This document shows positions 1 through 64,000 of a stretch of DNA of 64,000 nucleotides, piece after piece. The translations under genes and the position numbers were made by a program. Source of the stretch: Neoconidiobolus thromboides FSU 785 (taxonomy: Eukaryota > Fungi > Entomophthoromycota); NCBI GenBank assembly GCA_025603075.1, contig MU626336.1, positions 1 to 64,000 of the forward strand, in the 5' to 3' direction. The notes under the pieces are model-generated. The model did no database searches. It worked only from the letters and a program-made list of their open reading frames with translations, and had not been told where the DNA came from. How positions within the stretch are numbered: the first letter of the stretch is position 1; each line of letters starts with the position of its first letter.

Positions 1-6
1 TTTGCA

Positions 7-573
7 GTGGAATCTTCCATGTCAAGGGTTCTTCCAGCTACCTATAAACTAACCCCATCTCAATCCGGTTTAACTTTCGTACCATTAGGTATAGGTAGTA
101 TTTTAGGAAACCTTATTGGTGGAAAGGCATCTGATATGTCATACCAAAAATACAAAGCTATCAATAATGGAAAAGATCCCCATCCTGAAGTTAGATTTTA
201 TGGCTTATGGTCAGGGTCATTTATCGAAGTGACCGGTTTATTAATGACTGCTTGGTTTGTTACTTTTAAATTACATTTAGCCTCTGTCTTGGTTGGTGGA
301 TTCCTCATTGGATTAGGAAATACAATGTCAGTTATCTCTTGTTCAAGTTATTTGGTGGATGTTTTTCCTGATTATGCTAGCTCTATTGCAGCATGTTTTA
401 GTGCATTCCAACTAATGGTTAGTGCTATACTTATTGCTGTAAATGGTACCATATTAAACAAATTAACTTATGGCGGTGGCATTACGTTATATGCTTGTCT
501 TTGTTTCTGTGTTACAATAACGATATTTTTAATGTTCTATAAGGGAGAAAGCATCAGAAAAAAATTCAGTTAG
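7..573 (+). CDS. MFS drug:H+ antiporter (DHA1-like), C-terminal part; gene starts before the window
   Basis: ORF aligns closely with the C-terminal half of the full-length MFS at 3873-5285 (GLTFVPLGIGSILGNLIGGK, PEVRFYGLWSGS, SSYLVDVFPDYASS). Confidence 0.9.
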   Translation: MESSMSRVLPATYKLTPSQSGLTFVPLGIGSILGNLIGGKASDMSYQKYKAINNGKDPHPEVRFYGLWSGSFIEVTGLLMTAWFVTFKLHLASVLVGGFLIGLGNTMSVISCSSYLVDVFPDYASSIAACFSAFQLMVSAILIAVNGTILNKLTYGGGITLYACLCFCVTITIFLMFYKGESIRKKFS

Positions 574-1090
574 TACACCAAAGTTCAATGTTTATTTCAT
601 TATTTTTAAATAGTCTGGAATAACTTCAAATTTTATCATGCTATAAATAAACAGTTGCCTCTTATAACAAAGTAAGACCTGATATATATTTAATTTCTTA
701 CTTCTCTTCAATAAACTAATTTTCATTAAATATCACTAATATCACAATTTATTCAACTTTTCATGAGTAATAATCAGGCTTTCTTATGTATAAATATATA
801 TTAACTGGTTATTTAACGTTTTGTTACTGATTCCATATTTCAATGAAAAATCAATGTTTAAATTGATGGTTGAGTATAAAATTAAAATATATGCCTAATT
901 CAAATACTAGGATTAACAAGAAATCGAATATCGCTCATGAACGTCTATTATAGCGGAAGCTGAGGCAAAAATTAATTACTTTTTGTAGCATAGAATTTTT
1001 TTGAGCAACTGAATTTTGCAATCTCAAAATGACGTCATCGTTTTAAATAGCTTGAGTGAAATTCAACTGTTTTGATAGGTTGAATTTATA

Positions 1091-1187
1091 AGTGGTATTT
1101 TTCATTTCATCTTCTCTTACATTTTTAGGCGCTACTTGAGTGGACAAATCGTATGTAAAATCCTTAAACAAAAAAATATACCACCCC
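1091..1187 (-). mobile_element. ~98-bp MITE-like element, copy A (degenerate)
   Basis: Core GCGCTACTTGAGTGG is the reverse complement of the family core CCACTCAAATAGCGC; right end ...ATACCACCCC. Confidence 0.7.
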
Positions 1188-1233
1188 ATAGTTATTTTTA
1201 AAGAGTTTAGCTAAAATTTTCGTAGATAAATGT

Positions 1234-1332
1234 GGTGATGTTTTTTTTTGGCTTTGTCACTTTTTCCATCCTTTAAGCGCTATTTAGGCGAAAAAGCCAT
1301 TAATAAAATTATTAAACACAAAAATACGCCCC
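1234..1332 (-). mobile_element. MITE-like element, copy B
   Basis: GGTGATGTTTTTTT...AAGCGCTATTTAGGCG...AATACGCCCC; flanks ATGT/ATAT. Confidence 0.8.
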
Positions 1333-2812
1333 ATATGTTTTTCTAATAAGATCAAGTGTGGTGTTGAGATCACCAGAATTTGCCTCAAAATGGTGTAATA
1401 AATATCCAACCTAATACACTACCATGGAGTAATTTATAGTTGATACTCTATACATTTACTCGTGAGACTTGTGCTATTTTAGTTATGAAATTCATTCACT
1501 ATCTTTAAATGCCTAGGTTATTTTTTAACGAACAAATTTCTTTGATTGCTTTTACTGCTTCGCTACAAGATTCTTCTGGAGCAAAATAGTTACTCTCTAT
1601 ATAAAAATGAAGGCTAACTTATTATAACCATACAATCGGAATCAATATCAACGCTTTTGATCCAAGAAGTTGCAATTGGTGTATATATTGAATGAAACTC
1701 GTCCATTAAATCTTCACCTTGCTATTACACATTACCAGATTCCATCGCTTCTAAACAAAGTCGATATGTAGCGCCTGAAGAGCTAGCATTATAGTCATAA
1801 ATGTATTTTAGCTCTTTACATCGATTTGATTTTAGCATACCTTGAAGAATACGTACTTGTATTTAGATAGCACGTGATACAAATTAAGAATCGGTCCTAT
1901 GACCAGCGTCAAAAGATAAAGATGGTTATCAACTCTAAGTTTAATTTTTTTACTATAGGAGCGAATAGATTCTGATAAAAAATCCATTTCTAAAATTTTT
2001 CATAGTTTGGTCTTATTTCGCCTAAATTGAGATCCACTTATCCAATACAAATCTAAACGCAAATAGTTTTATACGAATTTATAATTATATATAAAGATTG
2101 ATACAAAAATGTGAACAAATTGAATTAAAGGAATGGTCCAAAAAATCCACAGAAATACTTTTATTGAGTTTGCTCATTTCAGATATTTATATGCCAGTTA
2201 ATATCTCGACTAAGATTTGTGGAATCTTTTAAGCTGAAGCAAAATTAATCTCACTATTAAACCTGAATTGTATAAACTATATATCATTAAGAGACTTCAA
2301 ACCATATTATTATCTCTGATATAGATTTAAAGCTTTTTGAGAATAAAGTCTAGTGTTTCTATAAATGAAAATGATATAAGAAAACTTCAGCTTAAATAGT
2401 TGAAAACTTTGGTAAGTTATGCATTTGCTAACTCCTATAACTATGCAAATATAAGTTAATAGTAAAGTTTAAAATCTAGTAATGTATTTGAGATATGTTC
2501 AAAACTTACAAAGTTATAACTAAGTTATCACATTGATTCCTTTTATATTTGTTTACAATCTATAGGTATTTTCTGAGTTTTGAAAATTAATTTGTCTATT
2601 TTGGAAATCTTTCAAGCTTAAAAGTTTAAGCTTTTGCAGTTTAAAATTTCTCTGTTCTAGATCAAGAAACCAACAATAGATCTATTCAAAAAATGATCAA
2701 GTAAGGGAATTTATTAAACATCTTTAACTATCTCATAAGATGGCTAGTAAATCACTTCGATAGCACTTCACATAAATATTCTGCTGAAACATTTATTTCA
2801 TTTCCTATAAAC

Positions 2813-2908
2813 GGAGCTGTTTTTTTGGTCTCATTGTTTTTCCATTTTTTAAGCGCTATTTGAGTGGAAAGATTGTAGTAAAGTTCTTGAACAAAAAAAC
2901 ACATCCCC
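2813..2908 (-). mobile_element. MITE-like element, copy C
   Basis: GGAGCTGTTTTTTT...AAGCGCTATTTGAGTGG...ACATCCCC. Confidence 0.8.
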
Positions 2909-3872
2909 ATGTACTATTTATAAAATATAATGGACGTTTTTTTAAATATAGTTTGTTTTTTAAGTATTCACGAGATAGTACTAATAAAAGCTCGAATTTC
3001 GTAGAATAACTGAAGATACTAGACGTAGGAATTAGATAAAATTCATTTCCCTAAGCCTTTCTAAAAAAGCTATAGATTTTATTGAAACTTTTATCAATGA
3101 AAAAATGTTAATACCTTTCGTTTACTTTCCTTTTAATTAGTACACTCATTATCTAATAGGTATAGTAACTTTTGAGCTATAATAGCTCTATTTTGAAACT
3201 TCAACCCTTCAAGCGAGGTAAAATAAAATTTATGGTTATGCTATTGTTGGTAGATAATTAAAAAGTGGTGAGTATTAATCCAGAATAAGATATTGGTCAT
3301 TGTAGAATAAATAAATAAAATATTTCTTATGAAAAGTAAAAAATCTTTGAATAGTGGTATAAACATAGCAAAAACTCTATTCATCTTCGTCCAAATAACC
3401 TTCCTTTTTAATTCAGCATGACTATAAAATATATTTTCAGTAAAATACTAAAATAATTTACACCAATAATATTTTTGAAGGACTTGGCGCTTTTGTCAGG
3501 AATTGGAATACCAAGATTAAAATAAAACCTAAAAAGACAATAATTATGAAAGTGTGATACCAATCATGTAATAGCCTTTTGCAGAACTGAGTTGCTGTAT
3601 TACTAATATTAATAGGCCGATTGTCCTTTGATCGAAACTAAATAAAGTAAATTATTGTATTGATAATAAAAAAATCAAGCAAGCGCGATCATTGGCTGTT
3701 CTAATCTTTGTAGTTTTTTTTATTAGAAATCCAAACTATCCGGAAATCGGTTACCATGAAATCATAATTTATTATTACAAAGCATCTATACCCCAGTGTA
3801 TATTAATTGAGGACAAAAATGAAAATTTTATTTACTTTCTTTTTGATTGAATAATCCTATAGTTTAATAAAA

Positions 3873-5285
3873 ATGAATGAAGTTTCAAAGCCATCAAATA
3901 CCATAGTTATGGATGAAAAGATAGAGGATAGCAAACTAGAATTAGGTAGTACTGCTGAAGAAAATTCAGTACAATATTCAAAATTCCGCAGGAGTATTAT
4001 ACTCTTAGTTATTGCCTTTGCCGCTATTTTAGCACCATTATCCTCAACAATTTATTTTCCAAGTCTTGGGGAAATAAGAGAAGAACTTGTAACAACGGAC
4101 TTATTAGTCGATATATCCATTTCTGTTTATATGCTTACATTAGGCCTTGCACCATTAGTTTGGGGTGGAATGGCAGACAGATTTGGTAGAAAAGGTGTAT
4201 TTTTAGTTACCCAGGTTATATTTACAATTGGAAATATTGGTTGTGCTTTATCTAACAGTATAGGACTTTTGATAGCAATGAGAATAATTCAAGGTATAGG
4301 TGCATCTGCTCCTATTGTAACTGGTATAGGCACAATTACTGATATTTTCCCAAGACAAGAGCAAGGCTTTGCAATGTCAGTATTTTTTGTAGGTCCATTA
4401 GTAGGGCCAGTAATAGGACCAATTATTGGTGGCTTCTTGTTTGATGCTTTTGGTTGGAGATCTACTTTTTGGACTTTAACCATTTTAGGAGGAATTCTTT
4501 TAGTTGCATCTGTCTTTTTACTACCAGAAACTCTGGCAAAATCAGCTAAACAAGAATTTCCGATAAAAATAACTTTAAAACCTTTAAGGATTCGCAAAGG
4601 TGGTAAAATGTTTAACCCGCTTTCACCATTGGGATTTTTAAGATTTCCTATTGTTGTTATACCTTGTATTTGCATTGCTATCACTTTTGGAACTTTTTTT
4701 GCAGTGGAATCTTCCATGTCAAGAGTTTTCCCATCTACTTATAATTTAACTGCATCTCAATCTGGATTAACTTTTATACCATTGGGCGTAGGTAGTATTT
4801 TAGGAAATCTTCTTGGTGGAAAGATATGTGATAGATCATTTCGAAGATTCAAAGCTAAGAATAATGGTAACGATCCTAGACCAGAAGTCCGATTTTATGG
4901 TTTATGGTCAGGATCCTTAATTGAAGCAGCTGGTTTATTAATGACAGCTTGGTTCGTCACATATCAATTCCCATTAGCAGCCTCTTTAACAGCAGGGTTT
5001 TTAATTGGATTTGGAAATACAATGTCGATTATCTCTTGTTCAAGCTATCTTGTTGATAACTTCCCAGATTATGCTAGCTCGATTGCAGCTTGCTTTAGTG
5101 CATTTGAAATGGTAATTACTGCTATAATTACTGCTATAAATGCCCTTATATTAGATGGCTTGGGTTACGGGGGAGGTATTACATTGTATGCCTGCCTTGT
5201 TTTATGTGTTACTATAACTATATTTTTGATGTATTATAAGGGAGAAAGTATTAGAAAAAGATTTGGTCCATATAATTCAGCTTAA
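3873..5285 (+). CDS. MFS drug:H+ antiporter (DHA1 family), intronless
   Basis: 470-aa ORF with about 12 hydrophobic segments, motif A (GGMADRFGRK), motif C (GPLVGPVIGPIIGG) and the PEVR motif. Confidence 0.93.
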   Translation: MNEVSKPSNTIVMDEKIEDSKLELGSTAEENSVQYSKFRRSIILLVIAFAAILAPLSSTIYFPSLGEIREELVTTDLLVDISISVYMLTLGLAPLVWGGMADRFGRKGVFLVTQVIFTIGNIGCALSNSIGLLIAMRIIQGIGASAPIVTGIGTITDIFPRQEQGFAMSVFFVGPLVGPVIGPIIGGFLFDAFGWRSTFWTLTILGGILLVASVFLLPETLAKSAKQEFPIKITLKPLRIRKGGKMFNPLSPLGFLRFPIVVIPCICIAITFGTFFAVESSMSRVFPSTYNLTASQSGLTFIPLGVGSILGNLLGGKICDRSFRRFKAKNNGNDPRPEVRFYGLWSGSLIEAAGLLMTAWFVTYQFPLAASLTAGFLIGFGNTMSIISCSSYLVDNFPDYASSIAACFSAFEMVITAIITAINALILDGLGYGGGITLYACLVLCVTITIFLMYYKGESIRKRFGPYNSA

Positions 5286-5868
5286 AAGCTAGTATATCTT
5301 TTTTAAATTTAATTATTATAAAACTGAAATTTATTGTTATAATTAATAAAAGTTAAATAATTTACATAACTATCTTGTTTACAGGTTAATTATTGATTTA
5401 GGTAGCAACTACTACCTTTTATTTTGTTTTATTTTTTACAAATGAAATTTAACTATTATAGGAAACATTAGGTATACGACATCAATTAATTTAAGGGATA
5501 TTATGCCTCTTTATTAATTTTAATTGAAATTAGGTTGTTAATTAATTCTTTAATTGATAATGAAAATAGAATTGTATTTAATGCTACGTAAATTTATACC
5601 ATTTTGCAAACATTATTAACTGTAATAATGTTTTAAAGCTGTATTACAATTAGTAATTTTAGATAGGAATACATTCAGTAAACTGTCAACTAGCATTAAT
5701 TATCGTATTATCATATTAAACATTATAATTTCATTATCTAGATTTAAAAAAACGAAATCAAATAAGAAACTAAATAAGATGATTCCCAGAATTTATTAAC
5801 TAAACTTAATCATTTGAATGATTAACAATTAAACTTAAGAAGAAAGGTATGTGATCAAAAGAGTTTCA

Positions 5869-7443
5869 TTAATTATTAGGACCAAATCTATTTCTAAGGT
5901 AAACCCCTTTATAAATTAAGCTAATTAGAGTTAAACAAACAATAAAACACATAGCAGCCCAAAAAGTAAATGCCCAACCAAAACTGATAGCTTCAATTAA
6001 TGGAGTATTAATAGCGGTAACAATGGCTGTAAATATTAATTCGACACAAGAATAACAAGCTGCAATTGAAGAAGCATAATTTGGAAAGATATCGACCAAA
6101 TAATTACTAAGTCCAATTAAACTAGATGTATTTCCAATACCAACGATCATATTACCCACTAAGGTTGCCCATAAATTAAATTTATATTCTAAAAACCAAC
6201 CATATAACAAATGACCAGCTAAAATTATAAGTGATCCAATCCATAATAAATGTAATCGAACTTCAGGTTGCGGTGTTCCTTTTTTTTCTGCTCTTCTATA
6301 TGTTAAATCTGATATCCTTCCAGCTACTAAATTACCAAGTATGGAACCAATTCCTAAAGCAACAAATGTGAGCCCTACTTGAGACGAATTCAATTCATAA
6401 ATCGTAGCCATAGCTCTAGATTGTGATGATTCCACAGCAAAAAAAGAACCAAATACCAAAGAGATACAAAATACAGCAAGTATAACTACTGGGTATTTTA
6501 AAAATCCTAATGGGAAAAGTGGATTAAAAATAGGCCCATCTCTTTTAATTGAAAATGGGCTCAATGTAAATTTATATGGCGGTTTTTGAAACGATGCCAA
6601 TGGTAAGGTTTCTTTCAATAAAAATAGGGAACTTATTAATAAAATTCCTCCTAATATAGCTAGAGTCCAAAAGCAAGACCTCCAGCCTAAATATTGATTT
6701 AGAAATCCACCTATGATAGGACCTAAATTATTGAAATTATATTAATAATACACTCGAACATCTTTGATGATTCACTTACCTATCACTGGACCAACTAAAG
6801 GACCAAGGAAAAAAATAGACAAAGCTGAGCCACGCTCATTTCTTGGATATAAATCAGTGATAGTACCCACCCCAGTAACAATGGGAGCAGAAGAACCAAT
6901 GCCTTGGATCATTCTTAATACGATTAGAGCATTTATATTTGTTGATAAAGCACAACCAATATTACCACAAGTATAAATCACTTGAGATATTATATAAACA
7001 TTACGACGCCCATAGCGATCAGATAAACCTCCCCATATCAATGGCTAATTGATGAAAAAAACAGGGTCAATGTAATTAAAGTGGTATTCCAATATAAAAC
7101 TTACAAATAATCCTAAACAAAGCATGAATACAGAGATGGTAGCGTCTACTAAAGAAGCTGTTGTATTTAACTCCTCTTTAATTACTTCAAGGGAAGGAAA
7201 CTAATTAAATTTAGAACTTTTAAATTGGAATTAATTAATTGAAATTACATAAATGGTTGAAGATAAAGGCGATAAGATGGCTGAAACAGATACTAAAATT
7301 AGCATCAAACTACGTCTTAATTTACTAAACCTTTTGTATTGCTCTTCTTCAGCAGTTTCTTCACAAGTTATTTTTGGCTCTAATCCCCAATCTTCTAACT
7401 CTTTCATGCTCATTTGATCTTTATCCATTTGATCTTTATCCAT
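5869..7443 (-). CDS. MFS drug:H+ antiporter (DHA1 family), 4 exons
   Basis: ORF pieces 7231-7443, 6772-7041 and 5869-6618 join through three GT-AG introns (STIY|FPSL, LGLF|PLIWGG, PVIG|PIIGG); motif GGLSDRYGRR. Confidence 0.9.
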
Positions 7444-8478
7444 TTCTATTATTATTAATATGCTTGATTTTCAAATTAATAAAAAAACAAAAAAAATAAA
7501 ATTCATCAACTTTCAAGTTTATTAAGAACAAGAACCTTAAGGTTTTAATAGAATCGAATTTTTTTAAATTTCATCAATTTTTTCGGAGATTGCGCGTACT
7601 ATCCGCTTTCATGAGATTCAAACTATCCTTAATTTGGTTAAGGAGGGGTGCTAATCTCAATGTTTAGCCAGAAAATTTAAAAATTTCTAGTTGCAATTTA
7701 ATTATTAATTTTACTAAATCTATTTTTAACTAAAAATATTATTTGCTTACGATTCGCAATTTATTTTGATTGGCTAAGTATTAAGTTCTCGACTGAAGTT
7801 AATAAATTTTATAGTTTTATAAGAATTGAATTTTAATGAGCATTAATATATATACTATTAAAAAATAACATAAATAGATCGAAGTTTGCCCCGAGGTTCA
7901 ATTATTTTCCGAGTTATTGGAAATAGTTGATTGTTTTAGCATTGAATCTTATAAGTAATATTTTTTTGCTGATATTATGAATTAGTGCTATAAATTATAT
8001 AAGAATTTTTCATAAACGTTTGTAACTTATGCTATACCAATTTTTCTTTTAGCAAGTGTCAATATATACAAAGTTTCTTCGTAATACTAAATTGGGTTTA
8101 AAAAACTTCAGGTAAGTCATTTGCAATTAGTTTTATAAACTTTAATATATGGCAAATTGTTTTTTTAACATCTAAAAAATTATTAAAAGTTTCTAAAAAA
8201 ACTTCTATTTAAAAGGAAATTATGAGGTAAATAGTTTTAAAAAATTTCAGGGTGCTCTTTCTATTTTCATATAGAAAGTTGGACTTTTTTAATGATACAA
8301 CTTTCCTTGCCCCTCACCTGGTTTTACAACACCTTTATCTCTTTTTATTTTTTCTTTCATAAATAAATATATAGAGATTGTTTAGCTGACTCTTCTAAAA
8401 TCCAAAAAAACGTGTTATTATAAATTATTTGTTAATATATAAAGAATAAACTTAATCTACCTTTAAAAATCCTAATAT

Positions 8479-8574
8479 GAAGGATGTTTTTGGTTTTAGC
8501 CTTTTTTCCGTTTTTAAGTGCAAATTGCGAGAAAAAATTATTAGTGAAATTATTAAACAAAAAAATATATCTCC
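8479..8574 (-). mobile_element. MITE-like element, copy D
   Basis: GAAGGATGTTTTTGG...ATATCTCC flanked by ATAT/ATAT. Confidence 0.75.
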
Positions 8575-8756
8575 ATATTTTGCCTATTATCTTGAAAATA
8601 AGAAAGATCATTATTTTTTTCATTAGTTTCATTGATACAATTACTACTTTTAATAGGTTTATAAGGATTTTCACTTATCTCAACATTTTGGATAACCCAA
8701 TTTATAAATAATTTCTATATAATTGGTAACATTTATAAAGCAAGCAATAAGTATAT

Positions 8757-8854
8757 GGGGATGTATTTTTGTGTCTAGGAATTTTGCTGACAATTTTTCC
8801 ACTCAAATAGCGCTTGGAAGGTGAAAAAAGTAATGAAGCTAAAAAAACATCCAC
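8757..8854 (+). mobile_element. MITE-like element, copy E
   Basis: GGGGATGTATTTTTG...CCACTCAAATAGCGCTT...AAAAAACATCCAC flanked by ATAT/ATAT. Confidence 0.85.
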
Positions 8855-9699
8855 ATATAATTTTTATGAATAATGCTATCAAATAAGCTTTTAACTATTT
8901 CTTTACATATAGGATCATTGCTTTCCCGAGCTACTATACAAGTTACATTAGAAGTTGTGAGTCCTTGTAGTGTGAAGTTACAAAAGCACGCATACCCTTT
9001 TTTCAATGTTTTTCTAGTACTAGTTGATTTTCCAAAACCTTCAATTGTACAACCAAAGTTATAAGATATTAATCATGGTTTTTCAACTATTAAACTTAAA
9101 ATTACAGCTGTTGTTAAAAACTTTGTTATTTTCATCTTCGTGTTTTTTCTTAGTATTTCTAATAAACGATATTGCTGCCTTTTATACTACTTTATATTAT
9201 TTGCACTTTGTAGTTCTACAAACTTGAATACTTGACATCTACTTTAAAATTCAATATAGAAGTTTTGATATAGGTTTTACTCAATTTGATGGAATTTTTC
9301 TATACTTTTTCTTTGAATGATCGCAAAATAATAAGATAATTTAAATACAAATTTAATAAAGTTCATAGCATTTTAGTTTATAAGCTAAATAAAGATACAG
9401 ATAATTAATTAATTTATATCCGTCTTGTATTTACACTATCACACTAGAAGCGCCTATTGTTGATACTTTATAATAAAATAGGTATATATTTGAAATTGGT
9501 TTATAGAAGGAAAAATGCAATTGTTTAGTGCATTTTTTATCATTTTACCTTATATATTAGTATTAATACTAACCTTTATTTATATTTATATTTATATTTA
9601 TTGTTCTATAGTAAGTACTTTGTATATGCTAGTTTAACCCAAGGTTCGATTATTTTTAGAGTTGATTATTATTAGTATAGTAAGCATAAGGGCTGTGAA

Positions 9700-10075
9700 A
9701 TCGGCTATTATTATTCAAGGTTAAGGTAAAAGCATGGACATAAGCCTTCATCATAATCATGAGATTTTGTGTTATGTTCTCAAGTTACATTAAACTCCTG
9801 CTCTTAAAATTAACTGTCACAATCAATGCTTCCGTCTCATTGCTTGATATTTAGATTGGATTTGACGAATTATAATTTCAAATCGTAAAGTTTAACTTGT
9901 GACAACCTAAAAAAGATGGGACTAAGTTAAAATATTGTATAGCATTTGTGTGTCTCCCATTATACGTCTATTTATCCTTCCGCTTCATCCATTCTATTTA
10001 TTCTATGGACCTTCATTGAATTTTTATTATTCCTTAACAATAAAGTATTTGAAAGCTTTACTTTTTCACCGTTTT
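9700..10075 (-). mobile_element. Degenerate LTR-retrotransposon (copia-like) integrase relic
   Basis: Minus-strand translation P*NK*NG*SGRINRRIMGDTQMLYNILT*SHLF* resembles PQQNGxAERxNRTxM...ML...LP..FW; a later KAYVH resembles FGCxAYVH; many stops and frameshifts. Confidence 0.45.
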
Positions 10076-10652
10076 TGAATAAGGTGCACGGGAACAGTTT
10101 TTTATTCTAGTGTTTGTTAAGAGATATTTTTTTGAAGCTTCCTATGTTCAATAAAAATGGATAAAGTAATAACATCATAAGAATATTTATTTATTGGTTT
10201 TATAAAATAATTATTATTAAGTTGAATATTTATTCAAATTTTAACCGATATGTTGAATTTGTTTATATTGAATATTGATTGAAAGATAAAATTGACTTTA
10301 AACAATCATAGAAAAACTACTTAAACGATATTTATTAGCTCCCGTTACCTTTTGTCCTTAATTTCCTTCATCATTATATAACTTTTTATAGTGTAAAATA
10401 GGCCATGGTTTTTATACAGATAAATAAATGAAAAAGAATTATTTATTATAATAAATTTGCATAAAAATAATAACAAAAACTATGAAAATTCATTTTATAT
10501 AAATTGCCATTAAAAAATAATCAAAGATATAACTTTTATTTGAAATAAAACTTTAAATTGGATGATCTTCAATATTAACAGTAATAATTAGAAGTGAACT
10601 TGACAAAAAAGTGGCTAAAACAAAATAGTAAAAAGTTCGATAAAAAAGACAT

Positions 10653-10750
10653 GGGGATGTATTTTAGGTTTAAGAATTTTACTAATAAAATTTCCACTCA
10701 AATAGTGTTTAAAAGATAGAAAAAGTGATGAAGCCAAAAAAAACATTCCC
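10653..10750 (+). mobile_element. MITE-like element, copy F
   Basis: GGGGATGTATTTT...CCACTCAAATAGTG...AAAACATTCCC; flanks ACAT/ATAT. Confidence 0.85.
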
Positions 10751-11197
10751 ATATCTATTTTTATTCATTTTTAATTAGAACAATTAAAAATAAGAGAAGG
10801 TCATAATAGTAATAAAAGTTGAAAAAATAAACTATTAACAATAAATTGTATAGTATATTTATTTATAACAATATCAAACTAGAGTTTTGCAAATTTCTCA
10901 ACTCAATTAAAATAATTATTACTAAATTTTAATTTTAAAAAAGGAAAGGAAAATTAAGTTTTGAAACATTAATCGAAGATCGAAAATTTAATAAAAGGCC
11001 CAAATTAGAAAAAGTGATAAAAACAAAACGGTCTATTTACAAAATAATAGTCGATCAATTGTAATAAAATTCAATAAAAAAACTCATTCACTTTAACATA
11101 CTATCAAAAATAATAAACATTATTATTATTCATTTTATTAAATTTCTATTTACTTTCTTTTACTATTGTTTTTCTTTTTTTTACTTGAATATTATTA

Positions 11198-12702
11198 ATG
11201 AGTCTCAAAAAACCTAAATCCGAATCTCCGCCACCTATGGGCAGTTTATTATTAAAACTAGTGTTAAAGAAACCAACTTATTGTTTAGTTGTTATAGCTG
11301 CTTTTTTATCTTTATTAAAAGGTTATTTTTTTATGGTCAATTACAAGCCCCCAGATCGTGGATTAGTTTATTCTAAATTAAAAATGCAATCAATTCAAAT
11401 TAAAGAAAGCGGTAAGTAAAATAGCTTTATAGAATATTATTATAGCTATTGTATAAAATGGTTTATTAATAATAATTATTTCTGTTAGGTAGTAATTCAA
11501 TAATATATATTGGTTCAACGCCAAAACCGATTCCGAGGAATTTTGAAGTATTAGTTAAGGTAAAAACATATACTAATCATTTATTAGTAATATTAATATT
11601 ATATTAGGTTAAAGCGTTTGGTATTAATAGATTAGATTTATTACAAAGGGAAGGTAAATTTCGACAAAGTAATATTGGCAGTAATATTATGGGGATTGAG
11701 GTTGCTGGTACAGTAACAGAAGTAGGCGAAGATGGTAATAATAATATATATATACAACAAATAAATAAAATATTAATATTAATATTAATATTAATTCTTA
11801 TTTTATTTTAGTAAAAAACATCAAAATTGGAGATAGAGTCTGTGGTTTAGTCTATGGGGGAGGGTATTCCGAAGTAAGTATTATCCCAATTTGTTTATTT
11901 AATATTTAATATTTAATTCTTTTATTTATTTATCTTTATTATTATAGTATGCAGTTATCCATAGTAAATTAACATTTAAATTACCTAATAGTTTATCGTT
12001 TGAACAAGGGGCTGCTATACCCGAGGTAATTATTATTTCTAATTTGTATTTTATAATATTAATTATTTTACTATTATTTATTAGTCGTATTTAAGTAGTT
12101 ATTATATATTAAAAAAAATTGGTCAAATAGCTCCTGGAAAAAACATATTAATCAATGGAGTGGGAGATGGAATGGAAGATTCCATAATTCAATTATCTAA
12201 ATATTATAAAAGTAATAAGATTATAATAGTTTGTAATAGTTATGATAAGATCAAACATTATGAAAAGATGGGAGCATCAAAAGGAATTAATTATGAAAAA
12301 GAAAGTAATTTATTAGATAAGATACAAAAGAGCGGAATTAAAGGGATTGATTTAATAGTTGATAATTTGGGGACCAATTTGTTTTATGAAAATTTAAAAA
12401 CATTAAGCAAAAATGGAATTTATGTTTTATTAAATAGCAATCTATCTGAAGATATTCAATTAGATTTAAACTATTTATTAAAGAATAGTTTAAGTTTAAT
12501 TTCATTTCAATTATTTAATAATGAATCTGATAAATTATTTTTATTAGCTGAAGAATTTAAAAAAGAAATATTACCTAATTTAGATAATAAATTAATTAAA
12601 ATTCATATTGACAAAGCATTTAATTGGATTGAAATGGAAGATGCTCATCAATATTTATCTTCAAATTCAAATTTAGGTAAAGTTATTGGTGTTATTGACT
12701 AA
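11198..12702 (+). CDS. PIG3/zeta-crystallin-type NADPH:quinone oxidoreductase (MDR superfamily), multi-exon, with hydrophobic N-terminal extension
   Basis: Spliced exons give EVLVK|VKAFGINRLDLLQREG, GIEVAGTVTEVG, GDRVCGLVYGGGYSE|YAV, SFEQGAAIPE and a C-terminal HQYLSSNSNLGKVI. Confidence 0.82.
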
Positions 12703-12975
12703 TAACTTATATTATATAATATACTACTCTCTATATTCTACTCTTTACTTTCTTTATTCAATATTCTCTCTATTAATTTAAATAAAACTTTAATAATTTT
12801 AAAAAAAATCACCTTTATTATTCAATATTTAATTAAATTAAATCACACTTTAATCCTTCTCCTGTAATATATTAATAAATTCAATCTTACTATCATGAAC
12901 ATACTGACTATTAATTTAATTACATAAAAATAAAATCTCATCACTTTATTTCTTTTGTTTTAATTTTATTTTCAT

Positions 12976-15519
12976 TTAAAAAAACTTTTTTGATGTAAAT
13001 AAATTATTATTAAATTGTATTTTTGAAAAAATAGAAGGTTCCATTGAATCTTGATAATCTAATTCATTTTCTTTAGTCCTAATTGATTCTAATACTTCTC
13101 TTCTTTGTGACCAGTCTAAATCAACTCGATGTTGAATAATATCTTCAATTAAATTTAATGGCATATCAAAATATTGTTTTCTTAAGGGATAAAATTCTAA
13201 AAATATCATTTTACTTGGTGATGAAGCTAAATTTTGTAATCTTATTAATGGGTCAAATTGTACAGAAGTATATTTGTTATCTAAATATTTGTTAAAAAAT
13301 TCTTGTAACCCTTTTGTTTCTTCCAACATTTTATTACTACATTGTGGTAATATGAATTTTGCTTGTTTATTTTTAAATGCCTTAATTGATTCAATCATTG
13401 TTAACTCTAATAATTTTTCCATTAATAAATTAAATAAAAATGGATTTAATTGAGTTTTAAAATCTTCACAATAATCTTCATATGTGGCAATAATACATAG
13501 TATTAAATCTTCTTCATACCAAACTTCAGTATAAATTTGACTATATAATTCCTTCAAATCATTAAATATAACTTTTAAAATAATGTCGACTCCTAAAGTA
13601 GCTAATTTAAAAAAGCCATCTGACATTTCATTGATATATGTCATTGCTCTTTCTTTATAAACATCGTGTAACATACCACTTACTTTATTAATTAAAGGTT
13701 CTCCTCTATCTACAGATCTTAATTGATTATTAATTAAAGCAATAACATATTCTACAAATCCTTGAGAAATAGAAGATGGATCATCTAAATATTTTTCTAA
13801 TTCATTACGCATTGTATCTGAACATCGTTGTTGATAAACTTGTGCCATTTTAGTACAACATTTAATAACTTCTACTAAAATACGTGCTGAATTGGCATCA
13901 GCTGCTAATTCAATTTGAGCATCATATGCTTCAAATCCAGTATCAGATGCACTTAAATAATAATTACCTTCATGATTAATATGAGGTTCTTTATCTCGAA
14001 TTAAAAAATAATCTAAATCTAGTTTAATTAATGCAGATGTTTGCTCTGATAATCTATCCATAACAATCGATAAATAACCCTCAATTAATTTAGATTGATT
14101 ACCACCTAATAATGGGGGTTCTAATGAAGATTGAGAAATACCTAATTGATGAAATAATTCATCGTGATAATCTTGTATAAATCTCATGACTTCTAATATT
14201 TCTCCACCAATTAATTTACTTATATCAGATACTAATGTTTCTAAATGATGAAACACTCTTTTGTGATATTCATTTACAAAAAAATCAAATATATTATAAC
14301 TAGGCGGAAATGCAGAGAATAAAGTATCATTTAACAATTTTAAATCTTGAGGAATGGATTCTAATGTAGCAATAACATCAAATAAATTGGTTTGATCTAC
14401 ATCTTGAAAATAGTTTTGAAATCTTAATTCAATGGCTTCTTTTAATGAATTTAAAAATTGATTTTTAAATCCCTTATTTTTTCTTGGACTACCTTCCGCT
14501 AATTTCCATTTATTATTTGCTCTTTGACCTGCAAATTTTAAACTTTGAGTCTTTGCTTGTTCCACTTGTAAAGCTCTTTTATCTGCCAATTCTTCACATT
14601 CTACAATTTTAATTACATGAACAAAATGTTTTAATTCTCCATTTTCAATCCATAAATATAAATCCTTTACTACATCCCAAAGAAATCGTAAAAAATCAGA
14701 GCTAACTTGATCCACTTTTCGAAATACTTGATTTAAATCAATAGCTACTTCTTGTGAGCACTTTTTACTATAATGCATAGTAACATCTCGGAATTCCTCT
14801 ACATGATATAATTCATAATGAATAACCAATAAATTGATTTTAGTTAATCCTCCAGGTATCCTTGCTCTTGCTAGTAATTGTTCAATTAAATTGATTTGTT
14901 GTTGAAATACTTGAAACCTTTTAACATAACGATGGGTAGCTACCATATTACTATGAATCCTTGATAACTTTAAAAAAAATTAATTAAAACAATTTAATAA
15001 AAATAAAATAAGAATTATTACCTCTTTAATAGTTTCATAACCCGGAATTTTACTTTGATTTTCTTTACAAAGTATCTCCACTTTTTGAATACTTTGACGG
15101 ATTTGATTGAGCCTCTCATTAGAGCCTGAAAATAATTTAAATGTTTCTTGAATATCATCAAATTGGGATTGTACATCTGTTCTCAATTGAATCTCAACAG
15201 TAGATTTTTCTTGGATTAATTTCTTCCTTAAAAAATCAATCTTTACGTTTAAATCATCCGGATGTTTTAATAGCTCTGATAAGCGCGAAATAGCTACTTT
15301 ATAAGCTTCCATATCTCTAGTTAATGGATCGTCATTACTTTGAATGCTGGAAAACTTTGTTGGACTTGGTAAATTGATGGTATTATTAAACTTCTTTATT
15401 GAAGCTTGTCGTTGTATTGGACTTTCTATATAATCTTCACCTGTGATGGAATTATCTTTCGTTATGGTAATTGCATATGGTACCTTGATTTGTTTTTCTT
15501 CTTTATTATTGGGATCCAT
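12976..15519 (-). CDS. SEC6: Exocyst complex component Sec6 (EXOC3), 2 exons
   Basis: LSELLKHPDDLNVKI...EKSTVEIQL N-terminus, IVECEELAD, PPSYNIFDFFVNEYH and EFYPLRKQYFDMPLNLIEDII; the intron at about 14968-15021 joins ETIKE|LSRIH. Start taken at the first ATG (MDPNN). Confidence 0.85.
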
Positions 15520-15711
15520 TGGCGTTGAATTAGATGAGTAAAATGGGTGGATTAAATTTGTAAGTTGAATTGGAAATAAAGTGGCTTGGAATTCAAGTTC
15601 TTTTGTTGTCAGGTGATTGAAGATAGTTAATATGACCAATGAAATCAAGAAGATTTTTGTAGTGGAACGTAATGAGATTTAATAGCTAATAATTGATTTT
15701 TTAATTAATAA

Positions 15712-16939
15712 ATGTTTGGTTTTAATGGGAAAGATAATAGCTTGTTTCAAAAGTGGAATGGTGCGGATAGAAGCTATTTAAAAAATAGTTGTATAAATAA
15801 AAGTATATTTGATATAAAGGAAAATGGTAAGTTTTGGGAATACATAGACCTATTATTAAAATTAATTAATGTTTTTATATTAGATACCGGTAATGAGTTT
15901 CAAAGTGATAAAGATGATATTATATTTAATAAAAAAATCCAATCGGAAAATATTGGTAATAACTCCATATTTGAAATGAATAAAAATCATGAAAATTTGG
16001 AAGCTATGAGTAAGTTGATTTAATATTTTGTACTATTAGCTTATTTAATGTTAATTTTTTAGATAATAACTCCCAAGATTTTAATAAATATTTAGGCAAC
16101 TCAAAAACAAAGTTTTTTGAACAGGATAAAGTTATAAGAGTAGAAGATAAAGGCAACGATATCGGAAATTATTCACTTAACAATGACACAATTAATCCAA
16201 ATTATAATTTATTTTCAAAATTTAAATCAAAGGGGAAAATGGGTGGAGTAAAAAATAGAAATGATTTTAATTATACAAGTAGGGAGGAAAAGGATTCGAT
16301 ATTCAATAAAAATATTACTGTGAGGAGTGAATATGATAGTAAGGACAGTATATTTAATCGACAAAAAGAAGATGTGAAGTTTTTAAATAATTCAATATTC
16401 AACCATAAGAAGTTCCAAAACAGGAAGGAACCAGATGAAAATAATTTTACTACTTCTATAATAAATCAAAGTATATTTGATAATAATGGAAATAAGGATA
16501 CAACAGGATTAAGAGGATTTGAAAATAATATTAAATTAGATCAAGAAGAGAAAAATCAATATTCTGTTAACAATGTAGAGCCAACAGTTAGGTTTAGAAA
16601 TTTAGAAAATAAAGATAACTTCGATACGCTTAATCTAAAACAAGATAAGAATAACGAATTGAGATTGAATGATAATTATTTCAATGGTAAAAATCAAACT
16701 AAACTTTCAATGTTTCAATTAAATAGAGATAAAAATAAAGAAAATAATAATAACTTATTTCAATATAAAAAGCAGGAAGAAAAGAAACAAAGGAATGAAA
16801 AATATTATAAACAATATCTTCAAAGTAAACAGGAAATTAAAAAAGCAAATCAATTAATAAATAGTTTAGATATTGAATTAAATTATACAAAAAGTAAAGT
16901 GGAACAATTACAAGAGAAAATAAATCATGAGTTTATATC

Positions 16940-16976
<37 letters not shown>

Positions 16977-17810
16977 GATGAATTTAATAATTTAAATCAA
17001 TATTTATTTAATATATCAAAATCAACCATCGTCACAGATTTAGCCACTCAACAAAACCTTCAAAAATTAGAAGAATGTATTAATATTATTAAAATGGATT
17101 ACATACTAATGAAACATCAATTAAATAATTATAAAAACAATCAACAGAATATAATAAATAATGAGCTAGAAAAAGAAAATTTAATTTATATTAATAATTT
17201 ACAATTGTCTGAAGAAAAAATAAAACAATTACAGTTAAAGTTAATAGAAACTCGTAAATTAGCAAAAGAAAAAGATATATATATTAATGAATTAGAATCT
17301 TATGGAAATAAATTAAAGAATCAGTTATATGAAATTAAAGCTAAAGATCAGAATATGAATGAGTTAAATAATGATTTAAGTAAGATAAATGAACAATTAA
17401 ATCAATTAATTATTAGAAATAAAATACCAATCTCAATAATGGGTAGTTATATAGATCAACAAGAACAAATAAATAATATTGAATTAATAAATAGCAATTC
17501 AATATATTCAATAAATTATTATAACTCAATACAAGATAAACTAGAACATATTAATAACTATTTAATTATAATAAATTCCCAAAACATCAATAATGGCATA
17601 TCCAACAAGGAATTAAAACTTATAGATATTCAAAAGAAACTCAATGATAAAGAAATAGAAGTTAAAATTTATAAAAAAATGTTAAACTTTATTAAAGAGA
17701 AATTGGACAGAAATGTAAAGCAACAAATCGTTCAAGGGATGATTACTCATGAGTTAAATCAAATTGAAGAAAAACAAAGAATCTCAAAATTGTTTAGAAA
17801 ACTGAAATAA
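15712..17810 (+). CDS. Asn-rich protein with repeated SIF motifs and a long C-terminal coiled coil (unknown function), 3 exons
   Basis: ORFs 15712-16023 and 16239-17810 are joined by GT-AG introns (about 15827-15882 and 16010-16062); heptad-like C-terminal half. Confidence 0.65.
16941..16973 (+). repeat. (AAT)11 microsatellite encoding poly-Asn
   Basis: Read directly from the sequence. Confidence 0.95.
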
Positions 17811-19089
17811 ATAATATTGTATATATTAATTAATTAACTAATTTTTGATATTAAAGTTCTAATTGGCGATTGTGTTTTTATATTAATTGAGTTAAGGTCT
17901 AGTATTAAAATTTTAATTAAGTTAGTATAATGGATAACTATTTATATGTATTATAATTATGAAAGCCTAGTAAGTTGATATCAAAAGTAAATAGATAGTA
18001 TTGATATATTTTAATTAAACATTATTGTTTAAAATTTTAGAATATTTAATTTTAATAATAATAAAGTTAGATATTATAATAAAAAAATCCTTCAAACTTC
18101 TAATATTCTTTAATAATATATAGTTTAGATGATGCTTACTAAAAAGTATCTTGATAAGAAAGAAAAACGGCTATAAGGGATTAAAGGAATATGAGATATA
18201 GATAATCACTAATATAAATCGACCTAGATTTTATATATTAAAAGTTCTTTTCTTTAACTTTAGAAATTTAAAATAGTTAAGAAAATTCTGAACTGATTTA
18301 ATTTAACTTTCTACTCAGAAAAAAAGTAAAAATAAAGAATATTACTAAATCTAACACTTGAGCTTATTTTAGTAAGGATCTTATGCGTTCCAAACTTATT
18401 CTTTACTATATTAAATTGGAATTTATCAAGGAATTTTATAAATTAATAGAAACCTTGTTCTAAAAAAATTCAATGATATTAAAATCTTATTAGTGATTTC
18501 ATATGGCTATTTCATAACACGTAGCTCGGTATATTTACAAATAATTCTGTTTTTTGTATAAACGTAACATAATTATATCAAAATCATATTTAATCAAAAT
18601 CAATTTTTTAATATTTACATCATCTACATTTTGGTTTCGAAAAGGCAATGATTTCAATTTGTATAGCGACGAATAGTGATGAAGAATTAAAATAAAATGC
18701 GTTGTTCAAAGCCAATCAATGCAATATCAACAAAGTTATCCCAACAAAAATAGCATAGTAGGTCAATATGAGGAAGAAAACAATAGATTAAAGCCTAATA
18801 AATACAAGATAAAATTTATGTAAAATAAAATAAGCTATTCTTTAATTTGAAACATTCAAATAAAATATCATATCTAAATATACCCTTTTCCTTACTAACC
18901 GATAATAAATAACCCCAATCTTCTTCAATGATATTCTGATATTACCCACTTTTTATTATATAAATGAGCTAGCTTCCAAATTTAGATAATATTCTAAAGT
19001 CCTGTTATTAAAACTATATATAAACTCAAGTTTGACTTTTCAAAGATTCTCTAGATTTTTCATTCTTTTTTAACTAATTTATAAAAAAA

Positions 19090-20580
19090 ATGTTAGACGA
19101 ATACACTTGGTTGTTTGCTTTAAGTATCATTGTAGCATTTATTGATGGCTATGGTATTGGTGCTAATGATGTATCTAATTCCTTTTCCACTTCCGTAGGT
19201 TCAAAATCAATCACTTTAGGACAAGCTTGCTTTATCGCCATTTTCACAGAGTTTTTAGGTGCTTTTTTATTAGGTGCTAATACTGCTTCCACCATCAGCG
19301 GAAGTATCATTGATATGTCTAAGTTTATAGATAATCCAGGACTTTTAATGTTAGCTATGTTCTGTGCTTTAATTGGATCTTCTACATGGACCTTGATAGC
19401 CACTAGATTAGGTTGGCCAGTATCCACTTCTCATGCTATTGTTGGTGCCACCATTGGGGTTGGTATTGCAGGCTATGGACCAAGTAATGTCAAATGGGGA
19501 TATAATGGAGTAGCTAAAATTGTTACCTCTTGGTTTGTTTCTCCAATTACTGCTGGTATCGTTGCTAGTATTATTTTTCTTATAACCAAGCATGCTATTC
19601 TCAAACATGAAAACTCATTTGAACGTGGTTTAAAAGCTATCCCTATTTATTTTGGTCTTACTGCTGCTATCAATTTATTTTATATTTTATTTAAAGATAC
19701 AAAAGAACCAGGAGATATTGGTATTGGTGCTTTGGTAGGTATTGTAATTGCTTGTTCAATAGTAGTTGCCCTATTCTGTTGGTTTTTTGTTGCACAGTGG
19801 TTACGTCGTAGCTTAAAAGGGGATGAATACTTAAGATGGTATCATATTTTTGTGATTCCATTTTTAAAAACTCAACCTAAAAAGGCCGATATGATTCAAC
19901 CTGAAGCTGCTAAAGAAGAAGAAGATACAACATTAGAGACCAAAGAATCCTTTATTGCAAAAGTCAAAAAAGTGCTTTTGAGTGGTATTAATCATGATGT
20001 ACATAAAATCGACTCTGAACATATAGCTAATGTCCATCAAGCAGCTGAAAGATATGATAATGATACTGAGTATATGTATTCCTTTTTACAAGTTGTAACC
20101 GCTTGTATGGCTTCATTTGCTCATGGATCCAATGATGTAGCTAACGCTGTTGGTCCTTTATCAGTAATTTATAGTATTTGGAGTTCTGGCATAGTATCAC
20201 CTAACAATATTGAAGTACCAGTATGGGTGTTAGCCTTTGGTGGCATTGCTATTGACATTGGTCTTTGCACCTATGGCTATAATATCATGAAGACTTTGGG
20301 AAATAAGATCACTTATATTACTCCATCAAGAGGATTTTCAATGGAATTAGGTACATCGTTAACAGTTGTAACAGCTTCAAAACTTGGATTACCAATTTCA
20401 ACTACTCATTGTATTACTGGTGCTACAGCAGCTGTTGGCTTATGTAATGGCAATTCATCTTCTCTTAATTGGAGGATGTTAGGATGGTGCTTTTTCTCTT
20501 GGGTTTTAACTTTACCCTTTGCTGGCTTGACAGCTGGAATCTTTTTCTATGTTCTTTCTCATGCACCAAAATTTAGTTAG
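19090..20580 (+). CDS. PHO89: PiT/PHO4-family Na+:phosphate symporter (Pho89-like), intronless
   Basis: GIGANDVSNSFSTSVGS and SFAHGSNDVANAVGP signatures; PVSTSH and PISTTH repeats. Confidence 0.93.
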   Translation: MLDEYTWLFALSIIVAFIDGYGIGANDVSNSFSTSVGSKSITLGQACFIAIFTEFLGAFLLGANTASTISGSIIDMSKFIDNPGLLMLAMFCALIGSSTWTLIATRLGWPVSTSHAIVGATIGVGIAGYGPSNVKWGYNGVAKIVTSWFVSPITAGIVASIIFLITKHAILKHENSFERGLKAIPIYFGLTAAINLFYILFKDTKEPGDIGIGALVGIVIACSIVVALFCWFFVAQWLRRSLKGDEYLRWYHIFVIPFLKTQPKKADMIQPEAAKEEEDTTLETKESFIAKVKKVLLSGINHDVHKIDSEHIANVHQAAERYDNDTEYMYSFLQVVTACMASFAHGSNDVANAVGPLSVIYSIWSSGIVSPNNIEVPVWVLAFGGIAIDIGLCTYGYNIMKTLGNKITYITPSRGFSMELGTSLTVVTASKLGLPISTTHCITGATAAVGLCNGNSSSLNWRMLGWCFFSWVLTLPFAGLTAGIFFYVLSHAPKFS

Positions 20581-21540
20581 ATTATTTATGGTTTATCTTG
20601 GTTGATTAAGCTGTTTTGAAAAGTATGTTGTTAATTCTAAATATATATTATGTGAAATCATTATTAATTACATTTCTTTTTTAAATTAACTTATGACTAT
20701 GATACTAATGTAATTATATAGCGTACATATGGTATTATGGTAATTATGAAGTTTTTTGTCGATAGCAATTTTATATTTTATGACAGCTTAGAGTTAGTTT
20801 TTCATTTAAATTTTGTATACCTATTAAATACATCTTTAAGTGTTACAAGGTTTAATTCTATTAAGATAAATATATTTAACATTATCCCAATTGATAACTT
20901 GGAAATTGTTTTGAAGTTTCTTAGGCTAAAGGTAGAATTAAAGTATTTATCAATAGAATAGAGAAACAAGAGATGAAAGGGAAAAAGTGGAGACTGGGAT
21001 GTCTCAACACAGAATTAATAATAATAATGAAAAAGTGTTTTTAAATATGACCTTTCGAAATAAAGGTATAGGCCTAAAGAAAGGTTTTTTGAATTGTAGT
21101 TAAGAAAGAGTTATGTATAAACAAAGTAGTTGTATCTTAAAAAGGGAAAAAAATGAGATAATAAATTTTAAAGTTAACATTAGGTGGGAGTACCATCAAC
21201 GTAGAAGATATAGTAGTGAAATAACATTAGTTAAAGTTAATTATATTTAATAAAATAGATGTAGTTTATTGATTTATAAGTGATTTTAATTTGTGTCAAT
21301 ATGGGTTGTTTCAGTACGTTACTTTATGTACTTGTGCCCTTTTTTAAAAGTTAGAAGTTAAAATTAAATGCATTTAAATATATATAATAAATACATACTT
21401 TACCATTAATTTTGTTGATTTCTTATTAAATTGAATATACCAAAACAATGTATATGATTAATAAAAAGCAAAAAGTAAACTTAGTCACTTTGAAGGGTGA
21501 GTTGTCTAAACAATTTTAGTTAAATTCAAGCTATGAATTA

Positions 21541-22060
21541 AAAATGATTTGCCACTACACATAAGGGTATCATTTATATCAGCTTGAAAGTAGGGAGAGT
21601 CCCTATTGCCTTTTTTTTGTAGTTTTACTGGTAGTGTCGTAAGCTTCGGTACAAGAATTTTTACCAATTTTTAAACAAGTAGTGTAATGGAGGTATAAAC
21701 AGTTTCTGAGTAAGTGATAATAGTTAAAAACCTAGTAGAAAGCGTATAGTTTCTATATACGAACCTATCAAATGAGCCCTTAACTAGATTGTTTTCTTTT
21801 TACATGTTGTAGCATCACTATTTTCAGATACTGTATAAGTTATATTAGTGATAAATTTGAAAGGCTCCCCTTTAAAAGTGCATGAATATTCATATCCTTC
21901 TTTTAGTTTTCCTGGTACTAGTTAGTTTCTCGAAATCTTCAGCTGTACAATCTAAAGAATCATTCTTTATTGAAGATGGTTTTCCACCTACTAAACTTAA
22001 AACTACAATTGATATTTATAAAGATAGTATAAAGGCTTTTAACTTTTAAAAATATCAAAA
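21541..22060 (-). pseudogene. Decayed small secreted-type Cys-containing protein gene, copy 1
   Basis: Frameshifted reading ISIVVLSLVGG-KPSSIKNDSLDCTAEDF...LKEGYEYSCTF...ITNITYTVSENSDATTCK...CLYLHYTTC...KGNRDSPYF, colinear with copy 2. Confidence 0.55.
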
Positions 22061-23374
22061 CATTCAATATGAACGTACTGTTATTATTATTCACATTTAA
22101 TAATTCCTCCCTTTTGGAACTTAGGGTCTTTGTTAAATACTTGGAAGAGACTTTATTATTTTATATGTAGAATAACAGTTCATCTTTATTATTTCTCTTA
22201 ATGATCTCCAAAATAATTAATATAATTTTAATCAAGTTTATGTGGGTTAGTTTAAAAACTTGGTTCAATTTTTATTGAGTTTAGATTTTTAGTAAAAATT
22301 GGGAATTGAATATAAGGAGGTGCCATAAAATTGGTTGCTTTTTGTTATGAGAACGTTTTTTTGGCCAATATTTTATCTATAAAATTTAAAATTTACGCTA
22401 CAGAAAATGGACAAAAATATAAAATGTGAAATCTTTCTAATTAACTAAGCTTTTTAAACTTATCTATATTTAATATTTCTTATGAAATAAGGTCTAAAAG
22501 TAGTTTATCCTATATGTAAAGGCTCTAGATATGATTTTGAAAACTGTGTAATATAAAGTCTTTTATTTTATAAATTGAATCTATAGTATTATTTTAACTT
22601 TTATATATCATGTAGTTTTTATCACACATTTTAAATTTGTTCCGCAATATGAATATTTAGTAGCTAATTGAGTTTTTCAATGTTTTGGAAAAACTTTTGG
22701 GCAAACCATACCTTTGGGCATTTGTAATACTAGCTGGTCTTTTAGCGATATATTCTTACTCATTGAAACTATTACTAACTGAATTAAATGTGAATTGGAT
22801 ATTTCTAATTTTCTACTTGCTGGCTAAGACTGCTTTTTGTAAAATAACAACCATCTTTAGATTTAAGTTATTTTCATTAATTATTTACCTCTTTATCATT
22901 TCCTTACCACACTTCAAACATTTCTTCACAAGTCATTTGTGAGTTTTTCAACTCTTTCATGACTATTTAAAATAGCTTTTAGATAAACATTAATATACCT
23001 AAGTTATTCAGTACACAAATAGATGATGATGATAATTTATAAGCAATTTAAGAACAACCTTTGATGATGCGGAAAGAGATTTATTGTGACTATGTTTAAA
23101 TAAAAGGAACAGAGTGGATTAATTTATAAATAACAATAATACAAACTAATATACAGCTGCTTTAGCGATTTTGTATTTACTCTCTAGACTTTGGTGCTAG
23201 ACAAAGTCATGCTTATGTAACATATATATATCTACTATCAGTTTTATTGTTTTACTTCTTACTAAACTAGGCAGATCAAAATAACATATATGATCAATGA
23301 AAAATAGAAAGATAACTTAATCATTTGAAAGGATGAGCTATCTGGGTACTTTTAATAAATTCAAGCTATAAAAA

Positions 23375-23850
23375 TAAATCAAATGTACCTTTGTACATGA
23401 GGATATACTGCCTATCTTTCTGATAGTAAAACGGATCTCTGTTCCCTTTTTTCATAATATTTCCAAAGTTTTTGGTACCTTCATAAAAGGATTTTATCTT
23501 TACTGAAACATCTGACATAGTCTAGGTCAAAACAATCTTCTGCATTGACGATAGGATCTATAAATCGAACGTTAAGCGTATATTTTCTACATATGAGCTC
23601 ATCAAATGGATTTCTAACTAAGCTATTTCCTCTCTACACCTTATAGCATCATTATCTTCAGGTACTGTACAAATTATATTAGTGATAGTTTGGATTCGAT
23701 CATGTAATTTATATGAACATTTATACCCTTCTTTTAGCATTTTTCTGGTACTGATTGGTTTACTAAAATCTTCAATTATACATGTGTGATATGATATAAT
23801 ACTTGATTTTCAGCTATTAAATTTGAAACTACAGTTGTCATTATTAGTAG
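23375..23850 (-). pseudogene. Decayed small secreted-type Cys-containing protein gene, copy 2
   Basis: CIIEDFSKPISTRKMLKEGYKCSY...ITNIICTVPEDNDAIRCR...CFDLDYVRC...KKGNRDPFY; upstream flank 24050-24240 also resembles 22080-22540. Confidence 0.55.
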
Positions 23851-24555
23851 ATATATAGTGATATTTGAATTCTTTTTGAATATGTTTAAAGGAAATATTA
23901 AAAGCTTTTATATTACGTTTCATCGTTATTAGAAGCTAAACTATTACCCAGTTGTATAAGGTGTTCTTAATAGGTTACTAATTTATATAAATAGAGAAAT
24001 AAAAGTACAGTATGTTATTAAAATACTTCACCTCGATGGGGTGTGTTTCATTATTCACATTTGACGCTTCTTTCGTTTTGGAACTTAATATTCTTGTTTA
24101 CTGTCCAAAAGAGAAATTGTTATTGATTTTTACTTGAATAAGTTGATTTAAATTGAGTTTATATTTTAAAAACTTTTTGAACTAAAAAAGTTTCGTAGTA
24201 ATTTATCCTTTATGTAAAAGGTTCTAGATATCTTTAGTTTTTTTTTCTATTTTTTTTATTTCAAAATACTTGGGGGGCTCTTTGAGCACTCAAACTTGTT
24301 CTAAATGGAAATTCAAAAGTACTTAAGTCAATATTTTTGTGAAGAAATGAATGAACAGCAACATCTAAACTTTATACCTTTACAATCTTCTTAGTCTTGA
24401 AAATACCAAAATGTCTAAGTGTTTTATTAGTGGAAGGAGATCTACAGGGTGGAACAAAAACTTGAAGGAAGTACAAAAGATAATTAATAAAAGATTACGT
24501 TTGAGCTACAAGTTCAAAGATTTCGCTATCTCTTTTGAAAGAGGAAAGAGTATAT

Positions 24556-24653
24556 GGGGATATATTTTTTGTATTTGATAATTTTACTACAACCTTTCCA
24601 CTCAAATAGCACTTAAGAAATGGAAAAATAACGAAATAAAAAAAAACATTCCC
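24556..24653 (+). mobile_element. MITE-like element, copy G
   Basis: GGGGATATATTTTTT...CCACTCAAATAGCAC...AAAACATTCCC; flanks ATAT/ATAT. Confidence 0.85.
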
Positions 24654-24922
24654 ATATATTAAAAAGTTCTAATTTAAATATGCTTTTTTAAGAAAAAAGA
24701 CAGCTTATACTGTCTAGAGGTTTAAGAGATCGTATGAAGAGATGTTAGTCTTGCAATTTTTACTATATGGGTATGCCTTTCTTGTTTAAGAGTTGTATTA
24801 AAAAACATTTCTGTATAATAGCCCTTAAAAAATCATAATTATATGAAACTAAAAAGATACCTCTATATATTATAATTCTTGCAAAATGAATTTGATTTAC
24901 TAAAGATTACTCAAGTTTATTT

Positions 24923-25007
24923 GAGAATATTTTTTAAAATTTACTAATTTATTACTCAAATAGTGCTTGAAAAATGAAAAAGTAATGAAATCAAAAAAAA
25001 CACTCTC
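24923..25007 (+). mobile_element. MITE-like element, copy H (shortened)
   Basis: GAGAATATTTTTT...ACTCAAATAGTGCTT...AAAACACTCTC; flanks ATTT/ATTT. Confidence 0.75.
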
Positions 25008-25620
25008 ATTTTGTAAAATTATGTTTAATTTTTTTTACCAATTTCAAAAATGTAAATTTTTAATTGAGACTTGGAATTCCTTAAATGCTAAAAATAAAAA
25101 TAAAAACGAAGCTTTAACTACACCACTTAATATTTTTTGGATGATTCGCGTTTTCATAAAATTTTATGTAGACAATGATTAAAATTAATTGAAATTAGAT
25201 ATATAAATAGTTATTTAAGATTCAATTAGGTTAATATTAAGGTCATACATCTTTAAAAATATTGCACTAGGTAAAAGAAAATATTATATTATAAAGTTTT
25301 TGGCTAGTATACGCAAATTAATTAACTTTCAGTATAAAACTTCAAGAATTTATTTGATTCCAATTCATACTTAGCCAATTAAAAGATAGAGAGGAGTTCA
25401 TCAACAATTGTTTCTAATTAAATTGGGAAGCCAAAAAATAATTGGCTAAAAGTGATATTTTTTCGAGAATTTTAAATTCTTACGCGCGCTTTTATCCGGA
25501 TTACATTGTCAAAGAAAAAATAAATTTAATTTGCACAAACAAAACAATCATATCTTTACTTATTAAATGTAACACACTTTTTAAAGATTATTAAAAATTT
25601 AATATTTTTTTATAGAAAAA

Positions 25621-27387
25621 ATGATAAATTCTGTTAGATTAGGAAGCGCATCTGGTTTAAAAAAATTAAATTATAGAGGCGTAGCTAATATTCTTATTAA
25701 AGCTAATGGCTTATCTTATAAAACTAGTATTTCTGCTAGCACTAAAATCACAAAGTAATTCCATTTTCTAAAACTCGGCATTAATTAACATTTTTGTAGC
25801 CTTTCTTTAAAACATTACAAACTTTCTCATCGTAATTATGGTATAGTTTTACAAATAGACTTAATCAGTTTTTTATTTAACCTTGGATTTTATTTTAGCC
25901 GACAAAGTTGTTGTTGTACCACAAATCGCTGATTCCATCAATGAAGGAACTCTAAAAAGCTGGTCAAAACGTAAGTAAAACTATTTGTATTAAATTTTAT
26001 TTTTGAAGATACTTATATATTAAACAGAGGTTGGTGAGTATGTTGAACAAGATGAGGAAGTTGCTACTATTGAAACTGATAAAGTTGATGTACCAGTTAA
26101 TGCACCAGTAGCTGGAACTATTTTAGAACATTTTGCTAAAGAAGAAGATACTATCCAAGTTGGACAAGATCTTTTCAAAATTTCTGAAGGTGGTGAAAAA
26201 CCAGAATCTTGTAAGATTATTCTGAATTATTTTATTTATTCTACAATAATTTTCTTTAGCTAAGCCAAAAGAAACTTCTGAAAGCAAAGAAAAGCCTCAA
26301 GAATCTAAAGAAGAGGTAAAAGAAGAAGCCAAAGAAGTCAAAGAGGAAGCAAAGAAAGAATCAAAACCTGAACCAAAGAAAGAATCTAAGCCAGCTCCTC
26401 AACCTAAGAGTACTTTTATATACTTATGATTTTTATAATATTATACTAACTTATTGATAGGTGCTCCAAAAGAAGCTGTTTCCACTAAAGCTTCATCATT
26501 CGTTAGCGGTAACCCACATGAACAAATTGGAAATCGTACTGAAAACAGAGTAAGTAAAGAAATAATCCAATCTCCGTCTTTTTTTACGATTATAATAGGT
26601 AAAAATGAACCGTATGCGTCTCAGAATTGCTGAAAGACTTAAGGAGTCTCAAAATACCGCAGCTTCTTTAACTACTTTCAATGAAGTTGACATGAGGTAA
26701 GCAAGATTTTGATCTTAGGAATGTCATCTTTACCATTTTAGTGCTCTCATGGAACTCCGTAACACTTATAAAGATAAATTTGTTGAAAAACATGGTGTTA
26801 AGCTTGGTTTCATGTCAGCTTTTGCTAAAGCAAGTGCTATTGCTTTACAAGAAATCCCAGCTGTTAATGCTTCCATTGAAGGCCCAAATGGAGGCGACAC
26901 TATCATATACCGTGATTACGTTGATATCTCAGTTGCCGTATCTACCCCCAAAGGTCTTGTTACCCCAGTTGTTCGCAATGTCCAAAACATGGACTTTTTA
27001 GGCATTGAAAGTACCATTGCCCAACTTGGTGCTAAGGTATTTTAATTCAACTTTTTATTCATTATGTTTATGTTTATGTTTTAGGCCCGTGATAACAAAA
27101 TCACTTTAGAAGATCTTACTGGTGGTACATTTACTATATCTAATGGTGGAGTCTTTGGATCTATGATGGGTACTCCAATTATTAATATGCCACAAACTGC
27201 TATCTTAGGTATGCATGCCATTAAGGAAAGGCCTGTAGCTATCAAAGGCAAAGTAGAAATCCGTCCTATGATGTACCTCGCACTTACTTATGATCATCGT
27301 CTTGTTGATGGTAGAGAAGCAGTCACCTTTTTAGTCCGAGTTAAAGAAATCTTAGAAGATCCTCGTCGTTTACTTTTAGGCTTATAG
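25621..27387 (+). CDS. KGD2: Dihydrolipoamide succinyltransferase (2-oxoglutarate dehydrogenase E2), multi-exon
   Basis: Mitochondrial-type leader, lipoyl site [25 protein letters not shown], catalytic [12 protein letters not shown]. Confidence 0.95.
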
Positions 27388-27905
27388 ATAATTTCATCTT
27401 GAATCCATTAAGTTAATTTGAGGCTTAACGTTTTATAACGGGTAATTAAAATTCAATTTCAAATTGTATAATACAGTATGAGATGAGATAGTTTTATCCA
27501 TTTCATTTTTATATTGAATGGTATTTATATTTTCATGTGAAGGTTGTCTATTATTTTGGGTATCATTTTTTGTAATATTCGAGATCATTAGTATAAATTA
27601 TTTCAACAAAATTGTTTATGTTGCTACCTTAAACTTTGTAGCATCAACTTTTTTAATAGCATATACAGGCTCACTTATTTATTTAAAGACTTATTTGGAT
27701 ATTTATTTTATCAGCTTTAAGCCACAAGACCAAATATAAATTGTTATACATTATTAAATTTTTTTAAAGATTTTATTTAAACTAATATAATATCCAGTCA
27801 ATCATTTAAATTATTAATCAGTCAAAAAGCCAAGTATACGATAAAATTTGAAAAATAAAATAATGTTTAATTCTAAATTTGTAAATCTCTCATTAATGAT
27901 TATAT

Positions 27906-28000
27906 GGGGATGTTTTTGATTTCATTACTTTTTCCATTTTTTAAGCGCTATTCGAGTGGAAAAATTGTCAGTAAAATTCTCAAACAAAAAATACATTCTC
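27906..28000 (-). mobile_element. MITE-like element, copy I
   Basis: GGGGATGTTTTTG...AAGCGCTATTCGAGTGG...ATACATTCTC; flanks ATAT/ATAT. Confidence 0.85.
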
Positions 28001-28316
28001 ATATATATTATGTGATTTTAAAGAATAAAAAGATAAATAGCTGAATTCATATTAAAATCATAAACCTATAAATTGTTCGAACAAAATAGCATTTAGTTAT
28101 AATACAAGTTCCGTCTGCATGTGAATATATATTTATAGCAGTTAATTTAAACACTTTACTTTTTAGTGTTTATTGATCTCAAGAACTGTTGTATTACAGC
28201 CTATGAAAGAAGGTAAAGATACACAGAAGACATGATCAAACAAATCAGGTTAGTTATAAAATCAAAAGAAAGGTCAAAAGATAAAGATAAAATATAAAAC
28301 TTCCTTAATCGTTGTT

Positions 28317-29603
28317 TCATTCTGTTAAAATCTCTACACCATCGTTAGTAATAAGAACAGTATGCTCAAATTGGGCAGACCTTGAACCATCTTCTGTAAC
28401 AATAGTCCAGCCATCTGGCCACATCTTTCCAATTGGAGAGCCTTGGGATACTATTGGTTCAATAGTAAACGTCATACCAGATTGCATAATTCCTTCTTCT
28501 TGGTTTTCTATTAGAGTATTAAAATATGAAATTAAACCATTAAAATACTAATACCATGATGGAAGATTAGTGGTAACTCATGAAAATGAGCTCCGATTCC
28601 GTGCCCTGTTAATTCGTCAGAAACAGAAAATCCATTATCTTTAACGATTTCACTACAAAATAAATAATTTTTCACGAATAATATGTTAAGATTACCTTAT
28701 GACTTTGCCAATCTTCTTAAATTCTACCCCTGGTCCACAGATAGATATAGCTTTCTCCATGGCTTTTTTTGTAACACTAACTAATTTTTTTCCAGCATCA
28801 TCCACGTCACCAACCATGAACGTAGCTGAAGTATCACCATGCACACCGTTTAAATAAACCTTTTAAATTTAATAACAGCACTTAAATCTAACTAATGACT
28901 TACTGTAACATCGATGTTTATAATATCCCCATTTTTTAATGGCCGACTAATAAAACAGATTGATTTTTTTAAATCAATATTTTTATATTATATTATATTA
29001 CCTATCTGGTATTCCATGACAAATAACATTATTAATTGAAGTGCAGATAGATTTTGGAAATCCCATATAATTCAAAGTTGAAGGATAAGCGTTATTTTCT
29101 AATATAGCTTTCCTTAATGCGTCATCTATTTCTAAAGTAGTTACACCTTCCTTTTAAAATGATTTAAACCGTTTTATTTTAGAAAAGAAGCGGGTTACCT
29201 TGCACATACTACCACCTAAATGTAACATCTTTTTAGCTAATTTACAAGCTTTTCTCATCTTTTCAATCAACTCTTCATCTTTAATACCAATGACTTTTGA
29301 CCATTCCTTTGGTTGTTTTGAATAAGCATAAGGTGGTTTGGCAATATTTTTTGGTATAATTTCATCAATATTTATACTTTCTACACCTAGAGATAATTTG
29401 GTTGGTACAATTAATGGATATTTTCCATACTGGTTTAAGTTAAGATAATCCAACTCTTCAAGTACTGTTTTTCGTTTATCTCTTGGTAGTAATGTTTTTA
29501 AATTTTGAGTGAAGTTTGCTTTAGTGATTTTATTGTTATTAAGTTGTAACAACACTTTATTAATCAATGTGTTATTGATTCTTTTTGCTGATAACTTTAT
29601 CAT
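28317..29603 (-). CDS. Methionine aminopeptidase type 1 (probably mitochondrial, MAP1D-like), multi-exon
   Basis: [59 protein letters not shown]; basic N-terminal leader and no zinc fingers. Confidence 0.9.
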
Positions 29604-29790
29604 TTTAAAAAAGCGACTATTTTTTATTGAATATTAAAAATTATAAACTGTTAACTTGTAATTTGAATTGAAAAGTTAAACCGGAAATATTAAAAACTTT
29701 AAAATTCATAAATATTTATATATTTGAAAATATCATTCAAAATGCAGTAAAATATATATTAACTCATCAATTATTCTGGTTTATTAGAAC

Positions 29791-30156
29791 TTAAGCATCA
29801 GCAATGGTGACTTCAACTTCGACTCCAGGTTCAATGGAGATGGAGGTGATTTGCTTAACAATCTCAGATGGAGAGTGGAGATCGACAAGACGTTTGTGGA
29901 TACGCATTTCATAACGATCCCAGGTCTTGGAACCCTCACCATTAGGAGTCTTACGAGTAGTGATCTTTAAGACTTTGGTTGGGAGACGAACTGGACCCTT
30001 AACTTTAAGTTGCTTATCTTTGGCACGGTTGATAAGATCAGAGCAAACTTTTTCAAGAGCTTGAACATTACGGGAAGTAAGAGTGATACGGATCTTGTGT
30101 ACCTTAGCAGATACTTTTTCTTCTAATCCAGGTTTTCCTTTAGCGACGTAAGCCAT
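29791..30156 (-). CDS. RPS20: 40S ribosomal protein S20 (uS10), intronless
   Basis: [12 protein letters not shown]...[27 protein letters not shown]...[14 protein letters not shown]. Confidence 0.98.
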
Positions 30157-31599
30157 TTTTATACTTTAATAGAACTATTTATTCGGCACAATGGCACAGA
30201 GGTGACTAAATAATCTTTTTAAAAAGAGTTGAGTTCGATATCCACGGTAAAAATTTTAAAATGAAAATTTTTTCAATTTTTTTAACCAATAATTTAGCTT
30301 AAATACAATGGGAGTTTTAAATTTTTCAGCTTCAAATTTCAAAAAAAAAAGTCAAAATAGTATTGAAAATGATTTATATTGAACTTTATAGCACTAAATT
30401 ACTTAACTTATTATAATAATAAAGCTATTTCAATATTCATACTTTAGCGTTGTTTTTTTTGAATTTTTGAACCTTTATATGTGTACATTTTGTAATTCTA
30501 AGTGATTATTTTAATTATGATTCCCTTTTAGAAATTTATGTCTAATTTGATTTAAATATGAAAATGCCTAACTTCAAAGAATGGCTCATATAACAAGCTC
30601 TAGTTAACGTTGTTATTTACTGATGATTTATCGCTTTATACTATTAAGATATTTTTAGTTACTTCTATGTTCTAAAAGATAGTTATTAAAGTTAATTGGC
30701 ATATTAAGATAATAGTCTAAAACCTAACCTGTATTTGAAATATAAATTCGTTATATATTAATTTATAAATGATATTCTAATCCACTTACTATATAAGTTT
30801 ACAGGTTCTTCAAAAAAAGTAGTAGTCCATGATGGCTTCATACTTCGCTTATATAGAGATATATGGATATCATTATAATACAATAGTTTTTGCAGTATAA
30901 AAATTGAAGAGTATGTTATTTTATACTTTTTGATGTTACTTCCAGTCAAATTACTTGATAAGTGTATGATAACAATAAGGTTTTATAAAATTCGAGAATC
31001 TTTATATATTACTATTGATAGTAGATGAAATGCGATATCAACCAATATCATAATAATTCAGAAATTTTAGTAATGATAATATTGGTAATCGATCATCTAT
31101 AATAACAAATTGAATGTATTAGTTTTATTAATCTATCTCTTATTGATTTCATTTTCTTTTTAAATCCTAAATTCAGGCAGAATATTAGCTTTTATATCAA
31201 GGATAAGTTTGGTACAAATTGTGATTTTTATTACTTCAGGTGAACTTCATCCTAACATCTTTAATAGAGAGGATTTTCTTAAACATAAAATTTATACTTC
31301 AAGTTATTAATTTTTGTCACTGGTGGTTTATTTAAACGCAAAAGGCTATTCAAACAACTGCTGATCATGGGGAACACCTTTATCAGTTTTCTATAGTATA
31401 AATAATATAACTGAGTCTTAAATATACAAAGCCAATTATTTATCGAAAACTAAGTTTGTTTTTTTATTAAAATATAATAACTTATTCAGCTTTTAAGTTA
31501 AGCGAACAAATAGCTAGAAGGAAAAAAGACATTCTTATATTAAACCGGTAGACTAATAAGACTTATTTTACTTAGTATCAAAATGTATTTACTGACTCT

Positions 31600-32373
31600 T
31601 TTTATCTCTTAAAGAATAGATATTTTTAGCGAATTTAAAAATAGGTAAATAAGCGGGCCTACATACATCAAATTAAAAACAAGTGCTAGCTTTTGACTTA
31701 ATGAAACACAGCCTGGTAAAAAAAACCTAATCCAGAACCAGCAAAAAATTGATTAATTTACAAAGCAGCAACATATTTTTGAAACTTCGGTCTATAACCT
31801 AAAACAGTAAAAGAATAGTATAAGTAGATTACTGTATGAACAAGGGAGCTAAATAGTACAAAAATTCCAGTACCTGGATTGGAGATGGTAAATAGATAAA
31901 ATATACATAAAACTGCACCAGAATGATGGTGAGATTGTAAAAGAGATGGTACTCTATTTTTTAACAATAAAATTAAGGCATTAATAAATTCCCAATATTT
32001 GGATAGATAAAAGAGCCATATATTAAGGTATATGCTTTGTATTCATACCGTTTGATTTTTATCAAAATAGACGTTATAGAGGGAATCACTATTTATAATA
32101 GTGCCATAGATGGTAGAAAATAAGGAGAAAAGGGGAAAAAGGAACAAATTGCTAAGTTAAGTTATGAAATAATATAAAGACCTTGAAACCATCACTAGTT
32201 TTTGTATTTTTAGTTGTTTGCTTTTTTATATACTCAGTGTAAATCTTTGCAGCTATCAAATATGTGATTGATATAAAGGCAACACTGGGTTGACGGTTAA
32301 AACAAGGGTACCATTATGAGAGTGGTAAGCCTTGTCAATGAGTTATATCAATAAGATTGGAAATTGGAATCAT
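31600..32373 (-). pseudogene. Pseudogene of the ELO fatty-acid elongase at 49732-50526
   Basis: Colinear with the intact gene from the start (THxQGLPLSxWYP) through LSKYWEFI, PSLLQSHHHSGA, GYRPKFQKY and SQKLALVFNL; at least 4 premature stops plus frameshifts. Confidence 0.85.
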
Positions 32374-33216
32374 TATCAAATAAGGAGTAAAAAAACATGT
32401 ATTCGAAAAACATACTCCTTTTTATTTACTATTTTTTGAGGTGTATTCTACAATAAAATAAACTTTGAGTCAGTCATTCAAATACATCAATTAGGGTGTT
32501 ATAGATAAAGCGATCTTATTAATTGACTATACCCCATTTATGTATTTGTTATGAATTGTTTTAAATGTATTTATTGAGTTATTGAGTTATTGTTGTTATA
32601 CTGTATTATTATAAAATGATTGAAATAAAAGTGTAAAATAAGATAATAAGCAGTTATATTAAATATTTAATGAATTGTTTTTTTACTTTGTTGTTGATAA
32701 CTACACTTCGTCATTATAATTTTTGTAGAAAATTTAGTATCACTTGTTACAAAAGTTATTATAAAAACTGAAATATAATTAAATTAAATGGAGAGCTAAT
32801 TGTAACTAAAGATATATGCTTGTTAAAATAAAGATCTCTGATAGATTGATTTATCTTTACAGTTTATAATTTTATAACTATTTTATAGAATATACTATAC
32901 TATATGCAATATTATAGCAAAACAAAAAAATATAGTTTGAGTAATTTAGATTCTATTAAGTTATTTATTATAATAATCTTATTGTATAAGATAAATAACA
33001 AAATTTATAGGATATAATAGTGGCTGACTTTAAATTTTTAAATTTCAATCTGCCAATTTAAAAGCTAATAATCTTTTAAACAAAAAGTTCAATCGACTTA
33101 ATTGGTTCTTATAAACTTTAAAAGAAAAACATGAAAAAACAAAACAAAAAACTCAACAAAGATATTCAGTTCTTATTTTATCTTTTTCAACTTTCAATTT
33201 CAATTCCCAATAGAAG

Positions 33217-34445
<1,229 letters not shown>

Positions 34446-34738
34446 AAGTATTTACTGCAAGCTTTTTTGAATGCATATTTAATAGTTGAGGTTGTTGATT
34501 AGTTTTAGGTTGAATATATAAGTTGATGGGTAGCTTTTTGTTAAATAAAAACAAAACTGTTTTATGGGTTTATATTTTATTTTAGTTTGATGTTTTTTAA
34601 TTATCTTTAATGCATTTTTTTAAAGAATAAATCCCATGAATTAGTTTAAATTCAAAAAAACTCGAAAGACCCACTTTTTTTTAAAATCTCAAAAAATAGA
34701 ATAAAATTCAATAATAAACCAGCAATTTACTTTTATAT

Positions 34739-36296
<1,558 letters not shown>

Positions 36297-36310
36297 TCTA
36301 TTTAATGAAA

Positions 36311-36340
36311 TAATATAATATAATATAATATAATATAATA
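36311..36340. repeat. (TAATA)6 pentanucleotide microsatellite
   Basis: Read directly; fills about half of the 63-bp gap between two convergent stop codons. Confidence 0.9.
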
Positions 36341-36359
36341 ATAAAAGAAATAGATTGTT

Positions 36360-37728
36360 TTAATTGTTTAATTTAGCAATTAATGTATCCCATTCTTGCT
36401 CAGTAAAAATATCATTAAATCGTTGTTTTAATGATTCTATGTTTTTTGCAATCGATTTTAAGTCTATATCAATCGATGAATTTAATAAGGGTAAACTAGT
36501 AGATAATAAATGTAAATCCTATATAAAATAAAAAATTCAACGTAAGTATATAGATTCAATGTTTTAATAATATTAACTTACTTTTTGTATTAAATCATCA
36601 TCGTCATAATATTTTGATTCAGGTAATAAATACATAAGAAATGTATTTAATAAATTGGAATTTAACAATGGAGTTAAGATAGTTGGTTCGTCAGATAATA
36701 ATGAATTCATCATAAATAAGATTCGACTAATCACTTGTACATCAATGTCTAAACAATAGAAATAAAATTAATAAAATTAATATAATTAATAGCGTTGTGA
36801 TTAATTCATTTACCTTTTCTATTGACAATATTTTGAATTAATTGAAATCCGTTTAATGTTTGTAATTTAACTAACGATTTTTGATGATGTCTAGTGGCAC
36901 CTAAATAATAAGAAAAACATGTCAAATAAAACACATAATAAAAAATAATCAACCTACAAGATAAAGCATAGATCAATTTAATTAATACTTCTTTTTCACT
37001 TTCTTTTTCCATTGCTTGTAATAATGCTTCAAATCCATTATGTTGAATAAACTAAATATAATATAAAATAAACTAATAAATAACGAATGATAAGAGTAAT
37101 AAACATATAGAACTCACCGCTTCTTGGGCATCTGGATTATTTTGAGTAGCTGTACCCAATGTCCATGCTGTATATTTACGAATAACTGAATGCTCATTTT
37201 TCAATAATTCAATTAATGGAGCCCATAATTTTAATGGGGTTAAATCTATAGTTTAAAACAAAATTAATATGTTTGATATTATTCATTTTTTATACAAATA
37301 CTTACTTTTGGCATTATCAATATGTTCTACTAACTATAGGAATAAAGTAATGAGTTAATTTGATTTAAAAAAGCAATAACAAAATTTTCTTTCTAAAAAA
37401 TTACCATTTCTAAATTATCAAATGCAACTTCTCTTTGTTCTAAATCGACATTTTCATCAATAATTACTTGGAAATTTTCTAATTATAAAAAATAAGCCAA
37501 CTAATAAACACAATAACTTTAAATAAAAATAGAACAGGAACGATAATAACAATAACAATATTTAATAATATTTAATTAAAACTTACCTTTCATCATAGTA
37601 GCTTCACTTTTACCCAAAATAGCATCAATAACTTCCGGATCTAAATCTTTAACTGCCTCGTTGCTAGTTGCTTTAGCTAGCTCTTCAGGGTCACTGTTTT
37701 TAATTCCCCATTGTAATAATTTTTCCAT
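36360..37728 (-). CDS. FES1: Hsp70 nucleotide exchange factor Fes1 (HspBP1-like), multi-exon
   Basis: MEKLLQWGIKN...LDPEVIDAILG, AFDNLEML...IDNA, LWAPLIELL, TAWTLGTATQNNPDAQ, KLIYALS. Confidence 0.9.
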
Positions 37729-37912
37729 TTTTTGAATTTGTATCAATTATAATTTAAACAAAAAAGATAAAAGCCAAATTAATTAAAGCCCTGATATTTG
37801 AACTAAACTTTGAGAATTAAATTGTTTCAGAATTTACTAGAAAAATTGGAAAAAAAATTCATTTCATCTTGATAATTTATTTAAAAATCAAAAAGATTAA
37901 TACAATACGAGT

Positions 37913-38974
37913 ATGGCAATTAAAAATAAAGTGATGGGAAAGGTAGTAAAGAGTAACAAAGATGAAACACTTTCGCACAAGGTAAAACAGGCTAAACAAT
38001 ACAGTATAGAAGGACAAGAGGAAGAAACTGTGGAAGAGGGTGAAGGAGAGAATGAAGAAGAAAACGAAGAAGGTGAAGGAGAGAGTGAAGAAGAAAACGA
38101 AGAAGAAAACAAAGAAGAGGAAGAAGGGGATTATATCGATGAAGATTTAGAAGAAGAAGAAGAGGATTATACCGACGAAGATTTAGAAGAAGAACAAAGT
38201 TCCAAAGGCTTAAAGCCTATGGATGCAGCTAGTTTACAGAAATTCAATGAAAAGATTGAAAAAAGTGGGGTCGTTTATATCAGTCGAATCCCGCCACGGT
38301 TCAAACCGAATAAATTAAAATCTCTGCTTGCACCATACAAACTGAAAATTGGACGAGTCTATTTTGCAGCAGAAGATGAAAGAGCTCGATTAAAGAGAAA
38401 GAAAATGGGTGGCAGTACAATAAAACATTATACTGAAGGTTGGATTGAGTTCATGGATAAAAAAAAAGCGAAGAGTTTGGTAAAATTGTTAAATAATACA
38501 AATATGGATAAAAGAAAACATGGTTATCATCATGAAGATATCTGGAATTTAAAATATTTACCAAAGTTTAAATGGCATCATTTGACTGAGAGAATAGGTA
38601 AGATTCCAAATTTTATTGCTTATTTTTATATTCTTGTTAACTAGTTTCTTTAATTTAATATGGATTATTAATACTTTTTTTTAGCTTATGAAAAAGAAGT
38701 GCGTGCTCAAAGATTAAGAAATGAAATATCTATGGCTAAAAAGTTAAATCAGCAATATATTGATAAAGTGGAATTAAAGAAACAGATCGAAGGAATGGAA
38801 AGTAAAAAAGGAAACTCGAATAAAAATAAAATGGTCAGAAGTTTTCATCAAAGAAAAGTTCAAAATAGTAATGTAGAGAATAATCATCATATTAAAAATG
38901 ATAATAAGAAGAAAAAGAAAACCGAAGAAGATAAAGAGAAAGATTTAAATCAAGTATTAGATTCTATTTTTTAA
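37913..38974 (+). CDS. ESF2: Pre-rRNA processing protein Esf2 (ABT1 family), 2 exons
   Basis: GVVYISRIPP, IGRVY, YTEGWIEF, HEDIWNLKYLPKFKWHHLTERI|AYE...RLRNEIS; acidic N-terminus with imperfect internal duplications. Confidence 0.93.
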
Positions 38975-39112
38975 ATAGAAAAGTTATTGAGGTTGGTGAT
39001 AGAGATGGGATTTATAGATTTTTCATGAATAAAATTGAATATTTAATTTTGGATCTTTTTTTCAAACTTTTTATTTTTTTATTTTTCGATTTTTTTAACT
39101 AAAATTTTAAGC

Positions 39113-39809
39113 ATGAAAGATAAGAAAGAAGGTAATTGATATAACAAAAACAAATGTTGTTGATACTAATTTATAATCAATTTAAATAGAAAAAATGACA
39201 ACTGAAGTAAGAAGATAATGATTATAATGATTATTTTATATACTAAGGGGATTAATTTAGAAAAAAGTTGATTCTTTAAAACCATTGAAAGAAAAAAAAG
39301 AGAAGAAGGAAAAGAAAGAAAAGAAATCGAAAAAGAACACCGATATAACTGAAAAAGAGTGCAAAAAATCGAAAAAGGAAAAGAAGGGTAAGAAGGAAAA
39401 GAAATCGAAAAACTTGGAAATCGAAAAAGAAGAGATTGAAAAAGTAGAACCATCAAAACTTGAAATAAAAGAAACTTCAACTGTTCAAACGGAACTTAAG
39501 GTAATTTTGTTTACTTAATCTTCAAATTTTTAAACCAATTTCTTTCTTCTCTAGCCTTCTACCGTCTCTTATGTTGGCACCGATTGGAATCAATCTAGTT
39601 TTTCAGGAAATACTGAAAGAAAAAATAAATTTCTAAGATTAATGGGGGCAGGGAAAAGCGGTAATAAAGAAATCAAATCAACTGGTGGTAAAGTATTGGA
39701 TTCTCAACAGGAAAGCAAAATGTTTCAAGAGATGGAAAAACAATACCAGTTTGGTTTAGATTATAAAAAAGAGGGTTATAAAGGCAGTAAAAGAGGGTTG
39801 GGAGCGTAA
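39113..39809 (+). CDS. Lys/Glu-rich protein with C-terminal small acidic protein (SMAP)-like domain
   Basis: KKEKKEKK-rich exon; last exon reads DWNQSSFSGNTERKNKFLRLMGA...MEKQYQFG...RGLG. First micro-exon and start are uncertain. Confidence 0.7.
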
Positions 39810-40050
39810 ATGAAGGAAAAGGGAATTTAAGGGAATAAATATAGAGCTAAAATAGTTATATGTTAAGATATACTTTTTATTGATTTATTATGTTGATATT
39901 TGCTTGATTTTAAATTTTATTATTTCTATGATTTTTTTGATGCTTAATTTTCAGCCAATGACTTAAATTTCTTTTTAAAAGTAATCCTAAAAAATTATGA
40001 TTCTAAAAGAATTAAACTTTTTTTTATATAAACACAAATTAAAATTTCAA

Positions 40051-40497
40051 ATGGCTTTAATTAAAACAATACAAACTACCTTTTTCCAATTTCGTTCTGT
40101 TTCACGAGTATCTATTTTACGAACATCATGTATCTCTAAATTTAATATGCAATCATTGACTTCAAGATTAAGTTTCACTCATAACTTCCATTCGACTACT
40201 TTTAAATCCCAACTCACCTCTCAACAACAAGAGCTTATCGATAAAGTCCAAAATAACCCCGAGTTAATGAAATTGTTTAATAACAAAGAAATTGTATTGC
40301 AGATTCAAAATTTGCAAAAATTATTAATCGAAAAAGGTATTGATATTAATAATTTAAAAGATATGGGTCCAATGAGTTTATTTAAATTGATGAATGATAA
40401 AGATATTAAATTACAAGGCGAAAAGATTCAAGAATTAGTAATCAAAAATAATATTAAATTATCAGCTACTGATTTGTTGTCTTTATTTTCAAAATAA
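40051..40497 (+). CDS. Small uncharacterised protein with a mitochondrial-type presequence and a helical (STI1-like) domain
   Basis: R/S/T-rich, acid-free N-terminus followed by ELIDKVQNNPELMKLF; ATG at 40051 preferred over the upstream ATG. Confidence 0.6.
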   Translation: MALIKTIQTTFFQFRSVSRVSILRTSCISKFNMQSLTSRLSFTHNFHSTTFKSQLTSQQQELIDKVQNNPELMKLFNNKEIVLQIQNLQKLLIEKGIDINNLKDMGPMSLFKLMNDKDIKLQGEKIQELVIKNNIKLSATDLLSLFSK

Positions 40498-40712
40498 AAA
40501 CTAATTTTAAAAAGCAATTATTTTATCATTATTATTACTATTATTTTAAGTCTTGAAAGTGGAATATCTCTAAGTGTTATAGTTTCAAAAATATAACATT
40601 TCAAAATTTATTAATTTGCATTTGATTATTATATCACATTTTTTTATTAATAGAAACCAAATAATAGGTAAGTAATTAATATTAACTTATTTTAACTATT
40701 ATTCATTTAAAT

Positions 40713-43700
40713 TTAACTAGCTTTACGAATCCTAAGATTACGCTTTGAAGAAATAGTAGTAGTAGTAATAGGTTCTACCTCAGTACTAAAATCATATTTA
40801 ACTCGATTTAAACGTCGAAGATTTCCTCTACTTTCAATTAATTGAGTATCATTTAATGTAGTTGATTTAAAATAACTAGAAATAATATGAATTATTATGA
40901 TGTAAATTATAATTATAATAATATTATTACTTTTTGATATTTCTTTTCTTTTTTAAATTGTTGTTTTTATTATTATTATTTGATTTCTTTTTATTTTTAG
41001 ATTCTTCTGAATAACTTTCCTATTAAAGTAAATTAGTATAATATAAAATAGTATATAAAATATATTTACAGCTTGGTCATCAAATATACTTTTATCAACA
41101 TATTTAATCTTTCTTTTTGGTATATAGACAATCGCATTACACTCTTTAGGAAATTTAAGATAATGATAATGACAATCAATAGTATCGTTATCTTTTGACA
41201 ATTCTAAATGAATTGAGCATTTTTCTTTTCTTTGCAGTCCATTGAAACAAAAACTTGGATCATCAGGATAATCATTTTTATCAATAATTAATGTCATTAA
41301 ATAATCTTCAATTGATTTTAGCCAAATATAAAATTGCTGTAATGTTTTAAATATAGTTTTGACTTCTGTCTTATTTATTTCTTCGTTGTATGCTTGAATT
41401 ATTTGTTTATAAGGATACGATTCTTTAGTCCAACTTAAAAGTATTTTATGATTTTGTTTAATTACTTTTTGATATTTAGTTAATTTACCAATCATTTTTT
41501 TACTCTCTTTTAAATTAGGTATACTATATTCAAATATATTATAACAACTTATAATTGATTCACTGAGTGATTTTAGTAAATCAATTTCTTGAATGATTTT
41601 ATTACCGAGTTCAATTGTTTCGTTTGATTTCATTAAAATAATTGAAAAATCATAAAGCAATGCTTTGATGTTTTTTAATTTATATATTATTTTATTCATG
41701 TAAATCTTATTGTATGCTTCAAAGTCTTTAATTTCAATTAATTCGTTACAATTATTAATTGATGCATTTTTTAATAATTCATTAAATGAAATTGGTGCTT
41801 TTATAAATGGTAAAATGGATTTTGAATATAATTCATTTGACTGTTCTGTATCCTCACGTATAAATGAAGCATAAGATGAAAAAGCATAAATAATATAAGT
41901 AAGCATTGTTTCTTTTGAATCAATGGCACTTTTAATGCCTAATTGAATTTCTTTCCATCGATTGAAAGTATCAAATGAATTGATAATATCCTGTTTATTG
42001 AATTTTATGTTTGTATATAATTCTTTTTCTCTTATGCCATCTTGATTTAAACTAGATAATAGCTGATTTAAAGACTCTTCGTCATTAACGCATTTCCATA
42101 CTGTTTTGTTTAATTCTCCTTCTTTATTGCCATCTGTCTCTTTATTATCAATATTGGTCTGTTCATTATTGATCTTGGTTTGTTCATTATTGATCTTAGT
42201 TTCTTCAGTAATATTGTTGGCTTCTTTACTGTCATTAATCATTTCTTCGTTATTTTCTTTAGATCCTTCAGTAATAACATTAATTTTTTTAGCAATGATA
42301 TTAGTTTCTTTATTATTAATATTTATTTCCTCGATGACAATATTAGTTTCCTCTTTATTAACATTGATTCCTTTGGAAACAACATTAACTTCTTCTTTAT
42401 CAATACTAGCTTCTCCATTATTAATCTCAATTACTTTTTTTACCATATAAGCTTCCATACTTTCGATTATAATACCACCCATATTTGCCCAATACCAATA
42501 TAATTTTCCAAATCGATCTTTGCCTAACAAAAGTGATCCAACTTTATTTAATACACCATTGTGTTGACCATGTAATTCTGCCACTTCAGATGAAGTATAA
42601 GTTTCATTAATCACTGCTTCCAAGTCTTTTGTATTTTTTTCAATATGAAATCTTAACATTTCAATATTCTTATCTACTCTATTAATTTCACTTTCTAATG
42701 CAACTATTTGTGCTTTAAGTAATGGTAATGGTGTATTATAATGTTGGATTGTAAATATTCTTAATGTTTCGATATGTTTATTCCTTAATGAAATTTCTGA
42801 ATTTAAGCTAATTTTCAAAGAGTCAACGTTTGTACTAATATCCCTAATTTTCTGCTCAAATGATGGTGTATAGGCAATTTGACATTCTATAAAAGTACCA
42901 AATGCAGGTTCATCATATATATTGTTCACAATTGCCTTTAATACTATTAATTTTTCAGCTGGAGTCCATTGAGTGATCTCTTTATCAAAAATATCTACGG
43001 TAACTTTAGAGCTTTTTCCTTTTTTAATTTCATTTATTGCTTCAGAAAAATCAATAGTTTTACTACTATTCCTTGGATCTCTAAAAGTTATCAATATTTG
43101 TGTCAACTCTATAACAAGAAAATGGTAATAGATAGAATAATAATCTAATGGGATATGTAGAATCAAGATCAAAAAATCAGGGGACGAAATAGTTAATGGC
43201 CAACCGCTTATTATTTTAGTCACAAATAATCTTAAGAAGTCAGCAACCTCTAAAACATCAAGTACCTTTTTAAATCCTAAAAAGGTATCTGTTCCTTCAA
43301 TTAATTCATTATCTAATGGATTGGCTTCAAATAGCTTTCTTGATTTATTTAAAACCTCTGGATCTAAATCATCAAGTATCTCTATCTTATTAACCTATGA
43401 AATTATTAAAAAACATTCCGAGTAATTTATACTACATACCAATTGACTGTATTTTATATTATGAGGAAGGATAGTTTCATAGGCTACATCTGTGTTCATC
43501 ATGGCCTGGTTATTTTTTACATTTATATTCGTCATGATTTGATTGTCTTGTACATTTGTGTTCATTATAGTCTGATTGCTTTGAGTAATTGTATTCATCG
43601 TAATTTGATTGATTTGTGCATTTGAAGGGGAGACAAATTTCTCAACCATACTCACATTGGATTGGATTTGAAAATTGGAAGTATAATTTGAAGGATAATT

Positions 43701-44073
43701 TGCTTTTTTGCCTTTCTTATTAGGATTTGATTCGATTAAAGAATTGATTTTGTATGGACTGGGTTTATATGAGTTTGGGGTTACAACTTCAAACTTTACT
43801 ACAATATTAATTTTAGAATCTTCTAACTTAATTATAGAGCCTTATATGATAAATAAGGAAGTTCATCATATTAGCTTTAGTATTATATTTACTTGTATTC
43901 AATTTGCCAAATTCGTTCTGTTGCGCATTTTGAGTATCATCAGTTAAATCTATTACCTCGTTTTTAGAATTCATTTTTTCAACATGGTTGTAAAGCTTTG
44001 TTTTTAGCAAGCCATCCTGATTTGACCTAGTATTAACCTGATCTTCATTTTTTTTAAGTGCAGATAATTTCAT
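40713..44073 (-). CDS. DDT/WHIM(WSD)-domain chromatin protein (ISWI partner, Ioc3/Itc1-like), multi-exon
   Basis: LEVADFLRLF (DDT-like), WTPAEKLIVLKAIV (WHIM1-like), LGKDRFGKLYW (WHIM2), WKCVNDEESLNQLLSSLNQDGIREKEL (WHIM3); exons join in frame through GT-AG introns. Confidence 0.75.
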
Positions 44074-44543
44074 TTTGAGAAGTTTTTGTTGACGAGCCTT
44101 TACAAATCTTTTTATAACAGTCAGGTTTTGAATAGAATTAACATTGTTATCATTTATGTCTAGATTAAAATTATGTCAGTTTATTTAATATATTTTGTTA
44201 TGTAGTTGCATTATACAACCAGTCCGTTTGATTTACCTTCAATTTTATTTGGCTCTGACATTTTGATATAATGGTTCTTTAAAAACTTTCAGTTTGTAAA
44301 ATATTATCTACGAATCAAGAATCCTTAATTTTAGCTAAAAAGAGTTACCAATTTTGAAATACCGAATTTTGAAATTTCCCTAATTTCTACTAGAAATTCC
44401 TAAATTGGAAGGAACGTTGTAAATTTTTAGCTTAATTCATGATTTAAACAACTTGAAATGGTGATTTTTAGCATCTTACTTTTGATGTATTATTTTTAAT
44501 AAAAACTGATAGAAAGCAAGAAAAATTAAAAGCAAAAGTATTT

Positions 44544-44641
44544 AGGGCTGTATTTTTTTGTTTAAGAACTTTGTTAACAATCTTTCTACTCAAATAGCGC
44601 TTAAAAAATGAGAAAGTAATAAAATCAAAAAAAACATCCCC
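44544..44641 (+). mobile_element. MITE-like element, copy J
   Basis: AGGGCTGTATTTTT...ACTCAAATAGCGCTT...AAAACATCCCC; flanks ATTT/ATTT. Confidence 0.85.
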
Positions 44642-45710
44642 ATTTATAGTTTCCTTGAAACTAAATGTCACAAGCCTTACCTTTTTGATGAATCTTTTTA
44701 CCTATTTGACGCATATTTTACTATGGCTAAATTTTTTAATGAAAGCTATAACAATATAAACTATACTAATTATTTTAATGTGTAAATATAAAAAATTTAG
44801 AACTTAACCTTCTAAATTTGGTTACATCAGGTTTCCCACTTTTTATTAAAATACAGTGAAATAATCCAAATAGCACACTCAATAAACCTTAAAATGGAGA
44901 ATTTTTTGAATTTGAGGAGTTGAGAAAGGATATCATTAAGTAAGCTTTATACCACCTTTCATATAAAGGTAAGGTAAATATGTTAGTTTGTTGTAAATTA
45001 TGGAACAAAACAATACCATCAATGCTATGAGAAGACATAGCCCCATATCATGATCATTATTATAGAAAAAAGTGTACGGTAGTTGTAAAAAATATGGACA
45101 TTATATTGAATGTTTGATATTAAAACACATTTGGAGCTACCAACTTACCTTTGGGTATATCCAAATAATACCAAACTTTATTCGTTTTTAGATGAATATT
45201 TTAAGAATGTAAGTTGTTTTGAAAATACTTAGATACTAGGCCTTTGGCATACTAATTGTATAAATGGTATGACAGATGAGGAATACATGGATAAAAATGA
45301 AATCCGTATCAAGGAATTATTCCAAAGTTTAGAACATCTAGGGCTTGATGATTTAAATTATTATTTTGCAACGTCGATTTTACCAAATTTATCATCAAAT
45401 TTGAATTTATTGATAATCAACGATATTTTTGATATTGAAGTTACTTGTTTTGAAGATTCATTAAATAAGTAGACGATTTGAGAAAGCTTCATATAATTTA
45501 TCTTGAACTCAAATTAGAAGATATGAGTTTCTTCTTAAACAAATCTTTTCCGCAATTGAATATATTGGATATGGGGAGTTTGGTTGTAGATGTTTCGGAG
45601 AATGAAGTTGTAGATTATGAATATATATAAATTTAAATAACTATTCAAACCTAACGAAACTCTATTATCAAGAATATCCTATTTTAGGATTCAATAAGGT
45701 ATCAAAGTTA

Positions 45711-45746
45711 AAAGAGTTAAAAGAGTTAAAAGAGTTAAAAGAGTTA
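45711..45746 (+). repeat. 9-bp tandem repeat (AAAGAGTTA)4, in-frame (LKE)n expansion
   Basis: Read directly; corresponds to the single LKEL of the intact paralogue. Confidence 0.9.
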
Positions 45747-46074
45747 ACATTGATGGGAGCTGACCTACTAGATGTGACTATAAATAAGGAGGTGTTTCCG
45801 GAATTAAACCAGCTAAATCAATTAAAGCTACACTGTTCTTTCAACTTTTCATTAAAACATTTATGTTTATATTTATTGTCAACGATCAGATATTTATCTA
45901 TTTATGTATAACCCTTTAATATTCCTAATCAAGGGAGTTTGTCTAAAAAATAATACAAATATAGTTGTTTTAAAACTAACAATCTTACTGGATGTTGGTT
46001 CTTTTGATTATATATATCGTATCGTATGCTGTATAACCTTGAAATGATAAATTGTGAATTCAAAGGCAACATAT

Positions 46075-46171
46075 GGGGATGTATTTTTGTGTTTAAGAAT
46101 TTTACTAACAATTTTTCCGCTAAATAGTGTTCGAAAATGGAAAAAATAATGAAGTCAAAAAAAACACTCCC
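46075..46171 (+). mobile_element. MITE-like element, copy K, inserted in the F-box pseudogene
   Basis: GGGGATGTATTTTTG...AAAACACTCCC; flanks ATAT/ATAT; the intact paralogue has a single ATAT at the homologous site. Confidence 0.9.
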
Positions 46172-46721
46172 ATATCACGTTTAAATCATAAAGTACCAAA
46201 GGATTCTAGTTTAACGAATATAAATATTGATTTTTATAACCGACCAAATTTATATGGTTTTATTGATTGTATTTTCAAATATTTTCAAATATAAAAATAT
46301 TTAATTATTAAATATAGATAGATATGTGATAAATTATGTGAATGATCCCAGGTTTTATTTTAAATAAAGTTGATATCTCAGTTTAATATATTATATTAAA
46401 ACTTATATCAACCTTTTGTAAATTATATGTATAATAATGGTTATAATACTGATGTTATTGAAAACATATACCAATTTCTAATAAAATCTCAATTTTTTAT
46501 AGTATTTACCTTTGTTTATTCTAAATAAACTACTTAGGAGCTGATTGGCCCTTTGGATATTTTATAATGTTGCGTAATGCTTTATGGATCAATGAATGTC
46601 ATTAAACTTGATTTTATGGAATGTCACTATTTAATCTCACAAACACGAAAATAACAATATTTGAATTAAACAAAAACTATCTTGTATTAATTGGATTTTT
46701 ATAGTTCCAACGAACCTTATA

Positions 46722-48032
46722 ATGAAGAGGCTACTAAAACTTGAGGGCTTAGAAAATGATGTACTCAGAGAAATTTTATGTCACCTTTCATCTAAAGATA
46801 AAGTTAAATTACTTTTATGCTGTAAAAGATGGAATAGAGTACTACTACCACTATTATGGGAAAATATGACTCCGAGCTACAGTTATTATTATAGGAAGCA
46901 GATGTATACTAGTTTTAGAAAATACGGTCATTATATTAAATATTTGGATCTCAAAACATTTGTAAATTTACCAATCCACTCTTCAGTTTATCCAAATTGT
47001 AACAAGCTTTATTTATCTTTAGACAATTATTTAAAAAACAAAATCCATTTTGAAAGTAGTCAGCTAACAGGTCTTTACTATACTAATTTTATTGACGATA
47101 TGAAAACAGAGGACTATATACTTAAGAATAAGATTTGTATAGAAAAGATATTCCAAAATCTAAAGTATTTTAAAATTCATAACTTAAGTATATATTTCAA
47201 AATATCAATCATACCATTATTACCATCAAATCTAAGCTCATTAGTAATCACTGACAGCTATGATAGTAGAGTGCCATATTTTGAATTCATGATAAATAAG
47301 TTCGATAATTTAAAGGTGCTTAAGTTAATTAATATTGAGCTTGGATTTAGGGATTTTATTTGTTTTCTAAATAAATCATTTCCTGAATTAGATAGGTTAC
47401 ATATGGAAGATATAATTGTTGAAGATTTGGAAGATTTAGAACAAATGTGTATAAATTTAAATAACTACCCAAAGCTAATGACACTCTACTACCAAGGAAG
47501 TTATATGTTATTATTTAATGGTACATCAAATTTAAAAGAACTGGTACTAAGTGCAGTTAGCTTAGAAAATACGGCTATAAATAAAGAGAAATTTCCAAAG
47601 TTGAATCAATTAACTTTGAATTATTGTGTCGATATTTCATCAAAGCAATTCTATTTGATATTTAACATGTCAACGATTACCTATTTAAACTTATTAATGT
47701 ACAATCATTTAGTGCTTTTAATTAAAGAAATTTACCCAAAAAATAACACAAATATAATTTCACTAAAAATTGTTAACCCTGTTTTAGATGCCAATTTCTT
47801 TAATTTTTTATATACATCATGCCCTATCCTATGTAACCTTGAAATAATAGACTGTGAATTTAAAAATGACATATCATTTTCAGATCATAAAATAATAAGG
47901 TATACTAATTTGACAAACGTAATAGTTAAGTTTTATAGTTATCCAATTGTAAATAGTTTTATTAACTATGCTTTAAAACATTTTAAAAATATTAAAATGT
48001 TTAGAATTTCAAATATAAGTAAAAGTGTATAA
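46722..48032 (+). CDS. F-box protein with degenerate LRR/RNI-like repeats, intronless
   Basis: LENDVLREILCHLSSKDKVKLLLCCKRWNRVLLPLLW (F-box), then repeated LKVLKL, LDRLHM, LKELVL, LNQLTL. Confidence 0.85.
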   Translation: MKRLLKLEGLENDVLREILCHLSSKDKVKLLLCCKRWNRVLLPLLWENMTPSYSYYYRKQMYTSFRKYGHYIKYLDLKTFVNLPIHSSVYPNCNKLYLSLDNYLKNKIHFESSQLTGLYYTNFIDDMKTEDYILKNKICIEKIFQNLKYFKIHNLSIYFKISIIPLLPSNLSSLVITDSYDSRVPYFEFMINKFDNLKVLKLINIELGFRDFICFLNKSFPELDRLHMEDIIVEDLEDLEQMCINLNNYPKLMTLYYQGSYMLLFNGTSNLKELVLSAVSLENTAINKEKFPKLNQLTLNYCVDISSKQFYLIFNMSTITYLNLLMYNHLVLLIKEIYPKNNTNIISLKIVNPVLDANFFNFLYTSCPILCNLEIIDCEFKNDISFSDHKIIRYTNLTNVIVKFYSYPIVNSFINYALKHFKNIKMFRISNISKSV

Positions 48033-48325
48033 ACTGTTTAAATGGTTCTGATGTTATTTATAATAAAGATATCTTTAATTAATTTTCTAGTTTTTGATTT
48101 TTTTCGGAAGCTTTGCTAAGAATCTATTTTAAAAGTAACTGTAGTATTGATCTTGTTACAAAATTCACTATTATTTTTGATAGCTAACCTTTAAACAATA
48201 GTTTCTGTGACCTAACATCACAAATGTATTGAATATCTCTAATATAAAATTTAGAATTGCTAAATTAAAAACTATTTTCTATTATTCCTCATTATTTATT
48301 AAATTATCAATAATTTTTATAAAAT

Positions 48326-48423
48326 GGGGGTGTATTTTTGTGTTTAAAGATTTTACCAACAATTTTTCTACTCAAATAGTGCTTAAAAGATAGAAAAAGC
48401 AATGAACCCAAAAAAACATCCTT
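48326..48423 (+). mobile_element. MITE-like element, copy L
   Basis: GGGGGTGTATTTTTG...ACTCAAATAGTGCTT...AAAACATCCTT; flanks AAAT/AAAT. Confidence 0.85.
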
Positions 48424-48625
48424 AAATATTTGTATAGATTGAAATACTATGTAGTAAATATTAAAGCATATTTATCATATTATTACCAGCTAGTTATTAA
48501 GGGTGTTAGCATAATATATCAAAATGCCTTTTTTATCTATTGCTCACTTCTTGATAAAGTTGGAAGCCATTGTTGAAAAGGTATCTCTCTATCATGAAAG
48601 ATTAAGAAATATCTGAGAAATATAT

Positions 48626-48721
48626 GCGGATGTATCTTTATATAAGAGTTTTACTAGCAACTTTTCCACTTAAATAGCGCTTAAAAGATAGAAAAACAAT
48701 GAAGCCAAAAAAAACATTCTC
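48626..48721 (+). mobile_element. MITE-like element, copy M
   Basis: GCGGATGTATC...CCACTTAAATAGCGCTT...AAAACATTCTC; flanks ATAT/ATAT. Confidence 0.85.
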
Positions 48722-49731
48722 ATATTTTTTAAATATGATTACGATTTTTTGTGTACTTTAAAAAAAGCAAAGCTCCCAACTGTTTTTTTCTAATAAATAG
48801 TAAAAACATGAGGTAAAGGAGAACATACCAGGTTATTAGAATGTAAACTTTAGGTAAGAGCTCCGATTTGGCTAAACTATCTTCGGCTTTAGATAGATCA
48901 ATTCATAACGGACTCAATTTCCGTTTCGTATAAACTATGCCAAGCAAAAGAAGGTGAAGAAACTGGAAAAAGACCAGCTTCATTATTGGTTGAGAGTTGA
49001 GCGTAATATGATGATTTGATTTTTTTAAGGACATGATATAATTTCATTTAGGGGTATAGAGCAATCATACACTTTAAGTATTATTTATTCACTTGTCTTT
49101 CTATCTTGAAAAAATTAAGTAAGCAACAAAAAAGTATAACTTTGAGATAAGTCTCATAACGTATTATAATAAGTTTATACAGCAATATAAACTACTATAG
49201 AGGAAATCACAAACAGCACTAATGTTGAAAAGTCTATTGCTAAAAACATTAATAAACTTTCAAGAATAATGTTTGATTCTAATTTTAAAAGAGATATCGC
49301 TAATCTCATCCTTATCTAACCCAATGTTATAATCTTTAAAGCCAATAGTTTGAGATAATAAAAAATTCAAGTTTTATAAATAAATGTCTATCTCTTATCT
49401 ATTTTCAAATATTTTTTAATTTTTACTTAATAAAATAGCTTATATAAGATATAAATTATTTTAATTTAAAACTTTTTACCATTGTTCCTAATAATATAAT
49501 GTAAAAACAGCGGGTAAAATGGTTATTTTAAACAATAAAATAGAAGTTATTAAATAGTTGAAGCCAAATTTAATTGATCTAATTTAATTATTAGCCTATA
49601 ATTAAAAATTTGAAAAATTACAATCTTTAGAACAATATCCCTTAATAAAGTATATTCCCAGGCATATAAACCTTATAAAAGTGAAAAAATCCATTTTATA
49701 CAAAATCAACTTTTGTCCTTTTTTCTAAAAA

Positions 49732-50526
49732 ATGGTTTCAATAACTGATTTCACCACCATAAACCACTGGAAAGAATTACCATTATCACAATGGTATCCT
49801 TACTTCAACCATCAACCTACTGCTATCTTTATAGCCATCACCTATTTAATAACTGTAAAATCATGTACCGAATACATTAAAAAACAAGCAGCAAAGGATT
49901 CGAAGACAAGCGGTGCCTTTAAAGCCTTCATGTTACTACATAATCTTGCCTTAGCTATTTACTCCTTCGCTACTTTTGCTTCCTTATTTATAACTATCTA
50001 CACTGCTGTATCCAACAGTGACTCTCTCTACGACACTTATTGCGACAAAAACCAAGTTGTATGGACTCAAAGTCTTTATTTTAACACTTGGTTATTTTAC
50101 TTATCGAAATACTGGGAGTTTATCGACACTTTAATTCTAATCGTCAAAAACAAAGTCCCTTCTCTTTTACAATGCTATCACCACTCTGGTGCTGTTCTTG
50201 GTATGTTTTATCTGTTTAACAGTTCTAGTCCTGGTGCTTGGATCTTTGTATTGTTAAATTCATTGATCCACACTATCATGTACATGTATTATTTTTTCAC
50301 TATTTTGGGATATAGACCAAAGTTTAAGAAGTATATTACGGGCCTTCAACTTACTCAATTCGTTGTTGGGTCTTGTTTAGCGATACCTTACTTTATTTGG
50401 CCAGAGTGTATTTCTTTAAAGCAAAAGTTGGCTATAGCTTTTAATTTAGTTTATGTCGTACCACTTATATATCTATTTATGAAGTTTGCTAAGGAAACTT
50501 ATACAGTGAAGAATAAGAAAAATTAA
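49732..50526 (+). CDS. ELO/GNS1-SUR4 fatty acid elongase with a QxxHH box, intronless
   Basis: FYLSKYWEFIDTLIL, LQCYHHSG, NSLIHTIMYMYY, KKYITGLQLTQF and a C-terminal KNKKN ER-retrieval-like tail. Confidence 0.93.
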   Translation: MVSITDFTTINHWKELPLSQWYPYFNHQPTAIFIAITYLITVKSCTEYIKKQAAKDSKTSGAFKAFMLLHNLALAIYSFATFASLFITIYTAVSNSDSLYDTYCDKNQVVWTQSLYFNTWLFYLSKYWEFIDTLILIVKNKVPSLLQCYHHSGAVLGMFYLFNSSSPGAWIFVLLNSLIHTIMYMYYFFTILGYRPKFKKYITGLQLTQFVVGSCLAIPYFIWPECISLKQKLAIAFNLVYVVPLIYLFMKFAKETYTVKNKKN

Positions 50527-50852
50527 TAGGATTATTTTGGTTTTAATAAAAAATATATATTAAGCTAATTTTATAAATGTTAACAGTTTTGCTTGATTTT
50601 ATGAATATTGATTAAATTATATTAGTAGTGTAATGATCATCTCTTTTAATCAATCTAAAAAAACATTTAAGTAAGCTATAACCTTATAAGAAAATGAACG
50701 GAACGAATATCTAAAGCAACTATTTGAAATACATTATAATAAATTATACATTATTTTAAATTTTGACTTCTGATTTCAATTAAATTCTCGAGCACAATTT
50801 TTCCGGCCAATCATTCTTAAAATTATTTCAAACTCAAAAAAATTCTACTTTA

Positions 50853-51818
50853 TTAAGGATTAAAATTGTCATACTTCAACTTAATGGTATCTAATTCCAC
50901 CACTGTATAATTTGAATTTACATTGAGATCACTCTGTAATTTTCTTAGACTTTCAGAATTAGCTTTCAATTCCAACGTGACCTCTTTGAAGGCAGTACTA
51001 TAACTTATTTGTTGAAACTGAAGCTTTTCTTTAAATAGCTTTAAACTTGAAGTGTTAGACTCTCCAATTTTCGAGGTGATTCTAGTAAGGTTTAAAGAGG
51101 CAACTCCTAATAAATAGTTAGGCTGGATAAAGTTATATAAGTAATAAATACCATATTCCATCATCATCAATAATGCTAATAAACCCAACCCTTTACCGCG
51201 GTAGGATTTTTCTATTAAATGAATTTTAGCAGGTTGTATTTGAAGATTTAACTTAGTTACCAGCTACCATAATCTCTATTTCGGCGCTATTCTTATCCTC
51301 AAAGTCATTCAAGAAGAGATTAACGTCACCGATTATTTCTATATTCAACTATAGTTAGTTTTTATCCTTTAATTTTAGAAATTATTTAAAAACACTAGAA
51401 ATAAAACTTACTTCCTTTTATTTGAGTTGTATCATTCGATTCATTAATCAATTCTTCCTTTTCAGCAACAAATAAAATAAATGTACACTCTATAAAGTAA
51501 TTAAATCATTTCACCTGTTATTCTATTTGTACTTACTATCTTCATCTTCCCTCCAACTATCTTGCATCTGATACTCTTCTTCTAAGCTTAAAGGTTCTGA
51601 TGCAGTCAATTCTAAAACATCGATTATTATCACTATCTCTTATACATTCACAAATAACAAACCTAATAATTCTTCAGTTTTCATCCATTGATGATACTGT
51701 GGAACATGCTCTTTTAAATAAGGGATCAGCCACAATCTATCGTTTTTCTTAATTTTTATTAGTTGTTGTTATTATTGCTTATTAAATTTACTAATATCGT
51801 ATTGCTATTAATTAACAT
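50853..51818 (-). CDS. NAT9: GNAT acetyltransferase, NAT9-like, multi-exon
   Basis: LIPYLKEHVPQYHQW, LTASEPLSLEEEYQMQDSWREDED, IGDVNLFL, AEIEIM, YRGKGLG, KIGESNTSSLKLFKEKLQF. Confidence 0.88.
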
Positions 51819-52014
51819 TTTGTCTAAAAATAATGAAACTGAGAAGTTAAAAGGTTTTAATTTTATCAAAATAAGCTTATCTTAATTTACTAAAAATGCT
51901 AATTTTTTAAAAATGAACTTTATATTGATAAATTTCAACAATTAATGACTAAAATAACTTTAATATCATCAAGTTATAATATTATTTGGATAATGGTAAT
52001 ACTATCTAGTAGAA

Positions 52015-53692
52015 TTAATAGCATCTAACAACCTTGTAAATAAATCCAATATAAATGGCCACAAAGAGGGTAAGTGGGATAGCAGTATAGACATTAAAAG
52101 CGAGATGATAAAACAAATTAAAGATTAGGAACCCATTAAAACCTAAAAGCACAACAGCGACAAGATAATATGCATATAAACTTGTTTTCGATAGAACAAA
52201 CTGTTTACCCATAACAGTAACATCTCCAAGCAAAGCAAGCAAGGGTATAAGGGCAAATGGGAGTTGTAGTGATTGTAAGGTATTTAAATACTCACCTAAG
52301 GTATCTAAATAATCTTTTGCTAGGATAGCAACCAAGATAGATGGAATCAAAGCAATGCTTCTTGTCAATAAAACTCGTTTCCAAGGTGTTATAGAGAACT
52401 TCCAAAACCCTTCCATAACATATTGACCTGCCAAAGTACCTGTCATCGTTGACGACTGACCAGCAGCTAGAAGCCCTATTGCCCAGATGTACTTCGCTTT
52501 ATCACCTAACGTGTTAGCTAGTGCCTCGGCAGCGTCTGCTAAGCCAACGTTATATTTTGGCACGCTTCCGTTATTGTAATAGAAAACTTTAGCAAACACT
52601 ACCATTAACGCAAGGTTAATTAAAAAAGAAATAAACAAAGCAAGTCCAGACTCAATAAATAAATACTTATTTGCCAGCTTAACTTGCTTTTTTTCTAAAT
52701 CTACTCGACATACTTCCTTTCCAGAAGCTAAAGCAGAGTGTAAATATATATTATGTGGCATTATAACTAGTTTAAGAAGATTAATTCAACTCTTAAAAAC
52801 AAGAGGTTTAAATACTTACTAGCTCCAACCATAGCTACTGCTTGGATAACCGCATACTTAGGAATGTTTGGCACCAATAAGCCCTCCATCACCAATTTTG
52901 GATCCGGATTTGCCAAAAACATTTCAAAACAAAAACAAATAGCCATAACTCCAATCAAACTCATAAAAAAAGACTCCAGCTTATTCATCCCATATCTATG
53001 TAAAGCAAGAAATGTAAATGTATCTAACACTGTAATGATTACTCCCAACCAAAGTGGGAAGTTGAATAAAATATTAAAAGCTATAGCTGTACCCACCACT
53101 TCTTGTATATCACTACCTATAATCGCTAGTTCACACATAATCCATAACATCTTTGCAATTGGTTTCGGGTATCGGATACGAATATGTTCTGCTAGATGTT
53201 TACCTGTCACAATACCTAATTGGGAGGCAAGATTTTGGATCATCAAACCCAAAAAATGCGCCCAAAAAAGGATCCAGAGTAGGCTTTTTAAATATATAAG
53301 GTTTTCCTACTTATAAAAGCTTTAATTTTAATTACCTATTTCCACACAGTGCTGCTGCTTGTAGATCTGACTCTAAATTACCTGGATCAAGATAGGCAAT
53401 AGACCTGATAGCAGTTTAATCAAAGATTACATATACTTTATTTTTTCACTTACATTAACCATCCTGGTCCTGAAAATAACCAGAAATTCTTTAAACCAAA
53501 TTCTCTTTGTAGTAGATTAGCATCTTTGTTAGCGAACGAATATTCACGTATGCTTTTCCTCTTTTTTATATTTGGTTTTGAATTAATATAGTATACGTCC
53601 GGTAGTTCTAATAGCTTGCTCGTTTCTTGTTCAGATTGTTGCGAGCCCATTTTTGGTCTTGATTTTAAGTGTGTTGCATCGCTAGAATGCAT
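52015..53692 (-). CDS. NRAMP/SMF divalent metal transporter, 4 exons
   Basis: SIAYLDPGNLESDLQ, ELAIIGSDIQEVVG, MPHNIYLHS, GQSSTMTGTLAGQYVMEGF. Confidence 0.95.
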
Positions 53693-53994
53693 TTTGGTTT
53701 AAAAGTATATTATTGTTGAGCCTAAAATAAAACTTGTTTTAGATAGGAGTTTTAATTGGATTGGTTCGAGATTTAAAGAATTTAGTAAATTAAATGTATT
53801 CTGTTGATTTTATCCTAAAACGGAAGAATCATAATAAATATTCATTTTAATTATTTATCATAACGATAACAATCATATTTAATTATCTGTATCTTTAAAT
53901 TAAATTTTATTCTTTTGTAATTTACAATTAAAAATATTCAAAATCAAATTTAATTACTATAAACTAAAAGCCTGTAAGTTAAACTCTATCTCTA

Positions 53995-55931
53995 TTACAT
54001 TTTATCCACTGTTTTTAATCCCAACACAGCAAGGCCATTCTCAAGTGTTTGTTTAGTAGCCCAAAACAATAACCATCTAGCTTTACTCAACTCAATATCA
54101 TTTAAACCTTTAACTCTAAGCTGTTCATTGGCTTGGATAGAAACGCGTGATAGTTGTAGCAAATATTGAGCAATTGTACATGGCTCAAAATTTATCTGAG
54201 CTTGTGCTATGACATTTGGAAATTGGGCTAAAAGATAAGCTAGTTCAAATGCAATAGGTTCAATTAGCAGATCAAAATTAATTTCCTTTGTTAATGGGAT
54301 TTGAGCTTTTCTTTCAATACTATGAATTAAAGTGTTATTAACAATTATTTAATTGCTTTGGTAATTGTATATACTTACCCACAAATCTTAGCATAAGAAT
54401 ATAACAAATAAACTCCGGTATCTCCTTTATGGTCTAACATTCTATTCCAATCAAATTGATAATCCTTATTCCTCTTTGCCAAAAAATCTTGAATCTTTAT
54501 ACCTGCTGTAGCGATCTGATCGGAAATAAAATCCTGTTCTTGCTTATCAATACTATTCTCATCTTTCATAATCTCCATAGTTTTACCCTTACACCTTTCT
54601 AAAATATCTTTTAAAAATATAGTATTTCCTTTTCTCGTAGAAACTCCTATCACTCTACCAAACCCAATGTGCACTAAATTTTTATGCCATCCTTGACTAA
54701 TATCAAGCTGATACTTTTCTTTGATTTTGTTTTCAATAACTGGATGGATTAACTCAATAACCTTAAATACTTGTCTCATATATAAATTTTGTTCGTTACC
54801 AACCACATAAATCATCTTATCAAAGTTTAACTCAATTTTTCTCTTAATAATCGTAGCTATGTCCCTCATCAGATATAAACTAGTACCATCCTTTTTTATC
54901 AATATTGGTTGACCCAATTCGTAATCGGTTAAGTCTATAAACATAGCCCCTTCTCTTTTTTTAACTAAGTTGCTGTCTTTTAAGCACTCTAAAGCCAAGT
55001 TTAAATACTCGTTGCTTTCCCTTTCTCCAGAATAGATATCAAAATCAATATTTAATTTTCTATAAAGTTCTTTAAAACTTTTTAAACTTAAATCATGAAA
55101 CCATTGCCACTGCTTTAACATATCTTCATCTCCTTATTTAATATGTTAATCGAATTATTCTTTAAAGCTATTTTTTATTGTCTTACCTTGTTCCAACAAC
55201 TTGAAATATTCTTGAGCTTTAATCGAAACACTTTCGTCTGATTCTTTTAACTGGTTGATCTTAACGTATACTTCATATAAATGCAACATTGGATCATCTT
55301 TTAGCTTTCCTACATCTCCAAACTTTTCAAACCCTAAAACTAATAAACCTATCGAAATCTTTTAATTAAATATAATAACAACTAATGTTAGCTTACCATA
55401 CTGTTTCCCCCAATCTCCTAGATAATTAATGGTTACCAACTCGCTTTTCGAACTATTAAATCTGATCAAATTCGATATAAACTGTCCCAAAATGCTAGAT
55501 CGTAAGTGTCCAATATGAAATGGTTTAGCTATATTGGGACTTGAGTATTCCACAACTACTTTTTTATCCTTATATCCATCTTCCAACCAACTATTATGAT
55601 CCCATTCACTTGGTATTCCATAAACTTCCCTTTTATCATAGATATCAGTTAATATGTCCTTTAACAATCCTCTCTGACTTAACTCGAAGTTTAAAAATGG
55701 GCCCAGTTGAGATGTCCTTAACGAGTAAGAATGGAGCGTCTTTTCTAAATGCGATTGGACATCGCTTATATCCACTGAAGTTAACTTTTTGAGTTGAGGT
55801 AAAGAAATGCTAAATTGACCATGGGCTTTATTCTTTGGGACCATAAGTAGAGGCTTGAGGCTCTGTTTTGGGATCGAGCTCGCTTGGCTTAAACCTTCAA
55901 TGATCGATTTTCGTATGTGAGAAAGTGCCAT
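53995..55931 (-). CDS. Arginyl-tRNA synthetase, multi-exon
   Basis: VEYSSPNIAKPFHIGHLRS, NYLGDWGKQYG, KDGTSLYLMRD, GDTGVYLLYSYAK and an anticodon-domain end LENGLAVLGLKTVDKM*. Confidence 0.95.
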
Positions 55932-56042
55932 TTGAGAGTCTTTTGTTTGGGCGCTATTCTAGTTTAATTAATTAAATTACAAAGATTAACTCGAAAATTT
56001 TGATTTGACTTTCTGACCTTGAGTTTTTTAAAAGAATTCAAA

Positions 56043-57018
56043 ATGAAAAGAAAATCAAAAGATAATGAAACTCAAAAATGTAAAACTTAAAATAACACTT
56101 AAAATTAATGAAAGACATACTAAGTCCAATACCCAAAGCCCAAAAAAACAAAACTGAAGTCCCAGTAAAAGAGATAACATCTAAAGTATCGGGTGCCGTA
56201 TACTGGTTAATGAAATCTGAGCCTGAAACTCGACTAGTTAAAGGAAAGGATGTGAGGTTTAGGTAAACTAAGATAGTCCTTCAATAGATATTTATATTAA
56301 AAATAATAAAAGCATTGATGATTTAAAACATAGTAAGGATAGTAAAACGAGTTGGGAGGGAGTGGTACTTTATTTATTGAGTTTAAGTTACTATTTTTTC
56401 TAACTGAGTTAATTATATAGCGGAATTATGAAGCAAGAAACTTTATGAGAGATAAGATGAAGTTGGGGGATACTGTAATTTGAAATAAGCTGTCAAGTAC
56501 TAAATATTAATTCATCTACTAGGTACTATTTTATCATTCTAATTGTAAGGTTCCTGGTATTATTGGATTGGCTAAAGTAAAAGATATTTATTTTTTGGAA
56601 TGGAATTAAATTTATTGTTTTGTTTAGGTGGTCAAAACAGGGTATCCAGATGGTAAGTTAATATATTGAATACAAAATCAAAAGCTGATTAAGCCGCTTT
56701 TTGAAAAGAAACTGCGACTGATCCCAATCACCCTTACTTTGATAAGCGTATTAAAGATGGTCAGAATCCATGGTATAAAGTGGCTATTTATTTATTATTG
56801 ATACAAGTTGTACTTATATATATTAGGTAGATATCCAATTTGCAGAAAAGTTTGATGAGATAATATCATTAAAAACATTAAAGTCATATAGAGATAAAGA
56901 AGTTTTTAGTGAATTAAGTTTATTCAAAAGAGCTCAATTATCTATACAAAAAGTAACCCAAGCTCAATTTGATTTTATCATGAGTTTAAAAGCGGAAGGA
57001 GGTAGCCAAAAAGGATAA
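56043..57018 (+). CDS. EVE-domain protein (THYN1/Thy28-like), many short exons
   Basis: Spliced: YWLMKSEP...FSIDDL...WEGVRNYEARNFMRD.MKLGD.VLFYHSNCKVPGIIGLAKV...YPD...DPNHPYFD...PWY.VD...LSIQKV. Start may instead be the ATG at 56108. Confidence 0.88.
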
Positions 57019-57304
57019 AATAATTTTTGATCAGTTTTTTTTAATAATTTTTTTTTAATAATTAGTGAATAAAAACAAATTTATTACTATATTTTATTTT
57101 AAATATAATTCGTGTAGTAGCATTCTTCAAATTAATCTACATTATATCCTATTTAATACGTACATAGATTACTTGGGTATTTTAATTTTAATTAAAATAC
57201 AGATCAAACAAAACCAAAGATACAATCAAATGGTTTTTTTAAAACTATAAATCATAGTATAAAAATATTTTATGTTATAATGCAAAAAATATTCAGTTTT
57301 AAAA

Positions 57305-57461
57305 CTTTGGGGCATGGTCTCGTATAAAGACCTTGACACTCTCCTAGAACTGCACTCTTGCTTTCCAATATGGTTGAGCCAAAATTCTTAAACTATACAG
57401 TCTCCAAAGCTTATCATTTTTTTGGTAACTAAAGAACAATTAAATCAATTATTTTTTAGTT
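57305..57461 (+). ncRNA. Candidate structured non-coding RNA with an Sm-site-like motif (class unassigned)
   Basis: By-eye pairing: 57305-312 with 57402-409 (8 bp), hairpin 57313-335, hairpin 57369-397, AU7GG at 57416-425, then a 14/15-bp hairpin at 57427-461; GC-richer than its flanks and no ORF. Confidence 0.35.
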
Positions 57462-57609
57462 CTATCTAAATTCCAACAAAAATCTTTAAATCCCAAAATA
57501 TTCCAAGCGAGCCAATCATTATTTCTATGATTTAATTTGTTGAACTACTTCGACTCGAATAGTCAACAGAAAAAAGTTTTACCATTTACTCAACTTTAGT
57601 ATAGCAGCC

Positions 57610-59063
57610 ATGCCTCCAAAGAAAGTCGTTAAAGAAGAAAAATTATTATTAGGCCGTCCAGGTAACAATTTAAAGATAGGTGTAGTTGGTATGCCCAACG
57701 TGGGAAAATCTACTTTTTTCAATGCTATCACCAACTCTGCTGCTCCAGCTGAAAACTTTCCTTTCTGTACCATTGGTAAGTTGATTTGAAATATTTTAAT
57801 ATATTGTTTAGCTAACTCTATTTTAATAGATCCTGAAGAAGCTCGTGTAGCTGTCCCAGATGAAAGAATGGACTGGATGACTGCCAATATGAAGCCAACG
57901 AATACTATCCCAGCCTATTTGACTGTAATTGATATTGCTGGTTTAGTCAAAGGAGCTGCTGGTGGTGCTGGTTTAGGAAATGCTTTCTTAAGTCATGTTC
58001 GTGCTGTCGATGCCATCTTTCATGTCTGCCGTGCATTCAATGATGCTGATGTTATTCACGTTGAAGGTGAATTAGATCCCATCAGAGATTTAGAGATTAT
58101 TCATGAAGAATTAAGACTTAAGGATATCGAGTTTATTAATAAACATATTGAAGGTCTTAAAAAGGCCTTGAGGTCCTCAACCGATAAAGCTAAGAAGGAA
58201 GAGTTGGTAAATTTATTTTCAATGCAAAATAAGAAAGGATGATAATATTTGTTTTTTTAGGAAACTACTGAAAAGGTATTAAACTGGGTCGAAGTAGAAA
58301 AGAAGGATGTTCGTAGTGGCAACTGGAGCAATAAAGAGGTTGAAGTGATCAATACTCTTCTTTTACTTAGTGCTAAGCCAGTCATCTACTTAGCCAATTG
58401 TAGTCCTAATGATTATGTTAGAAAGAAGAATAAGTGGTAAGCTAAAACTAATGGAAAAGTAATTAAAATATTAATCACCAATCCCCATGTTTAGGTTGGC
58501 TAAAATTAAAGCTTGGATTGATGCCAATAACCCAGGAGATCTTTTAATTCCATTCAGTGCTGCTTTAGAATATGATGTAAGTTTTTATTATATAACTATC
58601 TGATGTAAGTTGAAATAAATTATTTTAGCTTTCAATGGCAACTAAAGAAGAAAGAGAAGAAAAATTAAAAGAGTTAGGTACAGTATCTGCTTTCCCAAAG
58701 ATTATCACTTCCGGTTACTCTGCTTTACAATTGTTTTATTATTTCACTTATGGACCCAAAGAAGTAAGAGCTTGGACTGTTAGAGTAAGTTTTCAATTAT
58801 CATAGCTAGTAGTCAAATGTTGATTTTGTTATTAATAGAAAGGTTCAAAAGCACCACAAGCTGCTGGAGTAATTCATACTGATTTCGAACGTGGATTTAT
58901 TATGGCTGAAATAATGAAATACAAAGATCTTCATGAGCTAGGTACTGAAGCTGCAGTTAAAGCAGCTGGCAAATACTTGCAAAAGGGTAAAGACTATATC
59001 GTTGAAGATGGGGATATTATTTTCTTTAAATTTAACGTTACAGCACCTGCTAAAAAGAAATAG
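57610..59063 (+). CDS. OLA1: Obg-like ATPase Ola1/YchF, multi-exon
   Basis: [69 protein letters not shown]. Confidence 0.97.
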
Positions 59064-59199
59064 ATAAATAAATAAATATTTGGAAATTAATTAACAATAT
59101 TGTTTCTTATTATTCTTTTCTAAGATTAATTTTAAATTTATTTCATTTATGTATAAAAACCGTGGATTATTTAAATAGTTCTTTATCGCGAGGATACAC

Positions 59200-59962
59200 T
59201 TACTCTCTAATTTCGTGATCCTTAGCCCTTTCTTCTTTTTTAATTGGTGGATAAGGGAATGCAGTCCCGTTGGGGTTCCTTACGGGTGCTGAAAAAGGTC
59301 CCACATAATTTGAATTAATAGAAGCGTTGTCTTTAGGTTGAATCGAAGATAATGTAGTGCCGTTATTATTATTACTCATTGTTGGTAGAATAGTATTAAA
59401 GGGAGCTTGAGGCTGAGGTTGGCTTTTAAGCTGGTTGTTCGCTCTCACTTTATTCCTTAATGCCTTCATCACATGCTCATGGCTCATCTTGCGTTTTGGA
59501 ATCAAATCTTTCTGCTCAGTGATGGACTCAGAAGACTTACCGATCAATTGTGGATACTGAATCCTCGGTAATTTATTATCAGGGGAGTTGGAATGGATCC
59601 TGCTGGTATCAATTTTAGGCAATGTAATTGGGGTTATGTTTGTTTGATGGTTATTATTGAAAAATCTTTTATCTTTAATTTCAGGTAGTTTAATATCTTG
59701 CTTATGCTTTAGTTGTGTTATCTCATACTCTATCTTACGGTTCTCTAATTTTATCAACTCGGTGTTATACTTCACTTCTTCGGCTAATAACTTTATATTT
59801 TATTATTTATTTTCATTTTAATTTGCTATTGTAGCTTACTTTATCCTCTTCTTGTTTGCTTGCTAACACATGCTTCAATAGCTCTCTATCACTATCATAC
59901 TCTCTTAATAAATTGCTTAATAACGATTTACTCCCATTCACTCTGTTTTGGTTTCGTTCCAT
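59200..59962 (-). CDS. Uncharacterised protein (N-terminal coiled coil, disordered C-terminus), 2 exons
   Basis: Exon 1 MERN...LLKHVLASKQEEDK splices in frame (GTAAGC...AAAG) to LLAEEVKYNTEL of ORF 59200-59775. Confidence 0.7.
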
Positions 59963-60113
59963 TTTTTATTTGTTTCTTAATAAAAAGTAATTCTTAAATT
60001 TAAAGTGTTGTTTTTTTATTTGGCCTTAATTTCCTAATTGGTCTAGTTTGCTTCCAGTTGTTGTGATCTTTTCATTATTTTATAATAAAGTTAACCATGT
60101 AGGATGAATTTTT

Positions 60114-60128
60114 ATTGGCTGTGATTGG
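60114..60128. promoter_or_regulatory. Tandem inverted CCAAT boxes (ATTGG x2, 10 bp apart) in a divergent promoter
   Basis: ATTGGCTGTGATTGG lies between the ATGs at 59962 (-) and 60417 (+). Confidence 0.45.
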
Positions 60129-60416
60129 ATGATTCCTGATTTATTAAAGTATAATATTTTATTATTGAGTTTAAATTTAATCAAAAAAATAAAATACAAT
60201 TAAATTAAAGGATTTAGGAATTAATCAGAATATTAGATTTTTATTAATTTATTTTATTGCTTAATGATTTTGAAATTTTGTTTGTTTGCCGAACTTCAAT
60301 TCTGTTAAATACTCAAGTGATACAATCAAATTAGTAGTGATATTTATATGATTGTAATCATAATTGTAATAAAGTATATATAAAATCCTAATAATTTTAT
60401 AATTAATATGTAAAAA

Positions 60417-62288
60417 ATGTTTTTTGAAACAGTAAAAGACAATGAAAGTATACAAACATTATGGTTATTGGGCAACCTGAGCAAGGCTCAGATACGCCTT
60501 TTAAGTAAAAAGAAGATTAAAAAAGAATTAAACATTGGTGAAGTTTTACAATTAATTAGAGACTCTGAATGGGACTTAAAACACCAAATAATTTTATTAC
60601 TGGGATTAATAAGATACTATATGTTCCAAATCGAAAAGATGGACACTAAATACTCTCAATTGAAGCAAGATATATTTAGGTCGGTTTTATTACCTACCTT
60701 AGAAAGGAATAATACATCAAAGTTTACTACTTTAAAGTAAGTTTTAATCCCGTTTTATTATTATCGTTAACAGTTTCCATTACATAAGCTATGAAGACCT
60801 CACCTTGTTAACTTCAAAATTGTACTACTTACCTTTTCCTGATCTTGAGATCACATTACCTGAGGAAGAGACCAAGCATGATTGGAGTATAGAATCTATT
60901 CGATTACTGGAACCTAGAGAAACAGTAGAAATTGGTCGGATTGAACCGGATGAATTCAACTGGACTTTAGATTACTATGGAAATGTATTGGAACCAACTT
61001 CTCCAATTGATTTTGGCCCAATTCTTAGCTCCCCAACCTTTGAGCCTATAAGTGTTCCTCAAACTGAGCTTGAAACATTGCCACTATTAGCAATAGAAGA
61101 GGAGGCTAAAGATATTGAAGTCCCAAAAAAATTTAGAAGTAATATGGATAGGAGTACTATACTAGATCAAGAGGCAGTTTTTAAAGTAGATGAAAGTGCC
61201 ATTGAGAATTTTGTATGTGGTTTTTGTGTTATTGGGCTACATCTGATTAAATGCTTAACTAGGAATTGAAACGAAAAATCAAACAAGCGTGTAATGCCTT
61301 ACTTTTTAACATAGGCTTAGCTACCCCTATTGAATATTATAACAATTTATTTCGTGATAGTATTAAAAAACTGAAGTTGGAAGAAGGTATTAGTTTTATT
61401 AAATAGTAATACTTACTCTTTTATTTTTTTTAGTATCCCCGATTGGCTCGACTGTTTCTAGAGGTATTAGATTATAGCTTTATATTAATTTATGTTAATT
61501 TTATTCTAGAATATGGAATGGTAACCATTAGTTAATACAGTCTATTATTTATTTAGGAAAACTAGGAATTACCCGAATATCCATCTTACAGCCCAGAAGT
61601 AGCAAGAGAAAGGGTCTCATTTGATACTACTCGTTACCCTTGGAATGTGGATATTAGTGAAATCTTAGGTATATCTATTTAGTTTATTCTATAATGATGC
61701 ACTTTCTCTATTTTAGACCAACCCCTAGAAACTCCTAGGATTAGCTTAACGCCTGTTTCATTCCCTGAGAGGTACTTTTATAATCATAATCTATATAATC
61801 ACTATAGGAATTAGAGAGTCCATTGAGGACATTATACCACCCTTGGTCCATGAAGATCAAATTAACATTTTAGTAGAAAAGGCAGCTTTGGTTCCAAATT
61901 ATCATCAGTTTCAAGGTAAATTCTTTAGATAAATTTACTATGAAATTTCTAATATTCTTAGCCTTGCCTCAACAGCAACTAGCAGATAATCAACTCTACT
62001 ATTCATTAACCCATGAAGATCTTAACTTAGATAATGAAACCACTAACTTTTTATCTTTTTTGAAATTTCAACCAGTGACACAACCTCTTTCAATGTCCTC
62101 CTTGTTTGATGCCCCTACCACAGATAAAATTACTGCTTCTACGGCTTTTTACCTCATCCTAAGTAAGCTTTCGTCCACCTCTATTTTACGTTAATAATCC
62201 TATTTTAGGCCTGAAATCAAATGCTCTGATTGAGGTTGAGCAGAGAGAACCCTATGGAGATATTGAAATTGATCTGAACATTTTTTAG
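60417..62288 (+). CDS. Rad21/Rec8-family cohesin kleisin, divergent (Rec8-like), multi-exon
   Basis: N-terminal LWLLG...LNIGEV...ILLLGLIRYY resembles Rad21_Rec8_N; C-terminal TASTAFYLIL...LIEVEQREPYGDIEI resembles the kleisin winged helix; ExxR motifs (EIGR, EVAR, ETPR). Confidence 0.75.
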
Positions 62289-62816
62289 ACTACTGTGGTA
62301 GAGTTCGAGGTGTTCGATTAGCTATTTATAAACTTTATTATGAGTTTTATCAAAACTTGGCTATTTTGATTGCTTTTTACACTTAAATTTCAGACTTAAA
62401 ATTAAAACTACAGCTATTGAAGCTCTTTTCCAACTTTAGAAGTAATTTTTATATTTAAATTATTTGTACAAATAATTTTTAATCCTAGATGTTTATTTTT
62501 TGAACTGTTATAATATAAATTTTTACCCTAAATAAGCAGTTAACTAGGTCTCAAAAGAACTGTAACAACTGCAAAGTCAACTTAAACTACCAATTCTATA
62601 TGCGCTAAAACTGAATCTAAATAGTCGTATTTTTAGAAAATTTTGTATCGTTTAAGAATTCTTAAAGTTTCGTTTTAAGTTCCTGATTGGAAAATACCTC
62701 ATTTGTACAAAATTGATCCTGAATGCGCTCCCCTGCCATTCAAATTTGGTCTAAAAACTATTTGAAATTTGAAAAATTCTTGTTTGTTTTGCTACTAACA
62801 AAAACTATTTTTGACA

Positions 62817-64000
62817 ATGTGGAATATAAAACCCAACTCAAGACTAAATAGTTCACCCTCACTAAAAGGAAGCAATATACAGGGATTACAAGGTCAAAGC
62901 AGTATAGCTCCAAACTCAAAAAAACGGAAAGCGGAATTTGAGTCTCAAGAAAAAGGCATAGAATGCCCCATCCAAGTTTACATACGGTGCCGAGGAGGCC
63001 ATCAACATACAGGAAATAAAATAGGAACTGAATTGATAGGGAATAGTGAACTACAATGTAAAGAAGGCAATAGCAGACATTCCGAAATTAAGTTCAAATT
63101 TGATCAAATATTTAATCCTCACATTTGTCAAGAAGCTATCTTTAACGAAGTTGCTTTGCCTATGATAGATGAAGCTCTTTGTGGATTAAATTCTACTTTA
63201 TTTGCTTATGGCCAAACAGGTACTGGGAAAACATACACAATGGAAGGGGCACTTGGTCAAATTGGTATTCTTCCAGAGACAAACGCCGGAATCATTCCAA
63301 GGGTTTTACATCAACTTTATAAAAGGCTTGATAGTATGGAGTTGCCTTCAAAATATGTTATAAAAATATCGATGCTTGAAATTTATAATGAGGAAATCTA
63401 TGATCTTCTTTCAATTAAAGATGCAACTAAACCAAACTCAAAAATTATTTTAAATAAAGTTTCAAATCAAGACCTGATCATTAAAGGGTTAACAGAAAAG
63501 ATTGCTAATACACCAGATGAAGCAATTGAATTCCTCAGACAAGGCTCAAATATTCGCCACACTGCTTCAACTAAATTAAACAAAAGCTCAAGGTAATAAT
63601 TTACTTCTTTATTCAACTGATAATAATTTCTTTAGTCGTTCACACTCTATTTATACTATTAATATTAAAGTGAATAAAAAAACAGAAGCCAGTGACCATT
63701 TTATAAATGGCAAGCTATATCTAGTTGATCTTGCTGGCTCAGAAGATATTTCACGATCTGGCACTGAAAAGGTTCAAGCAGCTGAAGCGGGCAAAATCAA
63801 TCGATCTTTACTTACTTTAGGTAAAATTATAAAGGGGCTCTCTGAAAAAAGTACTTCAGGTTTAGTTAAGCTACCATTTAGGTAAATTCTTTACTTTATT
63901 TTTAAACTATGATATAAATATGATATTAATGTTTAGAGAGAGTAAATTGACTCGTATCCTTGAAGATTCATTAGGAGGGGGTACAAAAACACGGATGATA
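62817..64000 (+). CDS. Kinesin-5 (BimC/Eg5/Kip1-like) motor domain, partial; gene runs off the window
   Basis: IQVYIRCR, FKFDQIF, FAYGQTGTGKTYTMEG, NAGIIPRVL, LNKSSR|SHS, GKLYLVDLAGSEDISRSG, EAGKINRSLLTLG, PFR|ESKLTRIL.DSLGG.TKT. Confidence 0.93.

Follow-up and report, generated by a model that had tools for sequence, protein, structure and literature searches.

Among described DNA transposons, the closest counterparts of the repeat family presented here are the Sola2-type elements. In Dictyostelium fasciculatum these have terminal inverted repeats (TIRs) of 12-13 bp and AT-rich 4-bp target site duplications (TSDs) of the form AWWT, and the TSDs of the Polysphondylium elements are ATAT, AAAT and ATTT (PMC3627910, Bao and Jurka 2013). 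The TIR sequences themselves vary across the published Sola2 families (PMC3627910, supplement 11). Sola2 is already listed as a class of miniature inverted-repeat elements (MITEs) for insects in iMITEdb (PMC5199201). In fungi, a large survey of ~1,700 genomes, which did not include Neoconidiobolus thromboides, found Sola2 in a single case, Aspergillus flavus, and Pfam holds no Sola model (PMC5751038). The published repeat analysis of N. thromboides makes no mention of Sola or of MITEs (PMC11105155).

Here we describe an abundant family of non-coding elements in N. thromboides FSU 785 which, judged by its TSD and TIR signature, is most likely a member of Sola2, one of the groups within the Sola superfamily. 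The window analysed, meaning the whole stretch of DNA under study, comprises 64 kb of contig MU626336.1 (GCA_025603075.1). An nhmmer profile built from seven seed copies, of the kind proposed in the preliminary description of this DNA, was run on the window and recovered 13 clear copies (E from 1e-11 to 8e-29), as well as a degenerate 14th (E = 3e-4). The 13 dispersed copies in both orientations that had been described from inspection were all found again at the coordinates given, and their lengths, described as mostly 95-99 bp with one copy of 85 bp, held up: the 85-bp copy aside, they measure 94-99 bp. The copies, with the bases flanking them on the left and right and their nhmmer E values, are as follows.

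1092-1185, minus strand: MITE of 94 bp, eroded, 70% identical to the consensus; flanks CTAT/TTAT; E = 7.6e-13; intergenic, downstream of the gene at 19-573.
1234-1332, minus strand: MITE of 99 bp; flanks ATAT/ACAT, alike at 3 of 4 bases; E = 1.3e-17.
2813-2908, minus strand: MITE of 96 bp with degenerate 3' end and right flank; E = 1.3e-22; ~960 bp upstream of the MFS gene at 3873-5285.
8480-8574, minus strand: MITE of ~95 bp, eroded; ATAT/ATAT after a 1-base alignment correction; E = 3.6e-12; pairs with the following copy in inverted orientation.
8757-8854, plus strand: MITE of 98 bp; TSD ATAT/ATAT; E = 7.7e-29.
10653-10750, plus strand: MITE of 98 bp; flanks ACAT/ATAT, alike at 3 of 4 bases; E = 4.5e-25; ~450 bp upstream of the gene at 11198-12702.
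24556-24653, plus strand: MITE of 98 bp; TSD ATAT/ATAT; E = 1.4e-22; the first of three copies inside 450 bp.
24769-24866, plus strand: degenerate 14th MITE, outside the earlier count; flanks ATAT/ATAT; E = 2.9e-4, together with alignment.
24923-25007, plus strand: shortened MITE of 85 bp with an internal deletion near its 5' end; TSD ATTT/ATTT; E = 1.6e-11.
27906-28000, minus strand: MITE of 95 bp; TSD ATAT/ATAT; E = 1e-21; flanked by two convergent genes according to the gene calls.
44544-44641, plus strand: MITE of 98 bp; TSD ATTT/ATTT, direct and not inverted; E = 5.7e-26; ~470 bp upstream of the WSD-domain gene at 40713-44073.
46075-46171, plus strand: MITE of 97 bp; TSD ATAT at 46071-46074 and 46172-46175.
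48326-48423, plus strand: MITE of 98 bp; TSD AAAT/AAAT, direct; E = 1e-26; within the annotated terminal intron or 3' flank of an F-box gene.
48626-48721, plus strand: MITE of 96 bp; TSD ATAT/ATAT; E = 1.7e-25.

The window copies lie in intergenic DNA close to gene ends, and none of the 14 falls within a credible coding exon. In one annotated gene model of the window, two copies are spanned by a single annotated intron. Pairwise identity among the window copies averages 75% (range 59-86%). The terminal motif GGGGATGTWTTTT, allowing at most one mismatch, matched the window 12 times, against 0.35 matches expected from shuffled sequence. The consensus, ~97-98 bp in length and devoid of coding capacity, has GGGGATGTATTTTT at one end and AAAAAACATCCCC at the other, with an asymmetric core, TTTCCACTCAAATAGCGCTTAAAA, that is well conserved among copies. 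The TIRs measure 13-14 bp and are imperfect, with one indel (GGGGATGT(A)TTTTT versus AAAAA(A)ACATCCCC).

The 4-bp duplication is perfect in nine window copies as aligned and in a tenth after a 1-base correction; three further copies agree at three of four bases and the remaining one is degenerate. By type, the perfect duplications are ATAT in seven copies (eight after the 1-base correction), ATTT in two and AAAT in one, and ATAT is the dominant flank also for the copies on other contigs. In three window copies the duplications are non-palindromic (ATTT/ATTT in two, AAAT/AAAT in one) and repeated directly, not inverted; the flanking bases are therefore duplicated target sequence and do not prolong the TIRs. 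An alternative parse, in which only two bases (WW) are duplicated, the element begins with T and ends with A, and the target context is strictly A..T, would be the same string of bases as a 4-bp AWWT duplication and indistinguishable from it by sequence. The copies are true MITEs, non-autonomous class II elements, and at 85-99 bp lie far below the ~800 bp that bounds this class: the shared TIRs, asymmetric core, absence of an ORF and AWWT duplication reported at the outset all reappeared in the consensus and alignments.

Several traits are shared with described Sola2 families. DFa-1/2/3 of D. fasciculatum and PPa-1/4/5 of Polysphondylium pallidum carry the same AWWT duplications, ATAT, AAAT and ATTT (PMC3627910), and the 4-bp AT-rich AWWT form characteristic of Sola2 is what the window copies carry. 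Published Sola2 TIRs span 12-21 bp (12-13 and 21 bp in the described families), the 13-14 bp found here falling between, and both begin with G and end with C (PMC3627910). When the DFa 5' end, GAGCATTTATTTCT, is compared by eye with the MITE end GGGGATGTATTTTT, 10 of 14 bases agree, which is a resemblance and not a test; because TIRs are unconserved across the published Sola2 families, the termini cannot confirm membership. In contrast to the multi-kilobase published elements, which encode a transposase of ~890 aa and in some cases Fanzor1 as well, the family here is a 97-bp non-coding element in a zoopagomycete fungus. The insect Sola2 MITEs are likewise short, non-coding and bounded by TIRs, and were assigned by TSD and TIR traits (PMC5199201); they belong to another kingdom. 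The preliminary description had inferred that the elements are the non-autonomous partner of an unusual or undescribed DNA transposon lineage. This inference is not supported: AWWT duplications with short TIRs are the published Sola2 description (PMC3627910), and a Sola2 MITE class already exists in iMITEdb (PMC5199201). On this signature, the family is probably a new fungal member of a transposon kind that is already known. Sola-like enzymes had been among the transposases that the preliminary description itself proposed checking.

The familiar MITE-bearing superfamilies fit less well. Stowaway (Tc1/mariner) and Tourist (PIF/Harbinger) elements resemble the family in being ~100 bp long, numerous and non-coding, and in lying near genes at AT-rich targets, but duplicate TA (2 bp) and TWA (3 bp), respectively, whereas here the duplication is AWWT and the inserted length 97 + 4 bp. 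A 3-bp PIF/Harbinger duplication of TWA is contradicted by the four duplicated bases and by an allelic gap of 101 bp for a 97-bp element between its GGGG and CCC ends. The non-autonomous elements of piggyBac and Kolobok also have a 4-bp AT-only duplication, but their target is TTAA, and a TTAA duplication was found in 0 of 39 copies. For hAT, with its 8-bp duplication, the bases outside the 4-bp duplication differ between the two sides. With Tc1/mariner, considered below, these results bear out the earlier statement that the elements match none of Tc1/mariner, PIF/Harbinger, hAT and piggyBac.

In total, 39 copies were examined in 129 kb, the 14 of the window plus 25 found on contigs MU626262.1, MU626288.1 and MU626286.1, of which 64.8 kb was examined, and the density of the family is about one copy per 3-5 kb. 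Between ~6,800 and 9,400 Logan contigs per DNA run match four query copies at ≥90%, and the depth summed over the 46075 copy is ~7,700-7,900 times the single-copy depth in three runs. Copies thus number in the thousands genome-wide, as the preliminary description had extrapolated from the window. The sequences flanking the copies are unrelated to one another, the agreement of the loose-end consensus (0.47) being at the random level. Tandem dimers, head to tail with a 4-bp ATAT spacer, also occur: a joint from 46175 back to 46071 is present in 14-29 contigs per run, and two more lie at 401-586 and 3622-3821 of locus L010.

The clearest view of an insertion comes from the copy at 46075-46171, which tblastn places in a decayed F-box pseudogene. 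Pairwise alignment with an intact F-box gene identified a paralogous empty target site at 47870-47878 on the plus strand, GA-CATAT-CA, where a single CATAT (at ~47874) is homologous to the insertion point; this paralogue is diverged. An allelic empty site was found as well. A contig of DNA run X3 (record 10) and one of run X4 (record 17) connect 46069 with 46171, omitting exactly 101 bp (97 + 4), and the empty allele is reconstructed as AAGGCAA-CATAT-CACG. In run X1 the contigs enter the element from both sides, so that the copy is present in both the window and X1. The isolates polymorphic for this copy differ by less than 1%. Its absence from two other isolates suggests that the family moved recently, although in principle there may have been no new insertion and the X3/X4 lineage may instead have lost the copy precisely, whether the transposase excised it or the TSDs recombined with each other. 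The earlier picture of an old, large burst is therefore only partly retained: the copies are indeed diverged (mean identity 75%), but divergence is not proof of a solely old burst when one copy is polymorphic between isolates.

Were the family mobilised as a Sola2 element, a DDD transposase of Sola2 type, encoded at another genomic locus, would bind the MITE TIRs in trans, excise the element and, cutting the target with a 4-bp stagger, reinsert it at AWWT sites. Each insertion would recreate ATAT on both sides, allowing new copies to land beside old ones, and this would account for the head-to-tail dimers and their ATAT spacer. What defines Sola2 is a DDD transposase of its clade that carries the same termini. 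Long elements or solo termini of an autonomous partner were sought in 129 kb, made up of the window and four other loci, and only one truncated MITE was found. A 725-aa gene in locus L009 that has no Pfam domain was considered as a transposase and rejected, its product being instead a Ser/Thr- and Cys-rich protein of secreted type. All-versus-all blastn of the 129 kb for other repeats returned nothing beyond MITE pairs, F-box paralogues and a small number of duplicated genes, and a search for the exact gene product of two window ORFs found none. A metagenome scan for the conserved MITE core gave 0 matches, and one for the two termini with a gap gave five, all in GC-richer unrelated contigs and none fitting the family profile.

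Of the alternatives to Sola2, the one that fares best is mobilisation by another cut-and-paste lineage, either an undescribed superfamily or an AWWT-preferring member of Sola1, Sola3, Ginger or Academ, which have 4-bp TSDs. The 129 kb examined held no transposase, the unconserved Sola2 TIRs give no help in deciding membership (PMC3627910), and Sola2 is nearly absent from surveyed fungi, with its one case (PMC5751038). However, AWWT in the same three variants, combined with short TIRs, is precisely how Sola2 has been described, and the fungal survey left out N. thromboides; we consider another lineage unlikely. Far less probable is a Stowaway-like MITE of the Tc1/mariner/pogo type, with ends TGGGG...CCCCA and a 2-bp TA duplication. 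Read as A-TA-[T...A]-TA-T, the ATAT flanks permit this parse, which is also consistent with both empty sites, but Tc1/mariner needs TA, and in three of ~12 informative copies the central bases co-vary on the two sides as TT/TT (twice) or AA/AA (once). The outer A and T would, moreover, have to be just as strictly required in the target while being part of neither the element nor the duplication. Barely credible is a host sequence, either a regulatory module or a gene for a small structured RNA, that segmental duplication has copied around the genome: the copies do sit between genes near gene ends, keep a well conserved core and occur in contigs of an RNA library, but they stand in both orientations amid unrelated flanks, one is inside a pseudogene, and the precise presence or absence of a copy with its target duplication at one locus refutes this reading for origin and spread. 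Rfam models had 0 matches in the window at the gathering score, a tRNA scan of the window found none, and single-strand folding of four copies gave only the TIR stem (z-scores between -0.1 and -1.1); since folding shows nothing past that stem, the structured-RNA reading was dropped. Some copies may still have a secondary host function.

Returning to the Sola2 assignment, it is possible, if rather doubtful, that N. thromboides retains an active Sola2 system whose MITEs are moving within the species, as the 46075 copy suggests. A weaker suggestion, given the resembling Sola2 termini, is that the fungus may have acquired the family horizontally from soil-dwelling amoebae, dictyostelids for example. 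We know of no Sola2 element with an experimental transposition system. Were the N. thromboides system active, a working Sola2 transposase would be implied in a fungus that can be cultured and whose genome is small. With thousands of copies beside genes in a compact genome of ~25 Mb, the family matters for annotation of N. thromboides, and it gives rise to differences among isolates, both regulatory and of presence or absence. It does not represent a new kind of system; it provides a lead for finding an active Sola2 transposase.

A profile search of the window (nhmmer, seeded with seven copies of the MITE family) recovered 13 copies at E = 1e-11 to 8e-29, together with a 14th, degenerate copy at E = 3e-4. 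Boundaries were set by glocal alignment to the family consensus, and the two approaches together bore out the preliminary description in its coordinates, count, size range, orientations, termini and core motif. The terminal motif, allowing at most one mismatch, was counted 12 times in the window, where shuffles predict 0.35, and the family was also retrieved by a direct-repeat search. Identity of the window copies to the consensus ranges from 70 to 93%, with a mean of 75% between copies.

MITE copies in the window, with boundaries from glocal alignment to the family consensus
1092-1185, minus strand, MITE copy
1234-1332, minus strand, MITE copy
2813-2908, minus strand, MITE copy
8480-8574, minus strand, MITE copy
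8757-8854, plus strand, MITE copy
10653-10750, plus strand, MITE copy
24556-24653, plus strand, MITE copy
24769-24866, plus strand, degenerate MITE copy
24923-25007, plus strand, MITE copy of 85 bp
27906-28000, minus strand, MITE copy
44544-44641, plus strand, MITE copy
46075-46171, plus strand, MITE copy
48326-48423, plus strand, MITE copy
48626-48721, plus strand, MITE copy

At 8480-8854, two inverted copies with 182 bp between them make up a composite fold-back some 375 bp long, which could be mobilised as a single longer element.

The ends form an imperfect terminal inverted repeat (TIR) of 13-14 bp, GGGGATGT(A)TTTTT versus AAAAA(A)ACATCCCC, and the four bases flanking them are usually ATAT. 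Since ATAT is palindromic, it could represent either an extension of the TIR or a target-site duplication (TSD). However, three window copies have non-palindromic flanks, ATTT/ATTT twice and AAAT/AAAT once; these are direct repeats, whereas a TIR would pair ATTT with AAAT, so that the flanks are a 4-bp AWWT target duplication, as confirmed by two empty sites. A formal ambiguity lies in the alternative parse as a 2-bp WW duplication, with element ends T...A in a strict A..T context, which gives a sequence identical to that of the 4-bp AWWT duplication.

Both empty sites correspond to the copy at 46075-46171, which is inserted in a decayed F-box pseudogene. The first is paralogous: the pseudogene has an intact F-box paralogue at 46722-48032 (64% identical), in which the homologous position carries one CATAT and lacks the element. 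The second is allelic: contigs from two DNA sequencing runs of N. thromboides (X3 record 10 and X4 record 17), which differ from the window at <1% of sites, join 46069 to 46171, skipping 101 bp that comprise the 97-bp MITE and one ATAT. Contigs of a further DNA run, X1, enter the same MITE from both sides. This copy is therefore a presence/absence polymorphism within N. thromboides. Because the diverged paralogue is also empty, the empty state is likely ancestral, and the simplest reading is a recent insertion; the other lineage may instead have lost the element precisely. The copy at 46075-46171 is only 89% identical to the consensus, so that divergence among copies does not date the last movement of a cut-and-paste element. 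The old burst proposed from that divergence is thus at best part of the story.

The absence of a fit to the classical superfamilies, pointed out previously, held. A TA duplication of the Tc1/mariner kind is ruled out by the co-varying TT and AA centres, TTAA (piggyBac and Kolobok) is found in 0 of 39 copies, and the duplication is neither the 3 bp of PIF/Harbinger nor the 8 bp of hAT. Scans of the window detected no Rfam family and no tRNA-like part in the element, and folding of the MITE gave nothing past the terminal stem.

The further claim that the signature matches nothing described has to be abandoned, as AWWT duplications with short TIRs match Sola2, a transposon group of the Sola superfamily. 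For Sola2-type elements of Dictyostelium fasciculatum, Bao and Jurka (2013, PMC3627910) give TIRs of 12-13 bp and "AT-rich 4-bp TSDs (AWWT)"; for those of Polysphondylium pallidum they list "ATAT, AAAT, ATTT", stated to fit the Sola2 family and the same three variants as in the N. thromboides MITE. The published DFa 5' end, GAGCATTTATTTCT, agrees with the MITE end at 10/14 positions, a resemblance only, since TIRs vary among Sola2 families. The insect database iMITEdb likewise counts Sola2 among the superfamilies in its MITE classification (PMC5199201). Judged by its TSD and TIR signature, the family is probably a Sola2-type MITE.

The defining feature of Sola2 is a DDD transposase; in 129 kb (the window plus four fetched loci) neither a long element nor a solo terminus was found. 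Pfam has been described as lacking a Sola model (PMC5751038). The TIRs, the 4-bp AWWT duplication, one precise presence/absence locus, thousands of dispersed copies and dimers with a 4-bp ATAT spacer are established here. In the proposed mechanism, a Sola2-type transposase, encoded elsewhere, would bind the TIRs and cut the MITE out, with reinsertion at AWWT through a 4-bp stagger.

Four more loci of the same genome, fetched through F-box paralogues (64.8 kb on MU626262.1, MU626288.1 and MU626286.1), contain 25 more copies, whose termini are the same and whose flanks are mostly ATAT; among them are head-to-tail dimers with a 4-bp ATAT spacer. At 90% likeness, 6,800-9,400 contigs per DNA run match four window copies in the whole-run contig sets, and summed depth over the 46075 copy, not itself a copy number, is ~7,700-7,900 times single-copy depth in three runs. 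The latter agrees with a density estimate of 5,000-8,000 copies (a MITE every ~3-5 kb, genome size ~25 Mb), and the earlier projection of thousands genome-wide is supported. Some run contigs show one copy directly followed by another (joint 46175 back to 46071), the pattern predicted if ATAT, regenerated at each insertion, is also a favoured target. Two dimers near the end of MU626288.1 (locus L010, 401-586 and 3622-3821) share 84% identity across 186 bp, and two spaced copies at window 1098-1336 resemble a pair at 4007-4238 of the MU626262.1 locus (L009); dimers may be copied or moved as units. In run X5, an RNA library, contigs matched to window 44000-49000 include MITE sequence with a high summed depth, and nearly half of them continue into unrelated flanks. 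Many transcripts therefore probably contain MITEs, in UTRs or through read-through, with DNA carry-over an alternative source.

The window has 24-32% G+C, and all 14 copies lie outside credible coding exons when compared with the deposited gene calls: 11 are intergenic, typically 0.4-1 kb off a gene end, one is within the F-box pseudogene, and two fall within the final intron that the deposited model gives the neighbouring F-box gene. In that model (P0001, 434 aa), a splice joins 47921 to a final exon at 48893-48997, and the two MITEs fall in the intervening intron (47922-48892). The uninterrupted ORF ends at 48032 with a tail that the pseudogene preserves, and the RNA contig over the gene stops at 47858; the model's final exon may reflect an annotation artefact, or else an alternative form. 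Several stops and frameshifts interrupt the pseudogene (44920-46290), a decayed tandem paralogue that retains ~37-45% protein-level identity to the gene and contains a deposited 112-aa "gene" (45110-45472). Three of the four fetched F-box paralogues are at most a few kb from contig ends (MU626262.1 1-12137 and the ends of MU626288.1 and MU626286.1), amid more F-box fragments and dense MITEs (~1 per 2.4 kb), a setting that may be a subtelomeric gene-family neighbourhood. Other window duplications comprise the ELO (fatty-acid elongase) gene region, repeated in inverted orientation (49759-50492 versus 31626-32346, 68% identical, 18 kb apart), MFS transporter sequence (1-566 repeating 4698-5263, 77%) and the pair 21381-21949 and 23214-23782 (66%).

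The largest fungal survey reported Sola2 in 1 of ~1,700 genomes (PMC5751038), and a comparative repeat analysis including N. thromboides gave 13.5% repeats and mentioned neither Sola nor MITEs (PMC11105155). Our literature search found no link between Conidiobolus and MITEs. The kind of element, probably a Sola2-type MITE, is known; the host is new, and the density of the family and the evidence of recent mobility add somewhat to its significance. That the system is currently active in N. thromboides we regard as rather unlikely; if it is, it would provide a tractable Sola2 transposition system.
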